Assembly (NCBI GenBank): GCA_963674945.2
Contig: CAXXWQ010000004.1
Location: 640,001-704,000, forward strand
DNA length: 64,000 nt
Origin: an uncultured Desulfosarcina sp.
GTDB lineage: Bacteria > Desulfobacterota > Desulfobacteria > Desulfobacterales > Desulfosarcinaceae
Reading direction: 5' to 3'
Positions 1 to 64,000 of this stretch are shown here, piece by piece. The translations under genes and the position numbers were made by a program. The number at the start of each line of letters is the position of its first letter. Positions within the stretch are counted from its first letter, which is position 1. The notes below the pieces were generated by a model that did no database searches, was not told where the DNA came from, and saw only the letters and a list, made by a program, of their open reading frames with translations.

Positions 1-2
1 TT

Positions 3-293
3 TGCAGTGTTCTATCCAACACCACCCGTTTGATGGTGATGTGGCTTCTGGCAGACGGTGAAAAATCGGTCACAGAACTGGCGAACGCTTTGGAAATCTC
101 TGTTCCGAACGTTTCGCAACATCTTCGTATCATGAGGGACAAAGGGGCCGTACTTACCCGAAAGGAAGGGCAGAGCGTTTATTACCAGATTTCCAATCCG
201 AAATTTATCGAAGGGTGCAGGTTGATAAGAGAGGGAATACTGGAACAGAGAATCCTCGGAATGGAGGAACTCTCAACATCCATTGAAAAATAA
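3..293 (+). CDS. ArsR/SmtB family transcriptional regulator (5' partial)
   Basis: Frame is open from the window edge (CSVLSNTTRLMVMWLL); HTH segment SVTELANALEISVPNVSQHLRIMR followed by RKEGQSVYY. Confidence 0.9.
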   Translation, partial: CSVLSNTTRLMVMWLLADGEKSVTELANALEISVPNVSQHLRIMRDKGAVLTRKEGQSVYYQISNPKFIEGCRLIREGILEQRILGMEELSTSIEK

Positions 294-312
294 AAACCAT
301 TGGAGGCAATCG

Positions 313-1671
313 ATGAAAAAAGGCGAAAAACTTGTAATTATCGGATGCGGTGGAGTGGGCGGACCCGCCGCGATGCTATCCAGAAAGCTTATGCCGGACG
401 TGGATATCACACTGATCCGGGCCGACAAACGCTTTATTGTCAGGTGAGCCCTACCGCATGTGGTGGCCGGTCTGGTCACCCCGGAATCCATCGTTAACCC
501 GGACACGATGTTCTCCAGCAATAACATCAATCTCGTTATCGACAGGGCAAAGCACGTAGATGCCAAGGGGAAAAAAGTGACAACCGCGGATGGACGAGAG
601 TTCCCATATGACAAGCTTATCCTGAGCACGGGTGCCAGTCCCTTCGTGCCGCCCATTGAGGGACATGACCATAAAGGGGTGTTTACCCTGCGATCATTGA
701 GCGACGCCGAAACAATAAAAGGGTTTCTCGGCAACGCAAAACCAAAAAAACTCGTTTTTATCGGCTCCGGCTTTATCAGTCTTGAGGTTGCAAGCCTCCT
801 TTCAACAATGCACCCGAACGCTTATGATATCACCGTGATCGAACTCCTCAATCATCCGCTTCCGCTCATGCTCGACCCGGAGATGGGCAAAGAAGTCCTG
901 GATTTCCTGCAGGAAAAAGGTGTCAAGATGGTAATGGGTCGTAAGGTAGAGAAGGTCCTGGGACAGAAAGGATCGGTTTCCGGAGTTGAGCTGGATGGCG
1001 GCGAAAAGATGGACGCCGACATGGTCTTCATGAATGTAGGCGCACGTCCCAACCTTGAGCTGGCCAGCGAAATCGGACTCGAGATGGGACGTTTCGGGAT
1101 CAAGGTCAACAAATTCATGGAGACTTCTGATCCGGATATACTGGCCGGAGGCGACTGCGTGGAAAAGGAACACTTCATTACGAAACAACCCGTTCCCGGC
1201 CCTCTGCGTGGACCTGCGGTGATACAGGGGCGGCTCGCCGCGAAGAGACTGGCCGGTTTCGGAATCGAGTTCCCCGGAGTGCTGAACAGCTCGGCGTGCC
1301 AGATTTTTGAAAAAAGCATCGCCGCTACCGGCCTGACCGAGGAGCAGGCACAAAAAGAGGGCTTCGAAACGGTAAGTGCCACCGTTGCGTCCCGCAGCAA
1401 GCACGGCATGATACCGGGAATGAAACCCTGGACGCTGAAGCTTGTTTTCGATAAAAAAACGCAAAAGCTGATCGGTGGGCAGATCATAAGCGACAATGAA
1501 GCCCCAGCCAAGGAAATCGATAATATCAGCGCGCTGATTTTAGGGGGAAAAACAATCCCCGATCTAACCACTTTGATGTGTGCCGGAAATCCGGATTTGG
1601 CTTCCGAGCCAAGCCTTGAACCGATTACCGTTGCGGCGGAGCAGGCTTTACAGAAAGTGCGCAATGCATAG
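313..1671 (+). CDS. NADH oxidase/CoA-disulfide reductase family flavoprotein, probable selenoprotein (TGA 445-447, codon 45)
   Basis: GGAGG RBS then ATG 313; N-terminal Rossmann motif LVIIGCGGVG; FIVR*ALPHV puts TGA at the redox-Cys position, in frame with the 460-1671 ORF; second motif GSGFISLE. Confidence 0.9.
462..480 (+). promoter_or_regulatory. Candidate bacterial SECIS hairpin
   Basis: GGTGGCC-GGTCT-GGTCACC; G-initiated loop about 21 nt after the TGA. Confidence 0.65.
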
Positions 1672-1692
1672 GTATTCGATTCTTATCCATAC

Positions 1693-1789
1693 GTAGATAC
1701 CCACGGGTAAGTCCGCTGGGTATCTGCACATAAACGACAAAAAGACGGCGGTTGAGGAGATTTCATTTTCTCTTTTGCCGCTGTCTTTT
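1693..1789 (+). terminator. Two tandem hairpins after the NADH oxidase gene
   Basis: gtagataccca...tgggtatctgc and aaagacggcgg...ccgctgtctttt. Confidence 0.5.
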
Positions 1790-2606
1790 CGGACTCGAAG
1801 TAAAAGAGAAGATATCCAATCCTATTCCTGATTCTGCAACAATTGATTCACTTTGCACCGCACGTTTTGATGAGGATTCCGGTAACAGTTCCTCCCCGCG
1901 ACAAAAAAGCATAGGCATGGATTTCCTGCATATTTGTAAAGTGTTATAAAATCAGAGACAAAACCAGACTCACACACCTGGCATCGGGATTTGCACCATC
2001 TGCGACTGCAAGTGTGTATCGATGGTTTGAAAAGAAAAGCCGGATGTTATTTTACGAAAAGGTAAGATTTGCTTTCTTCGAGAAGAAATAGGAAGCGACG
2101 GCTTTTTCGCCAGAACTGTAAGCGCACAACAATTCATCATATTGGTAGTCATGCAATCCTCCTCAACAGGTTATGGGCCTATGGGATTGAAATGAGCGCC
2201 GACCGCCGAAGGAAAAAGACCTGTTTCAGTTGGAGTACTATCAAAAGGACTACTGCTAACGAAGAGTATTTCCGATCACTTCAGTATATTTTAAATGATT
2301 TTTATCATTGACAAAAATCTTTGGATCTGTTTTTAATACTTCTTCATTTTCAGGGACGCGCCATAAAGCCTACTAAAACAAATAAAATGCATGGAAAGAT
2401 TCCATTCATTTTGCACATACCAATATAAATACTGTTATATCAAGTTGTTAATTAGTAAGCAATGATTTTGGATAGAAATATTCCATATAATTATTGGCAT
2501 GTCAAGTTGAATTGTGATATGGATGACTTATCTCTACGGAAATTGCGTGGACAAAGATAACGCCGATGAAATTTAAATACAATAGAAAGCAAAAGACATC
2601 GAAAAA

Positions 2607-3140
2607 GTGAAAAAACAAAACAATACTGAAAAAATAGCACGGCTCACATCGGACCTACTGCTCAAATCGTGGTTGGAAATCGATGAGATGTTGCCTGAAC
2701 AGCTTCAGCCAATCAGGGATGATTTGAAACGTCGCCGAACCAGATCAGGAAAGGGAACAAGACTTTCCACTAATTTTATGATGTTTACTTGTACGGCTGG
2801 AATTCTAGAACGTGATGGCGCAATGACAATGGGGCAACTCAGCAAAGCCACCTCGATTCCCCAAAGCACCGCTACCCGGATGGTTGACTGGATGGTGGAT
2901 AATGGGTATGTGGAACGGTTTCATGATGCCGATGACAGGCGTGTCGTCCGTATACGCCTGACCGACAGCGGTCGTAAAATTCTGCTGGCTGCCAGAGAAC
3001 AGTTAAAGGAGCTTGCCGCCACCATCGTGAAGCGAGTTCCGGCAATTCAGCGGACGGCACTGTTCTTTATGCTGACAGACCTCACCAGCGCATGGACAAG
3101 TGTATACGAGGAACAAATTGCTTCCGGACAAGCCTCATAA
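2607..3140 (+). CDS. MarR family transcriptional regulator (paralog 1)
   Basis: MTMGQLSKATSIPQSTATRMVDWMVDNGYVER and DRRVVRIRLTDSG. Confidence 0.92.
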   Translation: MKKQNNTEKIARLTSDLLLKSWLEIDEMLPEQLQPIRDDLKRRRTRSGKGTRLSTNFMMFTCTAGILERDGAMTMGQLSKATSIPQSTATRMVDWMVDNGYVERFHDADDRRVVRIRLTDSGRKILLAAREQLKELAATIVKRVPAIQRTALFFMLTDLTSAWTSVYEEQIASGQAS

Positions 3141-3423
3141 CAGAGTACGTTTTCCACCATAGGGGGACAACCACCGGCATCGTGCATTATTATTACCAAT
3201 ACGAAAGCTTCAATCATTGCCCATCCGCAGTTAACCGGAAGGCCTGACGGGACCAACACAGCACAATAAAATACCAGTAATTTTGCATTATTGCCTGCTT
3301 CTCGGTGATTCGATGTATTCTTGCGGAGCGAACAAAATTGACATCCACCGTCACCTTTTCGGTGCACTGGGCCGACAAGGTCGGCCCAGTGCATATTGTT
3401 GACGGCAAGTAGTTCTTATTGAT

Positions 3424-4629
3424 CTAAGCTTTCGTTATGCCTGCTTCAATAACCAACTCAAGAATATCCAGTGTGTCCAAATCGGATCCTGCGGAGTTGA
3501 TACCATCGATAATGTTTCTTTTGCAAGAAGGGCAGGCCGACAGGACCACCTCTGCGCCCACCTCTTTTGCTTGTGACGCCTTGTCCGTGCCAATCTCTAC
3601 CGCCAAATCGAAGTTGATACCTTTGACTCCACCGCCACCCCCACAGCACCAGGTCTTCTCTTTGGTTCTTACAAATTCCACCACTTCAAGCCCGGGAATG
3701 GCCTCGAGAATTTTCCTAGGCTCATCGAAGACGCGCATATCCCGACCCAGTTCGCAAGGATCATGATAAACCACCTTCTTTTTGACCTCTTTGGTGAACT
3801 TCACCTTGCCCTGTTCAATCATCTCGGACAACACCTGCACGATATGCTTGGGTTTGATTTTATATTCGTCGCCTGAAAGCTTCAGTATCTTTGGATAATC
3901 CTGAACGAGGATACGATAGCATCCTGCACAGGAGGCGATCACCGTCTTGCCCTTCATCAGTTCATAGTTGTGACGCATCAGATCTCGGGCCAGCATTAGA
4001 TTTCCCATCATCAACATGGGATTGCCGCAGCAGTGCTCTTCCTCTCCCAGGATGTTGAAGGGGATGTCAAGAATATTCATAACCTTACCGACAGCCTGGG
4101 CGATCTCGACTTCCCTGAAGCTGGACAGACACCCCACGAAATAGATGGTATCGGCGTTGGGATCCAGCTTGATATCCTCTTCTTCCGCCCAGTCACCTCT
4201 CTCATCGTTTGGGTAGCCCATGACATTGTCGGACTTCTCAATGGCGTCGCAGAACATGTGAACTTCTGGCGGAAGTTCGACCCCGGAAGAATAAAGCTCA
4301 GCCCTCAAGGCCTTAACGAGATGCGGATGGTTAATGAGCGGCGTACCACCGGCTGCCAAATCCAATGCCCCGCATGTTTCCCGGCAGTTGCCGCAAAGGA
4401 GACACTCATATACATCTTTGACCGGAACGTCCTCGAGTTTCAGCGTGCCGTTTAAAACCTCCTTGGCCAGCGCCACTCTGCCGCTGGGAAAATTTGTCCA
4501 GAACCCTGCCGAATGTTCGCCCGAAGGGCATACTCGGTAGACCTTTTCAAAATGATCATATTTTGCACGGCAGACACCGCACCGGATACATCTGTTAGCA
4601 TCGTTTCTATACTTTTCTAACTCGCCCAT
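3424..4629 (-). CDS. GlcF/HdrD-like Fe-S oxidoreductase (two 4Fe-4S motifs, two CCG domains)
   Basis: CIRCGVC, CLLCGNCRETC, CCGNP, YHDPCELGR, CCGGGGG, ACPSC. Confidence 0.9.
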   Translation of the reverse strand: MGELEKYRNDANRCIRCGVCRAKYDHFEKVYRVCPSGEHSAGFWTNFPSGRVALAKEVLNGTLKLEDVPVKDVYECLLCGNCRETCGALDLAAGGTPLINHPHLVKALRAELYSSGVELPPEVHMFCDAIEKSDNVMGYPNDERGDWAEEEDIKLDPNADTIYFVGCLSSFREVEIAQAVGKVMNILDIPFNILGEEEHCCGNPMLMMGNLMLARDLMRHNYELMKGKTVIASCAGCYRILVQDYPKILKLSGDEYKIKPKHIVQVLSEMIEQGKVKFTKEVKKKVVYHDPCELGRDMRVFDEPRKILEAIPGLEVVEFVRTKEKTWCCGGGGGVKGINFDLAVEIGTDKASQAKEVGAEVVLSACPSCKRNIIDGINSAGSDLDTLDILELVIEAGITKA

Positions 4630-4641
4630 TTTGCCGTCTCC

Positions 4642-6102
4642 TTATGCAAAGAAAACCCCAGGATTCATGATGTTGTTGGGATCCAGATGTTGCTTCATCG
4701 TCAGACAGAAATCATAAAATTCCGGCGTCCAACCCTGTGCCTTTTTATTGGCTTCGTGTCCCTGGGTGGCCTCGAGCACATATCCTTTCCGCTGCGCCTG
4801 CTCGAGATATTCCACCATTATTTTGTATATCTTATCGCGCAGTTCCTGGTCACTTTCAGGTGTAAACGGCACGATCGTCGTCATTCCCATGCCGGTTCCC
4901 GATGACAAAAGTCCTGAAATGATAGCAAGTCTGTTTTTATCGATGCCATTCTTCTCTAGGTTCGTAAATAGAAAGTCGCGGGTCCACTTATATGATTCCA
5001 GGATTTGACTTCGAGGCAGGATGAGTTCAAACAGGGGTACGGCACCAAAAGTTGCGAAGTTGTTCATCCCATGTGTAAAATGGGTGAAATTTTGGGCGAC
5101 ACCGAGTATTGCCGGATCGGCGACTTCACCGCCATGTTTGGCACAAATTGCATCTGTGGTTTTGTGTTTAAGGTCCACCTCTTCCTGCGTATTGCCGATG
5201 GAGAGAAACATGACGACCCATTTGGGTGCACCCTGCCCTTTGGTGATAATATTGACAAACTCAGGACTGAGCAACATCCCCACAGCATAGGGCTGCATAT
5301 AAAGGTAAGGGTCAATTTCCCACAATTCGTTGTAGGCCGCAAATGCTTCGTCCAAAGTATCCCAACAACGACCTCCGCCAATTTCGAATTTCGGCAAGCG
5401 AAACATGCGATAGGTTGCCTCGGTCTTTATCCCATAGATTCCGCCATCGCCGATGAAAATACCGGCCATGTCCGGTCCATGCATTGCCCGCGTCCAGGTA
5501 TTTCCCCGATATGTGGACATCGATCCGCCACCCGTTCCGGTATCGACGACCTTTCCATTGGGAAGAACCACTTTTATCCCCAGCAGGTAATGCCAGTTCC
5601 ATCCGACACAGAAACCATAGCTTCCGAAACCGGCGCCCGGCTCCCCACTGATATGACCACCGATGGTATCGATGTAGTGTGGCGTACCGGCCGTATGCAA
5701 ATCATATCCCAGCGCATTCACCTTACCAGCCAGTTCTCCCCACGTGATCCCGGCCTGGGCGGTTACACACATGTTCGCTTCATCGATTTCGATGACCTTA
5801 TCCATCCGTTTCATGTCGACGATGATGCCTCTTCCCGGCTGCCCTTTGGGAACACCGGAAATGGATGCTTTTCCACCCATTGGAATCAGAGGGGTGCGCG
5901 TCTGATTCGCCAGCCTTACGATCTCCACAACCTCCTCCGTGGAACCTGGCCGTACGATGACACCCTGGGGCTTGGCGGGAGGAAAGAGACTAATATCCCT
6001 GGTATAGGATAATAGGGCTCCCTTGTTGTCTGTGACATATTCGGCGCCAACAATTGCCCCCAGTTCTTCGTAGAGTTCATGATGCTTTTTTGCCATAGCC
6101 AT
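4642..6102 (-). CDS. GlcD-like FAD-binding oxidoreductase (VAO/PCMH family)
   Basis: RPGSTEEV, TIGGHI, GIYGIKTEAT, C-terminal LDPNNIMNPG. Confidence 0.9.
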   Translation of the reverse strand: MAMAKKHHELYEELGAIVGAEYVTDNKGALLSYTRDISLFPPAKPQGVIVRPGSTEEVVEIVRLANQTRTPLIPMGGKASISGVPKGQPGRGIIVDMKRMDKVIEIDEANMCVTAQAGITWGELAGKVNALGYDLHTAGTPHYIDTIGGHISGEPGAGFGSYGFCVGWNWHYLLGIKVVLPNGKVVDTGTGGGSMSTYRGNTWTRAMHGPDMAGIFIGDGGIYGIKTEATYRMFRLPKFEIGGGRCWDTLDEAFAAYNELWEIDPYLYMQPYAVGMLLSPEFVNIITKGQGAPKWVVMFLSIGNTQEEVDLKHKTTDAICAKHGGEVADPAILGVAQNFTHFTHGMNNFATFGAVPLFELILPRSQILESYKWTRDFLFTNLEKNGIDKNRLAIISGLLSSGTGMGMTTIVPFTPESDQELRDKIYKIMVEYLEQAQRKGYVLEATQGHEANKKAQGWTPEFYDFCLTMKQHLDPNNIMNPGVFFA

Positions 6103-6179
6103 TATAAAGCACCTCCGTTAAAGGTTTGTTTATTTCCAACTGCAATCATATGGTGAAGTTTCGCGCATTTTACGGAAGT

Positions 6180-6226
6180 AATTCCAAAGTGTCAAGTCAA
6201 ATAAGATTTGATATGGAAATATTCCA
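6180..6226 (-). promoter_or_regulatory. Composite operator/promoter upstream of glcD-like gene
   Basis: Minus strand TGGAATATTTCCA-N17-CTTGACA-N3-TGGAATT; TTGACA-N17-TAAAAT fits sigma70. Confidence 0.75.
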
Positions 6227-6550
6227 AACATATTACAAAACGAAAAATATCCAACGCATATATTTATTTTTTATTTTATAACAATATGTTATCATCCTAA
6301 ATGGCCTCAAGCCACTATCGGGACAACCATATCACCGTATTCTTAATACCGACGCGGACAGATTGTTCGATAACAACGGCACGATAGATACGAAACATGC
6401 TGGATTTAAAATTAATTTCATAAAATTGATGGCAAACTCCGATTTTCTTTTGGTACAATGCGATTTGCATCGTACAGCGATGTTTATCTTATCAAATCCT
6501 GGGCAATGAAATAAAATTCACATCGTTACAAAGCACCGCCTTATTTTGGA

Positions 6551-6597
6551 TGGAATATTTCCAATTTGATAAAGTATTATCTTGACACTCTGGAATT
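6551..6597 (+). promoter_or_regulatory. Composite operator/promoter upstream of methyltransferase operon
   Basis: TGGAATATTTCCA-N17-CTTGACA-N3-TGGAATT. Confidence 0.75.
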
Positions 6598-6784
6598 AAA
6601 TATGATAGGAGAAACAATCGTCTTTGCTGCAGACAACTATGAATTTTCATGGTTTTTGCTTCCGTCGCAAGAAATATCATCACCGATATTTATTCTTAAT
6701 TATGAAGACACTCCCAAACAAGGTAACAAGAAGGCCTTAAAAATCAATTTGCAGTTCTTGATATTTGAAAGGAGGAAGGTAGAC

Positions 6785-8020
6785 GTGGCTACGAAAAAAA
6801 GATTGGCACAATTTGGAGAGATGCAGGGTGCGCCGGACTGGTACGGCACTCCCCTGGACGAAATTCATTTCGAATGGTCCCCCGAAGAAGAAGTAGAAAT
6901 TGAGCGCTACTGCGAAAAAATCCTAAAAAACATCGAAGAAGAAGGTGGGATGACCCCCGCCGAACGGTTTAAGGCGACATTCGAGAATAAACCGAGAGAT
7001 CGTGCGCTGGTTTACGTTTTATACGGCAACGTATTCGGATCCAAAGTTCTGGATTCCGAAGCCAATGCCATTATGCCTATCGACATTTACAAATACCCGA
7101 AACTGTGGGTCAAAGTGCACCTGGCCGCCGTCGCCCGATTTAAGTTAGACTTTGCCAATTCTTACGGGATCGCCTATGGCGAGGAATTCTATCGTGCCAA
7201 TGCCATGATGATCGAATATGGCAACCCGGTTATCGCCGAAGATCCCAAAATAAAGACAATGGAGGACCTTGAAGGTATTGTGGCGCCCGATCCCAAGCTG
7301 GATGGATTGTATCCGGGATACCTCTGGGCCAACCGCGAGCTGCGACGCATCTATGACAAATATGGTCTGACCGGCAAGATGTGTATGATGCCACGCATCT
7401 GCGGTGATCCGCATTCCATCGTCATGATGTACATGATGGGCTACGCAGGATTTGCCAAGGCTCTGCGAAAGAATAAGGAGTTGGCCATAAAATGCCTGGA
7501 AATCGCCACCGAATGGGAGATCGCCTATGGAAAGGCCGTTCAGGAAGCGGCCCAGGCCGAATCACTTTACATGTGTGCAATGACAGGCGCCCAGCCTCCG
7601 AAAGGCTACGAGTGGCTGGCAGAATACTGGGCCAAGGTCGGCCAGGCTTTGGCTCCCAAGTCCTGGAATATTTACGGTTACGGCTATGCGGGAGCACTCC
7701 AATGGCTGGACATCCTCAAGGAAAATGGTGCATTGGGTGACGGCACCTTCCGTGGCGGGCTCCACGATTACCAATGTCCCTTCAAACCGATGATCGACTG
7801 GCATCGGGATAATGAACTCACCCTCTTCAGTATGAACTCAGACAAGACACTTTTGGATGGGCCGATTTCCAAGATCGAAGAAGAGGTCAAAGAGATTGTC
7901 GAATACGGCAAATCCTATAACGGATTCGGCATCGCAATCGGCATGGTGGACTACTGGACCCCATTTGCCAACCTGGATGCTGCAGTTGCAGCCGCCAAGA
8001 AATACGGCCGAACCGAATAG
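6785..8020 (+). CDS. UROD/MtaA-CmuA fold corrinoid methyltransferase (Cys form)
   Basis: GGAGG RBS and GTG 6785; MTPAERFKA..DR motif; C-terminal TPFANLDAAVAAAKKYG; adjacent to a corrinoid protein. Confidence 0.85.
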   Translation: MATKKRLAQFGEMQGAPDWYGTPLDEIHFEWSPEEEVEIERYCEKILKNIEEEGGMTPAERFKATFENKPRDRALVYVLYGNVFGSKVLDSEANAIMPIDIYKYPKLWVKVHLAAVARFKLDFANSYGIAYGEEFYRANAMMIEYGNPVIAEDPKIKTMEDLEGIVAPDPKLDGLYPGYLWANRELRRIYDKYGLTGKMCMMPRICGDPHSIVMMYMMGYAGFAKALRKNKELAIKCLEIATEWEIAYGKAVQEAAQAESLYMCAMTGAQPPKGYEWLAEYWAKVGQALAPKSWNIYGYGYAGALQWLDILKENGALGDGTFRGGLHDYQCPFKPMIDWHRDNELTLFSMNSDKTLLDGPISKIEEEVKEIVEYGKSYNGFGIAIGMVDYWTPFANLDAAVAAAKKYGRTE

Positions 8021-8037
8021 GGCATTATCGGTTTAGA

Positions 8038-8154
8038 GTCAACGACCACCCGCAAAGTGGGTGGTTTGGATTTCCGGCCAAAGGCCGGATACCCAGAAAG
8101 CACGGTCATGCTTTCATCATTCGCGCTGTAACCGGGTGCACAGCACCCGGTTTG
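8038..8154. mobile_element. Probable non-autonomous IS200/IS605-derived palindromic element (four hairpins)
   Basis: GTCAACGACCACCCGC-AAA-GTGGGTGGTTTG at one end, AACCGGGTGC-ACA-GCACCCGGTTTG at the other, two internal hairpins. Confidence 0.5.
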
Positions 8155-8198
8155 AATACAACGAATAAACCCACTACAGGGAAAAGGAGTAATAAAAG

Positions 8199-8849
8199 AT
8201 GTCACAAGAGCTTCTGGATAAAATAAAAGAGGCCATGATTGAGCTTGAGGATGATGACATCGTGGAGCTGCTCGACCAGGGACTTGAAGCGGGTGTGCCT
8301 CCCATGGAAATGATCACACATGGACTGGCCCCCGGCCTGACCGATATCGGTGATGGATTTGAAAAGGGCGTGCGGTTCATGAATGACCTGGTGCTGGCAG
8401 GTGAGATCATGAATGATTCCATGGAGAAACTACGCCCGATTTTGGAAGGCAGCGGCGGATCCAAAGGCGAGACCATGATCATCGGAACTGTCGAAGGTGA
8501 CCAGCATAACATCGGCAAACGAATCGTTGGCGCTCTTTTCACCGGTGCAGGATATACGGTAATCGATATTGGTGAGAACCAGCCGGCCAGTGAGTTTGTG
8601 AAGGCGGCAAAAGAGCATAAGGCGAAAGTGGTGGGCGCCTCGGCTATTCTCGGTCCTCTGAAATCCTATTGTAAAGTTATCAACGATGCTCTCGTTGAAG
8701 CCGGAATAAGAGAGGATTTGGTCTACGTTATCGGCGGTTGGGGCATGACCGACGAGTGGGCCGACAAAACCGGAGCCGACTGCGTTGGTGAGAACGGTGT
8801 CGAAGCCGTCACCAAGGTTCAAGAGTTTCGGGCCCACAAAGGATTATAA
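8199..8849 (+). CDS. Methyltransferase cognate corrinoid protein (MtaC/MttC-like)
   Basis: Helical cap domain plus GTVEGDQHNIGK (DxHxxG), VGASA, IGG. Confidence 0.92.
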   Translation: MSQELLDKIKEAMIELEDDDIVELLDQGLEAGVPPMEMITHGLAPGLTDIGDGFEKGVRFMNDLVLAGEIMNDSMEKLRPILEGSGGSKGETMIIGTVEGDQHNIGKRIVGALFTGAGYTVIDIGENQPASEFVKAAKEHKAKVVGASAILGPLKSYCKVINDALVEAGIREDLVYVIGGWGMTDEWADKTGADCVGENGVEAVTKVQEFRAHKGL

Positions 8850-8861
8850 GTAAAGAAAATC

Positions 8862-8975
8862 TTGGTGAACTCGTAAAAATGCGCCGGAATGATGTTATTG
8901 TAAATCTCCAAGCATTAATTTTCTACCGTTACAGACCCGAAAAGTAAAATTCTCAAATTTTTACGAGTTCATCAA
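8862..8975. mobile_element. MITE-like element with 19-bp terminal inverted repeats
   Basis: TTGGTGAACTCGTAAAAAT ... ATTTTTACGAGTTCATCAA (18/19 match). Confidence 0.65.
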
Positions 8976-9173
8976 TCTCAACACATCGAAAATGGAGGCC
9001 AACAGACTTGAAGTTGTAAGGCCTCCATTTGTTTGTATGTTCGTGTAAACCGAATAAACCAAATGACATTTCAGTAAGACCATCAGCTGAATCGGTGAAA
9101 CAGGCCTGTCTATACATCGTCACCTAAATTTGAAATATATAGACGATTCAACGATGGCAAAGGAGAGATGAGA

Positions 9174-9527
9174 ATGGCGGAAAAAGATGCCATAAAAAAC
9201 AGACTGGATCGGATGGTGAAAAAACTGGAAGAGATCGGACCGGATGTGGCGGAAGGCTGGGGCGGTACGATACTTTTTAAGATCGTGGACCTCGATACCG
9301 GCTGGATGATGAAGTTTGCACAAGACGGAACCGTGGAGAGCCTGGAAGAAAAGGTCGATGAAGACGCCGCAACCAGTATTCTGGAGTTTAAAAGCGACGC
9401 GTTTATTGATGTTTTCAACGGGAAGGTTCCTCCTGCACAGGCCAAGGGGATAGGAGATATGCGAGTATACAAATCCATTGATGCCCTTGTCGCGATCATG
9501 CCGGAGGTCATCGAAAAGGAAAACTGA
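9174..9527 (+). CDS. SCP2 sterol/lipid-binding domain protein
   Basis: About 117 aa; pattern FIDVFNGKVPPAQAKGIGDMRV resembles the SCP2 C-terminal signature; paralog at 44632. Confidence 0.7.
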   Translation: MAEKDAIKNRLDRMVKKLEEIGPDVAEGWGGTILFKIVDLDTGWMMKFAQDGTVESLEEKVDEDAATSILEFKSDAFIDVFNGKVPPAQAKGIGDMRVYKSIDALVAIMPEVIEKEN

Positions 9528-9557
9528 AGAATATTCAAGAACACGGAGAGACAAAAG

Positions 9558-10028
9558 ATGAAAAACATGTACGGCAAGGAACTCATATTTCCTGAAGATC
9601 TTTACTATACGGAAGAATTGCTCTGGGTAAAAGACTTGGGTGGAAGCAAGATCAGAATCGGGGTCTCTGACCTCGGTGTTAAATCGGTAAAACATCTCGT
9701 TCATGTTAAAATGTCGGCCAAAACCGGCGACAACGTCGCCAAGGGCGATTCTATGGGTCATATCGAAACAACAAAAGGTGTCTGGGTGATTAACGCTCCT
9801 ATCGCCGGAACCATCCTTGAGATCAATAAACCCTGTACCATGGGAAATGCCAACCCCATTGATTCGGACAATTATGGTACAGGATGGATAATGGATATGG
9901 AAATCGGAGACGCCGGCGAATTGAAGACGCTCATGAGCGGCGCGGATGAGGAAACGAAGAAATGGCTCGTGGAAAAAGCCGAAGAAATCGTTCCTCTGTG
10001 GGAAGAAGAAGACGATGAAGATGATTAG
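9558..10028 (+). CDS. gcvH: GcvH-like lipoyl-carrier protein (type A, acidic tail)
   Basis: FPEDLYY..WVK..RIGVSD; lipoyl-Lys motif IETTKG; APIAGTILEIN; DNYGTGW. Confidence 0.85.
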   Translation: MKNMYGKELIFPEDLYYTEELLWVKDLGGSKIRIGVSDLGVKSVKHLVHVKMSAKTGDNVAKGDSMGHIETTKGVWVINAPIAGTILEINKPCTMGNANPIDSDNYGTGWIMDMEIGDAGELKTLMSGADEETKKWLVEKAEEIVPLWEEEDDEDD

Positions 10029-10065
10029 ACCGGTCATTGAATCTTAGAAAAGGGGCTACCACTAC

Positions 10066-10965
10066 ATGTTTGAATTCGCTACGGAACAGAAAGTATTCGA
10101 TATCGCCGGCGTCAAAGTCGGCGGCAAGCCCGGAGAGAACCCTTCCGTCATGATCGGCAGCATGTTCTTCCGCGGTCACAAGATCGTCAAGGATACCGAT
10201 AAAGGAATCTTCGATAAGGACAAAGCCAAGGCATTGCTGGACAAAGAAGAAGAATTGTCGCTGAGTACCGGCAATCCGCGCATCATCGATGTCATCGGAG
10301 ATACCGGTGAGGCATTGATCAACTATATCGAGTGGGTGGCGGCCAATACCACCTCTCCCATCCTGGTGGACTCTGCCATGCCCAAGGCACGCATGGAGGC
10401 CATCCGGCATTTTGCCGGAAGCGAGCTTATCCCCCGTCTGATCTACAATTCCATGGAGGGGCACTATAAAGAAGATGAAATGGAGTGTATCGCCGAATGC
10501 GGTATCAAGAGCGTGGTGATTCTTCCCCTGACCACCAAGGCGATCAAGCCGAAAGCCAGGTTCAAACTGCTCAAGGAGAACATGTATCCCGCGGCGAAGA
10601 AAGCTGGGCTGGAAAACTTTCTGATCGACCTTGGCATACTGGATATCCCCAGCGTCGGTTGGGCCACCCAGGCCGCCCAGCTGGTGAAAAATGAGCTTGG
10701 TTTGCCGTGGGGCTGTGCACCATCGAACGCCATTTATCTGTGGAAGAAACTGCGTGAACGCGGCACACCGGCCTTCGAAGCCACCGCATCCGTTGTTTAC
10801 GCATTACCGCTTTGCTGGGGGGGCAGCTTCATCTTTTACGGTCCGACCCGAAACGCAAAATGGTTTTATCCGGCGGCAGGGGCAGTCGATGCCATACTGG
10901 CCTACGGTGGAATGAACATGGGGCTTCGCCCCGGCCAGGATCACCCCCTCTTCAAGATTTTTTAA
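10066..10965 (+). CDS. MtrH-family methyltransferase (probable methylcorrinoid:tetrahydrofolate MT)
   Basis: MFEFATEQKVFDIAGVKVGGKPGENPSVMIGSMFFRGHKIV is the MtrH-type N-terminus; LIYNS; GCAPSNA. Confidence 0.88.
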   Translation: MFEFATEQKVFDIAGVKVGGKPGENPSVMIGSMFFRGHKIVKDTDKGIFDKDKAKALLDKEEELSLSTGNPRIIDVIGDTGEALINYIEWVAANTTSPILVDSAMPKARMEAIRHFAGSELIPRLIYNSMEGHYKEDEMECIAECGIKSVVILPLTTKAIKPKARFKLLKENMYPAAKKAGLENFLIDLGILDIPSVGWATQAAQLVKNELGLPWGCAPSNAIYLWKKLRERGTPAFEATASVVYALPLCWGGSFIFYGPTRNAKWFYPAAGAVDAILAYGGMNMGLRPGQDHPLFKIF

Positions 10966-11240
10966 AAGATTTCCTGCTACGATCAGACTCCCGGAATGCT
11001 GATCCTGCAACACAGATATCGACATTTCTCTCTTTGAGAATGGCAGTCAATACCGCCATAATGATTACGCATGAGTTCAAATAGCAGAACTTCGTTATTC
11101 CTTTATGTATGTGAGCAATTTCGCATCACTCAGTGCTGTTCCTACATTTTGTCAATTGTTGTCTCCAAATGAGAAAAGCACGAAAGGACTATAACTACGA
11201 TCAGTTACGATACTACCACATGGACGGGGGGGATATCTTC

Positions 11241-11958
11241 ATGAAAGTTAAAATCACAAGTGTGATGTTCTTCTTGTTTCTATTTTTCGGTGGACATGCT
11301 TTTGCAGCAGGCTTGAACAACGATTACATTGGACTCCGGGCAACAGGGTTTGCGAATCGGTTTTGTCACGAAAACTCCGACAACGCTGGACTTTGAAGGT
11401 GATGTGAAGATAATCGTAGTCGACCAGAACACATCGACGCTTCCAACCGGTACCGCAGTTGCAAATGACGGTTCGGCAACGTTTACGGTCGATATTCCCT
11501 GGTTCTTTCTACTCGGCGCCAGCTACCGGGTAACGCCGAAGTTGCTCGTAACCGGTGAAACCGCGTACAGGACGTGGGGCGATGTCGAGTCCAAGGAAAC
11601 AGAATATTATCAATCCTATTACGGCACAACAGCGCGCCGGGTGTCCGAAACAAATTGGATCGATAACTGGACACTCGGAGTTGGTCTCAAATATCAATTT
11701 TCCCCTAAATTCGTCGGAACGACGGGTATCGTCTCCACCACACACGCATTGGAATCCGAATACAAAACCGTGGCCTCGGGCTGTTCTGATCTGAATTACT
11801 TTAATTTTGCTGTCGGCGCAGGTTATATGATCACGGAAAAAATCGAGGCGATTTGTAGCATGTACTATTACATTGCTCAAAAAGAAACGGATCCGTCTGG
11901 AAATACGTACGAACGGTCATTGCTTGGCAGTGTATTCGGTATAAGAGGAAGTTTCTAA
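11241..11958 (+). pseudogene. Internally deleted and frameshifted FadL/OmpP1-type outer-membrane protein
   Basis: Signal peptide + AGLNNDYIGLRATG in one frame; beta-barrel C-terminal half ending in Phe in another; about half the expected length. Confidence 0.6.
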
Positions 11959-12334
11959 TATCTTAACAAATGGCACATTCCGTGTCAAAAATGTACGGAT
12001 AAGGGGCAACGCCGTTAAGGGATAAGAGTTCCCGAAACGATGCAAGCCGCCTCATCCAATTTGCCCATTAATCGCCGAAAAAGAAACCGTTGTGTCGAAC
12101 GGATATTATCGCTGAAAAAAGCTTCCGTTTCCATTCGAACAGACTTCTTTGCTTCTTGTGGATCTTATTACTGCTTTGTTTTAAAAATTCAGCACCAAGT
12201 CATCTGGTTGGCTGTCTTCAAGTCGGATGTGATACACCTGTTTACAGTCACATCATTTGAAAGACCGACGTGTTTTCGTAAACGCTAACGGGATTACTCC
12301 GTGAGGAGTGTACCGAAACAAAAAGGAGATGGAA

Positions 12335-14092
12335 ATGGCAAAATACGATGTGGTCGTTGTAGGAGCAGGACCGGCTGGTGCAGGTACGGCAATTGGGGCC
12401 GCCAAGTCGGGCCTGAAGACGTTAATGATCGAAAGAGGCAGATGGCCTGGAGAGAAAAGCCGCGCAGTATGCGCCATGTTCCGGTCTTTCGGGAACGAGC
12501 TTTTCCCCGGATTGGAAGACCTGATCCCGAAGGACAAACTTCTTTGGAACATCCATAATTTTAATCTGGCATTTGAGTATTGTCTTTATAAGAGAGGCGG
12601 ATTTGCCATGTTTCGGGCCTTGCAGCCGGATGGACCGGAGACAAAGCATCCCCACGGAATGTATATCACCTATCGGAATCAATGGGACAGGTGGTTTGCC
12701 GGGCTGGCTGTAGACGAAGGCGTGGAACTGATGACATCAACTCTCGTCGTCGATGTGCTTCGTGATGATCACGGCACGATTACTGGCGTCATCACCGACA
12801 AGGGGGAAAAAATCGATGGGACAATAACGATCGCCGCCGACGGAACCAACTCCATCGTTGCGCGAAAAGCCGGCTTGCGGCCAAAGTATCAACCCAAAGA
12901 CGTCGTCGTATACGCCCAAATGGTATATGAATTGGGACCGGATGCGCCATCGAGGGAGCCTGCCATCGTCAGCACCTACGACTTCGTGGAAACTGAACTC
13001 GTGGATGCAGAGGAAGTCGGCCCCGGCAATGCCTGGACGTACTACATTGTCCAGTCCAACGGAAAACGGTACCTACGAATTGGTGCCGGCAGCATGACAC
13101 AGCCTGGAAGTAAAATGCGTTGTTATATGCGTACCAACACCTGGTATCTGATCCAGCGGATCGGTCAGCATCCGGTTTACAAGCAATACATCGACAACGG
13201 TAAACTTGTATACCTGGATGGCCAAATCGCTCCTGCCACGTGCGACCTCGGTTCTTACGGACCAACCTATGGTGACGGCATTCTGGTGGTCGGGGACGCC
13301 GGTATCGGTACGGTCTGGCAGGGTTTTGGCGTTTTCCCTGCCTGGGAATCCGCCATAATCGCTGCCGATGTTGCAAAAAAAGCGATTGATAAAGGTGATG
13401 TATCAAAGGCGGTGCTGAAGGAGTATGAGGATAAGTGGAAGCAACGCCCCTGGTTTGCCGACGCTGCCCATGAGCCCTGGATTCATGCAAAGTGGGGTGC
13501 CGATGATGGATTCGGTCCTTTCATACGGGGACTTACGAAGGCCACGCCGGAGGTTGAACCCAGACCGGGGTATGGATATATGGATGCCCACGAGGATTAT
13601 CTGAAGGATGTTCTGGTGCCGACACTTTCCAACATGCCAAATATGTGGCCTCCCGGAGCCAAACCCCTACCCCCTGTTGACCCGGCTCCGGATCCCAAGG
13701 AGAGTGCAACGCTTTTGGAGCCGGAAAAAGAGTGGGTCGGCAAGAATCTGTCTGACAAAATCAAGGAGTGTGTCACTTTTGTTCCCGCAACGTCACAGTA
13801 TATCAGCATTGATGATACGAAGTGCATCGGCTGTGGTCTTTGCTACAAACACTGTCTCGGGGGCGTCTTTGATTTGGATGAGAAAGCCGGCAAAGCCGTC
13901 GCTTCACGAATCGAGACTTGTATGGAATGTGGTATTTGTTATATGATTTGTCCGTCCGATGCCATCAAATGGTCATACCCGGAGGGCGGCACCGGATTCG
14001 TGTTCTCCGCCCCCGGCGTTTCTTACTGGGACGAGGAAACAGATGTAATTTCTACGGGAGGTAGGCCGGTACCGCCTTCCCAACAGAAATGA
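12335..14092 (+). CDS. FixC/geranylgeranyl-reductase family flavoprotein fused to a FixX-like ferredoxin
   Basis: YDVVVVGAGPAG, IAADGTNS, LVVGDAG; C-terminal CIGCGLCYKHC and CMECGICYMICP..WSYPEGGTG. Confidence 0.85.
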   Translation: MAKYDVVVVGAGPAGAGTAIGAAKSGLKTLMIERGRWPGEKSRAVCAMFRSFGNELFPGLEDLIPKDKLLWNIHNFNLAFEYCLYKRGGFAMFRALQPDGPETKHPHGMYITYRNQWDRWFAGLAVDEGVELMTSTLVVDVLRDDHGTITGVITDKGEKIDGTITIAADGTNSIVARKAGLRPKYQPKDVVVYAQMVYELGPDAPSREPAIVSTYDFVETELVDAEEVGPGNAWTYYIVQSNGKRYLRIGAGSMTQPGSKMRCYMRTNTWYLIQRIGQHPVYKQYIDNGKLVYLDGQIAPATCDLGSYGPTYGDGILVVGDAGIGTVWQGFGVFPAWESAIIAADVAKKAIDKGDVSKAVLKEYEDKWKQRPWFADAAHEPWIHAKWGADDGFGPFIRGLTKATPEVEPRPGYGYMDAHEDYLKDVLVPTLSNMPNMWPPGAKPLPPVDPAPDPKESATLLEPEKEWVGKNLSDKIKECVTFVPATSQYISIDDTKCIGCGLCYKHCLGGVFDLDEKAGKAVASRIETCMECGICYMICPSDAIKWSYPEGGTGFVFSAPGVSYWDEETDVISTGGRPVPPSQQK

Positions 14093-14167
14093 TGAGTTCG
14101 AAACGATTCTTCAAAATAGAAGCAATTGATAGTAATCGGCTTACGTCTATTTACATGAGGAAAATTT

Positions 14168-14743
14168 ATGATGAGTGATACAAAACGAAATCTGGCTGCG
14201 CCTTGCGGGCTGTATTGCGGTGCCTGTATGATATACCGCGCCAACAAACGGGGAGAATCCGAGACGATCGACCAGATGAAAAAGCAGGTCGCAAAGCGTA
14301 TGGACCAGTTGGATGAAACCGGTCATATCCCCGGTATGCCGCCACCGGCAGAAGGATTCGACCTTTCCCAGCTAAAAAAGGAAGTTGAGGAGGGGCAAGA
14401 GTATATGTGTTGCGAGGGATGCCTCTCTGAAGTGGTCGCTCTCCCCTGTCGAATCTGTGGTTTTCGTTCATGCGCTCAAAAAAAAGGGATAACAAATTGT
14501 TCAAAGTGCCCGGATATGCCTTGCAAGTGGGTGATCGATTTTAAAAATGACGGAATACCGCACCATGCCGATGTTGTAAACAGCCTCGAAAGACAAAAGG
14601 AGATTGGAATCGACGCCTGGATTGCCGAGCAAGAGGCAAAATGGCGCTGTGCCCATTGCGGCTGTCAGCTGGCTTGGTATGATGCCAAATGTCCGGATTG
14701 CGGCGCTGCTCAGAAACAAACCTACGGTACTTCTCCATTTTAA
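14168..14743 (+). CDS. Cys-rich DUF3795-like protein
   Basis: APCGLYCGAC, CEGC, CRICGFRSCA, CSKCPDMPC, terminal Zn-ribbon-like Cys pairs. Confidence 0.75.
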   Translation: MMSDTKRNLAAPCGLYCGACMIYRANKRGESETIDQMKKQVAKRMDQLDETGHIPGMPPPAEGFDLSQLKKEVEEGQEYMCCEGCLSEVVALPCRICGFRSCAQKKGITNCSKCPDMPCKWVIDFKNDGIPHHADVVNSLERQKEIGIDAWIAEQEAKWRCAHCGCQLAWYDAKCPDCGAAQKQTYGTSPF

Positions 14744-14794
14744 TATTCGGTTCTCTGATTCTTCTGAGAACAGCGTAAAAAAACGAATAGAACG

Positions 14795-14835
14795 AAAGAA
14801 GCCGCGGCTGTCGAATGACAACCGCGGCTTCTTTT
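14795..14835. terminator. Bidirectional intrinsic terminator
   Basis: aaagaagccgcggctgtc-gaat-gacaaccgcggcttctttt between convergent genes. Confidence 0.8.
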
Positions 14836-14853
14836 ACAGTGAATAGCAGATAA

Positions 14854-15543
14854 CTATTTGTTTCTCTCTACCCACCGTGCCATTTTACCGTCGAAAATCG
14901 CTTTTACCTTATCCAGCGCCTCAAAAGCGGTTTCGCCATAAGTGTCGGCGCCAATCTCGTCACACCACTCGGGCGTCATGCCCCAGCCGCCGGTGATATA
15001 GATCACGTCGTCTCTGACGCCGGCTTCGACCATTGCCTTGTGGATGACCCCGCAATAGGGTGTTACCGGACCGATGATGGCAGATGCGCCTACGATATCG
15101 GGCTTGTACTTCTTGATCGCTGCGACAAAATCGTCGGCAGACTTGTTCTCGCCAATGTCGATGGACTTGATGCCTGCCCCGGAAAAGAAGGCGGAAACGA
15201 TTCTCTTGCCGACATTGTGAAGATCACCCTCCACCGTGCCGATGATCATCACCTTATCCTCCGGCTTCCGATTCGTGATGGAGGCTTCGACATCCGCCGT
15301 CGGAAGCAATGTCTCCATGGCGTCGTTCATGATCTGTCCGGATATCATAAGGTCACTCATGAACCGATCATTGGCCTCGTACTCATCACCGATGATGGTC
15401 AGCCCGGGGCTTAACCCCTTAACGATAACATCCAAGGCTGGAATATCGGCATCCATACACTCCTTAACCAACTCTTTGACCAAATCATCATCCAGATCGA
15501 TGATCGCCTCTTTTATTTTCTCAAGTATTTCTTCATTTGCCAT
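14854..15543 (-). CDS. Methyltransferase cognate corrinoid protein
   Basis: GTVEGDLHNVGK; close paralog of 46248-46937. Confidence 0.92.
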   Translation of the reverse strand: MANEEILEKIKEAIIDLDDDLVKELVKECMDADIPALDVIVKGLSPGLTIIGDEYEANDRFMSDLMISGQIMNDAMETLLPTADVEASITNRKPEDKVMIIGTVEGDLHNVGKRIVSAFFSGAGIKSIDIGENKSADDFVAAIKKYKPDIVGASAIIGPVTPYCGVIHKAMVEAGVRDDVIYITGGWGMTPEWCDEIGADTYGETAFEALDKVKAIFDGKMARWVERNK

Positions 15544-15563
15544 TTGGTTCACACCCTTTTATT

Positions 15564-15717
15564 TTGATGCTCTCGTAAAAAGTCGCTGTTCAGACGGATT
15601 CGTAAAAAGCCCGAGATCAAGGCTTGCGAATCCTGAGAAATGAGGCGTATTTACGATACTCCACAGTGACGAAGGGTGAAGCGTAACGCCGATATCGGAC
15701 TTTTTAGGAATCCGTCT
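15564..15717. mobile_element. MITE-like element (same TIR family as 8862) with a doubled left end
   Basis: TTGATGCTCTCGTAAAAAGTC then AGACGGATTCGTAAAAAGCCCGA ... TCGGACTTTTTAGGAATCCGTCT (21/23 match). Confidence 0.65.
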
Positions 15718-15745
15718 ATTTTAATTCGGCTATAAACCCTTGATT

Positions 15746-16993
15746 CTACTCGTACCTTCCGTATTTCTTGATGGCGTCGATACAGGCTTTGGAATGCTCC
15801 GGCGGCGTAAAGTATGTCGGAACACCTACCGGAAAAAATTTGGGCATGTGCTTGTACTTCAAGACGAGTTCTTTGTTTGCTGCATCGATTTCGGATATGG
15901 GTCCATTTTCCAGGATCTCGTCTTTGATCGACATCTGACAATAACACTCGTGTTCGTGCATCCAATTGGCCGCTTTGTCCGGATCCGCCTCGCCCCAAGA
16001 TCCCAACACGCCGTTGTATCGCTCACCGGCCGGTCCAAGTCCACCATGTTCCCACATAATGGGATATGCTCTCAACGCACCGGTCATATACCCATGGCCA
16101 TAGCTTAAATGTATCGGTCTTCCCAGTCTTTCTTTCGCATACTGGCTCCAGTTTTCTCCAACTTGCCTGTAGTAATCTACAATCCATTCGTTGCCACGCA
16201 ACGGAAATGAGTCCCAGAGCTCTCACGTGTATATCGCATCGGGTTCGACAATATCGATAAACGCCTTGCCGTATCGGGTAAGCCATTCTACTGCTAACTC
16301 ACAGCATCTCTTGACCAGTTCAGGAGCCTTGCGCAGGCTCATGGCAAACTTCTCAAAACCCAGCATCCCCATCATTGGCAACAAGACCGGACCGACGCAC
16401 AAAGAGCCCCATATCGGATGAGGGACGTCATATTTCGCAAAAATTCGCTTTATCTCCCGATAGGCCCAGATATACCCCGGATACAACCCATCCTTCAGTG
16501 GGTCGGCGACTTCCACACCTTCCAGGTCGTCCATCGATTTGATAGGAGGCTCACCTTCCAGAACAGGGTTGCCGAAATCGATCATCTTCGATTGGCCACC
16601 CCACAGATCCTCACCATAGGTGATCGCGTGATAAGGTCCGACATCCGGTGCAAATCGGGCAATGGATGCCAGCATTGCTTTTACCCACAGCTTCGGGTAC
16701 TGGTAAATGTCGACAGGAATCAACGCATCCCTGTGACCATCATAGGTTCTTGCGGTATGGGGTGGACCTCCCCACAACGTAGTCGCCATGCGGTCCTTGT
16801 CTTTTCCCCACAACATCGCGTTAAACCGCTCTTTCGGGGTCATTCCCCCTTCTGCCGCAATGTCTTTGAGGATCTTTTGGCAATAGCGCTCGATCTCCAG
16901 TTCTTCTTCCCGACTCCACTCGAAATCGAGATCTTCGAATGGTGTGTCATACCAATAGGGAGTGGGTTGGATTGGCTTTCTTCCCGGCCACAT
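15746..16993 (-). CDS. UROD/MtaA-fold corrinoid methyltransferase, candidate selenoprotein (TGA 16225-16223, codon 257)
   Basis: ORFs 16223-16993 and 15746-16201 are one frame: PDAIYT*ELWDSFPLRGNEW; joined length 415 aa equals the Cys paralog at 49110; downstream hairpin. Confidence 0.85.
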
Positions 16994-17152
16994 AACGGAT
17001 TACCTCCTTTATTTTTAATGGTTCTTATGATTTTTTATTGCGGAAAAGATACTTTGTTAAAAACATGAATGTTCAGCTTTGATTGTTCTTAGTAAAAACA
17101 TATTGTTGGCGGACAATCAGTGATAGCGATTGCTGAAATTCTTATCATAGAA

Positions 17153-17199
17153 AATTCCACGATGTCAAGTTGAATAATGGTATGATTGGAAATATTCCA
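17153..17199 (-). promoter_or_regulatory. Composite operator/promoter upstream of the Sec methyltransferase
   Basis: Minus strand TGGAATATTTCCA-N17-CTTGACA-N3-TGGAATT. Confidence 0.75.
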
Positions 17200-17383
17200 C
17201 ACTTGTACAACCGCCAATACGAGACGATGAATAAATTACGAAACCACCATTATGATTTACCTTTTAATCAATATTGTATATGGTATAGATCGTTTTGACT
17301 GGATTGATATTCGATTCAGGCATCAATCATAACGAATTATCCCAATAAAGATAGGCTTGGCGAATGTGAGGAGCGGACTCGAC

Positions 17384-17926
17384 ATGTCAGATACAATGAA
17401 AAGACAAAAAGATATTGAAAAGGTGGCAAAAATCACGTCGGACCAACTACTCAAATCTTGGTTGGTAATCGATGACATGTTGCCCAAACGGCTTCAGCCC
17501 ATCAGGGATGAGCTGAAGCATCGGCGAACCAGATCAGGAAAGGGAACAAGGCTCTCCACGAATTTTATGATGTTTACCTGCACCGCAGGAATTCTGGATC
17601 GTGATGGCGCAATGACAATGGGCCAACTCTGCAAAGCCACCTCAATACCCCAAAGCACCGCTACCCGGATGGTTGATTGGATGGTCGACAACGGTTACGT
17701 TGAAAGGTTCCATGATGCCGAAGACAGACGTGTCGTTCGCATACGACTGACCGACAGCGGCCGTGAACTTCTGCTGGATGCCAGAGAACAATTAAGGGAA
17801 CTCATCGCCACCATCGTTAAGCACGTTCCTGCAATACAACGGACAGCACTTTTCTTTATGATGACGGACCTTGCCAGCGCATGGAATAGTATCTACGAGG
17901 AACAGATCGCCTCCGAAGAAGCGTAA
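17384..17926 (+). CDS. MarR family transcriptional regulator (paralog 2; start uncertain)
   Basis: Very similar to 2607-3140, with the same recognition helix SIPQSTATRMVDW. Confidence 0.9.
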   Translation: MSDTMKRQKDIEKVAKITSDQLLKSWLVIDDMLPKRLQPIRDELKHRRTRSGKGTRLSTNFMMFTCTAGILDRDGAMTMGQLCKATSIPQSTATRMVDWMVDNGYVERFHDAEDRRVVRIRLTDSGRELLLDAREQLRELIATIVKHVPAIQRTALFFMMTDLASAWNSIYEEQIASEEA

Positions 17927-18408
17927 AATATAGCATAGGCACTTTCTTTCGATACAAATGGCATCCTGGACGCAAGGCCCCCGCTGTCCATACGGCATGG
18001 TAGTTCCATAGATTATGATAAACCATCGAAGGCCTTGCCGGAGAACTGCGCCATGATCGCTGTTGCCGCTTTAGGGATACCGTAAAAACGAACTGTCTCC
18101 TCATTCAAGCCTTACAAAAAGAACGACGGCCGGCTATTATATTGCTTATTGAAAGACACCTTACGGCACTGCCAATCCATTGCCATTGCCAGCACAAACA
18201 CCCGCCACACTGCATTCAAACATCGGCGATGTCCGTCGCTCAGATCTGATTCTGCCAGCCTATTGTGAGGTTACGAAGCAGGTATTCGATAAACCTTGTG
18301 TCTCAGGCGAAATCGTTTTGCCTTCTCTTCTTTTTAAGTCTCTTATCCGATGGCATTCTGCTTGATTATCGCTATATATTTCCAACCAATAGATATTTTT
18401 TCGTATTA

Positions 18409-18455
18409 TGGAATATTTCCATTTAACTACATTATTAACTTGACATTATGGAATT
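18409..18455 (+). promoter_or_regulatory. Composite operator/promoter upstream of the second glcD-like operon
   Basis: TGGAATATTTCCA-N17-CTTGACA-N3-TGGAATT. Confidence 0.7.
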
Positions 18456-18500
18456 AATTATGGTTTACCCAATAATTATGATTCACCTAACGTAAGCGCA

Positions 18501-19120
18501 GTCATGACCGGCAGCAAAGCTATCGGCTTGATCTCTAAAACGCGCAAAACTTTAATTTCAGAAACCACCAACGGTGGCATCGCTTTCTTCGAATACTGTA
18601 GTTGATCGAGTCTTCGGTCTTCCTTGTCCTGCTCTTTGATATATTTTTGGATCGCTTTCTCTCTTCGAACCACCGTGGATACATGGTAGCCCCTGGCTCA
18701 GAATTGCCGACGGATTTGGTCTCTCTTCCGGCCCATTGTAAACGCGTGCAATATGGATGGCACTCTTTCTTTTCAGATAGCCGATGCCCCGCGAACTGGC
18801 GTATTTGGGTAGTATGGATACCGACATGTGAACATGAACCGCATCAAGTGATCTTTTAGAATGAAACGCTACTTCTGCTTCGCCGAGTTCCGAATACCTT
18901 ACCCAAATACTTTCTTTCTTCGCCATGAACAATCTTCCATCGGCCTTTTGGATTTCAAGTGGCGTGGTGACTGCTTTCCCAATTTTGGTGTTGTAATGAT
19001 CGTAAAACACATGAAAACCGATCTGTCCGTTGCGCTTTGAACGGCTGATGTGATGAGAGGTTTTCTACCAACACCGGAAATACAAAACATGGATGGTCCC
19101 CCGGCAAAGCCGGGGGTTTA
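18501..19120 (-). mobile_element. tnpA: Degenerate IS200-family element (tnpA Y1 transposase pseudogene)
   Basis: HUH motif HVHM, ILPKYA..IGYLKRKSAIHIAR, frameshifted C-terminus IQKYIKEQ; end hairpin CCCCCGGC-AAA-GCCGGGGG at 19098-19116. Confidence 0.8.
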
Positions 19121-19293
19121 TCCAATATCAATTATAATAAGCTCATCAAAAAGTCAGTAAATTAGGTTTTTTGCACAATATGTAATTTCATATGGTTTCA
19201 GAGTCCTAAAACAATAATTTCGACTGTTTACTGTTGTCAATTGGGAAAAATGCAATCAAAAACAATCTTTTACCAGGTAGGAGGAACTTTTAC

Positions 19294-20733
19294 ATGGCCG
19301 TATCATTTCATAAAGCACATCACCCGCTGTATTATGATCTTGCGGGGATAGTCGGTCCGGACTATGTCTCCGACGAGGACTTCGTGCTGGAGACCTACAG
19401 CAAAGACACCAGTTATTTGCCACCAAACAAACAGGGCGTTGTGGCACGCCCCGAAAGTACCGATCAGGTGCAGGATATCGTCAAGCTGGCCAATACGACC
19501 AAGATTCCCATCGTCATCAGCGGTGGAAGAGCTTCCTTCTACGGCACGCCCAAAGGATTGCACGGGAGGGCCATCGTAGTCGATATGACCCGAATGAGAA
19601 AAATGCTGGATATCGACGAGGAGAACCTGGTTGCGACTGCCGAAGCCGGCATGACCATTGCTGAGTTAACCACGCATCTCTGGGATGCTGGCTGGGATTG
19701 TCATACTGCGCTTCAGCCCTGGTATTCGGATACGATCGGCGGGCAGATCGCCGGTTTCGCCGGCGGCGGCGCCGGACTGGAACTGGCATATGCCGGATTC
19801 AATGCCATTCATATCCCCGGGGTAAAAGTGGTTCTCGGAAATGGCGAAGTGGTTCAAACCGGAGCCGGGGCCGGATGTAATATCATGAACAAGATGGTTT
19901 ACGATCCCTATCCCGGAACGCCGAATCTCGGGGGGATGTTCATGGGCTCTGCCGGAACCTTCGGGATTGTAACCGAAGCGACGTATCGGATGTACAGGCT
20001 CTCGCCCCATAAGGTTTCATACGGATACTTTTACGACAGCTTCGATGACGCCTGGGAGGCGATCAAGGAAATCAGTGTCGTAGAGCCCCTTCCTTACATG
20101 ACCGTTGCCCTTATTCCACCGACTCAACTGACGGAGATGCAGGGCATGAACAGATATCTCGTTCCCATGGTTTCCAAAGGGTGGACGGAAGAGGAAGCAA
20201 AACTCAAGGAAAGAATCTGCAGAGAGATACATGAGAAGCACGGGGGCGAGGTCGCCAAGGGGGGAATCGTTGACGAATGGTTGCACCACGTTCTGACCGG
20301 TCAACGGTACAGGGAGATGGGCGAGTTCGGTACGCCGGGCACATGGTCTTTCTTTGAATATTATGCTTCCCGTTCCCAAACCGCGGACTGCCATTACAAA
20401 ATGAAGAAGTTCATCTATGACAGGCTTAAAAAGCATGATATCAAGCATGTGTCAAACGAGGGCTGCGTTGCCACCGGTTCCGCCGCCTGGATCCTTACAT
20501 TCATCATATGGGTCGAGGGAGAAGATGAGAAATCACGGCAAGTGATGCAGGATCTTTTTTCCGATGCCACCGAATATGCCTGTTCCAACGGCTGGTATCC
20601 TGATTGCCATCAGGGCTGGGGTACCCGCTGCATGGCCAAGTACTGGCCCACACATCATTATGAGTTCATGAAGACGCTCAAAAAGGCGATGGACCCGAAC
20701 AGCATCATGAACCCCGGTGTCTGGAATCTATAG
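19294..20733 (+). CDS. GlcD-like FAD-binding oxidoreductase
   Basis: GGAGG RBS; ARPESTDQV, DTIGGQI, GTFGIVTEAT, MDPNSIMNPG. Confidence 0.9.
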   Translation: MAVSFHKAHHPLYYDLAGIVGPDYVSDEDFVLETYSKDTSYLPPNKQGVVARPESTDQVQDIVKLANTTKIPIVISGGRASFYGTPKGLHGRAIVVDMTRMRKMLDIDEENLVATAEAGMTIAELTTHLWDAGWDCHTALQPWYSDTIGGQIAGFAGGGAGLELAYAGFNAIHIPGVKVVLGNGEVVQTGAGAGCNIMNKMVYDPYPGTPNLGGMFMGSAGTFGIVTEATYRMYRLSPHKVSYGYFYDSFDDAWEAIKEISVVEPLPYMTVALIPPTQLTEMQGMNRYLVPMVSKGWTEEEAKLKERICREIHEKHGGEVAKGGIVDEWLHHVLTGQRYREMGEFGTPGTWSFFEYYASRSQTADCHYKMKKFIYDRLKKHDIKHVSNEGCVATGSAAWILTFIIWVEGEDEKSRQVMQDLFSDATEYACSNGWYPDCHQGWGTRCMAKYWPTHHYEFMKTLKKAMDPNSIMNPGVWNL

Positions 20734-20739
20734 TAAGAG

Positions 20740-21948
20740 GTGAAAAGAATGGAACTAGAAAAGCAAAAAAGAGGTATCTACAGCTGCACCCGTTGTGGTG
20801 TGTGTGTACATAAGTACGGTCCCTATGGAACCAAAAGGGTGTGCCCCATCCGGGAGCATACCGCAGGACATGAACCCTATGCAAACCGGGGAAGAATCCA
20901 GGTTGCCAGGGGCGTGCTGGAAGGAACTATAGAAATAACCCCCAAGTTGGCCGAAGTTGCCTACACTTGTCTGCTTTGCGGTAACTGTCGGCAGGCCTGC
21001 GGCTCGCTGGACCTTCAGAACGATTTAAAACCAAAGATCATTCAACCCCACATCAACAAGGCGTTGCGGGCGGATTTATATGAGTCCGGCATTGAACTTC
21101 CCGATGCGGTACACCAGTTTTGCGATACCGTTGAGAAGACCCAGAATGTCATGGGGTATGCGAATGAAGATAGGGCCGAATGGGCCGAAGAGGAAGATAT
21201 AAAACTCGATCCCAATGCCGACCTCATTTATTTTGTCGGTTGTCTGACGAGCTTTCGGGAAGTTGAAATCGCCCAGGCGGTGGGTAAGATTCTCAACATC
21301 CTGGACATCCCCTTCAACATCCTGGGAGAGGAAGAGCACTGCTGCGGCAATCCCATGCTGATGATGGGCAACCTGTTTCTGGCCAAGGATTTGATGCGGC
21401 ACAACTATGAGCTGATGAAGGGCAAGAAAGTCGTTGCCTCCTGTGCCGGCTGCTATCGCATCCTTCTTCAGGATTACCCCAAGATGCTGAAGCTGGAAGG
21501 CGATGATTATAAGATCGAACCCATACACATCGTGCAGCTGCTGGCCGAACAGATCGAACAGGGCAAGGTGAAGTTCACCAAAGAGATCAACAAGACCGTA
21601 GTCTATCACGATCCTTGCGAACTGGGTCGGGACACGCAGACCTACGATGCGCCGCGACAGATTCTCGAGGCCATTCCCGGGCTCAAACTCGTGGAGTTCG
21701 AGGCCAATAAGGAACAGACTTGGTGCTGCGGCGGCGGCGGCGGTGTGAAAGGCACGAACTATGACCTTGCTGTGGAGATTGGATCCGACAAAGTCAAACA
21801 GGCCAACGACGTCGGCGCTGAGATGATCGTATCCGCCTGCCCTTCCTGCAAGAGAAACATCATCGACGGCATCAATCTCGTTGGATCTGATCTGGATACG
21901 CTGGACGTTCTGGAACTGTGTATTGAAGCTGGGATCACAAAAGCATAA
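20740..21948 (+). CDS. GlcF/HdrD-like Fe-S oxidoreductase with CCG domains
   Basis: CTRCGVC, CLLCGNCRQAC, CCGNP, CCGGGGG. Confidence 0.9.
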   Translation: MKRMELEKQKRGIYSCTRCGVCVHKYGPYGTKRVCPIREHTAGHEPYANRGRIQVARGVLEGTIEITPKLAEVAYTCLLCGNCRQACGSLDLQNDLKPKIIQPHINKALRADLYESGIELPDAVHQFCDTVEKTQNVMGYANEDRAEWAEEEDIKLDPNADLIYFVGCLTSFREVEIAQAVGKILNILDIPFNILGEEEHCCGNPMLMMGNLFLAKDLMRHNYELMKGKKVVASCAGCYRILLQDYPKMLKLEGDDYKIEPIHIVQLLAEQIEQGKVKFTKEINKTVVYHDPCELGRDTQTYDAPRQILEAIPGLKLVEFEANKEQTWCCGGGGGVKGTNYDLAVEIGSDKVKQANDVGAEMIVSACPSCKRNIIDGINLVGSDLDTLDVLELCIEAGITKA

Positions 21949-21965
21949 TGTAAGGAGAATGAAAT

Positions 21966-22412
21966 ATGCCGAAGATTGGTAAGTATTGGGTAGACAAGGA
22001 TCTTTACTACTGGCCCCATGACACCGCGCACAGCTGGGCGAAAAATGAAGACGGTAAAATCAGAGTGGGCGTCGACGACTTTGCTCAGAAGCAGGCCGGA
22101 GAACTCAAGTTTATGAGACTTTTCCCCGCCGGTAAGAAAGTGAAGCAGGGAAAACGGTTCGGAACCCTGGAGACGGCCAAGTGGGTCGGCCCATTGTTGT
22201 CGCCTGTAAACGGAACGATCGTAGAGACCAACCAGGCGGTTCTGGACCAGCCGACGCTGGTCAACGAAGACCCTTATGGCGATGGCTGGCTGGTGATTAT
22301 CGAGCCGTCCGACATAGATGATGATATGACCCGGCTGGTGAAGGGAGACTCACCCGAAGCTGCCGAATGGATGAAGAAAGACATCACTGAGATCGCCAAG
22401 GAAAATGTGTAA
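21966..22412 (+). CDS. gcvH: GcvH/LbpA-like lipoyl-carrier protein (type B)
   Basis: RVGVDDFAQKQAG, LETAKWVGP, VNEDPYGDGW. Confidence 0.88.
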   Translation: MPKIGKYWVDKDLYYWPHDTAHSWAKNEDGKIRVGVDDFAQKQAGELKFMRLFPAGKKVKQGKRFGTLETAKWVGPLLSPVNGTIVETNQAVLDQPTLVNEDPYGDGWLVIIEPSDIDDDMTRLVKGDSPEAAEWMKKDITEIAKENV

Positions 22413-22787
22413 TAACGTACTTCACCTGCACCGCAGGTGGTAATAAAAAGCCCCCTCGAAAGAGGGGGCAATAAAACGGCGGCATACACAATCCCAACGA
22501 TCGTGGCATAAATTTCGCCATTTATCTATAGGTTCTTCCTCCATTTTCGTCCTTTTGGCTTTTCGGAGGGAGAGCCTATTTATGCTCATAGGATCGGCAG
22601 AACCGTATGCGTCCACGACGAAACGTGGGTGGCGAATGCCTGACGGTAAGAGCCTCGATATTATACTAACGGGAGCCCATAATAGCATCCGCACCTTACT
22701 GTTCGCAGCTCATGGGAAGTGTAAGAAGTATTACAGGCAAAGGGCTTCAGGGGCTGATGCTACTTGTTCATAATGAAGAGGGATAGA

Positions 22788-24224
22788 ATGGAGAAAAACA
22801 TCAATTCGCAACTGTCCAAGATCGTAGGAGAGGAAGATATCGCTACCGATGCTTTTGAGAGAATGCTCTACAGCCACGACATAGCGCCTCTTCCGAGCCT
22901 TCTATCATCAGTATTCAAGACCATTCCGGATGCTATTGCCCGACCCGAAAGCAGCCAGGAGCTGGCGCAAATAATGCGCTTGGCTTCACAGCACGAGGTG
23001 CCGGTGGTCCCGAGAGCTGCCGCATCGTGGGCTTTGGGTGGCGTCATCCCTACGAAAGGCGGCATTGTTCTGGATCTGGTAAAGTTAAACAGAATTATCG
23101 CATTGTCCGTCGACGAATCATGGGTCGAAGTCGAAGCCGGCGTCATATTCAAGAATCTGATGACCTACCTGTCGGATAAGGGGATGGCCGTATTGTCCTG
23201 TCCGACCAGCGCACCTTCTTCTACCATTGGCGGCTGGGTCAGCACCGGTGGCAACGGCCTAGGTTCATTGAAATATGGGCCGATCCGTGAACAGGTGATG
23301 GAGCTTGAGATCGTCACGCCCACAGGTGAAATCAGGAGGGTTTCCAGGGACTCCACGGGTCCGAACATCGATTGGTTTTTTGGAACGGAAGGCCAGTTTG
23401 GTGTAATTACCAAGGTGAAGCTGAAAATACGCAAAAAGCCCGAAAAACAAATTGTCCGCGGTTTGTATACGACGGGACACAAAGAGCTGGCACAGTTGGT
23501 AGCTGAATTAAAAGGGCTTCCATATGTTCTGATAGCTCTCGATTCGGATCTGATGTCCTTCAAGGATAAACTGCACGACAGAAAAACAAAAGGGAAAAAT
23601 CTGTTGCTGGCTGTCTTTGAAGGGACTGAAAAGGATGTCGATTCCGCTGTGAGTGCCTTCGACGGCATTGTCCAGAAAAGAGGACTGCAAGACATCGGGG
23701 AACATCTTGCCATGGAAGAGTGGGAAGAAAGGTATCAACCGATGAGAGTCGGCAAGCTGGGCCCCACGCTCCTTTCAGGAGAGTTCAGTGTCCCGATTGA
23801 TCAACTGCAGCCTGTGCTTGACAAAATCAAAGTGCTTCAAAAGAAAAGCGGCATGAAAATCGGGGTGGAGGTACAGGTAATTTCCCAAAAATCGGCGTTG
23901 GTATTGGCGATGTACCTTACTGACGAGAGAAAGCCGATCAGGTATTTAATCCATATGGGACTCGTTGCAGATATAAACAATATCGGATTCTCCCACGGAG
24001 GGCAACCTTACGGAATGGGCATATGGAATTCCTTCTCCCTGAAAAAGCTTTACAGCAGGGAGCAAATAAAGAAACTGAAACGTGCAAAGAAAGAACTCGA
24101 TCCGAAGGGGATAATGAATCCCGGTAAGTTTTTCAAAGCCGAAACCCAGTTCGGAATATCCATTCCCCCGATACTTTTTGACACCTCAATGAAGGCTCTG
24201 AGCGTTGCCCGACGATTCCTGTAG
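22788..24224 (+). CDS. FAD-binding oxidoreductase (GlcD/lactate dehydrogenase-like, second type)
   Basis: PDAIARPES, STIGGWVSTGG, GTEGQFGVIT, LDPKGIMNPGK. Confidence 0.9.
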   Translation: MEKNINSQLSKIVGEEDIATDAFERMLYSHDIAPLPSLLSSVFKTIPDAIARPESSQELAQIMRLASQHEVPVVPRAAASWALGGVIPTKGGIVLDLVKLNRIIALSVDESWVEVEAGVIFKNLMTYLSDKGMAVLSCPTSAPSSTIGGWVSTGGNGLGSLKYGPIREQVMELEIVTPTGEIRRVSRDSTGPNIDWFFGTEGQFGVITKVKLKIRKKPEKQIVRGLYTTGHKELAQLVAELKGLPYVLIALDSDLMSFKDKLHDRKTKGKNLLLAVFEGTEKDVDSAVSAFDGIVQKRGLQDIGEHLAMEEWEERYQPMRVGKLGPTLLSGEFSVPIDQLQPVLDKIKVLQKKSGMKIGVEVQVISQKSALVLAMYLTDERKPIRYLIHMGLVADINNIGFSHGGQPYGMGIWNSFSLKKLYSREQIKKLKRAKKELDPKGIMNPGKFFKAETQFGISIPPILFDTSMKALSVARRFL

Positions 24225-24235
24225 GAGAGACAGAC

Positions 24236-25408
24236 ATGGAAATTTCAGATCTCAAGAAATATAGCATTGATATTGACCCTTTGGTTTGTGTCCAGTGTGG
24301 TTATTGCCGCACCGTTTGCCCCATATTCGAGCAAATTCCCTGGGAGTCGGCTTCACCTCGAGGAAAGCTTTTTTATTTGAAGGAGCTTGTTCGAAAAGGC
24401 GCCTCAGAGCTTGATGAAGACTTTGCCAATCGCCTGTTCCAATGCACGCTGTGCGGTCGTTGCGAGGAGGTGTGTCAGCTTGCCATTAAAACCGAGGATA
24501 TGTGGCGAAAGGTCAGAGCTGCCGTATATGAAGCCGGCAAGAGCCCCGAGCCGATCATGGCGATGGACGGGGGACTTGCGGAAAAACAGAACCCATATGG
24601 TTCGGACTCATTTTTACGTGACATGTGGACCGACTTTATGGATGATGACGAAATTCCGGATAAGGAAACGGCACACACCATATTCTTTGTCGGCTGCACG
24701 TCGGCCCTCAAAGCGCAGACCCAGGATATTCCCGCGGCAGCGGCGCGTATTCTTAATTGCGCCGGTGAGGATTGGACGTTTTTAGGTGAGGACGAGGTGT
24801 GCTGCGGTTCACCCAATATGATGGTAGGCAATCTGGAAAAAGCGAAAGATCTTGCCAGACAGAATACGGAGCAATTTGAAGCAAGGGGCGCCAAGAGAAT
24901 TGTAACGAATTGTCCCGGCTGTTACCGGGCCCTGGAGAAATATTCGGAGATGCTCGGGCGTAAGCTTGACTTTGAAGTACTTCACCTTACCGAGCTTGTC
25001 AGTCGATATCTGAAGGAAGGGCGTATTAAAGTAAAAGAGAAGTATAAGGAAAAAATCATCTATCATGATCCTTGCGAGCTGGGACGCCTGAGCGGCATAT
25101 GCGAAGACCCCAGAGCGATTCTGAAGGCAATCACGGACCAGCCCGTTGACTTTCCGGAGAACAGGGCAGACAGCCAGTGTTGTGGTGGAGGCGGATTGCT
25201 TATGGCGGTAGACGGTGATTTGCGTCTTCGGATCGGAGAGAACAAAGCCAAAGTGGCAAAAAAGATGGGCGCCGATATCATCACATCGGCCTGTCCGTCC
25301 TGCAAAATGGTACTTGACGATGCCGCAAAGAGCTTGAAAACCGGCGCAAAGGTGCTCGACATAATGGAGCTCTTGGCTGAAAAACTGGAAGACCCTGCTG
25401 AAGAGTAG
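24236..25408 (+). CDS. HdrD/GlcF-like Fe-S oxidoreductase with CCG domains
   Basis: CVQCGYCRTVCP, CTLCGRCEEVC, CCGSP, CCGGGG. Confidence 0.9.
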   Translation: MEISDLKKYSIDIDPLVCVQCGYCRTVCPIFEQIPWESASPRGKLFYLKELVRKGASELDEDFANRLFQCTLCGRCEEVCQLAIKTEDMWRKVRAAVYEAGKSPEPIMAMDGGLAEKQNPYGSDSFLRDMWTDFMDDDEIPDKETAHTIFFVGCTSALKAQTQDIPAAAARILNCAGEDWTFLGEDEVCCGSPNMMVGNLEKAKDLARQNTEQFEARGAKRIVTNCPGCYRALEKYSEMLGRKLDFEVLHLTELVSRYLKEGRIKVKEKYKEKIIYHDPCELGRLSGICEDPRAILKAITDQPVDFPENRADSQCCGGGGLLMAVDGDLRLRIGENKAKVAKKMGADIITSACPSCKMVLDDAAKSLKTGAKVLDIMELLAEKLEDPAEE

Positions 25409-25427
25409 GTGCCACAAAGGAGATACC

Positions 25428-25690
25428 ATGGTGGATTTCTCGGATTTTGGTGAGATCGCATGCGCCATCGACAATGATGGTTCGTATAGTGTTGGTGTTG
25501 CCTGGGACAAGAAAACCGGTTGCGCGTCGTATGTTCGGGACCGGCCTGCTTTCGGCGTGGATATGCCCGTGGCCCACGGCGGGACCGGCGTCAATCCCTG
25601 TCCCGGCGAACTGCTTTCGACCGCGGTCGGCAGTTGCTTTATCGGGACGTTCCTGTAAACGTTACCTCTGAAATCGAAATGGTAGAGTAA
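25428..25690 (+). pseudogene. OsmC-family gene with internal deletion
   Basis: Matches 61908 up to 25651, then jumps to the last codons (cctgtaaacgttac), causing a frameshift. Confidence 0.85.
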
Positions 25691-25725
25691 AAATTGGATA
25701 TGGAGCAGGAGATTCGTCTGGAAGG

Positions 25726-27647
25726 TGGAACCTGACAATGTATGAAAAGTGCAGAATCGATTTACAGCCAATCGGCAGGCGGATCAGTGCCGACTACGAG
25801 ACGACGATATTTCAGGCGGCTCGAGACTATGGCATAGGCCTGGCGTCCCTTTGCGGCGGCAAAGGGACTTGCGGCAAATGCAAAGTTCGCATCTTGTCCG
25901 GCGAAGTGTCGCCCCCGGACGAAAGAGAAAAGAAGTCTTTGAGCGGTGAAGAGATCGGTCAAGGATATCGGCTTGCGTGCCTGACCAGGATATACGGAGA
26001 CGTCAAGGTCGAAGTTCCGTTGGAGTCGCTTGAAGATTCCCAACGGGTACATCTTGTCGGTGATGAAAAGAGTACTCTGAACGATCCGGTTGTCGAGATC
26101 GTTGATATCCAACTGTCGCGCCCGGGAAAGGACGACAACCGATCGGATCAACTCAGAATCGCCGACTATCTGGCTGCGCATTGCGACAAAAAAGATATCC
26201 GTTTAGATCTTTATGCACAACGTCGATTGTCAACGATCCTGCGGGACAATGAGTGGCATGCAAAAATCGGTCTGCATGGAAACGAGGTGGTTTCCGCAGG
26301 AAAAGCCGATGATCGGGTGCTTGGGCTTGCCGTGGATTTGGGAACGACCTCCATTGCCGCGTACCTGACCGACCTGGAGACGGGAGAAGTCCTGACGGCC
26401 AAGGGTGTGATGAACCCCCAGATCGCCTACGGCGAAGATATCGTGAGCCGTATCTCCTATGCCATCGAAAATGATGGGGATACACTGCGCAAGGTAGTGG
26501 TGGAAGGCATCAACAAGATCGTCAAAGGGGCGTGCGCCGATACGGGCCAGGACCCGGATAGTATCGTGGAAGTGGTGCTGGTGGGCAACACGGCCATGCA
26601 TCACCTCTTTCTCGGTCTTCCCGTTAAACAGTTGATCATGGCGCCGTACACCCCCATCGCCTCAGGTTCACTTTACACGAAAGCCAGGGATATCGGCCTT
26701 GCCGTCGCCCCCGGAGCATATGTATACACGATGCCCAACATCGCCGGTTTCGTGGGTGCCGACCACGTATCCATGCTCCTGGCCACGGGTATCGCCGACA
26801 GCGACAAAACCGTCATCGGCATCGACATCGGAACGAACACCGAGATCACGTTGGTGGCCAATGGGAAGCTAAGCTGCTGTTCCTGTGCTTCGGGACCGGC
26901 TTTTGAGGGAGCGCATATCAAAAATGGCATGCGTGCCATGGCCGGCGCCATCGAAAAGGTCAAGATCAACGGCGATTCCGTTATCTTGCAGACCATCGAC
27001 GGCAAACCGCCCATCGGTTTGTGCGGCTCGGGCATTCTCGATGCAGCAGCGCAATTGTTGGAAACGGGAATCATCAATGCCAAGGGCAGAATGAACGCCC
27101 ATCCCTGTATCCGTGATTCCGAAAAAGGGAAAGAGTTCGTCCTTGCCAGTGGTGAACAAAGCGGTACCGGAAAGGACATCACGCTTACCGGCAAGGACTT
27201 GAGTGAAATTCAACTGGCCAAAGGTGCCATCGGTTCCGGGATGAATATCCTTCTGGAGCAAGCCGGCGTCCATTGGCAAGACGTCGAGGAGGTGATCATC
27301 GCCGGCGCCTTCGGCAACTATATTGATGTGGCCAGCGCGATCCGTATCGGGATGCTGCCACCGCTTGACCTTGACCGTTATTCTCAGGTGGGAAACGCGG
27401 CAGGCGTGGGTGCGAAACAGGCATTGATATCCAAGTCGCAGCGCCGTATGTCGATGGATATCGCCCGTCGGGTGAATTATGTGGAACTAACGAGTTTTCC
27501 GGGATATCCAAAAGTGTTTGCACAAGCCCTCCGGTTTTCTCCGGAAACGAATTGGAAAGATAGCAGAGGATAAGATTTATGGAAAAAGTGCAAGTACTCG
27601 TTATCGGCGGAGGCCCTGGAGGGTATGTAGCCGCCATCAGGGCAGCG
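25726..27647 (+). repeat. 1.9-kb inverted repeat, copy 1 (copy 2 at 41114-43035)
   Basis: Identical 611-aa translations on opposite strands; paired coordinates sum to 68761. Confidence 0.9.
25738..27573 (+). CDS. RACo/RamA-type ATP-dependent corrinoid reductive activator (2Fe-2S + ASKHA)
   Basis: CGGKGTCGKC..RLAC; VDLGTTS; DIGTNTE; GPAFEG; AGAFG. Confidence 0.92.
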   Translation: MYEKCRIDLQPIGRRISADYETTIFQAARDYGIGLASLCGGKGTCGKCKVRILSGEVSPPDEREKKSLSGEEIGQGYRLACLTRIYGDVKVEVPLESLEDSQRVHLVGDEKSTLNDPVVEIVDIQLSRPGKDDNRSDQLRIADYLAAHCDKKDIRLDLYAQRRLSTILRDNEWHAKIGLHGNEVVSAGKADDRVLGLAVDLGTTSIAAYLTDLETGEVLTAKGVMNPQIAYGEDIVSRISYAIENDGDTLRKVVVEGINKIVKGACADTGQDPDSIVEVVLVGNTAMHHLFLGLPVKQLIMAPYTPIASGSLYTKARDIGLAVAPGAYVYTMPNIAGFVGADHVSMLLATGIADSDKTVIGIDIGTNTEITLVANGKLSCCSCASGPAFEGAHIKNGMRAMAGAIEKVKINGDSVILQTIDGKPPIGLCGSGILDAAAQLLETGIINAKGRMNAHPCIRDSEKGKEFVLASGEQSGTGKDITLTGKDLSEIQLAKGAIGSGMNILLEQAGVHWQDVEEVIIAGAFGNYIDVASAIRIGMLPPLDLDRYSQVGNAAGVGAKQALISKSQRRMSMDIARRVNYVELTSFPGYPKVFAQALRFSPETNWKDSRG

Positions 27648-27686
27648 GAAGAAGCCGCCATGGGAAAGGCGATTCATACATCGTAG
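27579..27686 (+). pseudogene. lpdA: lpdA remnant (first 23 codons joined to the last 12)
   Basis: MEKVQVLVIGGGPGGYVAAIRAA|EEAAMGKAIHTS compared with the intact gene at 39797-41182. Confidence 0.85.
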
Positions 27687-27774
27687 GATTCACAAAAGGA
27701 GCGAACAGGAAACCCGAAGGCCTGTTGGTACACAAAAAGTACAATCCCACTGCCCTGTTACAGGCAGGATAGAT

Positions 27775-28190
27775 ATGGATCGAGATACGTTACAAGATCA
27801 ATCGCAACGATTGCCGGGCTGGCTGGTCAGACCAATCTGCCAGGGCAAGCATTTTAATGAGGTGCGCCGGACCCTTTCGCGGCTTAAACTTCACACCGTG
27901 TGCCAGAGCGCCCTTTACCCCAATCAAAGTGAATATTTTTCCAAGAGAACGGCCAAAGAATCCGTGGAAATGGTAGCCGGAGAAAAGCCGGATGTTTTCA
28001 ACCACAACCTGGAGACCATACCCCGTCTGTATCAGGAAGTGCGACCAAAGGCCAACTGCCGGAGATCTCTCACAATTCTTTCCGATGTCAAGCCGTTGGA
28101 AAAAGAGGCAAAAAAATGGGGTTTTGTACCATCGCATCGGCGCCCTTTGTCCGGAGTTCTTACAAATTAGGAGAACTTCTTAAAAATCTA
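27775..28190 (+). pseudogene. lipA: lipA remnant with two internal deletions
   Basis: Matches the N-terminus of 38027-38911; lacks CxxxCxxC; Cys to Tyr changes; frameshifted end. Confidence 0.88.
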
Positions 28191-28710
28191 TAAAATTACA
28201 GATGAACTATATCGTTGAGATATTAGTGCAACTTCACCCTGATTCTCTATCACACAAATTTTTATTTCTTCGCTATTTCGTTTCGGTTGGTTTGCGCTCG
28301 GCCTTGTCACATGTATCGGTTTCTCGTTTTGATTTTTGAATCAAGGTACACATCCCATACCCCCCGCGTCTGACCTCCCAAAGCCGACAGTATCTGCAGG
28401 GTATTATATCATTTTTTTTATCGTTCAATTTGTATCCTCCAATGAATGGAATTTCCTCTCTATTGAATGTTCAGTGTCGGAAAGGCATACCACATTTGAC
28501 CATTGAAGACAAGCGCTGGACTTTTTGACAAGACGAAGTCAACAAGCTACTTTCAATGGAAATACTTGATAAGAATCACAGTCGATGATCGGTAAAATTG
28601 ATGGAAAACCATTGATTATGCCTTGACATCCAAAAACGGATATTCCTATTATCTCAGTAATATCGAATTGGTATTAATAATTAGGCAATCATCACAGAAG
28701 GATTCGGACG

Positions 28711-29028
28711 ATGGCGAAATGCACGATTAATGGTGGCGCATGCCGTATTGAAACAGTAGTGGAAGCGAAGAAAGAGAATAATCGGAAAATTGTCTTGAAA
28801 ATTACAACTGAATGCAAGAATTTGCAAAAGCTCTCGGAAAAATTACATGAAATCAACCCCTATGAAGAGATTCCCAAACGTTTGAAAGCGACAAAGATAT
28901 GCGAACTGGCAAGCGAATTTCTTCCGCATCCATCCTGCCCTGTTCCTTCAGGGATATTAAAAACGATAGAAGTTGAGGCTGGCCTTGCACTGCCTCAGAC
29001 GGCAACGATTAAGGTGGAAAAGGATTAA
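28711..29028 (+). CDS. Small Cys-motif hypothetical protein (DUF6951-like)
   Basis: GGACRIET..TECKNL..HPSCPVPSGILKTIEVEAGLALP. Confidence 0.65.
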   Translation: MAKCTINGGACRIETVVEAKKENNRKIVLKITTECKNLQKLSEKLHEINPYEEIPKRLKATKICELASEFLPHPSCPVPSGILKTIEVEAGLALPQTATIKVEKD

Positions 29029-29828
29029 TGGAAATAGGAAAAAAAATTATTGCAGCCGCCACGGACAGCGGGGCATCGATTGCTGGTATCGCGAGCATGG
29101 AAGAGCTCAAATCGTCCTCCTCGCACATGATATACACGAAAATGGGGATTTATGAAGGAATTGGTACCGTCAGACACGATGATCCGTCTGCGAACAAACA
29201 ATTGTTCAACTGGCCGGATTCAGCAAAATCCCTACTCGTTATCGGCCTGTTCCACCCAGAGGACAGGCCTGAACTCGACTGGTGGGACGGAAGGGGAACC
29301 CCCGGCAACCGGCAGTTGATTGAAATTATAGAGCTGACTCGGCAAAAAATCGAAAGCAATCTAAAAATAGATACAACCAGATTACATTATTACGTTGAAA
29401 AGGGGGGGGTATTTCTCAAAGATGCAGCGGTACTGGCCGGACTGGGTTGTCTTGGAAAAAACAATATGGTGTTGACGCCGATATATGGACCAAGAATTCG
29501 ATTAAGGGCTCTGATTCTCGATGCCGATATCGCCCCAACCGGACCGGTTGCTTTCGATCCTTGCAAAGACTGTAAAATGTATTGTCGAAAAGTCTGCCCT
29601 GAAAAGGCCATGAGCAAAAAAGTACCGTTATTTGAAACAATCAACCATTCCTTGGAATTGCCCGCAAGGGATGGTGCTTATAACAGGGAGACCTGCAACA
29701 TACGAATGGAAAAGGATGTCTCTGAAAGCAGATCAAAAATTGGCGGCAAACAATCTCCAATACGATACTGTAGAAAGTGCGAGTTTGTTTGCCCTGTAGG
29801 AAAAAAGAAAGAGGAGACTCATACCTGA
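29028..29828 (+). CDS. QueG/reductive-dehalogenase-like Fe-S protein
   Basis: LKDAAVLAGLGCLGKNNMVLTPIYGPRIRL; CKDCKMYCRKVCP; CRKCEFVCP. Confidence 0.8.
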   Translation: MEIGKKIIAAATDSGASIAGIASMEELKSSSSHMIYTKMGIYEGIGTVRHDDPSANKQLFNWPDSAKSLLVIGLFHPEDRPELDWWDGRGTPGNRQLIEIIELTRQKIESNLKIDTTRLHYYVEKGGVFLKDAAVLAGLGCLGKNNMVLTPIYGPRIRLRALILDADIAPTGPVAFDPCKDCKMYCRKVCPEKAMSKKVPLFETINHSLELPARDGAYNRETCNIRMEKDVSESRSKIGGKQSPIRYCRKCEFVCPVGKKKEETHT

Positions 29829-29925
29829 ATCCTTACATCTTGCGGATCCCGTCGCAATATTCTAATATATCCATATGATAGCTATGGCGGTTGCCTGGAA
29901 TCCGCCGACACAGACCGGGGGTAAA

Positions 29926-30636
29926 ATGTTTTCGATTGTAGATGTGCCCTTTGATATACATACGGTCCAATTGATTGAGGATTTCAATGTAAAAATAAGC
30001 ACTGATCGTATCGACGATTTTGAAAATCTCATCAAAGATGTTAAACGAATATGCAAACCCAAAGCCATGGTTAAGGCTTCTTTCATTGAATCCAAAGGCA
30101 AAGACACAGTCGATTTCGATGGAAGGACTTTCACAAGCCGGATTTTAAGAAAAAACCTTGATTCCATTGAACGCGTTTTTCCTTTCATTGTCACTTGCGG
30201 AACGGAGATAGACGATGTCGAGATTGATCCGGACGATTCGGAAAAGCTCATGTGGATGAACTATCTCAAAGGAGCTCTCATTAAAAGCGGCATTCAATAC
30301 TTGACAGCACACATCACCGCAAAGTATAAAATTCCAAAATTGTCTTATATGGGGCCTGGCCAAGGTGATTCATCCGTCTGGCCCCATGAACAGATAATCA
30401 ATCTGTACTCGATTTTTGACAACGCTGAAAAACGCATCGGCGTGAGGCTGACAGAATCCCTCTTATTGATCCCCCTTGCGTCGGCTGTTGCTATTTTCTT
30501 CCCAACAGAAGTCGATTTCAATGCTTGTCAGCTATGTCATAACGAAACCTGCGATTTTCGAAAAGCTCCTTTTGATAGTGAACTTTGGGAATCAATTGAG
30601 AAAAGAAAGGTTGCGCATAACCGGTTATGGGAGTGA
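29926..30636 (+). CDS. Stand-alone MetH activation-domain-like protein
   Basis: PFIVTCG, MGPGQGD..W, IGVRLTESLLLIP, CQLC..CDFRKAPF. Confidence 0.7.
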   Translation: MFSIVDVPFDIHTVQLIEDFNVKISTDRIDDFENLIKDVKRICKPKAMVKASFIESKGKDTVDFDGRTFTSRILRKNLDSIERVFPFIVTCGTEIDDVEIDPDDSEKLMWMNYLKGALIKSGIQYLTAHITAKYKIPKLSYMGPGQGDSSVWPHEQIINLYSIFDNAEKRIGVRLTESLLLIPLASAVAIFFPTEVDFNACQLCHNETCDFRKAPFDSELWESIEKRKVAHNRLWE

Positions 30637-30729
30637 CAAAAAAAAGGAGTATCCTTTCAACAGCCTGATCCCATGATATCAATACGTTATCTACGTCAAC
30701 TGTAAGCCAGTATCACAGTACTAACTGGA

Positions 30730-32792
30730 GTGAAAATGAAAGCACGATCAGAACTGGTATTTCCATTTTCCGCGTTGGTGGGACAGGATCAGATGAAAAC
30801 GGCGCTTCTCCTAAATGCCGTAAATCCAAAAATCGGTGGAGTCCTCATCCGCGGAGAAAAGGGTACGGCCAAATCCATGGCGGTTCGATCGTTGGCGCAA
30901 CTCTTGCCTGAAATAGAAGTCGTTGTTGACTGTCCTTTTCGGTGCGATCCGGGAAAGCCCGACTACTTGTGTGACAGATGCGCTTCCCGGGTCGATCGCG
31001 GAGAAAAACTGGAAACCATGCTGCAGCAGGTTCGTGTCGTTGATCTTCCCGTGGGTGCCACGGAAGACCGGGTCACGGGGACGTTGGATATCGAACAGGC
31101 AATCAAGACGGGGGAGAAACATTTCTTCCCGGGCCTTTTAGCGGATGCCAATCGCGGTATTCTTTATGTCGATGAAGTCAATCTGCTCGACGATCACATG
31201 GTCGACATTCTGCTAGATGCTGCGGCGATGGGCGTAAATTTCGTAGAGCGTGAGGGAATATCGTTCAGTCATCCGTCGGAATTCATTTTGGTGGGAACGA
31301 TGAATCCCGAAGAGGGAGAACTTCGACCGCAGCTTTTGGACCGATTCGGTTTGGCAGTGGAAGTAAAGGGAATTCGTGATCAGAAGGCCAGAGCGGAAAT
31401 CGTTCGCCGGCGTCTTTCCTTCGAGGAGGACACCACGGCATTTGCCGCAAAGTGGGAACAGGATCAGGAAAAGCTCCGTCATGAAATCGAGGCGGCGAAG
31501 CGCATTTTGCCAGAAGTGACGTTAAGTTCTGAAATGCTCGACCTTATTACCACCATTTGCTTGGATTTTTCAGTTGACGGTCACAGAGCCGATATCGTGA
31601 TCTACAAAACTGCCCGGACCTTGGCCGCCCTGGGCGAAAATAAGCAAACAGGTACAGAGGACATCAAAAAAGCCTCCAATTTCGCACTGTTGCACAGACA
31701 GCGCCGCCAACCTTTCGACAAAGCGGGCCTTCAGGAAGACCAGTTAGATAAAATCCTGTCGAACTGGCAGGAAAAAAAAAACTAGAAAAGGATAAGGACG
31801 CCCTTTCCTTTCTTTCGAAATCGGACCCGTCAAAAAAAAACCCGTCAAAAAAATCGAAGGAATCCTCCAAGCCGCCTGATTCTAAGGACTCCGATACAAA
31901 AGAAGGCGGTTCTTCTACGCAATACAGCGCTGACCCAACCGGAGAGAAAATAGACTTAAACGAGACCGAAGCCAACAAGGTACAAAAGTTAGCCCTGCCG
32001 CTCTTCGATGAGGTAAAGCGCAAAAAATCCGGAAGGCGATCGGTCACCAGATCCGATACCGGGCGATATGTCAGGGCCGAGATACCCAAAGAGAGGGTTA
32101 CGGATCTGGCCCTCGACGCTACCATCAGAGCCGCCGCACCCTATCAGCGTTCCCGAAAGGCCTCCGGCAATGAAAACATGGCTCTGTGTATCGAAAAACA
32201 CGATTTGCGTCAGAAGATTCGTGAGAAAAAAATCGGGAATCTGATTATTTTCGTTCTCGATCACAGCGGATCCATGGCACGAGAGGTCGAAGCCACCAAG
32301 GCTGCGATTCTCTCTCTCTTACTGGACGCCTACCAGCGGCGTGATCATATCGGGCTTGTCTACTTCGGCGGAATCGGGGCCGGACTCGTCCTGGCACCAA
32401 CCAAGAGTGTGGACCTTGCACAGAAAAAACTTCCGGATTTGTATTTGGGCGGACGCTCACCATTGACCCATGGACTCGAAATAGCGCTCAGAGTGATAAA
32501 GGAACAGACGCATCGCAAACAGGAATTGGTGCCCCTTCTGGTTCTTATCTCCGACGGGAAGGGAAACGTCAGCAGGTATGGCGGAAAACCCGAGGATGAA
32601 GTCATGGTTGTCGCCAAAGAAATACGCGAAGCCAAGATCTGCTCCATCTGCATCGATACGGTAAGGAAGGGCGTTTTGGGGCCGATGATGGGAATTGCCA
32701 AAGCAATGGATGCATTGTACCTGCATCCGGAAGATCTCAAAGCCGACGCCATAACCAGTGTGGTGAAAAACCAGTTGAGATACAAACGGTAA
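30730..32792 (+). CDS. chlD: ChlD/CobT-type chelatase subunit (AAA+ and vWA) with probable -1 programmed frameshift; 0-frame product 30730-31785 is ChlI-like
   Basis: GEKGTAKS, LYVDEVN, GTMNPEEG; A10 run at 31772-31781 before TAG; open -1 frame carries DLALDATIRAAAPYQ and vWA DHSGSM, ISDGKGN. Confidence 0.85.
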
Positions 32793-32818
32793 ATCTAAAC
32801 AACAGATCAGGAAAAAAG

Positions 32819-33358
32819 ATGAAAAATCGTCAGGACCTTGAATCCGTATTCGAAAAATATGAAGTTACCGATTTCAAATGGATTAATCCAAAAGATATCG
32901 TGACGGCACAATGGGTCAGATTCAAATGTATGTTCGGTTGCAAGAATTACGGAAGGCATGCATGCTGCCCTCCCAATGTACCCTCGGTTTCAGAGTGCAG
33001 GCAGTTGTTCGACGAATTTGAGATCGGTGTGATAATCCATTTTGATATCGCAATAGAGGATCCGGATGATCGGCACTTCTGGATAAATGAAACGAACCAG
33101 ACGCTGGTGTTTCTGGAAAGAGAAATCTTCTTGCGGGGATATCAGAAAGCGCTGCTTCTGTCTATCGATCCCTGTCTGTTATGCGAAAAGTGCAAGGCGA
33201 CCAGGAAGGCTTGTGTTAATCCCAGATTGGCGCGACCCACACCCGAGGCGATGGCTGTCGATGTTTATTCCACAGTCAGGAAATACGATTTCCCCATTGA
33301 AGTGCTCATCCATCAGTCACAGACCATGAATAGATATGCGATTTTACTTATCGAATAG
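32819..33358 (+). CDS. DUF2284-like metal-binding protein
   Basis: WVRFKCMFGCKNYG..CCPP; CLLCEKC; RPTPEAMAVDVYST. Confidence 0.8.
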   Translation: MKNRQDLESVFEKYEVTDFKWINPKDIVTAQWVRFKCMFGCKNYGRHACCPPNVPSVSECRQLFDEFEIGVIIHFDIAIEDPDDRHFWINETNQTLVFLEREIFLRGYQKALLLSIDPCLLCEKCKATRKACVNPRLARPTPEAMAVDVYSTVRKYDFPIEVLIHQSQTMNRYAILLIE

Positions 33359-33419
33359 GCATTCGGGTTGCTTATAAAGGGTTGGTTCACATGGCAACAC
33401 CGCCGTTTTCATCCTTTCG

Positions 33420-34235
33420 TTATTCGCCGACAGGTAATTCCTGTCGAAGATTATCGCCCAGCAGCGGTTTTAAATTATCTTTCAGAAAAACGGGCACACC
33501 AAACTTATCCGCCGCCTCGACGATGGCATGCACCCATTCGATTTTAGGTGGATGATAGGGTTTCGTCTGGCTTCCAATGACAACCCAGTCTGCTTTTTGC
33601 ATGATGCCTTCACCATATCCCCCCGGTATTTCCATTACATCGGCAAGCAGTGGCTCGAAGGAGATAAATTTCACCTTTGCTTTCACCGCACCGTCAAAAT
33701 AGTACCAATAGGCGTGCCACGACGTTCGTTTATCACAGACAGTTGATCCCAACCAGCAGTTATCGGGGAGCGGTGACCACTTGGCAATGTTCCAAGGTAT
33801 CTTTGTGAGAAAATAAAAACGATGCTGAGGGTTGGCTCTGATAACGCGAAATACCTCCCTTTGCCAATCAGCAGGCACCCAATCACCAAAGAAATCACAC
33901 ATATTGCAAGCAAAGATACCTTTGGGTTTCGCCGTCCTCTGTCGATTGACGCTGGGTTTTCTCTCTTTGGCATTCCACGGTTTTATTTTTTCCAGTTCCT
34001 TTAACCGTTCAGGCCAGAACCGGGGATAAAACGGGTTTGCCAAATGCTTTTTGTGGTTCGGTTCATCGTCTGGAGGCAGATTGGTATTTGCCAGGAACCT
34101 GGATCGCAGTCGTCCATTGGCCAGTTTCCGTGCATAGCAGTATGCACATCCATTTAAACAACCCGTGATGGGATTCCAACTATAACCCTGGCTTCCATCA
34201 GGATTCTTGACCCACTCGACTTTCGTTCGATTCAT
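33420..34235 (-). CDS. DUF5131 / phage Gp37-Gp68-like protein
   Basis: TKVEW..SWNPITGCLNGCAYCYA; MCDFF; FLTK; FISFEPLL; DWVVIG. Confidence 0.8.
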   Translation of the reverse strand: MNRTKVEWVKNPDGSQGYSWNPITGCLNGCAYCYARKLANGRLRSRFLANTNLPPDDEPNHKKHLANPFYPRFWPERLKELEKIKPWNAKERKPSVNRQRTAKPKGIFACNMCDFFGDWVPADWQREVFRVIRANPQHRFYFLTKIPWNIAKWSPLPDNCWLGSTVCDKRTSWHAYWYYFDGAVKAKVKFISFEPLLADVMEIPGGYGEGIMQKADWVVIGSQTKPYHPPKIEWVHAIVEAADKFGVPVFLKDNLKPLLGDNLRQELPVGE

Positions 34236-34616
34236 TTTTTCTCCTCATCTCTGTTTCCACTTCTTTTTATAGACGGATTTGGCCTTTTATGATTTTTTAC
34301 CTGCCTTAACAAGAATGTCCTTTTTTCTACCTACCCTATTTTGCTGTTTGGTGTCTATCCAGAAATCGGCTAATTTTGTTCGAGATCTCCAGCGAGAATC
34401 CCGGCGTGGCAAGGGCACGCACGAGTAATTTTTGATTTAAGACAACCGAAGTCAGAACCTTTGGCGTATGGATGGCACATATTTCGAGTTGACAGATTGT
34501 CTTTGTTTGTATAGTAACAATTATTTTAACTATTTTTTATTATTAATTCAATATGTTCTTTACATTTTTCGTTCCCCTTCTGAGAACAAATTGCTTCTAT
34601 TTCAAAGGAGATTACA

Positions 34617-35123
34617 ATGGCGGATTTTTCGGACTTCGCGGATATGATGTCACGTTCAATTAACAATGGTGGCGGGTGTGCCGTTGGCGTCGCCTGGGAC
34701 ATCAATTCCGGTTGCGAGGTGTATGTTAGAAACCAGGCTCCTTTTGGCGTTGATACGCCCATCCAACACGGTGGTCGCGGAATAAAACCCTGCCCCCATG
34801 AACTTCTTTTGTCTGCTGTGGGAAGCTGCTTTATTGGAACATTTCAGGTTTTTCAAAGCCAGCTTCGTGTGGAGATCGTTGATATTCGGACCTTTGTAAC
34901 AGGCTGCCTTGAATTGGGGACAGAAGGCGAGAACGAAAGCAAGTACGATTTGTCCGGAATCGATGTGTTTGTTAAGGTCAAGGTCAAAGGTGAAGATGAA
35001 TTTGACAAAGAAATCGTGGGAGATATCCTGAGGATGACGAAAAACCATTGCCCGACGACGCGGGCGTTGGCGAAAGCCTGCCCGATAAACATTATCAGCG
35101 AAATCGAAATGACGCCCGAATGA
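34617..35123 (+). CDS. OsmC/Ohr family protein
   Basis: GG..PCPHELLLSAVGSCF and NHCPTT; paralog of 61908. Confidence 0.82.
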   Translation: MADFSDFADMMSRSINNGGGCAVGVAWDINSGCEVYVRNQAPFGVDTPIQHGGRGIKPCPHELLLSAVGSCFIGTFQVFQSQLRVEIVDIRTFVTGCLELGTEGENESKYDLSGIDVFVKVKVKGEDEFDKEIVGDILRMTKNHCPTTRALAKACPINIISEIEMTPE

Positions 35124-35141
35124 TTGGATAATGTAACGAAT

Positions 35142-35675
35142 ATGAACCATTCTTCATCTTTGGTAAGAGAAAAATTGTCCGACCTCGTTCGGCAATGGCA
35201 AGTCGATGGAACTCCTTCAAAGTACGCGTTTGAATTCATTGTTTCCGACCTGTTCGAATGGAGACAGGAGCGCCGCATTTCTTCAGGTCTATGGATCGAT
35301 CCACCAACGATGATTACCGCCACTCTCGATGATTTTGTCGGTCAAGGCATCGAAACCATCGAATTTTTTGCAAAATTCGCCGGAATGGAAGTGACGTCCC
35401 TTGGCGTTATGCAGCCTGCCGAGACAATCGTCGAGAAATGCTCAGAGCAACGTCCAACACTTCTCGGACTGACGGTTCTGCGGACATTCGCATTCGAAGA
35501 TCTGATATACATCGGCCAGAATATTCCCTCAAGCACGCTTCTCATCGTCGGGGGAGGACCTTGCCTGCAATCTGAACCGGAAATCGCCACGCAAGCCAAT
35601 TTGCACTTGGTTGCCAAGGATGTTAAGGACTTCATTGAATTCATGTTGAATTTCCAACCCACGAAATTTTCGTGA
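35142..35675 (+). CDS. Cobalamin-binding-domain-like protein lacking the axial His
   Basis: ATLDDFVGQG..VTSLG..LLGLTV..IVGGG Rossmann pattern. Confidence 0.6.
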   Translation: MNHSSSLVREKLSDLVRQWQVDGTPSKYAFEFIVSDLFEWRQERRISSGLWIDPPTMITATLDDFVGQGIETIEFFAKFAGMEVTSLGVMQPAETIVEKCSEQRPTLLGLTVLRTFAFEDLIYIGQNIPSSTLLIVGGGPCLQSEPEIATQANLHLVAKDVKDFIEFMLNFQPTKFS

Positions 35676-35710
35676 TTGTAATCTTTTTCATATTCTTTGA
35701 GAGGTGATAG

Positions 35711-36115
35711 ATGGTTGAAATCTATACCAACGGTAGCTGCTTGAGCAATCGCGGTCCAGGCGGCTGGGCTGCAATTATCGTAACGGAAAAAGGCAGGGCG
35801 GTTCTTAAGGGTAGCGCACAGGAAACGACAATCAATCGGATAGAATTAACTGCGGCCCTCGAAGGTCTGGCGTGCGCGCTTCCAAAATCCGATGTTCGTC
35901 TTCACACCAACAGCCAGTATCTTCGGCAAATCCTGACCCAAGAGAAAGAACGTGACGACAACCTCGATCTTTGGAAAAACATGGACCGGATGCTGCGAAG
36001 ACGCGCGGTAGAGTGGATTTGGGCGCAAGGGCCCGACAAGCAAGCGGAGGATGATAACGCCGCGGAAATTGCAGTATCGATGATTCCCGAAAGCCCGGGG
36101 GCGCAGGAAACGTAG
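35711..36115 (+). CDS. RNase HI-fold protein with degenerate active site
   Basis: IYTNGSCLSNRGPGGWAA, TTINRIELTA, HTNSQYL, NLDLW, VEWIW. Confidence 0.75.
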   Translation: MVEIYTNGSCLSNRGPGGWAAIIVTEKGRAVLKGSAQETTINRIELTAALEGLACALPKSDVRLHTNSQYLRQILTQEKERDDNLDLWKNMDRMLRRRAVEWIWAQGPDKQAEDDNAAEIAVSMIPESPGAQET

Positions 36116-36180
36116 CCACCGCCTTCTACCGCCCCCTTTATGGAAATTTGGAAATGGTAACAGTGACGCAATAACCATAC

Positions 36181-36230
36181 AAAAAACCCCCTAATCAACG
36201 ATACGAATGGTTGGCATTAGGGGGCCTTTT
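36181..36230. terminator. Bidirectional terminator-like hairpin
   Basis: aaaaaacccctaat...attagggggcctttt between convergent genes. Confidence 0.6.
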
Positions 36231-36257
36231 CACCGATGAAATGATAACTGGCCGTAA

Positions 36258-37508
36258 TTAAAAACTTATATTGAAACCTAAGGCGAATGTCTGAATATTC
36301 TGTTTCAGTTTTTGTGTAGATCCAAGAGAGCCTTCAGGGTTTACGACTTCGTCGTCCCACATGTAAATATAGGCAACCGTCACATCGAGTGTCGGCTTGA
36401 AATAGTAGGTAGCGCCGAATCCAACGGAATATGAATCGATTTTAGCACTCACGTCGGTTTGCAATTCATCCGGCATTCCTTTTTTGGAATAGAGATATCC
36501 AATACTTGTCAGCAATTTGTCCGGCACTGCGGCATACTCGATGCCGACACCGGCTTCCCATCCATTCTCGATACCAGGCCCCCTCTCATCGGACCAGTCT
36601 GTCCCCTCATTATAATAAAAGATGAAACTGGTCTCGACTCTCCACCGCCGCGTAATATCGTAAGACACCCCAAGTGCAAAATCCTGCGGGATCGTATTGT
36701 CCGCTTTTTGTCCATCTCGTTCTGCAAAAGCACCATAAAGATCTTTGCCATCGTGAATCTCTTGTTCCAGCTCCATTTTCGTATAGTACGAATACCGAAG
36801 GCCGATATTCAACTCTTGAGTTGGTGCGATATTCGCGCTAAGTACGAATCCAAGGCAGTCTCCGGACAGCGTCATATCAAGTTCTTCGGTGGGTTGCTCC
36901 ACACCATTGAGAAACGGCGTTATCGTTGCGGAATTACCGCCGAAGGTGTAGACATAACGCAATTGACCGGCGACGGAAAACATGTCGTTGATGGCATACG
37001 CCGCGCCGACTGAAAAGCCGGCTCCGGCAAAATAGCCGCTAAATTCAGATTTCGCGTCATCGCCCCCCCCAAGTGCAATTCCGATAAAGTCGGAGAATGG
37101 AAGTCCATCTTCGTGTGTGCCGGTACCGCCGCCGGTTATTAAATCGAAACCGAACATGTAGGCCAGGTCGTCTTTTTTATGGGCGATGTGTAAATTGGGA
37201 AACACGGGGGATACTACGTAGGATGAATATTCGTCGCGATTCAGCAAGGGATTGTTATCATGAAACCAGAATTTCTTGTAAGTCGACTGGTTACTGAATC
37301 CGATATGGGTACCATCTGTCAACTTCACCGTTCCCGCGGGATTGAAAAAAACTGCGTCGACGCCGGTCGATGCATATCTGTTCAACGTCCTGATCCATTC
37401 AGGACTTTGGTTGGGGTTTGAAACGATGCCGCCGGGCCCTGCCGCAAAAAGGTCTGTGGCAATGAACAATGCAAAAAGAGCCGCCGGTATTAGAACTTTT
37501 TTGAACAT
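36258..37508 (-). CDS. FadL/OmpP1/TodX family outer-membrane channel
   Basis: Signal peptide; DAVFFNPAG; alternating beta-strand pattern; terminal Phe. Confidence 0.82.
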   Translation of the reverse strand: MFKKVLIPAALFALFIATDLFAAGPGGIVSNPNQSPEWIRTLNRYASTGVDAVFFNPAGTVKLTDGTHIGFSNQSTYKKFWFHDNNPLLNRDEYSSYVVSPVFPNLHIAHKKDDLAYMFGFDLITGGGTGTHEDGLPFSDFIGIALGGGDDAKSEFSGYFAGAGFSVGAAYAINDMFSVAGQLRYVYTFGGNSATITPFLNGVEQPTEELDMTLSGDCLGFVLSANIAPTQELNIGLRYSYYTKMELEQEIHDGKDLYGAFAERDGQKADNTIPQDFALGVSYDITRRWRVETSFIFYYNEGTDWSDERGPGIENGWEAGVGIEYAAVPDKLLTSIGYLYSKKGMPDELQTDVSAKIDSYSVGFGATYYFKPTLDVTVAYIYMWDDEVVNPEGSLGSTQKLKQNIQTFALGFNISF

Positions 37509-37838
37509 ACGATCTCTCCCTTTCTATCTCTAATCAAATCGTAAAAAAAGACGTCGGCATGCGTTTTTTACAATCGAACAATAAATAATCTTAAAATTGT
37601 CACAGTACCGAAAATCTGATATTTTGACCTTTTGGAGGATGCCGTGTATCCTTTTGCAAAAAATTAATTTAAAAACAGTTCATTACAATCCAGTTGCCAT
37701 AAGAGAAGAATCATTAGCAGTTCAGAAATATTGTGTCAAGCGGTTTGGTTCTCACACTTGCGGAGATGAGCTATCGAACGCTGATGGGAGGGAAATACTG
37801 AAGCGAGAAAAAGGAAGATGTGTCTTACTAATTTCTCG

Positions 37839-37853
37839 GCAAGGATTGTGCCA
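37839..37853 (-). promoter_or_regulatory. Candidate sigma54 -24/-12 promoter for the fadL-like gene
   Basis: Minus strand TGGCAC-AATCC-TTGC, about 330 bp upstream of the start. Confidence 0.45.
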
Positions 37854-38026
37854 TAAATAGGGATGTCACAAAAAAACGAGAGTCATTGGGAAAGACACTC
37901 GTCTGGCTTGACTTCGAACATTTCATGGTGCTCAACGTTGAATCGAATTCTCATTTCCAATCTTCTGAATAGCAGAATGACACTTTTTCAATTTGAATTT
38001 ACGGATGAGGATCCTCTTTTTTCTTT

Positions 38027-38911
38027 TTACACATATTGTTCTTTGAGAAGTTCTCCTGATTTGTAGGAGCTTCGAACAAAGGGCGCCGATGCGATGGCAC
38101 GGAATCCCATTTTTTTGCCTTCGGCTTCCAGTTCTTGGAATTCCTCCGGGGGAATGAACCTTACGACCGGGGCATGATTTTCCGATGGACGCAGATATTG
38201 ACCGATGGTGAGAAAATCACAGTCGACGCGCCGTAGATCTTCCATTACGGCAAGAAGCTCCTGCCTGGTTTCACCCAGCCCGACCATCAGCCCTGACTTG
38301 GTGATCACCTCTTTTTCCATCTGCTTGACATCGGAAAGGATTGTGAGAGATCGCCGGTAGTTGGCCTTTGGTCGCACTTCCTGATACAGACGGGGTATGG
38401 TCTCCAGGTTGTGGTTGAAAACATCCGGCTTTTCTCCAGCTACCATTTCCACGGATTCTTTGGACCCTTGAAAATCCGGTACCAGCACTTCGACGGTTAT
38501 CTTTTTTCCGATTTCGCGAATGGCGCGGATGGTCCGGACAAAGTGATCCGCCCCGCCATCCGGCAAATCATCCCTTGTCACGGATGTGACCACCACATGG
38601 GCCAGCCCCAACTCATACGATGCCGTTGCGATCCGCTCCGGTTCATCCGGGTCCAGGAGCCCGGGACATCCGCCCTCTACCGCACAGAACCGGCAGTTCC
38701 GGGTGCAGACGTCGCCCATGATCATGAAGGTGGCCGTTCTCTTGGAAAAACACTCACTTTGATTGGGGCAAAGGGCGCTCTGGCACACGGTGTGAAGTTT
38801 AAGCCGCGAAAGGGTCCGGCGCACCTCATTAAAATGCTTGCCCTGGCAGATTGGTCTGACCAGCCAGCCCGGCAATCGTTGCGATTGATCTTGTAACGTA
38901 TCTCGATCCAT
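38027..38911 (-). CDS. lipA: Lipoyl synthase
   Basis: CX4CX5C (CQSALCPNQSEC), CTRNCRFC, C-terminal RSSY. Confidence 0.96.
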   Translation of the reverse strand: MDRDTLQDQSQRLPGWLVRPICQGKHFNEVRRTLSRLKLHTVCQSALCPNQSECFSKRTATFMIMGDVCTRNCRFCAVEGGCPGLLDPDEPERIATASYELGLAHVVVTSVTRDDLPDGGADHFVRTIRAIREIGKKITVEVLVPDFQGSKESVEMVAGEKPDVFNHNLETIPRLYQEVRPKANYRRSLTILSDVKQMEKEVITKSGLMVGLGETRQELLAVMEDLRRVDCDFLTIGQYLRPSENHAPVVRFIPPEEFQELEAEGKKMGFRAIASAPFVRSSYKSGELLKEQYV

Positions 38912-38913
38912 AT

Positions 38914-39735
38914 CTATCCTGCCTTTAACGGGGCAGTGGGATTGTACTTCTCTTCGAGCAATGTCCTGCTTACATCTTCCTCATATGAAGATAAGGTATC
39001 TTCGAAGAATCGAATCCCAAACGCGTCTTGAAAACCCTGGAAAAGGGCTTCTTTCATCTCTTGCCGGTCGACCTTCCTGCCTAACAATTCGGTAATGCCG
39101 GTGGCTCTTTTTCTGAATACGGCCACTGCCCTTTCCCTTCTCTTGCTGGAAGAGAAATTCAAAACGGAAAAGATAAGTGGCACATCGAGGGTGATGGGAA
39201 GCGAGCCGTGTTGCAGCAGCACATCGCCCCTTCGGTACTGTGCGCTTCCAGCCACCTTTCGGCCCCGACACGTCAGATCGCCGAAGCTGGCAGCATTAAA
39301 ACAGGCTGCCGGGGCAGAATCTTCGCGATGGGGGGCGAGGCTGACATCCAGACCCAAAATCTTGTATGCGGCGATCAGTCCCTGACTGATTGCCTTATAA
39401 GATTTTGATACGCCATAGGGGAAACCACACTTTCCGGAAGCCACGACGCTGTAAGTGACTTCATCTTTATGCAAAACAGATCGCCCACCGGTTGCCCGGC
39501 GGACGATGTCGATGCCGTTTTCAAGACATTTCTGCTCGTCGATATCCTTTTTTATATTCTGAAAGTAGCCCACTGTCAGCGCAGCGGGCTCCCACTCGTA
39601 TACCCGCAACGTCGGCGGCGTCATGTCCAGTTCATGGACGCGAAACATCGCCTCGTCGATCGCCATATTGGTGAATCCATCGTTGATTCCAGTGTCGATA
39701 AAACGCCATTTCGTCTGCAGTGCTTTTTGAACCAT
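38914..39735 (-). CDS. Lipoate-protein ligase / octanoyltransferase (LplA/LipM-like, single domain)
   Basis: NMAIDEA, VRRATGGRSVLH, KVAGSAQ, LQHGS. Confidence 0.92.
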   Translation of the reverse strand: MVQKALQTKWRFIDTGINDGFTNMAIDEAMFRVHELDMTPPTLRVYEWEPAALTVGYFQNIKKDIDEQKCLENGIDIVRRATGGRSVLHKDEVTYSVVASGKCGFPYGVSKSYKAISQGLIAAYKILGLDVSLAPHREDSAPAACFNAASFGDLTCRGRKVAGSAQYRRGDVLLQHGSLPITLDVPLIFSVLNFSSSKRRERAVAVFRKRATGITELLGRKVDRQEMKEALFQGFQDAFGIRFFEDTLSSYEEDVSRTLLEEKYNPTAPLKAG

Positions 39736-39796
39736 GGTGTTATCTTCTGTGTACCAACAGGCTTTCGGGTTTCCTGTTCGCTCCTTTTGTGAAATC

Positions 39797-41182
39797 CTAC
39801 GATGTATGAATCGCCTTTCCCAAGGCGGCTTCTGCCGCTTCCATGATGCCTTCCGCCAATGTCGGGTGGGCGTGAATCGTCGCGCCGATCTGTTCGGCGG
39901 TCAGGCCCCATCTTACCGCCAGGGCCACTTCGGCGATCAGGTCTGTGGCGTGAGGGCCTAAAATCTGTGCGCCGAGAACACGTTCGGTGCCTTCCTCCAC
40001 CACCACCTGCACGAATCCCACATCCTCGCCAATGGTCAGCGCCTTTCCGCAAGCGGCAAAGGGAAATTTGCCGATCTTGACTTTCTTGCCGGCCGCTTCG
40101 GCCTTGGCCATGGTCAGGCCCACGCTGGCCACTTCCGGTGTGGTGTAGACGCAGGCCGGCACGGCGCTGTAGTCCATGGTTGACGCATGACCCGCGGCGT
40201 TTTCCGCGGCCACGATTCCCTCGTCCGAGGCCACATGGGCCAGCATGATTCCGCCCACCGCATCGCCAATGGCATAAATGCCGGAAACATTGGTTTCCAT
40301 TTTGTCGTTAACGATAATATTGCCTGCCGGGCCCATCTCGACGCCCAGCTCTTCCAGCCCCATGCCGGAGGTGCAAGGCCGCCTGCCGATGGAGACCAGC
40401 ATCTTTTCGGCAACGATTTCGTCACCGGTGCTCAAGGCGGCGGTGATTCCATCCGGGCGGTACTCTTTGATTCCTTCCACCTTGGTCTCCAGGTGGAATA
40501 CCACTCCCCTTCGTTCCAGAATTCGCTGCATCTGGTCCGCAACACTTTTCTCTTCCAGCGGCAAGGCCTGGTTCATCATCTCCACGACGGTGATTTTGGT
40601 TCCCAGGGAGCTGAAAACACAGGCGAACTCAAGGCCGATGACGCCTGCCCCGACAATGAGAAGGCTCTTGGGCGGCGCTTCGAGTTTCAGTGCCTCGTCA
40701 CTGGTGATCACCGCTTCCTGAGTATAATCGAAAAACGGGGGTTTGGCTACAACAGAACCCGTTGCGATGATGATCTTTTCGGCCTCGATCTCCTGGGTCC
40801 CTTTCTTGCCTTCCACCCTGACCCTGTTGGAATCAAGCAGTGTCGCGGTTCCTTTGATGGATTTGATCTTGTTTGCCTTGAGAAGCATCTTAATGCCCTG
40901 ACGAAGCTCGCCCACCACCTGCTTTTTGCGCTCCATCATTTGAGAAAAGTTGGGCTTGACGTCCCCGACCTCGACACCGAATTCCTTGGCGTCTCTTATG
41001 ATGTCGAGGATATGAGTGGAAGCCAACAGGCACTTGGTGGGAATACAACCACGATTCAAGCATGTACCACCCACCGCCTTTTTTTCCACCAGCGCCACAC
41101 TGGCGCCAAGTTGCGCTGCCCTGATGGCGGCTACATACCCTCCAGGGCCTCCGCCGATAACGAGTACTTGCACTTTTTCCAT
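39797..41182 (-). CDS. lpdA: Dihydrolipoamide dehydrogenase
   Basis: GGGPGGY, GGTCLNRGCIP, HAHPTLAE. Confidence 0.96.
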   Translation of the reverse strand: MEKVQVLVIGGGPGGYVAAIRAAQLGASVALVEKKAVGGTCLNRGCIPTKCLLASTHILDIIRDAKEFGVEVGDVKPNFSQMMERKKQVVGELRQGIKMLLKANKIKSIKGTATLLDSNRVRVEGKKGTQEIEAEKIIIATGSVVAKPPFFDYTQEAVITSDEALKLEAPPKSLLIVGAGVIGLEFACVFSSLGTKITVVEMMNQALPLEEKSVADQMQRILERRGVVFHLETKVEGIKEYRPDGITAALSTGDEIVAEKMLVSIGRRPCTSGMGLEELGVEMGPAGNIIVNDKMETNVSGIYAIGDAVGGIMLAHVASDEGIVAAENAAGHASTMDYSAVPACVYTTPEVASVGLTMAKAEAAGKKVKIGKFPFAACGKALTIGEDVGFVQVVVEEGTERVLGAQILGPHATDLIAEVALAVRWGLTAEQIGATIHAHPTLAEGIMEAAEAALGKAIHTS

Positions 41183-41187
41183 AAATC

Positions 41188-43023
41188 TTATCCTCTGCTA
41201 TCTTTCCAATTCGTTTCCGGAGAAAACCGGAGGGCTTGTGCAAACACTTTTGGATATCCCGGAAAACTCGTTAGTTCCACATAATTCACCCGACGGGCGA
41301 TATCCATCGACATACGGCGCTGCGACTTGGATATCAATGCCTGTTTCGCACCCACGCCTGCCGCGTTTCCCACCTGAGAATAACGGTCAAGGTCAAGCGG
41401 TGGCAGCATCCCGATACGGATCGCGCTGGCCACATCAATATAGTTGCCGAAGGCGCCGGCGATGATCACCTCCTCGACGTCTTGCCAATGGACGCCGGCT
41501 TGCTCCAGAAGGATATTCATCCCGGAACCGATGGCACCTTTGGCCAGTTGAATTTCACTCAAGTCCTTGCCGGTAAGCGTGATGTCCTTTCCGGTACCGC
41601 TTTGTTCACCACTGGCAAGGACGAACTCTTTCCCTTTTTCGGAATCACGGATACAGGGATGGGCGTTCATTCTGCCCTTGGCATTGATGATTCCCGTTTC
41701 CAACAATTGCGCTGCTGCATCGAGAATGCCCGAGCCGCACAAACCGATGGGCGGTTTGCCGTCGATGGTCTGCAAGATAACGGAATCGCCGTTGATCTTG
41801 ACCTTTTCGATGGCGCCGGCCATGGCACGCATGCCATTTTTGATATGCGCTCCCTCAAAAGCCGGTCCCGAAGCACAGGAACAGCAGCTTAGCTTCCCAT
41901 TGGCCACCAACGTGATCTCGGTGTTCGTTCCGATGTCGATGCCGATGACGGTTTTGTCGCTGTCGGCGATACCCGTGGCCAGGAGCATGGATACGTGGTC
42001 GGCACCCACGAAACCGGCGATGTTGGGCATCGTGTATACATATGCTCCGGGGGCGACGGCAAGGCCGATATCCCTGGCTTTCGTGTAAAGTGAACCTGAG
42101 GCGATGGGGGTGTACGGCGCCATGATCAACTGTTTAACGGGAAGACCGAGAAAGAGGTGATGCATGGCCGTGTTGCCCACCAGCACCACTTCCACGATAC
42201 TATCCGGGTCCTGGCCCGTATCGGCGCACGCCCCTTTGACGATCTTGTTGATGCCTTCCACCACTACCTTGCGCAGTGTATCCCCATCATTTTCGATGGC
42301 ATAGGAGATACGGCTCACGATATCTTCGCCGTAGGCGATCTGGGGGTTCATCACACCCTTGGCCGTCAGGACTTCTCCCGTCTCCAGGTCGGTCAGGTAC
42401 GCGGCAATGGAGGTCGTTCCCAAATCCACGGCAAGCCCAAGCACCCGATCATCGGCTTTTCCTGCGGAAACCACCTCGTTTCCATGCAGACCGATTTTTG
42501 CATGCCACTCATTGTCCCGCAGGATCGTTGACAATCGACGTTGTGCATAAAGATCTAAACGGATATCTTTTTTGTCGCAATGCGCAGCCAGATAGTCGGC
42601 GATTCTGAGTTGATCCGATCGGTTGTCGTCCTTTCCCGGGCGCGACAGTTGGATATCAACGATCTCGACAACCGGATCGTTCAGAGTACTCTTTTCATCA
42701 CCGACAAGATGTACCCGTTGGGAATCTTCAAGCGACTCCAACGGAACTTCGACCTTGACGTCTCCGTATATCCTGGTCAGGCACGCAAGCCGATATCCTT
42801 GACCGATCTCTTCACCGCTCAAAGACTTCTTTTCTCTTTCGTCCGGGGGCGACACTTCGCCGGACAAGATGCGAACTTTGCATTTGCCGCAAGTCCCTTT
42901 GCCGCCGCAAAGGGACGCCAGGCCTATGCCATAGTCTCGAGCCGCCTGAAATATCGTCGTCTCGTAGTCGGCACTGATCCGCCTGCCGATTGGCTGTAAA
43001 TCGATTCTGCACTTTTCATACAT
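41188..43023 (-). CDS. RACo/RamA-type corrinoid reductive activator
   Basis: Translation identical to 25738-27573. Confidence 0.92.
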   Translation of the reverse strand: MYEKCRIDLQPIGRRISADYETTIFQAARDYGIGLASLCGGKGTCGKCKVRILSGEVSPPDEREKKSLSGEEIGQGYRLACLTRIYGDVKVEVPLESLEDSQRVHLVGDEKSTLNDPVVEIVDIQLSRPGKDDNRSDQLRIADYLAAHCDKKDIRLDLYAQRRLSTILRDNEWHAKIGLHGNEVVSAGKADDRVLGLAVDLGTTSIAAYLTDLETGEVLTAKGVMNPQIAYGEDIVSRISYAIENDGDTLRKVVVEGINKIVKGACADTGQDPDSIVEVVLVGNTAMHHLFLGLPVKQLIMAPYTPIASGSLYTKARDIGLAVAPGAYVYTMPNIAGFVGADHVSMLLATGIADSDKTVIGIDIGTNTEITLVANGKLSCCSCASGPAFEGAHIKNGMRAMAGAIEKVKINGDSVILQTIDGKPPIGLCGSGILDAAAQLLETGIINAKGRMNAHPCIRDSEKGKEFVLASGEQSGTGKDITLTGKDLSEIQLAKGAIGSGMNILLEQAGVHWQDVEEVIIAGAFGNYIDVASAIRIGMLPPLDLDRYSQVGNAAGVGAKQALISKSQRRMSMDIARRVNYVELTSFPGYPKVFAQALRFSPETNWKDSRG

Positions 43024-43162
43024 TGTCAGGTTCCATACTTTGTCATGTTTTTATCGAAAACAAAACGAACGTAAGTTTCGCATCATACGCTGCATCCAAT
43101 ATCCCGTAAATAGCTCAGGTTCACTTTCACACAAAAAAAAGGAATAAAAACGACAATAATTT

Positions 43163-44062
43163 TTAGAAAATCTTAAACAGCGGGTGATCCGGACCGGGTC
43201 GCAGCCCCATGTTCATTCCGCCGTAGGCCAGCATGGCATCCACCGCCCCTGCCGCCGGATAAAACCATTTTGCGTTTCGGGTCGGACCGTAAAAGATGAA
43301 GCTGCCCCCCCAGCAAAGCGGCAATGCGTAAACAACGGATGCGGTGGCTTCGAAGGCCGGTGTGCCGCGGTCACGCAGTTTCTTCCACAGATAAATGGCG
43401 TTCGATGGTGCACAGCCCCACGGCAAACCAAGCTCATTTTTCACCAGCTGGGCGGCCTGGGTGGCCCAACCGACGCTGGGGATATCCAGTATGCCAAGGT
43501 CGATCAGAAAGTTTTCCAGCCCGGCTTTCTTCGCCGCGGGATACATGTTCTCCTTGAGCAGTTTGAACCTGGCTTTCGGCTTGATCGCCTTCGTGGTCAG
43601 GGGAAGAATCACCACGCTCTTGATACCGCATTCGGCGATACACTCCATTTCATCTTCTTTATAGTGCCCCTCCATGGAATTGTAGATCAGACGGGGGATA
43701 AGCTCGCTTCCGGCAAAATGCCGGATGGCCTCCATCCGTGCCTTGGGAAGCGCAGAATCCACCAGGATGGGGGAGGTGGTATTGGCCGCCACCCACTCGA
43801 TATAGTTGATCAATGCCTCACCGGTATCTCCGATGACATCGATGATGCGCGGATTGCCGGTACTCAGCGACAATTCTTCTTCTTTGTCCAGCAATGCCTT
43901 GGCTTTGTCCTTATCGAAGATTCCTTTATCGGTATCCTTGACGATCTTGTGACCGCGGAAGAACATGCTGCCGATCATGACGGAAGGGTTCTCTCCGGGC
44001 TTGCCGCCGACTTTGACGCCGGCGATATCGAATACTTTCTGTTCCGTAGCGAATTCAAACAT
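43163..44062 (-). CDS. MtrH-family methyltransferase
   Basis: Differs from 10066-10965 at only a few residues. Confidence 0.88.
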   Translation of the reverse strand: MFEFATEQKVFDIAGVKVGGKPGENPSVMIGSMFFRGHKIVKDTDKGIFDKDKAKALLDKEEELSLSTGNPRIIDVIGDTGEALINYIEWVAANTTSPILVDSALPKARMEAIRHFAGSELIPRLIYNSMEGHYKEDEMECIAECGIKSVVILPLTTKAIKPKARFKLLKENMYPAAKKAGLENFLIDLGILDIPSVGWATQAAQLVKNELGLPWGCAPSNAIYLWKKLRDRGTPAFEATASVVYALPLCWGGSFIFYGPTRNAKWFYPAAGAVDAMLAYGGMNMGLRPGPDHPLFKIF

Positions 44063-44112
44063 GTAATGGTAACCCCTTTTCTTTATAATTCTCCGAATCG
44101 GTAATGGCCGAC

Positions 44113-44583
44113 CTAATCATCATCGTCCTCGTCTTCATCCATCAATGGCACATTTTCTTCTATCATCTCGTTGATCCATGCCTTGGTATCCTCATCCGCC
44201 CCCTTCTTCAGTGCCTTTACTTCACTGTCATCGGCGGTTTCAACTTCCATCACCCAGCCGTTGCCATACGGATCCATCTGGATGGGATTGGCGTTTCCCT
44301 TGGTAAGGGGCGGATTGATTGCAGCTACGGTCCCACTTACGGGGGCGATGATCTCCCAGACACCCTTGCTGGTTTCCACATGCCCGACTGGCTTCCCCTT
44401 GGTGATTTGCGCACCCTCTTTGGCAACGATCTTGACATGCGCCAATTTTTTTACCGCTTTGACACCAAGGTCTGATATGCCGATTTGAACCTTGTTTCCA
44501 CCCAGGTCCTTGACCCAGATAAACTCTTCCGAATAATATATGTCCTCGGGGAATTTGAGTTCCTTGCCATACATGTTCTTCAT
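44113..44583 (-). CDS. gcvH: GcvH-like lipoyl-carrier protein (type A)
   Basis: VETSKG lipoyl-Lys motif; DPYGNGW; acidic tail; paralog of 9558. Confidence 0.85.
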   Translation of the reverse strand: MKNMYGKELKFPEDIYYSEEFIWVKDLGGNKVQIGISDLGVKAVKKLAHVKIVAKEGAQITKGKPVGHVETSKGVWEIIAPVSGTVAAINPPLTKGNANPIQMDPYGNGWVMEVETADDSEVKALKKGADEDTKAWINEMIEENVPLMDEDEDDDD

Positions 44584-44631
44584 CTGAATTTTTCTCCTTA
44601 ATTATCTAATTATTTTTATTGATGTTATCTA

Positions 44632-44985
44632 TCATTCAGGTGGTTCGATAACCGGTATTAATACCAGGGCAAGGCCGTCTAATGCCTTACTTGGTACCAT
44701 CGTTCCCTCGGCCTTTGCCTGCGACGCATTAATATCACCATTAAGTATTCCGAGGAGTATGTCGCTATTCGCTTCGATAACACTGGTAGCGGCTTCTTCA
44801 TCTATTTTCTCTTCAAGGCTTTCCACGGTGCCGTCCGGGGCCATCTGCATGAACCAGCCCGTGTTCAGGTCAGGCACTTTGAAAAGAATGCTTCCACCCC
44901 AGTCGTCCACTACGTCCGGTCCGATATCATTGAGCCTCTCAACCGCTTGGTCCAATCGTTTCTGCAATGCTTCCTTGTCTGCCAT
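44632..44985 (-). CDS. SCP2 sterol/lipid-binding domain protein
   Basis: Paralog of 9174; ILNGDINASQAKAEG. Confidence 0.7.
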   Translation of the reverse strand: MADKEALQKRLDQAVERLNDIGPDVVDDWGGSILFKVPDLNTGWFMQMAPDGTVESLEEKIDEEAATSVIEANSDILLGILNGDINASQAKAEGTMVPSKALDGLALVLIPVIEPPE

Positions 44986-45004
44986 TTCACTCTCCTTCCA
45001 GCTT

Positions 45005-46222
45005 TCATTTAAGTTTGCCGTGGTTTCTGGCCGCCGATACGGCAGCAGAAAAATTCTCCGGTGGGGTTAAGTAGTCAACAGCTGCAATTCCGATGGAAAA
45101 TTTATTGTACGACTTTCCATAGTTGCACAGTTTTTCTACCTCTTCTTCAATTACCGAGGCTGGCCCGTTGGAAAGAATCGCATCGGATAGTGCACAGCAG
45201 CAGTATACATCATTTTCCCGGGAGCAATCGACTGCTTTTCTATAGTCCATTTCGGCGCAGAACCATCCTTGTAAACTGCCGGGTCCAACCGCCCTTTGTG
45301 CACGCATCTCCGGAAACCAATCAAGAGCTCCTTCATACGTCATTGCGTACCAACACGGTAATTTTGATCCAAGCACTTTTCCTAATCTCTCGTAATAACT
45401 AAGTATCCATTCATTTCCCTTTAGTGGGGCAAATCCGATTTGGCTGCATAGGATCAGGCAGTCCGCACCTGCCTCAATCGCGGCCAGACCCGTCTTTATC
45501 GTCCATTCTGTGGCCAGATTCATACTACGTTGGCATAATTCGGAGTCCTTGCGCAAAGCCCTCATATATCCGGTCCATCCCATCATGAACATACCGACGG
45601 TTCCCAAGGGGTCGTTGCCAATACATACCGACAAAGGCATGATTTTGTCGAGTTCTTGGTCTACCAATAGGCGCTTGATTTCTCGGCAAGCCCAGAGATA
45701 ACCGGTGTATAGGCCCGTATGACAGGGATCGGGAATATCGAACCCTTCCAGATCCGCAAGTGACTTGATTGGAAACCCCTTGACCTGAGCCGGATTGCCG
45801 TAATCCACCATCTGTGCATCCGCTCCCCAAATTTCCTGCGTATAGCTGATGGGGTAAAGGATGGGAAGATCGAGTCCATACTTTGCTACCGTGGCCAGAT
45901 GAGCCTTGACCAACAGTTTCGGATCTCTACAAACATCTCCGGGTTTCCAGCGCTGTCCATGCGGGTCCAACGTACGAACAGCATATGGATTAAAGTAGTA
46001 GGACTCGAGAAACAGCCGATCTTTTTCCCTGCCTTTCAATGTGGCATGCAGTCTCTCAAAAGAAGTAAGCGTATCTCCCGAGTCTTCGATATTGCGATGA
46101 ATTTGCTGGCAGTACCCTCTCAGTTCTCGTTGTTCCGCCTCTGACCATGAAAAATCCAGCTCATCCAGCGGTATACCATACCAATATGGGGCGCCTGCCA
46201 GCGTTCCATGTTTTAGCGTCAA
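45005..46222 (-). CDS. UROD/MtaA-fold methyltransferase (Cys form; start uncertain)
   Basis: GAPYWYG..TSFERL..KDR; GYLWA; ADCLILCSQ; TPPENF. Confidence 0.82.
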   Translation of the reverse strand: MTLKHGTLAGAPYWYGIPLDELDFSWSEAEQRELRGYCQQIHRNIEDSGDTLTSFERLHATLKGREKDRLFLESYYFNPYAVRTLDPHGQRWKPGDVCRDPKLLVKAHLATVAKYGLDLPILYPISYTQEIWGADAQMVDYGNPAQVKGFPIKSLADLEGFDIPDPCHTGLYTGYLWACREIKRLLVDQELDKIMPLSVCIGNDPLGTVGMFMMGWTGYMRALRKDSELCQRSMNLATEWTIKTGLAAIEAGADCLILCSQIGFAPLKGNEWILSYYERLGKVLGSKLPCWYAMTYEGALDWFPEMRAQRAVGPGSLQGWFCAEMDYRKAVDCSRENDVYCCCALSDAILSNGPASVIEEEVEKLCNYGKSYNKFSIGIAAVDYLTPPENFSAAVSAARNHGKLK

Positions 46223-46247
46223 ACCGTACGAAGTGTCTTTCCGGTTA

Positions 46248-46937
46248 CTATTTGTTTCTCTCGATCCACCGGGCCATCTTGCCGTCCAAGATCGCCTTGA
46301 CCTTTTCCAGTGCATCGAAGGCACTCTCGCCAAAGGTATCGGCGCCGACTTCGTCACACCACTCAGGCGTCATGCCCCAGCCGCCGGTGATAAAGATCAC
46401 GTCGTCCCTGACGCCGGCTTCGACCATGGCCTTGTGGATGACACCGCAATACGGCGTAACCGGTCCGATGATGGCAGAGGCGCCCACGATATCGGGCTTG
46501 TACTTCTTGATCGCTGCAACAAAATTATCGGCCGACACGTTCTCTCCGATGTCGATGGCCTTGATGCCTGCACCGGAAAAGAAGGCGGAGACGATTCTTT
46601 TGCCGACGTTGTGAAGATCACCTTCCACTGTGCCGATGATCATCACCTTATCCTCCGGCTTCCGATTCATGATGGAGGCTTCGACATCCGCTGTCGGCAG
46701 CAACTTCTCCATGGCGTCGTTCATGATCTGTCCCGAGATCATCAGGTCGCTCATGAACCGGTCATTGGCCTCGTACTCATCGCCAATGATGGTCAAGCCG
46801 GGACTCAACCCCTTAACAATGACGTCCAGGGCAGGAATTTTGGCATCCATGCATTCCTGAACCAACTGGGCGACCAAATCATCATCCAGATCGATAATCG
46901 CCTCTTTTAATTTTTCCAGTATTTCGTCGTTCGCCAT
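46248..46937 (-). CDS. Methyltransferase cognate corrinoid protein
   Basis: GTVEGDLHNVGK. Confidence 0.92.
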   Translation of the reverse strand: MANDEILEKLKEAIIDLDDDLVAQLVQECMDAKIPALDVIVKGLSPGLTIIGDEYEANDRFMSDLMISGQIMNDAMEKLLPTADVEASIMNRKPEDKVMIIGTVEGDLHNVGKRIVSAFFSGAGIKAIDIGENVSADNFVAAIKKYKPDIVGASAIIGPVTPYCGVIHKAMVEAGVRDDVIFITGGWGMTPEWCDEVGADTFGESAFDALEKVKAILDGKMARWIERNK

Positions 46938-46994
46938 TTGGACCAGCCTCCTTTACTTGCACGAAAAAGTTTATGTGCCAATTGAACCCATTAC

Positions 46995-48248
46995 CTACTC
47001 ATATCTACCGTATTTTTTAAGCGCGGCGACTCCGATATCAATGTTCTCTGCAGTCGTCCAGTATGTCGGTTTAAATGACGGACCGAACTTGGGCTTGTTC
47101 TTATGGCGCATCACCTGCGTCTTTATCGCTTCTTCGATCTCGCTCGGGGAGCCGAACTCGATGATGTGGTCGTCGATGGTGTAGCTCATGTACAGTTCAT
47201 GATCATGGTGCCAGTCCGCAGCATAATCCAGGTCCACTGCGCCGCTTCCGCCGGTTCCGCCGTTGAAGGTCTTTCCGATCGGTCCTAAGCCCCCATGCTC
47301 ATACATCACTTCAAACCACTCCTGTGCCTTGCCCAGGTACGCATATCCATAGCCCATGGAAAGTTCTTTGTTCAATTTGTCCTTACTGTACTGACAGATG
47401 GTTTCGCCAACGATTCTGAAGTGATCAGCAATCCAGATGTTTTTGTCGTTTCCCAACGGGAAACCGCCATCCTGACTTCACATCGTTATCCCATCGGGTT
47501 GGGCCTCCTCTATCATCGCCTTGCCGAAGCTGCAAAGCCATTGTACGGCGATTTCGCTGCACGCCTTGACAAGGTCCGGTTTCTTGCGAAGACCGATACT
47601 GAACTCGGTCCAGCCCATCATCCCCATCATCACCATCAGTGGTGGTCCGGGGCAAATCGATGTCCATACCGGAATGGGAAGCTTGTATTTCTCAACGATC
47701 CGCCTGTATTCCCGGCAAGCCCAAAGATAACCCGGATACAGCCCGTCTTTCCGGGCATCGGGCAGCGGCATGCCTTCCAGGTCTTCCATGCTCTGGATGG
47801 GAGGTTTGCCTTTGATAATCGGGTTGCCGTACTCGATCATCGATGACAGGCCGCCCCACATATCCTCGCCGTAATTGATGTTGTGGATGCAGCTGTAATC
47901 GAGACCGAACCGTGCCATCATCGACAAGTGGGCCTTTACATACAGCTTGGGAAATTGGTACACGTCGATCGGCTTGTAGGCATCGGCGGAGTGATCCAGC
48001 ATCTTCACCGTATATGGGTTGTTATGCGGTATTCCCATGAACATACGGTCTTTGTCCTTGCCCCACATGGCAGCCTGAAAGCGCTCCAGCGGGGTCATGC
48101 CCCCCTCTTCCTCGATATTCTTGAGGATCTTCTCACAAATGCGCTCTATTTCCCGTGTCTCTTCGGGAGACCACTCAAAATCAAGTTTATCGAGCGGTGT
48201 GTTGTACCAGTAAGGCGCATTTTCAAGTGGCTGTCTTCCTTTAAACAT
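46995..48248 (-). CDS. UROD/MtaA-fold methyltransferase, candidate selenoprotein (TGA 47480-47478, codon 257)
   Basis: PDGITM*SQDGGFPLGND in frame, 417 aa joined; hairpin GTTTCCC-GTT-GGGAAAC downstream. Confidence 0.85.
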
Positions 48249-48416
48249 AGCCAGTTGCCTCCTTGTGTACTACCTGTTTCTTAAATTACCGTGCCGGCAA
48301 AACCACGAAACCGATCGCGTGAAATAGCCATTTTCGCTCTATTTACCCCCTCCCCGATTCGGTTTCGTGGCTGATGCCACACAGAGCAAATAATCAAGGC
48401 TGCCAGTGTAACCCTT

Positions 48417-49067
48417 CTACCCCCTGGCGGCTACGATCGCCTTGACTTTCTCGATGGCTTCATTGGCGGTGTCGCCATAGGCATCGGCGCAAACCTTGTC
48501 GCACCACTCCTGCGTCATGCCCCAGCCACCGATGATGTATATCACCTGGTCCCTGATGCCCGCTTCCACCAGCGCATCATGAATCACCTTGCAGTACGGC
48601 TTCTGGGGGCCTAAAATCGCAGAAGCGCCAACGACCTTGGCATTGTACTCCTTGGCCGCCGCGACAAAGGCATCCGCCGTCTGGTTCTCACCGATGTCGA
48701 TCACATTGTAACCGGCCGCGGTAAACACCGAGGCCACGACACGCTTGCCCACGCAGTGCTCGTCGCCTTCCACCGTGCCGATCACCATGTTCTGGCCCAC
48801 ACCCGTGGATCCTTTTTCCATCACCGGCTTCAACCTGGTGATCACATCGTTTAACAGCTCGCCGGCCAGAACCAGGTCGCTGGTGAATCGCGTATGGGCA
48901 TCGAAGCCCTCACCGATGATGGTCAGACCCGGTTGAAGCCCTTCGATGATGATCTCCATGGGATCCATGCCCGCCTCCAACGCTTCGTCGACCAGATCCA
49001 TTACATCGTCGTCTTCGATCTCAACGGTGGCTTCCGTTAATTTCTTAAGGATTTCCTCTTTAGACAT
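48417..49067 (-). CDS. Methyltransferase cognate corrinoid protein
   Basis: GTVEGDEHCVGK. Confidence 0.92.
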   Translation of the reverse strand: MSKEEILKKLTEATVEIEDDDVMDLVDEALEAGMDPMEIIIEGLQPGLTIIGEGFDAHTRFTSDLVLAGELLNDVITRLKPVMEKGSTGVGQNMVIGTVEGDEHCVGKRVVASVFTAAGYNVIDIGENQTADAFVAAAKEYNAKVVGASAILGPQKPYCKVIHDALVEAGIRDQVIYIIGGWGMTQEWCDKVCADAYGDTANEAIEKVKAIVAARG

Positions 49068-49109
49068 TCGCTCTTTTCTCCTTACTATTGGGTATAGACT
49101 TGAGAATGG

Positions 49110-50357
49110 TTAGAACCTTGCCATTTTCTTGGTCATATCAAACAGCTTGTCCACATACTCCATGGGAGTCCAGTAGTCGAGAACACCGAGGGCCTGGAAG
49201 TGCTTGGGATATTTCTTGGCTTCGGCAACGCGCACTTTCAGTTCCGCTTCCACGGCGTCAAAATCGCCATCCAGAACGATATGGTCATCCACACTGCACC
49301 CGCAGTACAAATCCTTTTCCCTGGCATAGGCATGGATAAAGGCGGGATCCATCTCAGGGCCGACCCACCAGCCGTCGAAACTGCCCGGACCGACAGCGCC
49401 ATGGGGATAGTAATGCTCCTGCCAGTGTTCCCATCCGTTTGCGCCCAGGGTATGCCACATGGGAATATCCTTGCCCAGATGAGACTTGATCGTCTTTCCC
49501 ACGTCCGCATACACATCCATGATGAACGTATTGTCCAGTTTTTTCGTCTTCGGAGGAAATGATCCCATGAAAGAGCACATGTACAATCCATCCGGGCCGG
49601 TCTCCTTGCACGCCTTGCCGAATGCCTTCTGGAACTCCGCCGCCTTCCACATGCACGCCTGGAACAGCTCGGGATTTTTCTTCATCATCACCGTGCCGGG
49701 ACCAAAACCGGTCATGCCCAAAAACATGGTGCCCAAAGGATCTCCGCAGAACGACAGCTCCACAGGCAACTTATCGGCAACACCGTATCTTTTCATGATC
49801 GTTTTTATCTCTTTGGCCGCCCAGAGGTATCCGGGATACAGGCTGTGCTTCTTCGGATCGGCCGGCAATACGCTCTCCAAATCCTCCATCGTCTTGATCG
49901 GCGGCTCGCCCACCATCTGCGGGGTCCCGTAGTCGATCATCCGCCCGTTGCCGCCCCAGCACTCTTCCGTATAGTGGATCACGTAAATGTTGATGATATC
50001 CAGCTTGAAACGCGCGGCCATGGCCAGATGACCCATGATGTGAAGCTTGGGCCGCTGATATAAGTCACCGGGCTTTATGGCGTCCGCCCAGGAATCAAGA
50101 CAGCGAACGGCATACGGGACATTGTACTTGCATTCGATGTGAAGACGGTCCTTGTCTTTCTTCTCGAAGGTAGCCCGAAATCGCTCCATCGGCGTCATCT
50201 CTTCCTCTTCACAGTTCTCGCCGATCTTTTCGCACAACCGCTTGAGGATCAGTTCCTCCTCCACACTCCACTCAAAATGCTGATCCTCCAGCGGTACGCC
50301 GTACCAGTCGGATGGAGCATTTTCCATGTGTCCAATTTTTACCTGTGGTTCCGCCAT
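49110..50357 (-). CDS. UROD/MtaA-fold methyltransferase (Cys form)
   Basis: MTPMERFRA..KDR; FCGDP; PDGLYMCSF; DYWTP. Confidence 0.85.
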   Translation of the reverse strand: MAEPQVKIGHMENAPSDWYGVPLEDQHFEWSVEEELILKRLCEKIGENCEEEEMTPMERFRATFEKKDKDRLHIECKYNVPYAVRCLDSWADAIKPGDLYQRPKLHIMGHLAMAARFKLDIINIYVIHYTEECWGGNGRMIDYGTPQMVGEPPIKTMEDLESVLPADPKKHSLYPGYLWAAKEIKTIMKRYGVADKLPVELSFCGDPLGTMFLGMTGFGPGTVMMKKNPELFQACMWKAAEFQKAFGKACKETGPDGLYMCSFMGSFPPKTKKLDNTFIMDVYADVGKTIKSHLGKDIPMWHTLGANGWEHWQEHYYPHGAVGPGSFDGWWVGPEMDPAFIHAYAREKDLYCGCSVDDHIVLDGDFDAVEAELKVRVAEAKKYPKHFQALGVLDYWTPMEYVDKLFDMTKKMARF

Positions 50358-50453
50358 TATGAGTTCCTCCTATTTTTAGGTGATCGTATCTCAGCCTACT
50401 TCCTATATCGTTTATGCAGTTGTATGGCATAGGGTCAATGCAGAACCCATTAC

Positions 50454-51707
50454 CTACTCATATCTACCGTATTTTTTAAGCGCGGCGACTCCGATATCAA
50501 TGTTCTCTGCAGTCGTCCAGTATGTCGGTTTAAATGACGGACCGAACTTGGGCTTGTTCTTATGGCGCATCACCTGCGTCTTTATCGCTTCTTCGATCTC
50601 GCTCGGGGAGCCGAACTCGATGATGTGGTCGTCGATGGTGTAGCTCATGTACAGTTCATGATCATGGTGCCAGTCCGCAGCATAATCCAGGTCCACTGCG
50701 CCGCTTCCGCCGGTTCCGCCGTTGAAGGTCTTTCCGATCGGTCCTAAGCCCCCATGCTCATACATCACTTCAAACCACTCCTGTGCCTTGCCCAGGTACG
50801 CATATCCATAGCCCATGGAAAGTTCTTTGTTCAATTTGTCCTTACTGTACTGACAGATGGTTTCGCCAACGATTCTGAAGTGATCAGCAATCCAGATGTT
50901 TTTGTCGTTTCCCAACGGGAAACCGCCATCCTGACTTCACATCGTTATCCCATCGGGTTGGGCCTCCTCTATCATCGCCTTGCCGAAGCTGCAAAGCCAT
51001 TGTACGGCGATTTCGCTGCACGCCTTGACAAGGTCCGGTTTCTTGCGAAGACCGATACTGAACTCGGTCCAGCCCATCATCCCCATCATCACCATCAGTG
51101 GTGGTCCGGGGCAAATCGATGTCCATACCGGAATGGGAAGCTTGTATTTCTCAACGATCCGCCTGTATTCCCGGCAAGCCCAAAGATAACCCGGATACAG
51201 CCCGTCTTTCCGGGCATCGGGCAGCGGCATGCCTTCCAGGTCTTCCATGCTCTGGATGGGAGGTTTGCCTTTGATAATCGGGTTGCCGTACTCGATCATC
51301 GATGACAGGCCGCCCCACATATCCTCGCCGTAATTGATGTTGTGGATGCAGCTGTAATCGAGACCGAACCGTGCCATCATCGACAAGTGGGCCTTTACAT
51401 ACAGCTTGGGAAATTGGTACACGTCGATCGGCTTGTAGGCATCGGCGGAGTGATCCAGCATCTTCACCGTATATGGGTTGTTATGCGGTATTCCCATGAA
51501 CATACGGTCTTTGTCCTTGCCCCACATGGCAGCCTGAAAGCGCTCCAGCGGGGTCATGCCCCCCTCTTCCTCGATATTCTTGAGGATCTTCTCACAAATG
51601 CGCTCTATTTCCCGTGTCTCTTCGGGAGACCACTCAAAATCAAGTTTATCGAGCGGTGTGTTGTACCAGTAAGGCGCATTTTCAAGTGGCTGTCTTCCTT
51701 TAAACAT
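50454..51707 (-). CDS. Candidate Sec methyltransferase, duplicate copy (TGA 50939-50937)
   Basis: Identical to 46995-48248. Confidence 0.82.
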
Positions 51708-51875
51708 AGCCAGTTGCCTCCTTGTGTACTACCTGTTTCTTAAATTACCGTGCCGGCAAAACCACGAAACCGATCGCGTGAAATAGCCATTTTCGCTCTA
51801 TTTACCCCCTCCCCGATTCGGTTTCGTGGCTGATGCCACACAGAGCAAATAATCAAGGCTGCCAGTGTAACCCTT

Positions 51876-52526
51876 CTACCCCCTGGCGGCTACGATCGCC
51901 TTGACTTTCTCGATGGCTTCATTGGCGGTGTCGCCATAGGCATCGGCGCAAACCTTGTCGCACCACTCCTGCGTCATGCCCCAGCCACCGATGATGTATA
52001 TCACCTGGTCCCTGATGCCCGCTTCCACCAGCGCATCATGAATCACCTTGCAGTACGGCTTCTGGGGGCCTAAAATCGCAGAAGCGCCAACGACCTTGGC
52101 ATTGTACTCCTTGGCCGCCGCGACAAAGGCATCCGCCGTCTGGTTCTCACCGATGTCGATCACATTGTAACCGGCCGCGGTAAACACCGAGGCCACGACA
52201 CGCTTGCCCACGCAGTGCTCGTCGCCTTCCACCGTGCCGATCACCATGTTCTGGCCCACACCCGTGGATCCTTTTTCCATCACCGGCTTCAACCTGGTGA
52301 TCACATCGTTTAACAGCTCGCCGGCCAGAACCAGGTCGCTGGTGAATCGCGTATGGGCATCGAAGCCCTCACCGATGATGGTCAGACCCGGTTGAAGCCC
52401 TTCGATGATGATCTCCATGGGATCCATGCCCGCCTCCAACGCTTCGTCGACCAGATCCATTACATCGTCGTCTTCGATCTCAACGGTGGCTTCCGTTAAT
52501 TTCTTAAGGATTTCCTCTTTAGACAT
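51876..52526 (-). CDS. Corrinoid protein, duplicate copy
   Basis: Identical to 48417-49067. Confidence 0.9.
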   Translation of the reverse strand: MSKEEILKKLTEATVEIEDDDVMDLVDEALEAGMDPMEIIIEGLQPGLTIIGEGFDAHTRFTSDLVLAGELLNDVITRLKPVMEKGSTGVGQNMVIGTVEGDEHCVGKRVVASVFTAAGYNVIDIGENQTADAFVAAAKEYNAKVVGASAILGPQKPYCKVIHDALVEAGIRDQVIYIIGGWGMTQEWCDKVCADAYGDTANEAIEKVKAIVAARG

Positions 52527-52568
52527 TCGCTCTTTTCTCCTTACTATTGGGTATAGACTTGAGAATGG

Positions 52569-53816
52569 TTAGAACCTTGCCATTTTCTTGGTCATATCAA
52601 ACAGCTTGTCCACATACTCCATGGGAGTCCAGTAGTCGAGAACACCGAGGGCCTGGAAGTGCTTGGGATATTTCTTGGCTTCGGCAACGCGCACTTTCAG
52701 TTCCGCTTCCACGGCGTCAAAATCGCCATCCAGAACGATATGGTCATCCACACTGCACCCGCAGTACAAATCCTTTTCCCTGGCATAGGCATGGATAAAG
52801 GCGGGATCCATCTCAGGGCCGACCCACCAGCCGTCGAAACTGCCCGGACCGACAGCGCCATGGGGATAGTAATGCTCCTGCCAGTGTTCCCATCCGTTTG
52901 CGCCCAGGGTATGCCACATGGGAATATCCTTGCCCAGATGAGACTTGATCGTCTTTCCCACGTCCGCATACACATCCATGATGAACGTATTGTCCAGTTT
53001 TTTCGTCTTCGGAGGAAATGATCCCATGAAAGAGCACATGTACAATCCATCCGGGCCGGTCTCCTTGCACGCCTTGCCGAATGCCTTCTGGAACTCCGCC
53101 GCCTTCCACATGCACGCCTGGAACAGCTCGGGATTTTTCTTCATCATCACCGTGCCGGGACCAAAACCGGTCATGCCCAAAAACATGGTGCCCAAAGGAT
53201 CTCCGCAGAACGACAGCTCCACAGGCAACTTATCGGCAACACCGTATCTTTTCATGATCGTTTTTATCTCTTTGGCCGCCCAGAGGTATCCGGGATACAG
53301 GCTGTGCTTCTTCGGATCGGCCGGCAATACGCTCTCCAAATCCTCCATCGTCTTGATCGGCGGCTCGCCCACCATCTGCGGGGTCCCGTAGTCGATCATC
53401 CGCCCGTTGCCGCCCCAGCACTCTTCCGTATAGTGGATCACGTAAATGTTGATGATATCCAGCTTGAAACGCGCGGCCATGGCCAGATGACCCATGATGT
53501 GAAGCTTGGGCCGCTGATATAAGTCACCGGGCTTTATGGCGTCCGCCCAGGAATCAAGACAGCGAACGGCATACGGGACATTGTACTTGCATTCGATGTG
53601 AAGACGGTCCTTGTCTTTCTTCTCGAAGGTAGCCCGAAATCGCTCCATCGGCGTCATCTCTTCCTCTTCACAGTTCTCGCCGATCTTTTCGCACAACCGC
53701 TTGAGGATCAGTTCCTCCTCCACACTCCACTCAAAATGCTGATCCTCCAGCGGTACGCCGTACCAGTCGGATGGAGCATTTTCCATGTGTCCAATTTTTA
53801 CCTGTGGTTCCGCCAT
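52569..53816 (-). CDS. UROD/MtaA-fold methyltransferase, duplicate copy
   Basis: Identical to 49110-50357. Confidence 0.85.
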   Translation of the reverse strand: MAEPQVKIGHMENAPSDWYGVPLEDQHFEWSVEEELILKRLCEKIGENCEEEEMTPMERFRATFEKKDKDRLHIECKYNVPYAVRCLDSWADAIKPGDLYQRPKLHIMGHLAMAARFKLDIINIYVIHYTEECWGGNGRMIDYGTPQMVGEPPIKTMEDLESVLPADPKKHSLYPGYLWAAKEIKTIMKRYGVADKLPVELSFCGDPLGTMFLGMTGFGPGTVMMKKNPELFQACMWKAAEFQKAFGKACKETGPDGLYMCSFMGSFPPKTKKLDNTFIMDVYADVGKTIKSHLGKDIPMWHTLGANGWEHWQEHYYPHGAVGPGSFDGWWVGPEMDPAFIHAYAREKDLYCGCSVDDHIVLDGDFDAVEAELKVRVAEAKKYPKHFQALGVLDYWTPMEYVDKLFDMTKKMARF

Positions 53817-54570
53817 TATGAGTTCCTCCTATTAAAATTATTCGCTGCGGGACGATTTGGGTGATAACCTTCAAGAAGCGTCAAAACAATGATTCCCGGT
53901 ATCAATACCCTATTATAATAAACCCAACAATCGCCGTCTCATTATGGATGTTCCAAAGCCATTGCACTTACGGATGTTAGAGGTCACGTAATTTATGAAC
54001 CAAGTGATTCGGAATTAACATTTTCATTTCCATGTTGTCAATTTTTTTATGCAAAACAAATAAAAGACCTAAATAACTGAATTTGATATCATTATTATCA
54101 TACCTGCAAAAAACCATCAAACTGTCTTGAAAATAATATTGATTTATACCAATATAAATTGTAATGCAAACACATTGTCAAGTTTTTTATGCAAAGTCAA
54201 GGTAATTTTTTATTATATTGATATTATTAATAATTTAAAACATACTTGAACCAAAAAGACTTTTGGTAAAAAAAATTATCCAATTTTTATGTTGAAAATA
54301 ATATTGTTATAGTTGAAAATAATATTGTCGGATAATTCATTGACACAATTTTGATGAACGTGTAGTTTGCTAGATTTTTAAAAACTACGATTCGAAGTAG
54401 TTGGAACTTTTTACCGTGCCATCTATATCGATAATGGGCAAAGGAAATTCCAAAGACTCCTACTTCATTTTCACCAACAGCCAACAAAAGGAACATCCTA
54501 CCTTAATATAATACGTCAACCCATTTAACCGAAGCATATGAATAGGGTGAACATTAGGGGTGAATCAACT

Positions 54571-55119
54571 ATGATAGATGACGCAGAGAGAAAAGAGGCT
54601 GTTAAAAATGTGACACAATTTATTTCGAAGAATTTACTGGAAATTTGGAAATTAATCGATAAGATGCTGCCCGAGCAACTGGATCCAATCAGGGACGGAC
54701 TAAAACGACGTTACGGCAAATCCGGCCAGGGAGCCGGACTTACCACCAATTTTTTCATGTTCCTGTGCGTCGCCGGTGTTCTTTATCGGGACGGAATCAT
54801 GACAATGGGTCAGCTCAGCCGGGCGACATCTATTCCTCACGCTACGATCACCCGTATGGTTCGTTGGATGGTCGATAATGGATATGTCGTTCGAAACCTG
54901 GATGCGCAGGACAAGCGCATAACAAACATCCGCCTGACGGACAGCGGCCTGGAGCTTCTTCTTGCCGCCAAGGAACAATTGAAAGATTTTGCCATAATGC
55001 TCTTGGAAGGCCTTCCAAAGGTGCAACGGATGGTATTTATATTGAGTATATCCGATGTCTTCAGCGCATGGCAGACCGTCATGGAGCGGCAAAACGACCC
55101 GGACTATCATTCAAGATAG
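54571..55119 (+). CDS. MarR family transcriptional regulator (paralog 3, diverged)
   Basis: MTMGQLSRATSIPHATITRMVRWMVDNGYV..DKR. Confidence 0.9.
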   Translation: MIDDAERKEAVKNVTQFISKNLLEIWKLIDKMLPEQLDPIRDGLKRRYGKSGQGAGLTTNFFMFLCVAGVLYRDGIMTMGQLSRATSIPHATITRMVRWMVDNGYVVRNLDAQDKRITNIRLTDSGLELLLAAKEQLKDFAIMLLEGLPKVQRMVFILSISDVFSAWQTVMERQNDPDYHSR

Positions 55120-55760
55120 GGCATATCTGTACATAGCAAATAATGAAGTAAATCATACCATTCTGCGAAACATTGCACTCTATTGCGCCCATCTCGTTAT
55201 TTCGTCTACTTCGTTTCCAGATGATTTCAATATCGACCATCCCGCAATAAGCCGGTAGTCAAGTTGCAATCAATTGACAACCGAAAAAGATATAACATTC
55301 CTGGATTATTGATTATTCTATGTTTCCCGATCAGCGGGATCTATGAACAGTGTCAAATTCTTTACCCCATGGGCGACACTATACCAAAGACATTTTCCGC
55401 TATATCTTCGGCAAGTTCGACAATGGGCCTGTTTCAGGCAAAGCCACGTTTATCGGGTGTATGATTTCAGCACCCGTTCTGTTGTTCGACAGGCGCCTTT
55501 TCCTACCGGAATAGATGAAATTATTTTCAACTTATTTTAATTTATTTTCAAATATGAGGCGCAAATTTTTATCGACAAATGCTTATACATCTGTATTTAT
55601 TGTTTTTATATGATTCACCAATGTTTGTATAATCAATATTATTTTCACCAATTGCAAAATTTGCCTTGATTTTACCAAAAAAAGTTGACATTCTCGGTGA
55701 TAAATATGTTGGCGACACATTCTTGAGACACACAACTTTTCACACACAGGAGGTACTTGT

Positions 55761-57197
55761 ATGGCAACCTTTCGTAAAGCACATCACCCGTTATACTATG
55801 ACCTAGCGGGGATAGTCGGGCCGCAATACGCTTCCGACCAGGATCACGTGCTGGAAACTTACAGCAGGGATACCAGTCTGCTGCCACCCAACAAGCAGGG
55901 TGTAGTTGTGCGACCAGGCAGCACCGATGAGGTACAGGATATCGTCAGACTGGCGAATGCAACCAAAATTCCCATCGTGCCCAGCGGTGGAAGGGCGTCG
56001 TTTTTCGGTACCCCCAAGGGAATGCATGGAAGAGGTATCGTGGTCGATATGACCCGTATGAATAAGATGATAAAAATCGACGAAACCAACCTGTCGGCAA
56101 CTGCCGAAGCGGGTATGAACACGGCGGAACTGACCACCAAATTATGGGATGTCGGATGGGATGTACATACCGCTTTCCAACCCTGGTACTCCGATACGCT
56201 GGGCGGTCAGATTGCCGGTTTCGCCGGTGCCGGCGCCGGTTATGAATTGCCTTCGGCGGGACACAACGCCGTGCATATCCCCGGACTGAAGGTCGTACTC
56301 GGAAACGGCGACGTCGTCCAAACCGGAGCCGGTCGGGGATTCAACATCAATGCCAAAGGAATCTACGATCCCTACCCCGGATTTGCCAATCTCGGCGGGA
56401 TGTTCATGGGCTCCTCCGGTACGTTCGGCATCATCACCGAAGCGACCTACAGGATGTACAGATTTTCTCCCATAAGAAAGGCTCAGTCTTACTATTTTAA
56501 AGACTTTGACCATGCATGGGAGTGCGCATGCGATATGAGTACGATTGAACCGCTTCCGTATTATTTCATCGTCATCATTCCGCCCACGGATTTCACCCGG
56601 TCCATGGGGCAGGAATCCCATATGATCATTACCATCGCCAAAGGCAACACGGAAAAGGAAGTGGATGCCAAGGTGGAGATTATCGAAGAATGCTATGCCA
56701 AGCACAAAGCGTGGCTCGCAGAAGGCCCCCAGCCGGAAGACTGGAAAGCCGCTTCCGTAGAAGGCAGACGTCACCGGGAGATGGGTGAGTTCGCTACTCC
56801 GGGGTACTGGAGCTTCTTTGAGTATTACACCGGTCGCGAGCAGATACCGGATTGCCATTATACCATGGCCCCATGGATTTATGAACAACTGGAAAAGAGG
56901 GGTGTTGAATACCGGTCCAACGAAGGCTGTGTCGCCACCGGCTCGACCTGCTGGATCATTACCACCATCATCTTCATCAAGGGTGATGACCCACACGCTA
57001 GGCAGGTGGTTGGAGAGGTCTTCGCCGAAGGCGCGGAACTGGCAGCTTCCAATGGATGGACCCCGGATTGCCATCAGGGGTGGGGTACCCGCTGCATGGC
57101 CAAGTACTGGCCCAAAGAGCATTACCAGTTCGTCAAGACGCTCAAAGGGGCATTGGACCCGAACAATATCATGAACCCCGGAATCTGGGATCTATAA
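55761..57197 (+). CDS. GlcD-like FAD-binding oxidoreductase
   Basis: Paralog of 19294-20733; GGAGG RBS. Confidence 0.9.
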   Translation: MATFRKAHHPLYYDLAGIVGPQYASDQDHVLETYSRDTSLLPPNKQGVVVRPGSTDEVQDIVRLANATKIPIVPSGGRASFFGTPKGMHGRGIVVDMTRMNKMIKIDETNLSATAEAGMNTAELTTKLWDVGWDVHTAFQPWYSDTLGGQIAGFAGAGAGYELPSAGHNAVHIPGLKVVLGNGDVVQTGAGRGFNINAKGIYDPYPGFANLGGMFMGSSGTFGIITEATYRMYRFSPIRKAQSYYFKDFDHAWECACDMSTIEPLPYYFIVIIPPTDFTRSMGQESHMIITIAKGNTEKEVDAKVEIIEECYAKHKAWLAEGPQPEDWKAASVEGRRHREMGEFATPGYWSFFEYYTGREQIPDCHYTMAPWIYEQLEKRGVEYRSNEGCVATGSTCWIITTIIFIKGDDPHARQVVGEVFAEGAELAASNGWTPDCHQGWGTRCMAKYWPKEHYQFVKTLKGALDPNNIMNPGIWDL

Positions 57198-57219
57198 GGG
57201 TTATCCAATAAAGCGAGAG

Positions 57220-58428
57220 GTGAAGAGAATGGAATTAGAAAAACATAAGAGAGGTATTTATAGTTGCGTCCGGTGCGGTGTGTGCGTGTTCAAGTATAAT
57301 CCCTGGGGAACAAAAAAGGTATGCCCCATCCGTGAGCACACCGAAGGCTTTGAAACCCGTGCAAACCGGGGAAGGGTCCAAGTTGCCAGGGGCGTGCTGG
57401 AAGGAACCATCGAAATCACACCCGATCTGGCGGAAGTGGCTTACTCCTGTCTGCTGTGCGGCAACTGCCGTCAGGCATGTGGTGCACTGGACCTGGAGAA
57501 CAACCTGAAACCACTGATCATTCAACCCCACATCAACAAGGCGTTGCGGGCGGATTTATATGAGTCCGGCATTGAACTTCCCGATGCGGTACACCAGTTT
57601 TGCGATACCGTTGAGAAGACCCAGAATGTCATGGGGTATGCGAATGAAGATAGGGCCGAATGGGCCGAAGAGGAAGATATAAAACTCGATCCCAATGCCG
57701 ACCTCATTTATTTTGTCGGTTGTCTGACGAGCTTTCGGGAAGTTGAAATCGCCCAGGCGGTGGGTAAGATTCTCAACATCCTGGACATCCCCTTCAACAT
57801 CCTGGGAGAGGAAGAGCACTGCTGCGGCAATCCCATGCTGATGATGGGCAACCTGTTTCTGGCCAAGGATTTGATGCGGCACAACTATGAGCTGATGAAG
57901 GGCAAGAAAGTCGTTGCCTCCTGTGCCGGCTGCTATCGCATCCTTCTTCAGGATTACCCCAAGATGCTGAAGCTGGAAGGCGATGATTATAAGATCGAAC
58001 CCATACACATCGTGCAGCTGCTGGCCGAACAGATCGAACAGGGCAAGGTGAAGTTCACCAAAGAGATCAACAAGACCGTAGTCTATCACGATCCTTGCGA
58101 ACTGGGTCGGGACACGCAGACCTACGATGCGCCGCGACAGATTCTCGAGGCCATTCCCGGGCTCAAACTCGTGGAGTTCGAGGCCAATAAGGAACAGACT
58201 TGGTGCTGCGGCGGCGGCGGCGGTGTGAAAGGCACGAACTATGACCTTGCTGTGGAGATTGGATCCGACAAAGTCAAACAGGCCAACGACGTCGGCGCTG
58301 AGATGATCGTATCCGCCTGCCCTTCCTGCAAGAGAAACATCATCGACGGCATCAATCTCGTTGGATCTGATCTGGATACGCTGGACGTTCTGGAACTGTG
58401 TATTGAAGCTGGGATCACAAAAGCATAA
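57220..58428 (+). CDS. GlcF/HdrD-like Fe-S oxidoreductase with CCG domains
   Basis: C-terminal ~300 aa identical to 20740; N-terminus diverged. Confidence 0.9.
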   Translation: MKRMELEKHKRGIYSCVRCGVCVFKYNPWGTKKVCPIREHTEGFETRANRGRVQVARGVLEGTIEITPDLAEVAYSCLLCGNCRQACGALDLENNLKPLIIQPHINKALRADLYESGIELPDAVHQFCDTVEKTQNVMGYANEDRAEWAEEEDIKLDPNADLIYFVGCLTSFREVEIAQAVGKILNILDIPFNILGEEEHCCGNPMLMMGNLFLAKDLMRHNYELMKGKKVVASCAGCYRILLQDYPKMLKLEGDDYKIEPIHIVQLLAEQIEQGKVKFTKEINKTVVYHDPCELGRDTQTYDAPRQILEAIPGLKLVEFEANKEQTWCCGGGGGVKGTNYDLAVEIGSDKVKQANDVGAEMIVSACPSCKRNIIDGINLVGSDLDTLDVLELCIEAGITKA

Positions 58429-58445
58429 TGTAAGGAGAATGAAAT

Positions 58446-58892
58446 ATGCCGAAGATTGGTAAGTATTGGGTAGACAAGGATCTTTACTACTGGCCCCATG
58501 ACACCGCGCACAGCTGGGCGAAAAATGAAGACGGTAAAATCAGAGTGGGCGTCGACGACTTTGCTCAGAAGCAGGCCGGAGAACTCAAGTTTATGAGACT
58601 TTTCCCCGCCGGTAAGAAAGTGAAGCAGGGAAAACGGTTCGGAACCCTGGAGACGGCCAAGTGGGTCGGCCCATTGTTGTCGCCTGTAAACGGAACGATC
58701 GTAGAGACCAACCAGGCGGTTCTGGACCAGCCGACGCTGGTCAACGAAGACCCTTATGGCGATGGCTGGCTGGTGATTATCGAGCCGTCCGACATAGATG
58801 ATGATATGACCCGGCTGGTGAAGGGAGACTCACCCGAAGCTGCCGAATGGATGAAGAAAGACATCACTGAGATCGCCAAGGAAAATGTGTAA
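58446..58892 (+). CDS. gcvH: GcvH/LbpA-like lipoyl-carrier protein (type B)
   Basis: Identical to 21966-22412. Confidence 0.88.
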   Translation: MPKIGKYWVDKDLYYWPHDTAHSWAKNEDGKIRVGVDDFAQKQAGELKFMRLFPAGKKVKQGKRFGTLETAKWVGPLLSPVNGTIVETNQAVLDQPTLVNEDPYGDGWLVIIEPSDIDDDMTRLVKGDSPEAAEWMKKDITEIAKENV

Positions 58893-59267
58893 TAACGTAC
58901 TTCACCTGCACCGCAGGTGGTAATAAAAAGCCCCCTCGAAAGAGGGGGCAATAAAACGGCGGCATACACAATCCCAACGATCGTGGCATAAATTTCGCCA
59001 TTTATCTATAGGTTCTTCCTCCATTTTCGTCCTTTTGGCTTTTCGGAGGGAGAGCCTATTTATGCTCATAGGATCGGCAGAACCGTATGCGTCCACGACG
59101 AAACGTGGGTGGCGAATGCCTGACGGTAAGAGCCTCGATATTATACTAACGGGAGCCCATAATAGCATCCGCACCTTACTGTTCGCAGCTCATGGGAAGT
59201 GTAAGAAGTATTACAGGCAAAGGGCTTCAGGGGCTGATGCTACTTGTTCATAATGAAGAGGGATAGA

Positions 59268-60704
59268 ATGGAGAAAAACATCAATTCGCAACTGTCCAAG
59301 ATCGTAGGAGAGGAAGATATCGCTACCGATGCTTTTGAGAGAATGCTCTACAGCCACGACATAGCGCCTCTTCCGAGCCTTCTATCATCAGTATTCAAGA
59401 CCATTCCGGATGCTATTGCCCGACCCGAAAGCAGCCAGGAGCTGGCGCAAATAATGCGCTTGGCTTCACAGCACGAGGTGCCGGTGGTCCCGAGAGCTGC
59501 CGCATCGTGGGCTTTGGGTGGCGTCATCCCTACGAAAGGCGGCATTGTTCTGGATCTGGTAAAGTTAAACAGAATTATCGCATTGTCCGTCGACGAATCA
59601 TGGGTCGAAGTCGAAGCCGGCGTCATATTCAAGAATCTGATGACCTACCTGTCGGATAAGGGGATGGCCGTATTGTCCTGTCCGACCAGCGCACCTTCTT
59701 CTACCATTGGCGGCTGGGTCAGCACCGGTGGCAACGGCCTAGGTTCATTGAAATATGGGCCGATCCGTGAACAGGTGATGGAGCTTGAGATCGTCACGCC
59801 CACAGGTGAAATCAGGAGGGTTTCCAGGGACTCCACGGGTCCGAACATCGATTGGTTTTTTGGAACGGAAGGCCAGTTTGGTGTAATTACCAAGGTGAAG
59901 CTGAAAATACGCAAAAAGCCCGAAAAACAAATTGTCCGCGGTTTGTATACGACGGGACACAAAGAGCTGGCACAGTTGGTAGCTGAATTAAAAGGGCTTC
60001 CATATGTTCTGATAGCTCTCGATTCGGATCTGATGTCCTTCAAGGATAAACTGCACGACAGAAAAACAAAAGGGAAAAATCTGTTGCTGGCTGTCTTTGA
60101 AGGGACTGAAAAGGATGTCGATTCCGCTGTGAGTGCCTTCGACGGCATTGTCCAGAAAAGAGGACTGCAAGACATCGGGGAACATCTTGCCATGGAAGAG
60201 TGGGAAGAAAGGTATCAACCGATGAGAGTCGGCAAGCTGGGCCCCACGCTCCTTTCAGGAGAGTTCAGTGTCCCGATTGATCAACTGCAGCCTGTGCTTG
60301 ACAAAATCAAAGTGCTTCAAAAGAAAAGCGGCATGAAAATCGGGGTGGAGGTACAGGTAATTTCCCAAAAATCGGCGTTGGTATTGGCGATGTACCTTAC
60401 TGACGAGAGAAAGCCGATCAGGTATTTAATCCATATGGGACTCGTTGCAGATATAAACAATATCGGATTCTCCCACGGAGGGCAACCTTACGGAATGGGC
60501 ATATGGAATTCCTTCTCCCTGAAAAAGCTTTACAGCAGGGAGCAAATAAAGAAACTGAAACGTGCAAAGAAAGAACTCGATCCGAAGGGGATAATGAATC
60601 CCGGTAAGTTTTTCAAAGCCGAAACCCAGTTCGGAATATCCATTCCCCCGATACTTTTTGACACCTCAATGAAGGCTCTGAGCGTTGCCCGACGATTCCT
60701 GTAG
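59268..60704 (+). CDS. FAD-binding oxidoreductase (second type)
   Basis: Identical to 22788-24224. Confidence 0.9.
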   Translation: MEKNINSQLSKIVGEEDIATDAFERMLYSHDIAPLPSLLSSVFKTIPDAIARPESSQELAQIMRLASQHEVPVVPRAAASWALGGVIPTKGGIVLDLVKLNRIIALSVDESWVEVEAGVIFKNLMTYLSDKGMAVLSCPTSAPSSTIGGWVSTGGNGLGSLKYGPIREQVMELEIVTPTGEIRRVSRDSTGPNIDWFFGTEGQFGVITKVKLKIRKKPEKQIVRGLYTTGHKELAQLVAELKGLPYVLIALDSDLMSFKDKLHDRKTKGKNLLLAVFEGTEKDVDSAVSAFDGIVQKRGLQDIGEHLAMEEWEERYQPMRVGKLGPTLLSGEFSVPIDQLQPVLDKIKVLQKKSGMKIGVEVQVISQKSALVLAMYLTDERKPIRYLIHMGLVADINNIGFSHGGQPYGMGIWNSFSLKKLYSREQIKKLKRAKKELDPKGIMNPGKFFKAETQFGISIPPILFDTSMKALSVARRFL

Positions 60705-60715
60705 GAGAGACAGAC

Positions 60716-61888
60716 ATGGAAATTTCAGATCTCAAGAAATATAGCATTGATATTGACCCTTTGGTTTGTGTCCAGTGTGGTTATTGCCGCACCGTTTGCC
60801 CCATATTCGAGCAAATTCCCTGGGAGTCGGCTTCACCTCGAGGAAAGCTTTTTTATTTGAAGGAGCTTGTTCGAAAAGGCGCCTCAGAGCTTGATGAAGA
60901 CTTTGCCAATCGCCTGTTCCAATGCACGCTGTGCGGTCGTTGCGAGGAGGTGTGTCAGCTTGCCATTAAAACCGAGGATATGTGGCGAAAGGTCAGAGCT
61001 GCCGTATATGAAGCCGGCAAGAGCCCCGAGCCGATCATGGCGATGGACGGGGGACTTGCGGAAAAACAGAACCCATATGGTTCGGACTCATTTTTACGTG
61101 ACATGTGGACCGACTTTATGGATGATGACGAAATTCCGGATAAGGAAACGGCACACACCATATTCTTTGTCGGCTGCACGTCGGCCCTCAAAGCGCAGAC
61201 CCAGGATATTCCCGCGGCAGCGGCGCGTATTCTTAATTGCGCCGGTGAGGATTGGACGTTTTTAGGTGAGGACGAGGTGTGCTGCGGTTCACCCAATATG
61301 ATGGTAGGCAATCTGGAAAAAGCGAAAGATCTTGCCAGACAGAATACGGAGCAATTTGAAGCAAGGGGCGCCAAGAGAATTGTAACGAATTGTCCCGGCT
61401 GTTACCGGGCCCTGGAGAAATATTCGGAGATGCTCGGGCGTAAGCTTGACTTTGAAGTACTTCACCTTACCGAGCTTGTCAGTCGATATCTGAAGGAAGG
61501 GCGTATTAAAGTAAAAGAGAAGTATAAGGAAAAAATCATCTATCATGATCCTTGCGAGCTGGGACGCCTGAGCGGCATATGCGAAGACCCCAGAGCGATT
61601 CTGAAGGCAATCACGGACCAGCCCGTTGACTTTCCGGAGAACAGGGCAGACAGCCAGTGTTGTGGTGGAGGCGGATTGCTTATGGCGGTAGACGGTGATT
61701 TGCGTCTTCGGATCGGAGAGAACAAAGCCAAAGTGGCAAAAAAGATGGGCGCCGATATCATCACATCGGCCTGTCCGTCCTGCAAAATGGTACTTGACGA
61801 TGCCGCAAAGAGCTTGAAAACCGGCGCAAAGGTGCTCGACATAATGGAGCTCTTGGCTGAAAAACTGGAAGACCCTGCTGAAGAGTAG
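60716..61888 (+). CDS. HdrD/GlcF-like Fe-S oxidoreductase
   Basis: Identical to 24236-25408. Confidence 0.9.
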   Translation: MEISDLKKYSIDIDPLVCVQCGYCRTVCPIFEQIPWESASPRGKLFYLKELVRKGASELDEDFANRLFQCTLCGRCEEVCQLAIKTEDMWRKVRAAVYEAGKSPEPIMAMDGGLAEKQNPYGSDSFLRDMWTDFMDDDEIPDKETAHTIFFVGCTSALKAQTQDIPAAAARILNCAGEDWTFLGEDEVCCGSPNMMVGNLEKAKDLARQNTEQFEARGAKRIVTNCPGCYRALEKYSEMLGRKLDFEVLHLTELVSRYLKEGRIKVKEKYKEKIIYHDPCELGRLSGICEDPRAILKAITDQPVDFPENRADSQCCGGGGLLMAVDGDLRLRIGENKAKVAKKMGADIITSACPSCKMVLDDAAKSLKTGAKVLDIMELLAEKLEDPAEE

Positions 61889-61907
61889 GTGCCACAAAGG
61901 AGATACC

Positions 61908-62405
61908 ATGGTGGATTTCTCGGATTTTGGTGAGATCGCATGCGCCATCGACAATGATGGTTCGTATAGTGTTGGTGTTGCCTGGGACAAGAAAACCGGT
62001 TGCGCGTCGTATGTTCGGGACCGGCCTGCTTTCGGCGTGGATATGCCCGTGGCCCACGGCGGGACCGGCGTCAATCCCTGTCCCGGCGAACTGCTTTCGA
62101 CCGCGGTCGGCAGTTGCTTTATCGGGACGTTTCTGGTATTTCAAAGACAGCTTCAAGTCGAGCTGCTCGATATGCGGGCCTTTGTTCGGGGTACTCTCGA
62201 ACTGGGAACCGAGGGGGATAACGAAGGCAAATACGATATCACCAAAGTCGACGTGCATGTGAAGGTGAAAGTGGAAGGCGATGATTTTGAAAAGGAAGTT
62301 GTGGAGGATTGCCTCAGAATGACCAGGATGCATTGCCCCACCACACGGCTTCTGGAAAAATCCATTCCTGTAAACGTTACCACTGAAATCGAAATGGTGG
62401 AATAA
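61908..62405 (+). CDS. OsmC/Ohr family protein (intact)
   Basis: PCPGELLSTAVGSCF and MHCPTT. Confidence 0.85.
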   Translation: MVDFSDFGEIACAIDNDGSYSVGVAWDKKTGCASYVRDRPAFGVDMPVAHGGTGVNPCPGELLSTAVGSCFIGTFLVFQRQLQVELLDMRAFVRGTLELGTEGDNEGKYDITKVDVHVKVKVEGDDFEKEVVEDCLRMTRMHCPTTRLLEKSIPVNVTTEIEMVE

Positions 62406-62450
62406 TCACCCGGGTCCATAAGGACCCGGGTTTCTAGTAAGGAATCAGAA

Positions 62451-63584
62451 ATGAGTACGAGTGTTGCCAAAACAATTGAACCGTCCGATAAGGTCGTTGA
62501 ATCGCCTGATTACGTAAGAGTCAGTTCGGCAGCCGCCATGACCCTCGGACTCATGCCGGGCAGGTTTCTTCGTGGTGCGAAACTGTATTGCATCAACCTT
62601 CTTCTCATGTACGATAGCGGCTGTGCCGGAAAGTGCGCCTATTGTGGGCTGGAGAGGGCCAGGCAGTCCGATAAGTCCTGGGAAGATCGCAGTTTCATTC
62701 GGGTACCTTGGCCGGTTGTCAGTCTGGATGAAGTCATCGAGAGAATGGGACATGACTATTGTTCCCACGTGCAGCGTGTCTGTGTCTCCATGGTGACCAA
62801 CGGCAGAGCAAAGGGAGACACCCTTGAGATCGTGAGACGACTGAGCAAAAAGACGGATTCCATATCGGGACTGATCGCTCCCACCATCATTGATAAGAAT
62901 TGGCTGATAGACTTGAAAGAAGCCGGTGCCGACTGGTTGGGAGTGGCTGTGGATGCGGCGACCCCCGAGCTGTTTGATCAACTGCGGGGCAAGGGTGTGG
63001 GCGGACCGCATCGTTGGGATCGTTACTGGAAGACAGTAGAACAAGGAGTGGAGGTATTTGGGAAATACAAGGTCGGTATTCACCTGATCGTCGGTGTGGG
63101 AGAAACCGAGCAGGAGTTTCTCAGCACAGTTCAAAAAGCCTACGATATGGGATCGTTGACCCATCTTTTCTCCTTTTTCCCCGAAGCAGGGTCCGCGATG
63201 ACGGATTGCACCCAGCCGCCTGTAGGACAATACCGGCGCTCCCAACTCGCAAGGTATCTGATCAACAAGGGGTTGGGCAGATTTGAAGATATGTCCTTCG
63301 ATGAGAATGGAAAACTGACGGACTTCGGCGTGCCGAAATCTTTACTCGATGAGACCATCGACAGCGGCGTGCCGTTCATGACCTCCGGGTGTGACGGCAA
63401 AACCAGGACAAACGTTTGCAATCGCCCGTTTTCCAATTGTACGCCGTATCAGGCATATATGGGAGAACTCAGAAACTATCCCTTTACCCCAATTGCCGAC
63501 GACATCGTGGTGATACGGAAACAACTTGAAGACTATTCCGATATTCCGACGAAAGAGTGGAAGGAAGGTCTTGGGTGTGGATGA
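62451..63584 (+). CDS. lipS2: Radical SAM protein, LipS2-type lipoyl synthase subunit
   Basis: CAGKCAYC; C-terminal TSGC..CNRP resembles the LipS2 TxGCPxC(N/D)RP motif. Confidence 0.72.
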   Translation: MSTSVAKTIEPSDKVVESPDYVRVSSAAAMTLGLMPGRFLRGAKLYCINLLLMYDSGCAGKCAYCGLERARQSDKSWEDRSFIRVPWPVVSLDEVIERMGHDYCSHVQRVCVSMVTNGRAKGDTLEIVRRLSKKTDSISGLIAPTIIDKNWLIDLKEAGADWLGVAVDAATPELFDQLRGKGVGGPHRWDRYWKTVEQGVEVFGKYKVGIHLIVGVGETEQEFLSTVQKAYDMGSLTHLFSFFPEAGSAMTDCTQPPVGQYRRSQLARYLINKGLGRFEDMSFDENGKLTDFGVPKSLLDETIDSGVPFMTSGCDGKTRTNVCNRPFSNCTPYQAYMGELRNYPFTPIADDIVVIRKQLEDYSDIPTKEWKEGLGCG

Positions 63585-63596
63585 TAGGTATAACCG

Positions 63597-64000
63597 ATGG
63601 TAAAAAGTAGAGCAGGCACAAGCTCCGGAAGCCTGTCTGTTGACGAGTTACTGAAAAAGTGTTTCGAAGAACCGCTTGACAGTCTGGAATCGTTGTTCGA
63701 TCAAGGGCGCAAAATCGCCGACGATCGTTTCGAAAAAGCACTACACTGTTATGTGCCGGGCATGGTGCATTACAATACGCCGTACTTTAGATCGACCCCC
63801 CAATGCTTTCCCAGTATCTCCGTGACCGGAACCGAATGCCGCCTCAATTGCAAACATTGTCGCGGCAAACTGCTCGAACGGATGACCGCGGCGACAACCC
63901 CCCAGGCGTTATACGAAGCATGCATTGAAATAAAACAATCGGGCGCAACGGGATGTCTGATCAGCGGCGGGAGCCTTACGGACGGCAGCGTTCCACTGAT
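63597..64000 (+). CDS. lipS1: Radical SAM protein, probable LipS1-type subunit (3' partial)
   Basis: Translated by hand: FPSISVTGTECRLNCKHC..GCLISGGS..GSVPL; adjacent to the LipS2-like gene. Confidence 0.65.
   Translation, partial: MVKSRAGTSSGSLSVDELLKKCFEEPLDSLESLFDQGRKIADDRFEKALHCYVPGMVHYNTPYFRSTPQCFPSISVTGTECRLNCKHCRGKLLERMTAATTPQALYEACIEIKQSGATGCLISGGSLTDGSVPL

Follow-up and report, generated by a model that had tools for sequence, protein, structure and literature searches.

The window (the whole 64,000-nucleotide stretch analysed) carries a rare, horizontally acquired gene set for B12-dependent methyl transfer that comes with its own lipoyl carriers and Hdr-like flavin/Fe–S enzymes. 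The evidence below supports the coupling as real: corrinoid methyl-transfer genes, lipoyl carriers and FAD/CCG enzymes stay together across phyla, are co-acquired and are probably co-regulated. As originally predicted, the pathway is apparently undescribed: we found no description of this coupling in the literature searched, in which the available text of a study of Asgard archaea lists gcvH near MtrH/MttB/MtbC genes and nothing further (PMC11291895). Judged by homology and layout, the core is a predicted Mto/Mtv-type corrinoid demethylase, for which tetrahydrofolate (THF) is the likely acceptor of the substrate's methyl group. We hypothesize, with a probability of roughly 0.4, that its lipoyl H-proteins, rather than accepting the methyl group, shuttle electrons between NADH (via LpdA) and the FAD/CCG enzymes by switching between dithiol and disulfide, much as CoM/CoB do.

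The genes named in the original prediction are where it had placed them, and each was confirmed with Pfam/NCBIfam (Table 1). Its three MarR-linked modules hold as gene sets, but their independence was overstated, module 2 being a recent and partial copy of module 3, mosaic in structure. In a self-BLAST of the window, 20583–25655 matches 57047–62135 at 97.9% identity, the RACo block 25726–27650 is an inverted 99.9% copy of 43035–41111, and 27635–28108 consists of mere pieces of the LpdA-end/ligase/LipA region. Of OsmC, module 2 retains a fragment of 76 aa, and its LipA is broken. Module 3 itself contains a tandem duplication (46984–50374 equals 50443–53833; 3391 bp, 100% identity), and its minus strand reads, from 53816 down to 38027, MT, CP, MT, [duplicate MT, CP, MT], CP, MT, SCP2-like, GcvH-like, MtrH-like, RACo, LpdA, LplA/B-type ligase and LipA (MT, methyltransferase; CP, corrinoid protein). 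All matches to GcvP, GcvT and E2 in genome-wide Pfam searches fall outside the window, and no E1 or sHdr gene occurs among the 60 window ORFs scanned with Pfam, as had been claimed.

Table 1. Genes of the three modules and their surroundings (window positions).
Feature	Position	Strand	Evidence
Module 1
MarR-family regulator 1	2607–3140	+	PF01047
GlcF/HdrD-like Fe–S protein, two complete CCG motifs (Cx..CCG..CxxC, twice)	3424–4629	-	PF02754 x2, Fer4_8; best NCBIfam match TfrB
GlcD-like FAD_binding_4 flavoprotein	4642–6102	-	PF01565, weak PF02913; 38–39% identity to GlcDa type
URO-D-fold methyltransferase MT484	6785–8020	+	PF01208, paralogue alignment; ORF open from 6566
Corrinoid protein, B12-binding_2 + B12-binding, DxHxxG	8199–8849	+	Pfam/NCBIfam
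Stand-alone SCP2-like protein	9168–9527	+	PF02036, 21.6 bits (borderline); database clusters n=5 only
GcvH-like lipoyl carrier, 156-aa clade, acidic C-tail	9558–10028	+	PF01597, alignments; lipoyl Lys kept (IETTK)
MtrH/MtgA-like methylcorrinoid:THF methyltransferase (MT2)	10066–10965	+	PF02007, 239 bits; MtgA HMM, 387 bits (under NCBIfam equivalog cut-off); PDB 6sj8, 348 bits
Between the MT2 gene of module 1 and MarR 2
FAD (FixC/geranylgeranyl-reductase-like) + 2x[4Fe-4S] oxidoreductase	12308–14092	+	Pfam/NCBIfam
Corrinoid protein CP232	14854–15552	-	Pfam
URO-D-fold methyltransferase, in-frame TGA at 16223–16225 (predicted selenocysteine)	15746–16993	-	
Module 2
MarR-family regulator 2	17357–17926	+	Pfam; 84% nucleotide identity to MarR 1
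GlcDa	19234–20733	+	Pfam
GlcF	20740–21948	+	Pfam
GcvH148	21966–22412	+	Pfam
GlcDb	22764–24224	+	Pfam
HdrD-like	24236–25408	+	Pfam
OsmC fragment	25428–25655	+	
RACo copy	25738–27573	+	
LipA fragments	27775–28170	+	
Module 3
LipA lipoyl synthase	38027–38911	-	NF004019, 408 bits, exceeds cut-off
LplA/LipB-type lipoate/octanoyl ligase, catalytic domain	38914–39735	-	PF21948, 139.7 bits; under NCBIfam equivalog cut-off
Dihydrolipoyl dehydrogenase LpdA	39797–41182	-	TIGR01350, 575 bits, exceeds cut-off
RACo corrinoid reductive activase	41188–43023	-	Fer2 + RACo linker, middle and C-terminal domains (Pfam)
MtrH/MtgA-like MT2	43163–44062	-	Pfam; 98.7% identity to module 1 copy
GcvH-like lipoyl carrier, 156-aa clade (VETSK)	44113–44583	-	Pfam, alignments
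SCP2-like protein	44632–44985	-	Protein-atlas search, 0.93 (Pfam silent); 52% identity to 9168–9527
MT450	45005–46243	-	
CP229	46248–46937	-	
Sec-MT	46995–48248	-	
CP216	48417–49067	-	
MT415	49110–50357	-	
Sec-MT	50454–51707	-	
CP216	51876–52526	-	
MT415	52569–53816	-	
MarR-family regulator 3	54538–55119	+	Pfam
GlcDa	55761–57197	+	
GlcF	57220–58428	+	
GcvH148	58446–58892	+	
GlcDb	59244–60704	+	
HdrD-like	60716–61888	+	
OsmC-like	61908–62405	+	
LipS2-like radical SAM	62451–63584	+	NCBIfam, 208 bits (under equivalog cut-off)
LipS1-like, start only in window	63597–64000 (runs past window end)	+	

Three pairs of ORFs (256 aa + 153 aa) each represent one MT gene interrupted by a single in-frame TGA (47478–48248 with 46995–47456, 50937–51707 with 50454–50915, and 16223–16993 with 15746–16201), a feature that the original prediction had overlooked; we read the TGA as selenocysteine, at a position where Cys is conserved throughout the family. 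This active-site Cys/Sec is kept in 77 of the 78 MT family rows aligned. A predicted MT structure (pLDDT 95.8) matches URO-D and MtaA, with TM values up to 0.82. The alignments hold no invariant His, and the H-x-C zinc motif of MtaA is thus missing. The family has no NCBIfam match at E<=1e-5, and no name in the protein collection goes past ‘hypothetical’ or ‘uroporphyrinogen decarboxylase family’. The window CPs bear DxHxxG. Over its full length, the MtrH-like protein matches a solved methylcorrinoid:THF methyltransferase (PDB 6sj8; 348 bits, E 2.8e-103), and the methyl group is therefore likely to go to folate rather than to lipoate. Together with a layout equal to that of Mto, in which MtoA hands the methyl to a pterin according to the available part of PMC8630106, this likeness suggests that a folate route is present and sufficient.

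The lipoyl carriers keep the modified lysine by homology. LpdA, a ligase and LipA sit inside the MT operon of module 3, and beyond the window end the LipS2/LipS1-like run continues with a ligase (LplA-B_cat+DUF116) and a FAD protein resembling LipT. Homology points to two lipoylation routes, LplA/LipA and sLpl(AB)/LipS1/LipS2/LipT-like, alongside six GlcD/GlcF pairs and seven carrier genes. Both CCG cluster motifs are complete in the GlcF and HdrD-like proteins. The GlcF subunits are 70% identical and the corresponding GlcD partners 38%, a pattern expected if the lipoyl partner is shared and the organic substrates vary. The GlcD types lack the GEHGIG motif of LDHD/GlcD; the predicted GlcDa structure (pLDDT 59.5) is too poor for fold comparison.

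Linkage of gcvH, SCP2 and glcDF recurs in two Chloroflexota MAGs and in metagenome contigs, which repeat the orders MT–CP–MtrH–GcvH–RACo–LipA–GlcD–HdrD, SCP2–GcvH–MtrH and GlcF–GlcD<>MarR–MT–CP. Chloroflexota G440 has, on a single strand, MT–CP–MT–MtrH–GcvH–RACo–LipA–GlcDb–HdrD; Chloroflexota G441 has GlcF–GlcDa<>MarR–MT–CP, SCP2–GcvH–MtrH–MT and CP–MT–GcvH–MtrH. One metagenome contig reads GcvH–MtrH–MT, and genome G000 carries GlcD–GlcF–GcvH–MT–CP–GlcD–GlcF–SCP2–SecMT–CP on one strand (C3:262196–272579). Every MtrH-like gene of the clade (7/7) adjoins a GcvH156-type gene. None of 24 congeneric genomes holds the MT, GlcD or GcvH clades (GlcDa, 0/24); the MT clade is likewise missing from 16 same-order and 400 phylum genomes, and no GcvH156-type protein exceeds 36% identity among 40 relatives. 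The joint absence of the MT, GlcDa and GcvH156 clades from relatives points to co-acquisition.

A palindrome, TGGAAATATTCCA (<=1 mismatch), lies upstream of MarR 1 at 2392 and 2473, an operator-like palindrome surrounds MarR 2 (17187 and 18409), and the motif TGAAAATAATATTGA is repeated around MarR 3 (54128, 54293, 54314 and 55633). Such operator-like motifs are shared by both divergent arms (6 hits against 0.22 expected; 4 against 0.23), from which we infer co-regulation.

We hypothesize that the URO-D-fold MT–CP pairs, MtgA-like methyltransferase and RACo activase form a demethylase that would deliver methyl groups to THF. Each MT–CP pair would serve as an MT1 module with a substrate of its own, a hydrophobic or aromatic methyl donor, as the MarR regulators and the FadL/RND/MMPL transport genes suggest; the MtrH-like protein and RACo would be common to all pairs. 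LpdA would equilibrate the lipoyl proteins with NAD(H), and the CCG subunits would act on the lipoyl disulfide in the way that HdrD/TfrB act on CoM-S-S-CoB, oxidising or reducing it and exchanging electrons in either direction with divergent GlcD-fold flavoproteins that may act on organic substrates other than 2-hydroxyacids. The circuit would handle the electrons of methyl use, either as a sink or through redox chemistry on the methoxylated substrate or its product, and may also keep both the corrinoid and the active-site Cys/Sec reduced. Lipoate, at about -290 mV, is an unfavourable acceptor for most flavoprotein dehydrogenations, which makes the direction of electron flow a guess, and the well-studied O-demethylases, to our knowledge, function without any lipoyl protein. 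The strict GcvH156–MtrH adjacency and the gcvH–MtrH–MttB–CP proximity listed for Asgard archaea in the available text of PMC11291895 would link the carrier directly to methyl transfer, which an electron shuttle does not demand; thiol chemistry on the lipoyl arm would also fit the MtaA (thiol methylase) fold and near-invariant Cys/Sec of the MTs.

That the neighbourhood is due to chance, with the H-proteins and lipoylation genes serving glycine cleavage or 2-oxoacid dehydrogenases elsewhere, is almost certainly wrong. The genome does encode a glycine cleavage system as well as two E2/LpdA sets, but these have their own GcvH, LipA and LpdA, and the canonical LipA–GcvP–GcvH–GcvT operon lies on another contig (C2). 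The window carriers form separate clades, with <=36–38% identity to canonical GcvH, and stay beside MT genes in another phylum; these data support the conclusion that they do not serve glycine cleavage. A lipoate-linked methyl-THF dehydrogenase, in which GlcD-fold/CCG pairs, GcvH and LpdA would yield methylene-THF and NADH by analogy with berberine-bridge-type N-methyl oxidation (same flavoprotein superfamily), is highly unlikely. GlcDb–HdrD are the only redox enzymes in the G440 MT–MtrH–GcvH–RACo–LipA operon, the flavoproteins have lost the hydroxyacid motif, and reticuline oxidase and cytokinin dehydrogenases are among the remote PDB matches of GlcDb. However, MTHFR homologues occur in all three genomes (seven in G000, one in G440, three in G441), the reaction would face the same uphill energetics as NAD-linked MTHFR, the existence of several divergent GlcD types would go unexplained, and we know of no precedent.

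The original prediction made protein-bound dihydrolipoate the thiol acceptor of the corrinoid methyl, like CoM for MtaA, or a C1/sulfur carrier, oxidised by FAD/CCG enzymes and recycled by LpdA. We retain its redox half as a reading; a CoM-like methyl acceptor is not supported, given the folate-type MT2 and the Mto-like layout, and the proposal as a whole is distinctly improbable. The MtaA-like fold and Cys/Sec of the MTs, MT–CP–MT triads (in the window and at L011) resembling MT1–CP–MT2, the consistent position of GcvH beside methyl-transfer genes and HdrD-like proteins reminiscent of the CoM/CoB cycle speak for it. Yet every module has a close homologue of the solved THF methyltransferase, and the MTs, besides lacking the zinc motif, all belong as paralogues to a single family and have CPs of their own, as is usual for MT1s. 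A methyl thioether is, moreover, a thermodynamic sink, and Pfam scans of the window found no thioether-releasing enzyme (MCR or Mtr membrane subunits). A maintenance role is rather unlikely. In this reading electrons from NADH would reach the [2Fe-2S] domain of RACo through LpdA and the lipoyl H-protein, with CCG proteins turning the dithiol's electron pair into single-electron steps, and would serve the ATP-driven return of Co(II) to Co(I); the same chain may keep the MT Cys/Sec reduced. CCG clusters do perform disulfide chemistry by one-electron steps, as work on HdrB indicates; GcvH156 adjoins MtrH and RACo, LpdA directly follows RACo, LipA does so in G440, and the Cys/Sec is conserved. Reactivation is, however, rarely needed, and so many redox pairs, carriers and lipoylation routes seem excessive; the GlcD partners diverge in the manner of substrate-binding subunits; and characterised RACo systems have no need of a lipoyl protein, with Ti(III) citrate serving as in vitro donor, in the available part of PMC8630106.

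That part describes Mto/Mtv-type O-demethylases of Methermicoccus shengliensis, Moorella and Acetobacterium, with MtoA (MtrH-like MT2), MtoB (MT1), MtoC (corrinoid protein) and MtoD (activase). The window shares these four parts and their sizes (MT ~47 kDa, CP ~23 kDa, MtrH-family MT2, RACo ~68 kDa), several MT1 paralogues per cluster, and a nearby regulator and aromatic-compound transporters; its MTs are likened to MtoB/MtvB by size and layout. To the Mto set as described there, it adds SCP2-like and GcvH-like genes, operonic LpdA, ligase and LipA, divergent FAD/CCG operons and the Cys/Sec residue. MtgA of Desulfitobacterium hafniense, the 6sj8 protein, pairs with an MttB-family glycine betaine MT1, whereas the MT1s in the window have the URO-D fold, and there is always an adjacent gcvH. 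The mec (dichloromethane) and cmu (chloromethane) systems likewise combine URO-D-superfamily MTs, a corrinoid protein and MTII, but the available text of PMC9768040 names no lipoyl carrier, LpdA or CCG enzyme for them, and gives two-component regulators rather than MarR and MTs of 288–343 aa against 415–450 aa in the window.

For the redox arm, the sHdr–LbpA system, as far as the available text goes, similarly dedicates a GcvH-like lipoate-binding protein to CCG-type (Hdr-like) proteins (PMC6067878; PMC10332631), and its lipS1–slpl(AB)–lipT–lipS2 set corresponds to the special lipoylation genes beside the window carriers (PMC10332631). In contrast to that system as described, the scanned window ORFs include no sHdrA/B/C, DsrE or TusA sulfur transferases, the flavoproteins are GlcD-fold, and the genes sit in a methyl-transfer context of anaerobe type. 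TfrAB and methanogen HdrD resemble the window enzymes in joining a flavoprotein to an Fe–S subunit with two CCG domains and coupling thiol/disulfide to organic redox chemistry. TfrB is the best named match (NCBIfam) of both GlcF and HdrD-like proteins, and in G441 a TfrAB-like pair (a fumarate-reductase flavoprotein and a 2Fe-2S/CCG protein) replaces GlcDb–HdrD after GcvH148, followed by OsmC–LipS2. In the window, protein-bound lipoate would take the place of CoM/CoB as thiol partner, and the flavoprotein is of the FAD_binding_4 rather than the fumarate-reductase type.

We class the system encoded in the window as a corrinoid demethylase that incorporates a lipoyl redox module. Pfam searches of 60 window ORFs, 26 of which were also compared with NCBIfam, recovered every gene named in the original prediction where it had been placed. 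These genes form three MarR-linked modules of URO-D-fold methyltransferases (MTs), corrinoid proteins (CPs), GcvH-like lipoyl carriers, GlcD-like flavoproteins and GlcF/HdrD-like Fe–S (CCG) proteins. Past the window, the redox operon of module 3 goes on to encode a ligase (LplA-B_cat+DUF116) and then a LipT-like FAD protein, beyond which lie DUF1302, DUF1329, BNR and MMPL genes and then an RND efflux set. Rfam gave zero matches in the window.

Genes of modules 1 and 3, porin genes and candidate operators in the window
Feature	Position	Strand	Context	Match
MarR	2607-3140		Module 1	Pfam
CCG/GlcF-like	3424-4629		Module 1, divergent from MT arm	Pfam
GlcD-like	4642-6102		Module 1, divergent from MT arm	Pfam
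URO-D-family MT	6785-8020		Module 1; then CP, SCP2-like, GcvH-like, MtrH-like (end 10965)	
FadL-type porin genes	11329-11958, 36258-37508			
MT arm	53816 down to 38027	minus	Module 3; MT-CP-MT-MT-CP-MT-CP-MT, SCP2-like, GcvH-like, MtrH-like, RACo, LpdA, ligase, LipA	
LpdA			Module 3 MT arm	TIGR01350, 575 bits
LplA/B-type ligase, then LipA			Module 3 MT arm	LipA 408 bits
MarR	54538-55119		Module 3, between MT arm and redox arm	
Redox arm			Module 3, across MarR; GlcD, GlcF, GcvH, GlcD, HdrD-like, OsmC-like, LipS2-like, LipS1-like (start only)	
TGGAAATATTCCA	2392, 2473		Both upstream of MarR1	
TGGAAATATTCCA	6214-6226, 6551-6563		Between divergent GlcD and MT genes	
TGGAAATATTCCA	17187-17199		Beside MarR2	
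TGGAAATATTCCA	18409-18421		Between MarR2 and ORF 18558-19010; upstream of module 2 GlcD arm	
TGAAAATAATATTGA	54128, 54293, 54314		Between MT415 and MarR3	
TGAAAATAATATTGA	55633		114 bp upstream of GlcDa	

The demethylase core is recognizable from its families. The MtrH-like protein matches 6sj8, a solved methylcorrinoid:tetrahydrofolate methyltransferase (348 bits, E 2.8e-103), and PF02007 (239 bits), and has the sequence hallmarks of an MT2 of the MtrH/MtgA family that would methylate a pterin. The CPs have B12-binding domains and the DxHxxG motif, and all four RACo Pfam domains were found in the corrinoid activase. The MarR regulators, the FadL-type porins and the uptake and efflux sets further downstream suggest that the methyl donors are hydrophobic or aromatic, and the system is a likely route by which such methylated compounds are turned over anaerobically in sediments.

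Several further genes surround the modules. The FadL-like ORF at 11329-11958 is a C-terminal fragment only. Directly 3' of module 1, the stretch 12308-14743 encodes a fusion of a FAD protein, FixC/geranylgeranyl-reductase-like, with a 2x[4Fe-4S] ferredoxin domain, as well as a Cys-rich DUF3795 protein; at the window start (460-1671) lies a pyridine nucleotide-disulfide oxidoreductase (Pyr_redox_2 plus dimerisation domain) whose own start is uncertain. Between modules 2 and 3 (28711-36115) we found DUF6951, a QueG-like Fe–S protein, a 253-amino-acid ORF of no assigned family, a MoxR/ChlI-type AAA protein, a VWA protein, DUF2284, DUF5131, a second OsmC-like protein (61% to the first), a B12-binding-domain-only protein and RNase H, possibly a corrinoid-handling accessory set.

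The MTs belong to a small, unnamed group of URO-D-fold methyltransferases. In a collection of 5.8 billion proteins the family comprises 83 clusters at E<=1e-10, named only 'hypothetical' or 'uroporphyrinogen decarboxylase family', with Chloroflexota/Anaerolineales, one Actinobacteria MAG and one Desulfobacterium MAG as the named sources; when a family profile was run against 1.84 billion representatives, 41 matched at E<=1e-30, rising to 102 at E<=1e-10 and 309 at E<=1e-3. In sequence the MTs resemble solved structures faintly (URO-D, 1.7e-5; MtaA, 0.017), and the structural model (pLDDT 95.8; Foldseek 2e-13 to 5e-13, TM <=0.82, 12–17% identity to URO-D/MtaA) predicts the URO-D/MtaA fold. Across 76–78 family rows no His is invariant or nearly so, the H-x-C...C zinc site of the thiol methyltransferases MtaA, MtbA and MtsA is absent, and two Cys positions are near-invariant, C42 and the Cys/Sec position C261. 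The conserved Cys aligns before MtaA residue 211, away from what we take to be the positions of the zinc motif.

Pairs of URO-D ORFs of 256 and 153 amino acids each proved to be one gene with a single in-frame TGA, a feature that the original prediction had missed. Such codons lie at 16223-16225, 47478-47480 and 50937-50939 in the window and in two further MT genes of the source genome (C4:2158796-2160040 and C3:263005-264246), giving 5 of its 15 full-length MT-family genes; sister copies of the same clade have Cys instead. The five distinct MTs of the window are paralogs (36–51% identity against the top alignment row) and share an invariant Cys in the column where the TGA falls. The family alignment of 78 full-length rows has Cys there in 77 (two of them Sec rows entered as C) and Ser in one. 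Four database clusters of 256–257 amino acids stop exactly before the TGA codon, which recurs at the same place in four foreign loci, two in a Chloroflexota MAG and two on metagenome contigs. Sixteen nucleotides 3' of the TGA a 7-bp hairpin begins, with 92.9% of cells paired over eight sequences and compensatory changes in four of the seven pairs; its score was matched by none of 500 shuffles, nor by any slid register. The source genome also encodes two tRNA-Sec genes and SelA. With a TGA at a Cys column, a SECIS-like hairpin and Sec machinery, these MTs have what is expected of bacterial selenoproteins, and the window adds a predicted new one; judged by title and abstract start, none of the papers listed by a literature search is about this family.

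As predicted, the linkage of these genes is conserved in other genomes, being kept in Chloroflexota MAGs and metagenome contigs. Pattern scans found six loci in genome contigs (two MAGs) and five short loci in metagenome contigs, with protein identities to the window of about 50–76%. One MAG (G440) has, on one strand, MT-CP-MT-MtrH-GcvH-RACo-LipA-GlcDb-HdrD. The other (G441) has GlcF-GlcDa divergent from MarR-MT-CP, together with SCP2-GcvH-MtrH-MT, CP-MT-GcvH-MtrH and GlcF-GcvH148-...-OsmC-LipS2-...-ligase; the short contigs carry GcvH-MtrH-MT, MT-CP-SecMT and SecMT-MT. The source genome itself (G000) has a second one-strand operon, GlcD-GlcF-GcvH-MT-CP-GlcD-GlcF-SCP2-SecMT-CP-DUF5131 (C3:261296-272579), and further MT-CP-GcvH-MtrH and SCP2-GcvH sets; the DUF5131 that closes the operon is a 72% paralog of the one at 28711-36115. 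All seven MtrH-like genes of the clade found here adjoin GcvH156, the 156-amino-acid one of the two carrier types (three in G000, one in G440, two in G441 and one metagenomic). Among 400 other Chloroflexota genomes there is one remote MtrH (30% identity), which lies beside RACo and has no GcvH in the 3.9 kb around it. The database holds 55 clusters of the GcvH156 clade and five of the SCP2-like clade. Co-variation of GcvH156 with MT type found no support: a Chloroflexota GcvH beside an MT484-type gene is 59% identical to the module 1 carrier and 62% to that of module 3.

We found no description in the literature of a lipoyl carrier within a corrinoid methyltransferase system. For Asgard archaea, an excerpt of one paper lists gcvH near genes of the MtrH, MttB-like and MtbC-like kinds, there without interpretation (PMC11291895). 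The system recurs in Chloroflexota and, by that one gene list, in archaea; new in the window is a version that is bacterial, near-complete and recently mobile, in which the methyl-transfer and GcvH-GlcD-CCG themes are directly fused in operons, and in which LpdA, two lipoylation routes and selenocysteine are present.

Both H-protein types keep the lipoyl Lys (VETSK/IETTK and LETAK), and throughout the GcvH156 clade (9558-10028 and 44113-44583 in the window) an acidic tail such as EDEDDDD follows a conserved V-P-L. Service only in glycine cleavage encoded elsewhere, a finding that would have refuted the original prediction, is very unlikely: the canonical LipA-GcvP-GcvH-GcvT set of the source genome, on contig C2, has its own GcvH with GcvP and GcvT encoded beside it, the window carriers are 32–38% identical to that GcvH, and a genome-wide search placed no GcvP or GcvT match inside the window. 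The genome has two E2 genes, each with its own LpdA. The LipS2-like (208 bits) and LipS1-like (70 bits) proteins score below the equivalog cut-offs, the latter cut by the window end. Elsewhere in the genome (C4:2116551-2116907) is a GcvH relative of 327 amino acids that is extended at its N terminus by a Cys-rich stretch and has FGRNGN, without the Lys, at the lipoyl site.

The GlcF and HdrD-like proteins each have two CCG domains with both motifs complete (Cx(n)CCGx(n)CxxC), and among named NCBIfam families they come closest to TfrB (thiol:fumarate reductase, CCG subunit). In GlcD/LDHD 2-hydroxyacid dehydrogenases the C-terminal GEHGIG-type catalytic/metal motif carries catalytic residues; here it is replaced by GQPYGMG in GlcDb and CHQGWGT in GlcDa (the GlcDa model is poor, with pLDDT 59.5 and an alignment of six rows only). 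Divergence is much faster among the GlcD partners (38% identity) than among the CCG partners (70%). In G441, the slot equivalent to GlcDb-HdrD (L019, contig C101, 1807-5090), between GcvH148 and OsmC-LipS2, holds a fumarate-reductase-type flavoprotein and a 2Fe-2S/4Fe-4S/two-CCG-domain protein; this TfrAB-like pair is a candidate lipoyl-protein:fumarate reductase. A role for the FAD/CCG set in place of MTHFR was discarded, as MTHFR homologs were found in all three genomes. The source genome has seven MTHFR paralogs, several near other, unrelated Hdr-like CCG genes (C3:1541130-1546203 and other MetF loci), where a 962-amino-acid ORF matches GlcDb and, partly, GlcF; we read it as a probable GlcD-CCG fusion.

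For the lipoyl part, a dithiol/disulfide shuttle fits best, in which the lipoyl protein would take the role of CoM/CoB toward Hdr/Tfr-like CCG enzymes. This reading draws on the lipoyl Lys, the CCG motifs, the likeness to TfrB, the divergence of GlcD, the TfrAB-like pair of G441 and the LpdA gene in the MT operon, and an excerpt of PMC9723716 floats GcvH as a possible disulfide partner of HdrB-type proteins in Culexarchaeia. A shuttle does not explain the constant adjacency of GcvH156 to the MtrH-like gene, the proximity of gcvH to methyltransferase genes in the Asgard list, or the roles of the SCP2-like protein and the Cys/Sec residue. Because of these gaps two other readings keep a place. 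A maintenance role, in which the lipoyl part would feed electrons to RACo, is a serious rival. The original prediction that the lipoyl protein may carry the methyl group retains a modest probability. In an extended form, which we consider improbable, protein-bound lipoate would stand in for CoM, one of the Cys/Sec MTs would methylate dihydrolipoyl-GcvH from the CP, and GlcD-fold/CCG enzymes would oxidize the S-methyl group (to methylene dithioacetal and beyond), regenerating lipoate. If true, methyl groups would be oxidized in a lipoate-dependent way alongside the folate route, and lipoate would be a bacterial and archaeal counterpart of CoM in C1 metabolism.

All three modules predicted are present, and by self-BLAST they are not independent of one another: 20583-25655 copies 57047-62135 at 97.9% identity, and the module 2 RACo (25738-27573; copied block 25726-27650) is an inverted 99.9% copy of the module 3 block 43035-41111. 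It is followed by pieces only of the LpdA-end/ligase/LipA region (27635-28108), and the module 2 OsmC is a fragment of 76 residues. Within module 3, the stretches 46984-50374 and 50443-53833 form a tandem duplication of 3391 bp with 100% identity, which may be an assembly artefact; the assembly consists of four contigs. An MT fragment also lies at C3:547357-547701. The perfect repeat, the inverted RACo copy, the broken LipA/ligase pieces and this MT fragment seem to indicate ongoing recombination among modules.

The MT family was found in none of 24 same-genus and 16 same-order genomes (E<=1e-20), nor in 400 phylum-sampled genomes (E<=1e-40, with at most four candidates scored per genome). GlcDa is likewise missing from the 24 congeners and has one match (28% identity) among the 16 same-order genomes, and the 40 relatives have canonical GcvH only, at most 36% identical to GcvH156. 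The package was apparently acquired together. A quick maximum-likelihood tree (leaving out ten database rows shorter than 380 amino acids, four that are the source genome's own proteins and three near-identical copies) spreads its 12 distinct MTs over six or more positions among environmental sequences; the genome thus gained several subfamilies that already existed, rather than expanding one gene in place. Two repeats are operator-like and confined to module intergenic regions, making them candidate MarR binding sites: the palindrome TGGAAATATTCCA, in modules 1 and 2, occurs six times with at most one mismatch (0.22 expected), and TGAAAATAATATTGA occurs four times (0.23 expected). We infer that the divergent arms are co-regulated.

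Lipoate is, to our knowledge, used by few enzyme systems (2-oxoacid dehydrogenases, glycine cleavage, acetoin dehydrogenase and sHdr sulfur oxidation), and, as far as we know, what the many Hdr-like CCG proteins of organisms other than methanogens act on has long been a puzzle. In the window, one mobile methyl-transfer system contains a lipoyl carrier along with a reductase for it, CCG flavoenzymes and two routes of lipoylation. Its MTs have a predicted URO-D/MtaA fold and may belong to the MtoB/MtvB clade of MT1 proteins, which act on aryl methyl ethers. The sHdrC1B1AHC2B2 and sulfur transferase genes of the sHdr-LbpA system are missing among the 60 window ORFs scanned; its lipS1-slpl(AB)-lipT-lipS2 set, which lipoylates LbpA proteins according to an excerpt of PMC10332631, is matched by the LipS2-like and LipS1-like genes at the window end together with the ligase and FAD genes just beyond it. 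In the Mto system, as outlined in an excerpt of PMC8630106, MtoB methylates MtoC, the MtrH-like MtoA hands the methyl group on to a pterin, and corrinoid reactivation falls to MtoD; this four-part layout and the component sizes equal those in the window.

Follow-up and report, generated by a model that had tools for sequence, protein, structure and literature searches.

We describe a selenoprotein family that appears to be real and likely unlisted, found through a gene on the minus strand (16993-15746) of the 64-kb stretch of DNA analysed here (the window). Its protein has the fold shared by uroporphyrinogen decarboxylase (URO-D) and the methyltransferase MtaA. Comparison of the gene with its relatives makes it almost certain that the family uses selenocysteine (Sec), and the gene's own in-frame TGA, codon 257, is very probably decoded in the same manner. 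The product is likely a corrinoid methyltransferase, an activity proposed from its fold, its neighbours and a predicted complex. The fold is missing from the most recent selenoprotein catalogue, in that neither PF01208 nor any other UroD/MtaA entry appears among the 119 families of its Table 1 (PMC13188914), and NCBIfam 20.0 holds no model for the family. To the initial annotation, too, it was not known among described selenoproteins. No UroD/MtaA selenoprotein was found by term search in the accessible text of PMC9312934, PMC13326102, PMC1976440 and PMC8318568, and a literature search found no description of the family.

An interrupted frame and its relatives

Translation of 15746-16993 on the minus strand gives 415 codons in a single frame, with the TGA of codon 257 (16225-16223) as the sole internal stop, PDAIYT before it and ELWDSFP after it, and TAG as the terminal stop. 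This bears out the earlier reading of two open reading frame pieces as one frame, whose joined product equals in length the 415-aa paralogue at 49110-50357. Gene callers had been expected to break the gene, and the public annotation indeed lists a 256-aa protein cut at the TGA. The ribosome-binding site is strong, and no convincing promoter was found. Alignment places Cys opposite the TGA in the three window paralogues for which this had been claimed, located at 6566-8020 (plus strand, true start probably near 6785-6821), 45005-46357 (minus) and 49110-50357 (minus, duplicated at 52569-53816). Two further TGA paralogues had gone unnoticed, one at 46995-48248 (minus), whose codon 257 is TGA (47480-47478) and whose SECIS is in the family register, and its exact duplicate at 50454-51707 (minus, TGA likewise at codon 257). 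The 3.4-kb segments 46984-50374 and 50443-53833 form an exact tandem (100% identical), and a 98% direct and an inverted copy lie at 20583-25655/57047-62135 and 25726-27650/41111-43035; these duplications of cluster genes reflect either recent amplification or an assembly artefact.

With the read-through protein as the tblastn query, 15 matches were obtained in the genome holding the window (G000), and the site column contained TGA in five, TGT or TGC in nine and TCT (Ser) in one; the five TGA copies represent four distinct sequences, one being an exact duplicate. An outside set of 27 loci from genomes and metagenomes yielded 39 matches, 32 of which span the site, with TGA in 11, Cys in 21 and TAA or TAG in none. 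These 11 genes are ten distinct ones (L026 repeats L023), the TGA is the only stop within every one of the 11 matches, and identity 3' of the site is similar to identity 5' of it. The initial annotation had proposed counting codons at this column, and among close relatives it is TGA or Cys (one Ser), never TAA or TAG. Downstream of the site, pN (0.19-0.40) lies below pS (0.63-0.80) in 15 of 15 pairs with the window gene. Among database homologues, 17 of 21 stop exactly one residue before the site, and the other four, which are full-length, carry Cys.

In a quick tree of 84 rows, a single branch with a support of 100 holds every one of the 14 TGA rows, together with two Cys genes of G000 and 10 of the 12 rows truncated at the site. 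The two Cys genes, L008 and L009, are nested in this Sec branch next to different TGA genes under midpoint rooting, which suggests two reversions from Sec to Cys. In G000, the Cys versions that fall within the Sec branch, at L008:8181-9425, L009:7143-8393 and L010:7743-8993, have lost the hairpin and are each accompanied by the same corrinoid subtype. Natural Sec and Cys versions are 57% identical within one genome, and such a pair offers a direct test of selenium's role in corrinoid methyl transfer. Outside the main clade, P0026, P0028 and their cluster mates are proteins on other branches that end at the same site, and P0026 and P0028 are possible separate gains of Sec.

The family is rare among the genomes searched: only the window's own genome carried it among 301 of the phylum, four genomes did among 201 of the class, and two, both known already, among 301 of the class of G303. 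Two genomes, G322 and G378, contain selA and homologues that are all non-TGA; these (L063-L086) number eight per genome, are scattered, and in two cases have no Cys at the site.

A pseudogene, split gene, assembly error or genome-wide reassignment of TGA would account for the 256-aa protein listed in databases, yet such explanations are scarcely credible given that the same codon recurs in ten distinct outside genes and three other distinct genes of the genome, and that the Sec gene is also present in contigs of other sequencing runs. Furthermore, the first start codon past the TGA, a TTG at codon 265, falls inside the barrel of the AlphaFold model, and the aligned residue is Cys, never Trp or Gly. 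TGA is still an ordinary stop in G000, where it ends 1640 of 3928 ORFs of at least 300 aa, and recoding of TGA as Trp or Gly was ruled out on this ground together with the Cys at the aligned column. A pseudogene was ruled out by the conserved codon in other genomes, the covariation of the family hairpin and the excess of pS over pN 3' of the site.

The decoding machinery, a search for which had been suggested along with the first reading, is present: G000 encodes selA, selD (with an in-frame TGA of its own), two selB above the cut-off and two tRNA-Sec genes (Rfam 75.4 and 51.3 bits), the selB and tRNA-Sec genes being at loci including G000:C3:439046-440938, C3:570751-572793 and C3:722697-722794. 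The weaker-scoring tRNA-Sec adjoins the second selB, a YeeE-type transporter and a Se/S carrier gene. The two selB/tRNA-Sec sets could serve different SECIS types, or could stem from contamination (5.7%). Both selA and selB were found in G301, a member of the Chloroflexota with two TGA copies; among three Cys-only genomes G302 has both, and none were seen in G303 and G304, these genomes being incomplete.

A filtered screen of G000 for TGA/Cys pairs covered 1888 candidates and lost the window gene itself, so that its yield is no count of the selenoproteome. We take TGA/Cys genes of this screen, by motif, to resemble formate dehydrogenase, MvhD, NiFeSe hydrogenase and an Fe-S oxidoreductase. Two such pairs with hairpins lie in one region (G000:C4:2871152 and C4:2869208, minus strand), with motifs that presumably resemble a multiheme cytochrome and a thioredoxin-fold protein. 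Within the window, a pyridine nucleotide-disulfide oxidoreductase gene (283-1671, plus strand) has a TGA at 445-447 that aligns with Cys and is followed by a G-loop hairpin; it probably encodes a Sec CoA-disulfide reductase of an already listed type.

The predicted SECIS hairpin and its register

The 14 TGA genes share a hairpin with a 7-bp stem and a GUU or GGU loop at nt 24-26 (the T of TGA being 1). In it 94.9% of cells are paired and four of seven pairs show two-sided changes, none of 500 shuffles scored as high in pairing and covariation, and slid controls were 33-54% paired; these statistics concern a structure derived from the same sequences, in which kin are not independent. At least six of the seven pairs are kept in 13 of 14 TGA genes as against 0 of 21 Cys/Ser genes, and a G-loop hairpin of -4 kcal/mol or lower follows the site in 14/14 and 0/21, respectively.

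The window gene is the sole exception in register, with three of the seven family pairs, and is the source of four of the five unpaired cells. Its predicted SECIS hairpin (16185-16209, minus strand) has an upper stem CGUUGC/GCAACG and a GUG loop (16197-16195; nt 29-31) that begins 25 nt past the TGA and lies 5 nt off the family register, the loop G being at nt 29, whereas the family has it at nt 24 and the other TGA/Cys candidates of G000 at nt 21-27. The hairpin described in the initial annotation is therefore present, but it is weak alone and out of register: as a 27-mer it folds at -7.9 kcal/mol (z -2.0), in an 83-nt context its z of -1.46 is by itself not significant, and with three added bases an alternative G-loop fold beats it. 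An Rfam search of the 64-kb window gave no match. The bacterial SECIS model set out in PMC13188914 specifies a loop of 3-9 nt with G first, a stem of 4-16 bp, a spacing of 16-37 nt and an MFE of -7.5 or lower, and the window hairpin falls narrowly within all four limits (3-nt GUG loop, 6-bp stem, 25 nt, -7.9). Contigs from two other studies, with 20 differences in 191 bases and 13 in 212, have no listed change over 16181-16234, where 13 and 9 of the differences are listed, the remainder are taken to fall near the ends of the pieces, and the runs were chosen by shared 31-mers, which biases them toward invariant stretches. No RNA run was listed among the sequencing runs chosen in this way. We consider this unchanged region moderate support for the window hairpin.

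The low number of family pairs, the z scores and the loop lying farther out than in other genes of G000 would also be expected if the family were one of selenoproteins and the window copy had lost its SECIS, so that translation mostly terminated at codon 257 and the shifted hairpin arose by chance; the three other TGA variants and the Cys back-ups in the genome would fit such a loss as well. We judge this improbable in view of the purifying selection 3' of the TGA, the lack of a G-loop hairpin in all 21 Cys/Ser genes, the agreement of the hairpin with the SECIS model and the unchanged region in the two relatives from other studies. Rather, the sequence suggests SECIS turnover, in which the family hairpin has been broken and a shifted one is in place, and this would be a natural case of such turnover within a loop for which a role in docking the partner protein is predicted as well.

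Fold, candidate active site and predicted corrinoid partner

The AlphaFold model of the 415-aa protein (pLDDT 89.7) is a URO-D barrel. Its best Foldseek match is MtaA (4ay7, E 3.5e-13), and VIA-align gives MtaA (Z 31.1, rmsd 2.6, 326 aligned) a tie with true URO-D (Z 31.3). Searches of the ESM Atlas returned URO-D-named clusters only, the profile match to an MtaA-like set had a probability of 100, and phmmer with the single protein against PDB sequences gave no match. The model and structure searches thus confirm the URO-D/MtaA fold first noted. The first reading as a Sec methyltransferase is supported, with the Sec machinery present and TGA or Cys (one Ser) in the site column; it is refined in that the protein is not an MtaA-type zinc enzyme, the zinc triad being absent and the Sec being on another strand.

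In HMMER and profile-profile alignments, residue 257 lies one place ahead of the Asp in the ADVIAIADP strand of MtaA (strand 4), the His-x-Cys positions of MtaA correspond to Tyr298 and His300, and the distal Cys is absent. Across the 14 TGA rows these zinc positions hold Tyr/His-x-His/Tyr, with no Cys there and no distal Cys, and hence the MtaA-type triad is absent. Membership of the MtaA family was rejected for the missing triad and the different strand of the Sec. At the cut-off of TIGR01463/NF004889 (MtaA/CmuA) the window protein had no match, the best family member reached E ~4e-9, and the window paralogues scored 21-24 bits against NCBIfam MtaA/CmuA cut-offs of 235-244.

HemE has a similar fold (Z about 31), and a weak match to PF01208 is the source of the database names, whereas identity to the Sec enzyme is 14-18% and HemE carries an aromatic residue at the strand where the family has its conserved Cys/Sec. 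The C-terminal His of HemE has a catalytic role. Since this His is unaligned in the family alignment, none of 39 family members matched the NCBIfam HemE model, and there is no haem-pathway context, identity with HemE was rejected.

Of the 39 rows of alignment A4, 38 have Cys or Sec at 257 and 36 have Cys199, and both residues are lost in some distant relatives. His122 occurs in all 14 TGA rows and the two nested Cys rows (16 rows), compared with 0 of 23 other rows. In the model, strands 2, 3 and 4 terminate in His122, Cys199 and Sec257, so that a relocated His122-Cys199-Sec257 metal site is possible.

Directly downstream of the Sec gene, 14854-15552 (minus strand) encodes its cognate corrinoid protein (B12-binding_2 + B12-binding), which belongs to the subtype that accompanies Sec-clade genes. 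The two-gene unit ends in a strong terminator-like hairpin of 18 pairs (14795-14834, minus). The sequence between the two genes (15553-15745) contains an intergenic element of about 160 nt with 123 genome matches of at least 80 nt. Other corrinoid proteins are encoded at 8199-8849 (plus strand), 46248-46937, 48417-49067 and 51876-52526. Those by Sec-branch genes form their own subtype, with identities of 67-97% versus 39-53% for the rest. The link is not universal, as no corrinoid gene adjoins the TGA copy L006 in the 91 of 170 ORFs scanned in its locus set.

The predicted complex of the L008 Cys paralogue with its corrinoid neighbour scored 0.70 versus 0.00 for the best of three controls, relative to a mark that 116 of 157 solved pairs and 2 of 215 mismatched ones attain, with a contact agreement of at least 68% and a partner pLDDT of at least 77; this score, obtained with the Cys paralogue, supports binding but may stem from a resemblance to methyltransferase-corrinoid pairs already solved. 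The predicted interface comprises residues 259 and 261-264, which is the loop encoded by the SECIS, with contacts on the cap domain of the corrinoid protein. For the Sec enzyme, docking on its corrinoid neighbour via the loop just past residue 257 is predicted.

Proposed methyl transfer and known systems

The window also contains an MtrH-family, MtgA-like corrinoid:tetrahydrofolate (THF) methyltransferase gene that scores below the MtgA cut-off (10066-10965, plus strand; copy at 43163-44062) and a RACo/AcsV-like corrinoid reductive activator (25738-27573, plus; copy at 41188-43023). A GcvH-like lipoyl carrier with its lipoyl Lys kept (21966-22412, plus; a second type at 44113-44583 and near 9558) is flanked on either side by a pair of FAD_binding_4 oxidoreductase and Fe-S/CCG (HdrD-like) genes (19234-25408, plus). 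Genes for lipoyl synthase, lipoate ligase and a dihydrolipoamide dehydrogenase-like (LpdA-like) protein occupy 38027-41182 (minus), and FadL, MMPL transport and MarR proteins are also encoded. The four components MT I, corrinoid protein, MT II and activator occur together in the window and in G302. The combination of corrinoid, GcvH-like, MtrH, RACo and FAD/CCG genes is found again in loci from Chloroflexota and metagenomes (91 of 168 ORFs scanned). ACS beta was found in five of five genomes tested and dsrA in G000 and G322.

On balance, we favour a zinc-triad-free, substrate-specific methyltransferase that loads a methyl group onto the adjacent corrinoid protein, with a slight preference for the direction from substrate to corrinoid. 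In such an MT I step, the substrate methyl would pass to the Co(I) corrinoid protein, which RACo would hold in the Co(I) state, and the MtgA-like protein would move the methyl to tetrahydrofolate and on into the Wood-Ljungdahl pathway of the sulfate reducer. The reactive group would be Sec257, placed on strand 4 at the mouth of the barrel, either as a methyl-accepting selenolate or as a metal ligand in the relocated site, and the lipoyl carrier and FAD/CCG enzymes may process the demethylated product or electrons. As a guess from the FadL/MMPL transport genes and the lipoyl module, the most likely substrates are methylated compounds of sulfur or selenium, or hydrophobic methyl ethers or thioethers.

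A URO-D-fold selenoenzyme without any methyltransferase role, acting as a decarboxylase, a lyase or a thiol-redox partner of the FAD/CCG enzymes via Cys199/Sec257, is consistent with the tie in fold with URO-D, with the homologues in G322 and G378, which sit near flavin oxidoreductases and have no corrinoid gene among 46 of 72 surrounding ORFs scanned, and with the observation that Sec proteins are mostly redox enzymes (PMC13188914). We find it an improbable explanation for a protein with an adjacent, subtype-matched corrinoid protein, a predicted complex with that protein, RACo and MtrH in its cluster, and an unaligned URO-D C-terminal His.

A transfer in the direction of MtaA would also involve genuine Sec: the corrinoid protein would exchange methyl or alkyl groups with the dithiol of the GcvH-like carrier, the latter serving as a protein-bound coenzyme M, with FAD/CCG (HdrD-like) proteins and LpdA cycling the carrier. 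It draws on GcvH-like genes with the lipoyl Lys, which in the window and in six loci (L007, L011, L017, L028, L037 and L094) are flanked by or adjacent to corrinoid and MtrH genes, on the CCG protein, whose best NCBIfam match is the thiol:fumarate reductase TfrB and whose PDB matches are HdrB, and on the lipoate synthase/ligase and LpdA genes in the cluster; moreover, MtaA, its nearest relative of solved structure, methylates a thiol. Nevertheless, the thiol-activating zinc site of MtaA is missing, the cluster already offers a plain acceptor route in its THF methyltransferase, and a literature search found no paper tying lipoyl carriers to corrinoid methyltransferases, so that we hold this direction to be unlikely. 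In its widest and equally doubtful form, an uncharted anaerobic pathway may be imagined. A selenoenzyme with a relocated His-Cys-Sec site would carry methyl or alkyl groups to and from the corrinoid protein, with the lipoylated carrier in the role of protein-bound coenzyme M and a coupling to HdrD-like/FAD oxidoreductases and THF. Sediment sulfate reducers and Chloroflexota would thereby consume methylated sulfur, selenium or ether compounds, the Sec and Cys versions of one genome would act as a selenium switch, and the window copy would have evolved its SECIS anew in another register.

The favoured corrinoid-loading methyltransferase may be compared with several known systems. The methylcobamide:coenzyme M methyltransferases MtaA, MtbA and MtsA (PDB 4ay7/4ay8; TIGR01463) have the URO-D barrel and a corrinoid partner in common with it. 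Identity between MtaA and the Sec enzyme is 18-20%, and the latter differs in having Tyr298-x-His300 in place of His-x-Cys, no distal Cys and about 50 extra N-terminal residues, and in being bacterial with THF methyltransferase and lipoyl genes nearby. The type 1 mlp clusters of anaerobes (Kountz and Balskus, PMC10418091) likewise combine several UroD-family genes with a corrinoid protein and RACo and have a link to selenium users; type 1 Mlps keep His-Cys-Cys, unlike the Sec enzyme, and their clusters are described without a THF methylase, whereas the window has MtrH/MtgA-like and lipoyl genes. That paper ties UroD-family methyltransferases to selenium metabolism and describes the zinc triad for S-methyltransferases, and its accessible text describes no Mlp as Sec-containing (PMC10418091). 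A Sec at a site other than the known zinc ligand points to a different methyl-transfer chemistry.

The chloromethane:corrinoid methyltransferase CdmB and UroD-type O-demethylase MT I enzymes represent the architecture that we propose for the window, namely a zinc-free UroD MT I, a corrinoid protein, a THF MT II and an activator (PMC13222342); the accessible text of that source contains no mention of Sec and describes no lipoyl module for these systems. The entry 9rui was not among the matches to the profile of the Sec family at E 10. The bacterial selenoprotein methyltransferases already listed, namely arsenite methyltransferase, MduS, methylated-DNA-protein Cys methyltransferase and HgcA, resemble the family in UGA/Cys pairing, a 3' SECIS and methyl chemistry, and differ in having other folds and other Pfam/NCBIfam models.

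Databases list the genes of the Sec family as fragments of 256 aa, named either 'uroporphyrinogen decarboxylase' or hypothetical protein, so that annotation misses a C1 cluster that is conserved in sediment anaerobes. A LipS2-like radical SAM gene followed by lipoate ligase and flavoprotein genes is located at 62451-63584 of the window and at L097:1551-4302, a second route of lipoate assembly beside the LipA-type genes at 38027-39735.

Follow-up and report, generated by a model that had tools for sequence, protein, structure and literature searches.

Gene neighbourhood and repeat structure

The gene considered here lies at 46995..48248 on the minus strand of the window (the whole 64,000-nucleotide stretch of DNA that was analysed) and encodes a methyltransferase-like protein of the URO-D/MtaA fold that falls into a Sec clade of its family. 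Its 417 codons contain a single internal stop, a TGA at codon 257 (47478..47480, minus strand) that is predicted to encode selenocysteine and stands in the context PDGITM*SQDGGFPLG. A reading of the plus strand was discarded, since the genes sit on the minus strand. An identical tandem copy of the gene is found at 50454..51707 (minus strand, TGA at 50937-50939), carried with it by a 3391-bp identical repeat (46984-50374 / 50443-53833), and a diverged Sec-clade paralog, 51% identical, is found at 15746..16993 (minus strand, TGA257 at 16223-16225). An earlier note on this DNA had placed a TGA at codon 257 of both the 46995 and 15746 genes and had described both halves of the 46995 gene as intact; translation confirmed the TGA codons, and neither half of either gene contains a further stop. 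Full copies of the family number 15 in this genome, with TGA257 in five, a Cys codon in nine and a Ser codon in one. Sequencing error as the source of the TGA was discarded, given five TGA copies in the genome (four distinct) and 11 contexts elsewhere. Short-read contigs from runs X1 and X3, which may be the source sample, span the TGA without a difference, and contigs from both start exactly at the repeat edge, 46984, which is compatible with a true repeat.

The surrounding genes run in the order Cys-form methyltransferase, type A corrinoid protein, Sec-form methyltransferase, Cys-form methyltransferase, type A corrinoid protein, Sec-form methyltransferase, type B corrinoid protein, Cys-form methyltransferase, SCP2-like protein, GcvH1, MtgA-like protein, RACo, dihydrolipoyl dehydrogenase, LplA-like protein, LipA and FadL. 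The type B corrinoid protein (46248..46937, minus strand, 229 aa) is likely the cognate partner of the Sec clade: all six corrinoid B genes of the genome lie directly behind a Sec-clade gene, six of the eight Sec-clade copies have one (that of the 15746 paralog is at 14854..15543, minus strand), and the same order is found in the metagenomic contigs L024, L025, L026 and L032, whereas the gene behind the Sec gene in L027 and L029 is a different family member. The type A corrinoid protein (48417..49067, minus strand, 216 aa) has an identical copy at 51876-52526. The Cys-form members of the run lie at 49110..50357 (minus strand, 40% identical to the Sec protein, identical copy at 52569-53816) and at 45005..46279 (minus strand, 37% identical, start codon uncertain). 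The earlier note proposed that Sec and Cys forms share one operon; the Cys forms 49110, 52569 and 45005 are indeed in the same gene run, but they belong to other clades, 49110 to one and 45005 to a third, and at 37-40% identity are therefore not isoforms of the Sec gene.

Further along the minus strand are a small protein (44632..44985) that itself has no Pfam match but is SCP2-like via its homolog in L070, a GcvH-like lipoyl carrier (GcvH1, 44113..44583, with a diverged copy starting at 9558), an MtgA/MtrH-like methyl-corrinoid:tetrahydrofolate methyltransferase (43163..44062, second copy at 10066-10965) and a RACo/AcsV-like corrinoid reductive activase (41188..43023, inverted copy at 25738-27573, with a broken lipoyl synthase fragment behind the latter at 27775-28170). 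These are followed by lipoyl genes at 38027..41182 (minus strand), namely dihydrolipoyl dehydrogenase (39797-41182), a lipoate ligase-like protein (38914-39735) and lipoyl synthase (38027-38911), and by a FadL/TodX-like outer-membrane channel (36258..37508, minus strand). On the plus strand, 19234..25408 encodes a VAO/GlcD-like FAD protein, a CCG Fe-S protein, a second GcvH-like carrier and a second FAD and CCG pair, an arrangement repeated at 55761-61888; a related FAD and CCG pair occupies 3424-6102 (minus strand). The FAD proteins are distant GlcD/VAO members, and for the CCG proteins the best score, far under the cut-off, is against TfrB. Also on the plus strand are a further Cys-form member with a corrinoid protein (6566..8849) and a LipS2-like radical SAM lipoyl synthase (62451..63584), after which LipS1-, LplA- and GGR-like genes follow just past the right end of the window. 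Both GcvH-like types (21966-22412 and 44113-44583) have a Lys at the expected lipoyl position (ETAKW, ETSKG), and the former, with LipS1/LipS2 genes nearby, resembles LbpA in its motifs. Genes in the block at 28711-35675, which may serve corrinoid supply, encode DUF6951, a QueG-like Fe-S protein, a 253-aa protein of no assigned kind, a chelatase-like ATPase/VWA that seems to be fragmented, and DUF2284, OsmC-like and B12-binding proteins; DUF5131 is encoded on the opposite strand.

The corrinoid protein, tetrahydrofolate methyltransferase and activase are thus clustered in the architecture of a corrinoid MT1/CP/MT2/activase system, and acetyl-CoA synthase is present in the genome. The GcvH1-MtgA and FAD-CCG-GcvH2 blocks recur near the family in L035, L036, L061, L064 and L065, and the GcvH1 family is likewise small (78 proteins). 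Several parts of the island are duplicated over multiple kilobases with near identity (46984-53833; 20583-25655 / 57047-62135; 25726-27650 / 41114-43035; 48348-50347 / G000:C3), which reflects either recent amplification or, in part, assembly effects (contamination 5.69%).

TGA257 and its downstream hairpin

TGA257 falls exactly where relatives carry cysteine: outside the Sec clade (n=41), column 257 is Cys in 37 rows, Ser in three and Ala in one. The stop was TGA in all 15 stop-bearing DNA contexts and TAA or TAG in none, these distinct contexts comprising four from this genome, two from a Chloroflexota MAG (G041) and nine from metagenomes, two of the last being near-identical. Database homologs of the family frequently end at residue 256: this holds for 32 of 69 overall and, at 57% identity or more, for 32 of 33. 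These short entries cover 61% of the query; the 30 that were aligned all end just before residue 257, and the remaining two appear to correspond to L020 and L021, loci in which the TGA was seen. All 32 are taken to stop at a TGA, the codon having been seen in the DNA for the 15 contexts. Genome-wide reassignment of TGA to Trp or Gly was discarded because TGA terminates 321 of the 783 long frames in this genome.

A SECIS-like hairpin of 7 bp, with a GUU loop at +21..+23, follows the TGA of the 46995 gene (47448..47464, minus strand). The earlier note had read it as GTTTCCC-GTT-GGGAAAC with 20 nt ahead of the loop, and it was recovered in precisely this form at +14..+30. Taken singly, the 50-nt fold is only modestly above shuffled sequences (z -1.72, 10/200 shuffles equally good), so the strength of the hairpin rests on comparison across genes. 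A hairpin with a stem of at least 6 bp, a 3-nt loop and G at +21 is present in 14/15 TGA contexts (stems of 6-8 bp) compared to 0/22 Cys/Ser contexts, a difference that is not due to chance. The mean dG of the TGA genes is -9.8 kcal/mol, compared to -5.0 kcal/mol for synonymous recodings of the same peptide, and that of the Cys genes is -4.5 kcal/mol, compared to -4.6 kcal/mol for their recodings. The codons at +19..+24 are CCG and then TTG (14) or GTG (1) in 15/15 TGA genes and in 0/22 others; genome-wide, CCG makes up 37% of Pro codons and the Leu codon of the TTG/GTG position 20% of Leu codons. Covariation in 12 of the 15 TGA genes gave 94% of cells paired, with double changes at four of the seven pairs, a pairing matched by 0/500 shuffles (slid controls, 42-58% paired), although the TGA genes are related rather than independent, so that the pairing score is inflated and the shuffle counts are not probabilities.

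The sole exception among the 15 is the 15746 paralog, in which the family hairpin at +21 is broken, with one pair left, and another hairpin, of 6 bp and with a GUG loop, forms at +26 (16189..16203, minus strand). Consequently, the earlier note's view that hairpin position is kept between 46995 and 15746 does not stand, and its argument from structural covariation carries over to the wider family but not to this pair of genes.

Hairpins were also seen behind other TGA codons of this genome. In genes of known selenoprotein types (FdhA, HdrA and MvhD motifs), the loop G falls mostly at +20..+24, with one at +28. A genome-wide readthrough scan returned 213 candidates, 42 of them with hairpins, and is a rough filter, as many of these are false and it recovered just one of the 46995 family's four distinct TGA genes. 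Its other candidates include G000:C4:3285220 (-) with AVGG*MMG, C3:97185 (+) with CAGG*CAG and C3:92906 (+) with DEVP*SHG. Three further genes with NTE-TGA-GH (G000:C3:1547064 (+), C4:2883078 (-) and C4:3243826 (-)) have hairpins with the loop G at +24 and are probably members of the Fe-S oxidoreductase-like UGH selenoprotein family named in Table 1 of PMC13188914.

Two ways in which the recoding could fail had been raised in the earlier note, neutral evolution after the TGA and an independent start for the downstream half. Neither was borne out. Between 46995 and 15746, dN/dS is 0.289 after the TGA and 0.256 before it, with dS near saturation for this and other distant pairs; dN/dS after the TGA is 0.12-0.47 in 11/12 pairs, and the close pair L025/L026, with few synonymous changes (pS 0.09), gave 0.95 downstream. 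No downstream stops occur in any of the 15 TGA genes, and no conserved restart backed by a Shine-Dalgarno sequence was found. We nevertheless considered the TGA as a true stop, in a gene that is either split, with a restart at a TTG or GTG eight codons on, or a pseudogene. The codon at +8 is TTG or GTG in 15/15 TGA genes, a Shine-Dalgarno-like word precedes it in 3/15, and 46995 has more starts preceded by such words at +35, +57 and +58. However, the +8 codon is part of the hairpin itself, in its loop and stem; this accounts for the codon's conservation and would mask it as a start, and the Shine-Dalgarno word is absent in the other 12. The seven codons between the TGA and +8 retain the protein motif of the family, TAA and TAG never occur as the stop, in-frame Cys codons were restored by two reversions, and both the constraint after the TGA and the concordant short-read contigs described above argue against decay, making this reading very improbable. 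The claim of the earlier note that TGA257 is not a random nonsense mutation is upheld by the alignment with Cys, the hairpin restricted to TGA genes and the constraint after the TGA, and recoding of TGA257 with a SECIS is thus supported. The coincidence of TGA and hairpin with the Cys position of relatives makes it very likely, judging from these sequences, that the 46995-type family carries selenocysteine there.

Decoding of UGA257 and history of the family

This genome encodes selA, selD (with a TGA of its own), two selB genes and two UCA tRNAs. The first of these tRNAs is a canonical tRNA-Sec (75.4 bits). The second scores 51.3 bits, has A1:U72, U73 and a bulged short T stem, and lies directly upstream of the second selB; this selC*-type tRNA and selB (G000:C3:570751-572793, L002) are followed by two unrelated genes, not cysS*. 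A cysS* gene (encoding CysRS without the anticodon-binding domain) was not found with the queries used, either beside selB* or elsewhere in this 98.7% complete genome, and the CysRS genes that were found are one canonical gene and one CysK-like/CysRS fusion. The latter, a 760-aa protein with a CysRS domain (G000:C1:208754-211036; L014:595-2877), is a candidate second CysRS, and we take its N-terminus to be cysteine-synthase-like. As described in the available text of PMC5389517, the selC* tRNA-Cys(UCA)/SelB* system of Mukai et al. has the same tRNA traits before selB*. The present genome shares the A1:U72, U73, UCA tRNA before its second selB with that selC*/SelB*/CysRS* system, but the latter includes cysS*, for which no counterpart was found here.

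Given a selC*-type tRNA before the second selB and yet no cysS*, insertion of Cys at UGA257 via selC*/SelB* is possible on the gene content but unproven. That UGA257 is mainly read in this way, so that the product is usually a Cys protein, we regard as improbable: the second UCA tRNA and its placement speak for it, as in the published system (PMC5389517, available text), but the two CysRS genes seen do not include cysS*, and a usual product with Cys would leave the retention of UGA and hairpin across the whole clade difficult to account for. Moreover, the Chloroflexota MAG G041, which has two TGA genes, encodes selA and selB and, among the 150 of 722 tRNA candidates that were scored, a single tRNA-Sec above the cut-off, and this favours Sec as the meaning of the codon in the family. 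Another genome, G175, has Cys forms alone and no selA, selB or tRNA-Sec over the cut-off, and is not counted as evidence because it is an incomplete genome of 1.2 Mb.

In a quick tree of 92 rows with a midpoint root, all 43 TGA or short rows fall into one Sec clade (SH-aLRT 100) together with two nested Cys rows. Both nested Cys rows are from this genome, belong to different subclades and lack the hairpin, which, if the root lies outside the Sec clade, suggests that Sec was gained once and reverted to Cys twice in this genome. These close Cys isoforms, 79% and 58% identical to the Sec gene, lie elsewhere in the genome and are the revertants. They occupy G000:C4:2649142-2650392, C4:109742-110992 and C4:606180-607424 (two near-identical copies of one and a second), no longer have the hairpin though corrinoid B is still found downstream, and in several cases lie near a transposase gene or its remnants. 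Two loci, L067:12959-15259 and L068:4484-6601, form a side observation: a double-cubane reductase and a sulfonate-type ABC transporter near one revertant, while another Sec copy has an aldehyde ferredoxin oxidoreductase-like gene close by. The Ser-form member (L053; G000:C3:268078-269322) has no equivalent of Cys199, lies within an FAD/CCG/GcvH2 run and is perhaps non-catalytic, and among six distant 400-aa relatives (P0083, P0088, P0089, P0093, P0099 and P0106) the 257 column holds Cys in five.

Searches with one query did not find the 46995 family in 40 sampled relatives (24 of the same genus) or in 400 sampled genomes of the phylum, and found it in two of 401 sampled genomes of the class of G041. 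Named database matches of the family are Chloroflexota or Anaerolineales. The simplest reading, and an inference, is that the island was horizontally acquired and then expanded. Look-up in the ESM Atlas returned automatic URO-D names and nothing else, and as a lead, similar URO-D clusters appear in the Atlas in Thermoplasmatota.

Fold, candidate active site and proposed role

The Sec protein passes PF01208 narrowly (26.3 bits; gathering threshold 23.9), and neither Sec protein matches any NCBIfam model, including those for MtaA/CmuA (TIGR01463, NF004889) and HemE; the paralog 45005 reaches 21-24 bits against TIGR01463/NF004889, whose cut-offs are 235-244. Identity to UROD structures is 11-17%, and there is no match to the uroporphyrinogen decarboxylase (HemE) family. 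A structure model made with residue 257 as Cys (pLDDT 94) is a URO-D barrel whose best Foldseek match is MtaA 4ay7 (E 9e-13), and it superimposes on UROD and MtaA alike (Z about 31, rmsd 2.6-2.7, 326-336 aligned). MtaA of Methanosarcina mazei (4ay7/4ay8) is also the sole PDB match by sequence profile (E 6.5e-6), and the two proteins have the same barrel and a corrinoid-protein context in common. They differ in that identity is 17-18% and the N-terminus of the Sec protein is longer by about 50 conserved residues. The HICG and APGCG cysteine motifs of MtaA (4ay7), which we take to contain its Zn ligands, have no counterpart in the Sec protein: the strands aligned with them, in a half where the alignment is loose, carry neither a conserved His nor a conserved Cys. 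Residue 257 is instead at the end of strand 253-257, which aligns with the IAIAD strand of MtaA, one strand before the HxC motif and away from the zinc site. To our knowledge, MtaA has no Sec.

H122, E128, D129 and C199 are invariant in 45/45 Sec-clade rows, His122 being present in 2/47 others. In the model, H122, C199 and U257 each follow one of three successive barrel strands, which makes a His-Cys-Sec metal site plausible. Within the superfamily, according to the available text of PMC10418091, His-Cys-Cys marks the S/Se-methyltransferases, and O-methyltransferases have their Cys ligands swapped for carboxylates or non-ligands; CdmB, a related MT1, functions zinc-free (PMC13222342, available text). 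Three comparable systems have been described. The type 1 Mlp and SdmABC clusters (PMC10418091, PMC11097638) likewise combine several URO-D methyltransferases, corrinoid proteins and an activase in Sec-using anaerobes, but type 1 Mlps keep His-Cys-Cys and are tied to methyl-selenide substrates rather than to enzyme Sec, and the cluster described here contains, in addition, MtgA, GcvH of two types, lipoate assembly genes and VAO/CCG proteins. CdmB and the O-demethylases (PMC13222342) share the arrangement of MT1, corrinoid protein, tetrahydrofolate-methylating MT2 and activase, and a UroD barrel without the MtaA motif, a likeness drawn from the description; the same text gives CdmB as zinc-free and reports no Sec in it. 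HgcA is the one catalogued selenoprotein named as a corrinoid protein in Table 1 of PMC13188914, but is itself the cobalamin-binding protein, of a different family without the URO-D barrel.

Based on these data, the gene probably yields a full-length 417-residue protein of the URO-D/MtaA fold, with UGA257 read as Sec via the +14..+30 hairpin, that would act as MT1 of a corrinoid system. We have high confidence that SelB would bind the hairpin and that Sec-tRNA would decode the UGA. The neighbourhood points to an MT1 function on corrinoid B, methyl flow to tetrahydrofolate and a sulfur-handling side branch. It is quite likely that a methyl group would pass from the substrate to Co(I) of the adjacent type B corrinoid protein and from there, via MtgA, to tetrahydrofolate for Wood-Ljungdahl oxidation, with RACo re-reducing Co(II). 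There is close to an even chance that Sec257, Cys199 and His122, each at the C-terminal end of one of three consecutive strands, would form a soft (Zn) site replacing that of MtaA. As a guess at the substrate class from the neighbourhood, we tentatively suggest a hydrophobic methyl thioether; the freed thiol, or its electrons, might then travel via the FAD/CCG proteins, lipoyl-GcvH and dihydrolipoyl dehydrogenase. Under selenium shortage the UGA may receive Cys from selC*/SelB*, and the Cys-reverted paralogs may stand in.

The role of Sec and the nature of the methyl donor could each be otherwise. Instead of binding a metal, Sec might take part in redox or covalent catalysis, working as a Cys199/Sec257 pair or through a methyl-selenide intermediate that exchanges with the lipoyl arm of GcvH. 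The missing MtaA Zn motif would suit such chemistry, as would the fact that Cys199 and Cys/Sec257 are the sole conserved thiols of the barrel and the recurrence of lipoyl carriers, lipoate assembly genes, dihydrolipoyl dehydrogenase and CCG proteins with the family in other organisms; however, the invariance of His122 in the Sec clade fits a metal site, and in the loci examined GcvH1 is linked to MtgA rather than to the Sec gene, leaving this rather unlikely. We find it similarly unlikely that the selenoprotein is an MT1 whose methyl donors are ethers or other compounds without sulfur, as in enzymes of the O-demethylase or halomethane type, the alcohol or phenol set free then being oxidised by the VAO-like flavoproteins. 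The UroD barrel is common to the O-demethylases and CdmB (PMC13222342, available text), the FAD proteins match the GlcD/VAO/PCMH family, and FadL, SCP2-like and DUF1329 genes hint at a hydrophobic substrate; against this, O-methyltransferases lose Cys ligands, S/Se substrates go with His-Cys-Cys (PMC10418091, available text), and the Sec clade trends to a softer ligand. The preferred reading, a corrinoid MT1 with Sec at residue 257, can also be extended, more doubtfully still, to an undescribed anaerobic pathway in which a His-Cys-Sec selenoenzyme would cleave methyl or alkyl thioethers, with B12 chemistry coupled directly to lipoylated GcvH and CCG/flavin oxidoreductases, and in which, in this host, two tRNA/SelB pairs would compete to read the UGA as Sec or as Cys beside Sec-to-Cys revertants. 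If true, dependence on selenium would be hedged in three layers within a single enzyme family, and no known site of the URO-D superfamily would resemble the His-Cys-Sec one.

No description of the Sec family or of the corrinoid-lipoyl module was found in the catalogues, main texts and open literature consulted, and prior mention elsewhere is possible. Table 1 of a 2026 review covering 119 families (PMC13188914) has no PF01208 entry; the terms methyltransferase, uroporphyrinogen and corrinoid are absent from the main texts of BSepDB (PMC13326102) and deep-Sep (PMC12013277) in the parts available, as is uroporphyrinogen from the available text of PMC9312934. The family is a rare, predicted B12-dependent methyltransferase family missing from the selenoprotein catalogues checked, and as predicted from sequence its active-site layout differs from that of MtaA and its corrinoid-plus-lipoyl context is undescribed. 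It adds a selenoprotein family beyond the usual redox folds, and the recurrent link to lipoyl carriers points to a pathway for which no paper was found. In databases the Sec proteins end at residue 256 under the label uroporphyrinogen decarboxylase, and a corrinoid module of Chloroflexota MAGs, with 15 copies in this genome, is hidden as a result. One genome with Sec forms, two Cys revertants (one 79% identical) and selC*/SelB* offers a ready comparison, both for what selenium contributes to B12-dependent methyl transfer and for whether native genes are acted on by selC*.
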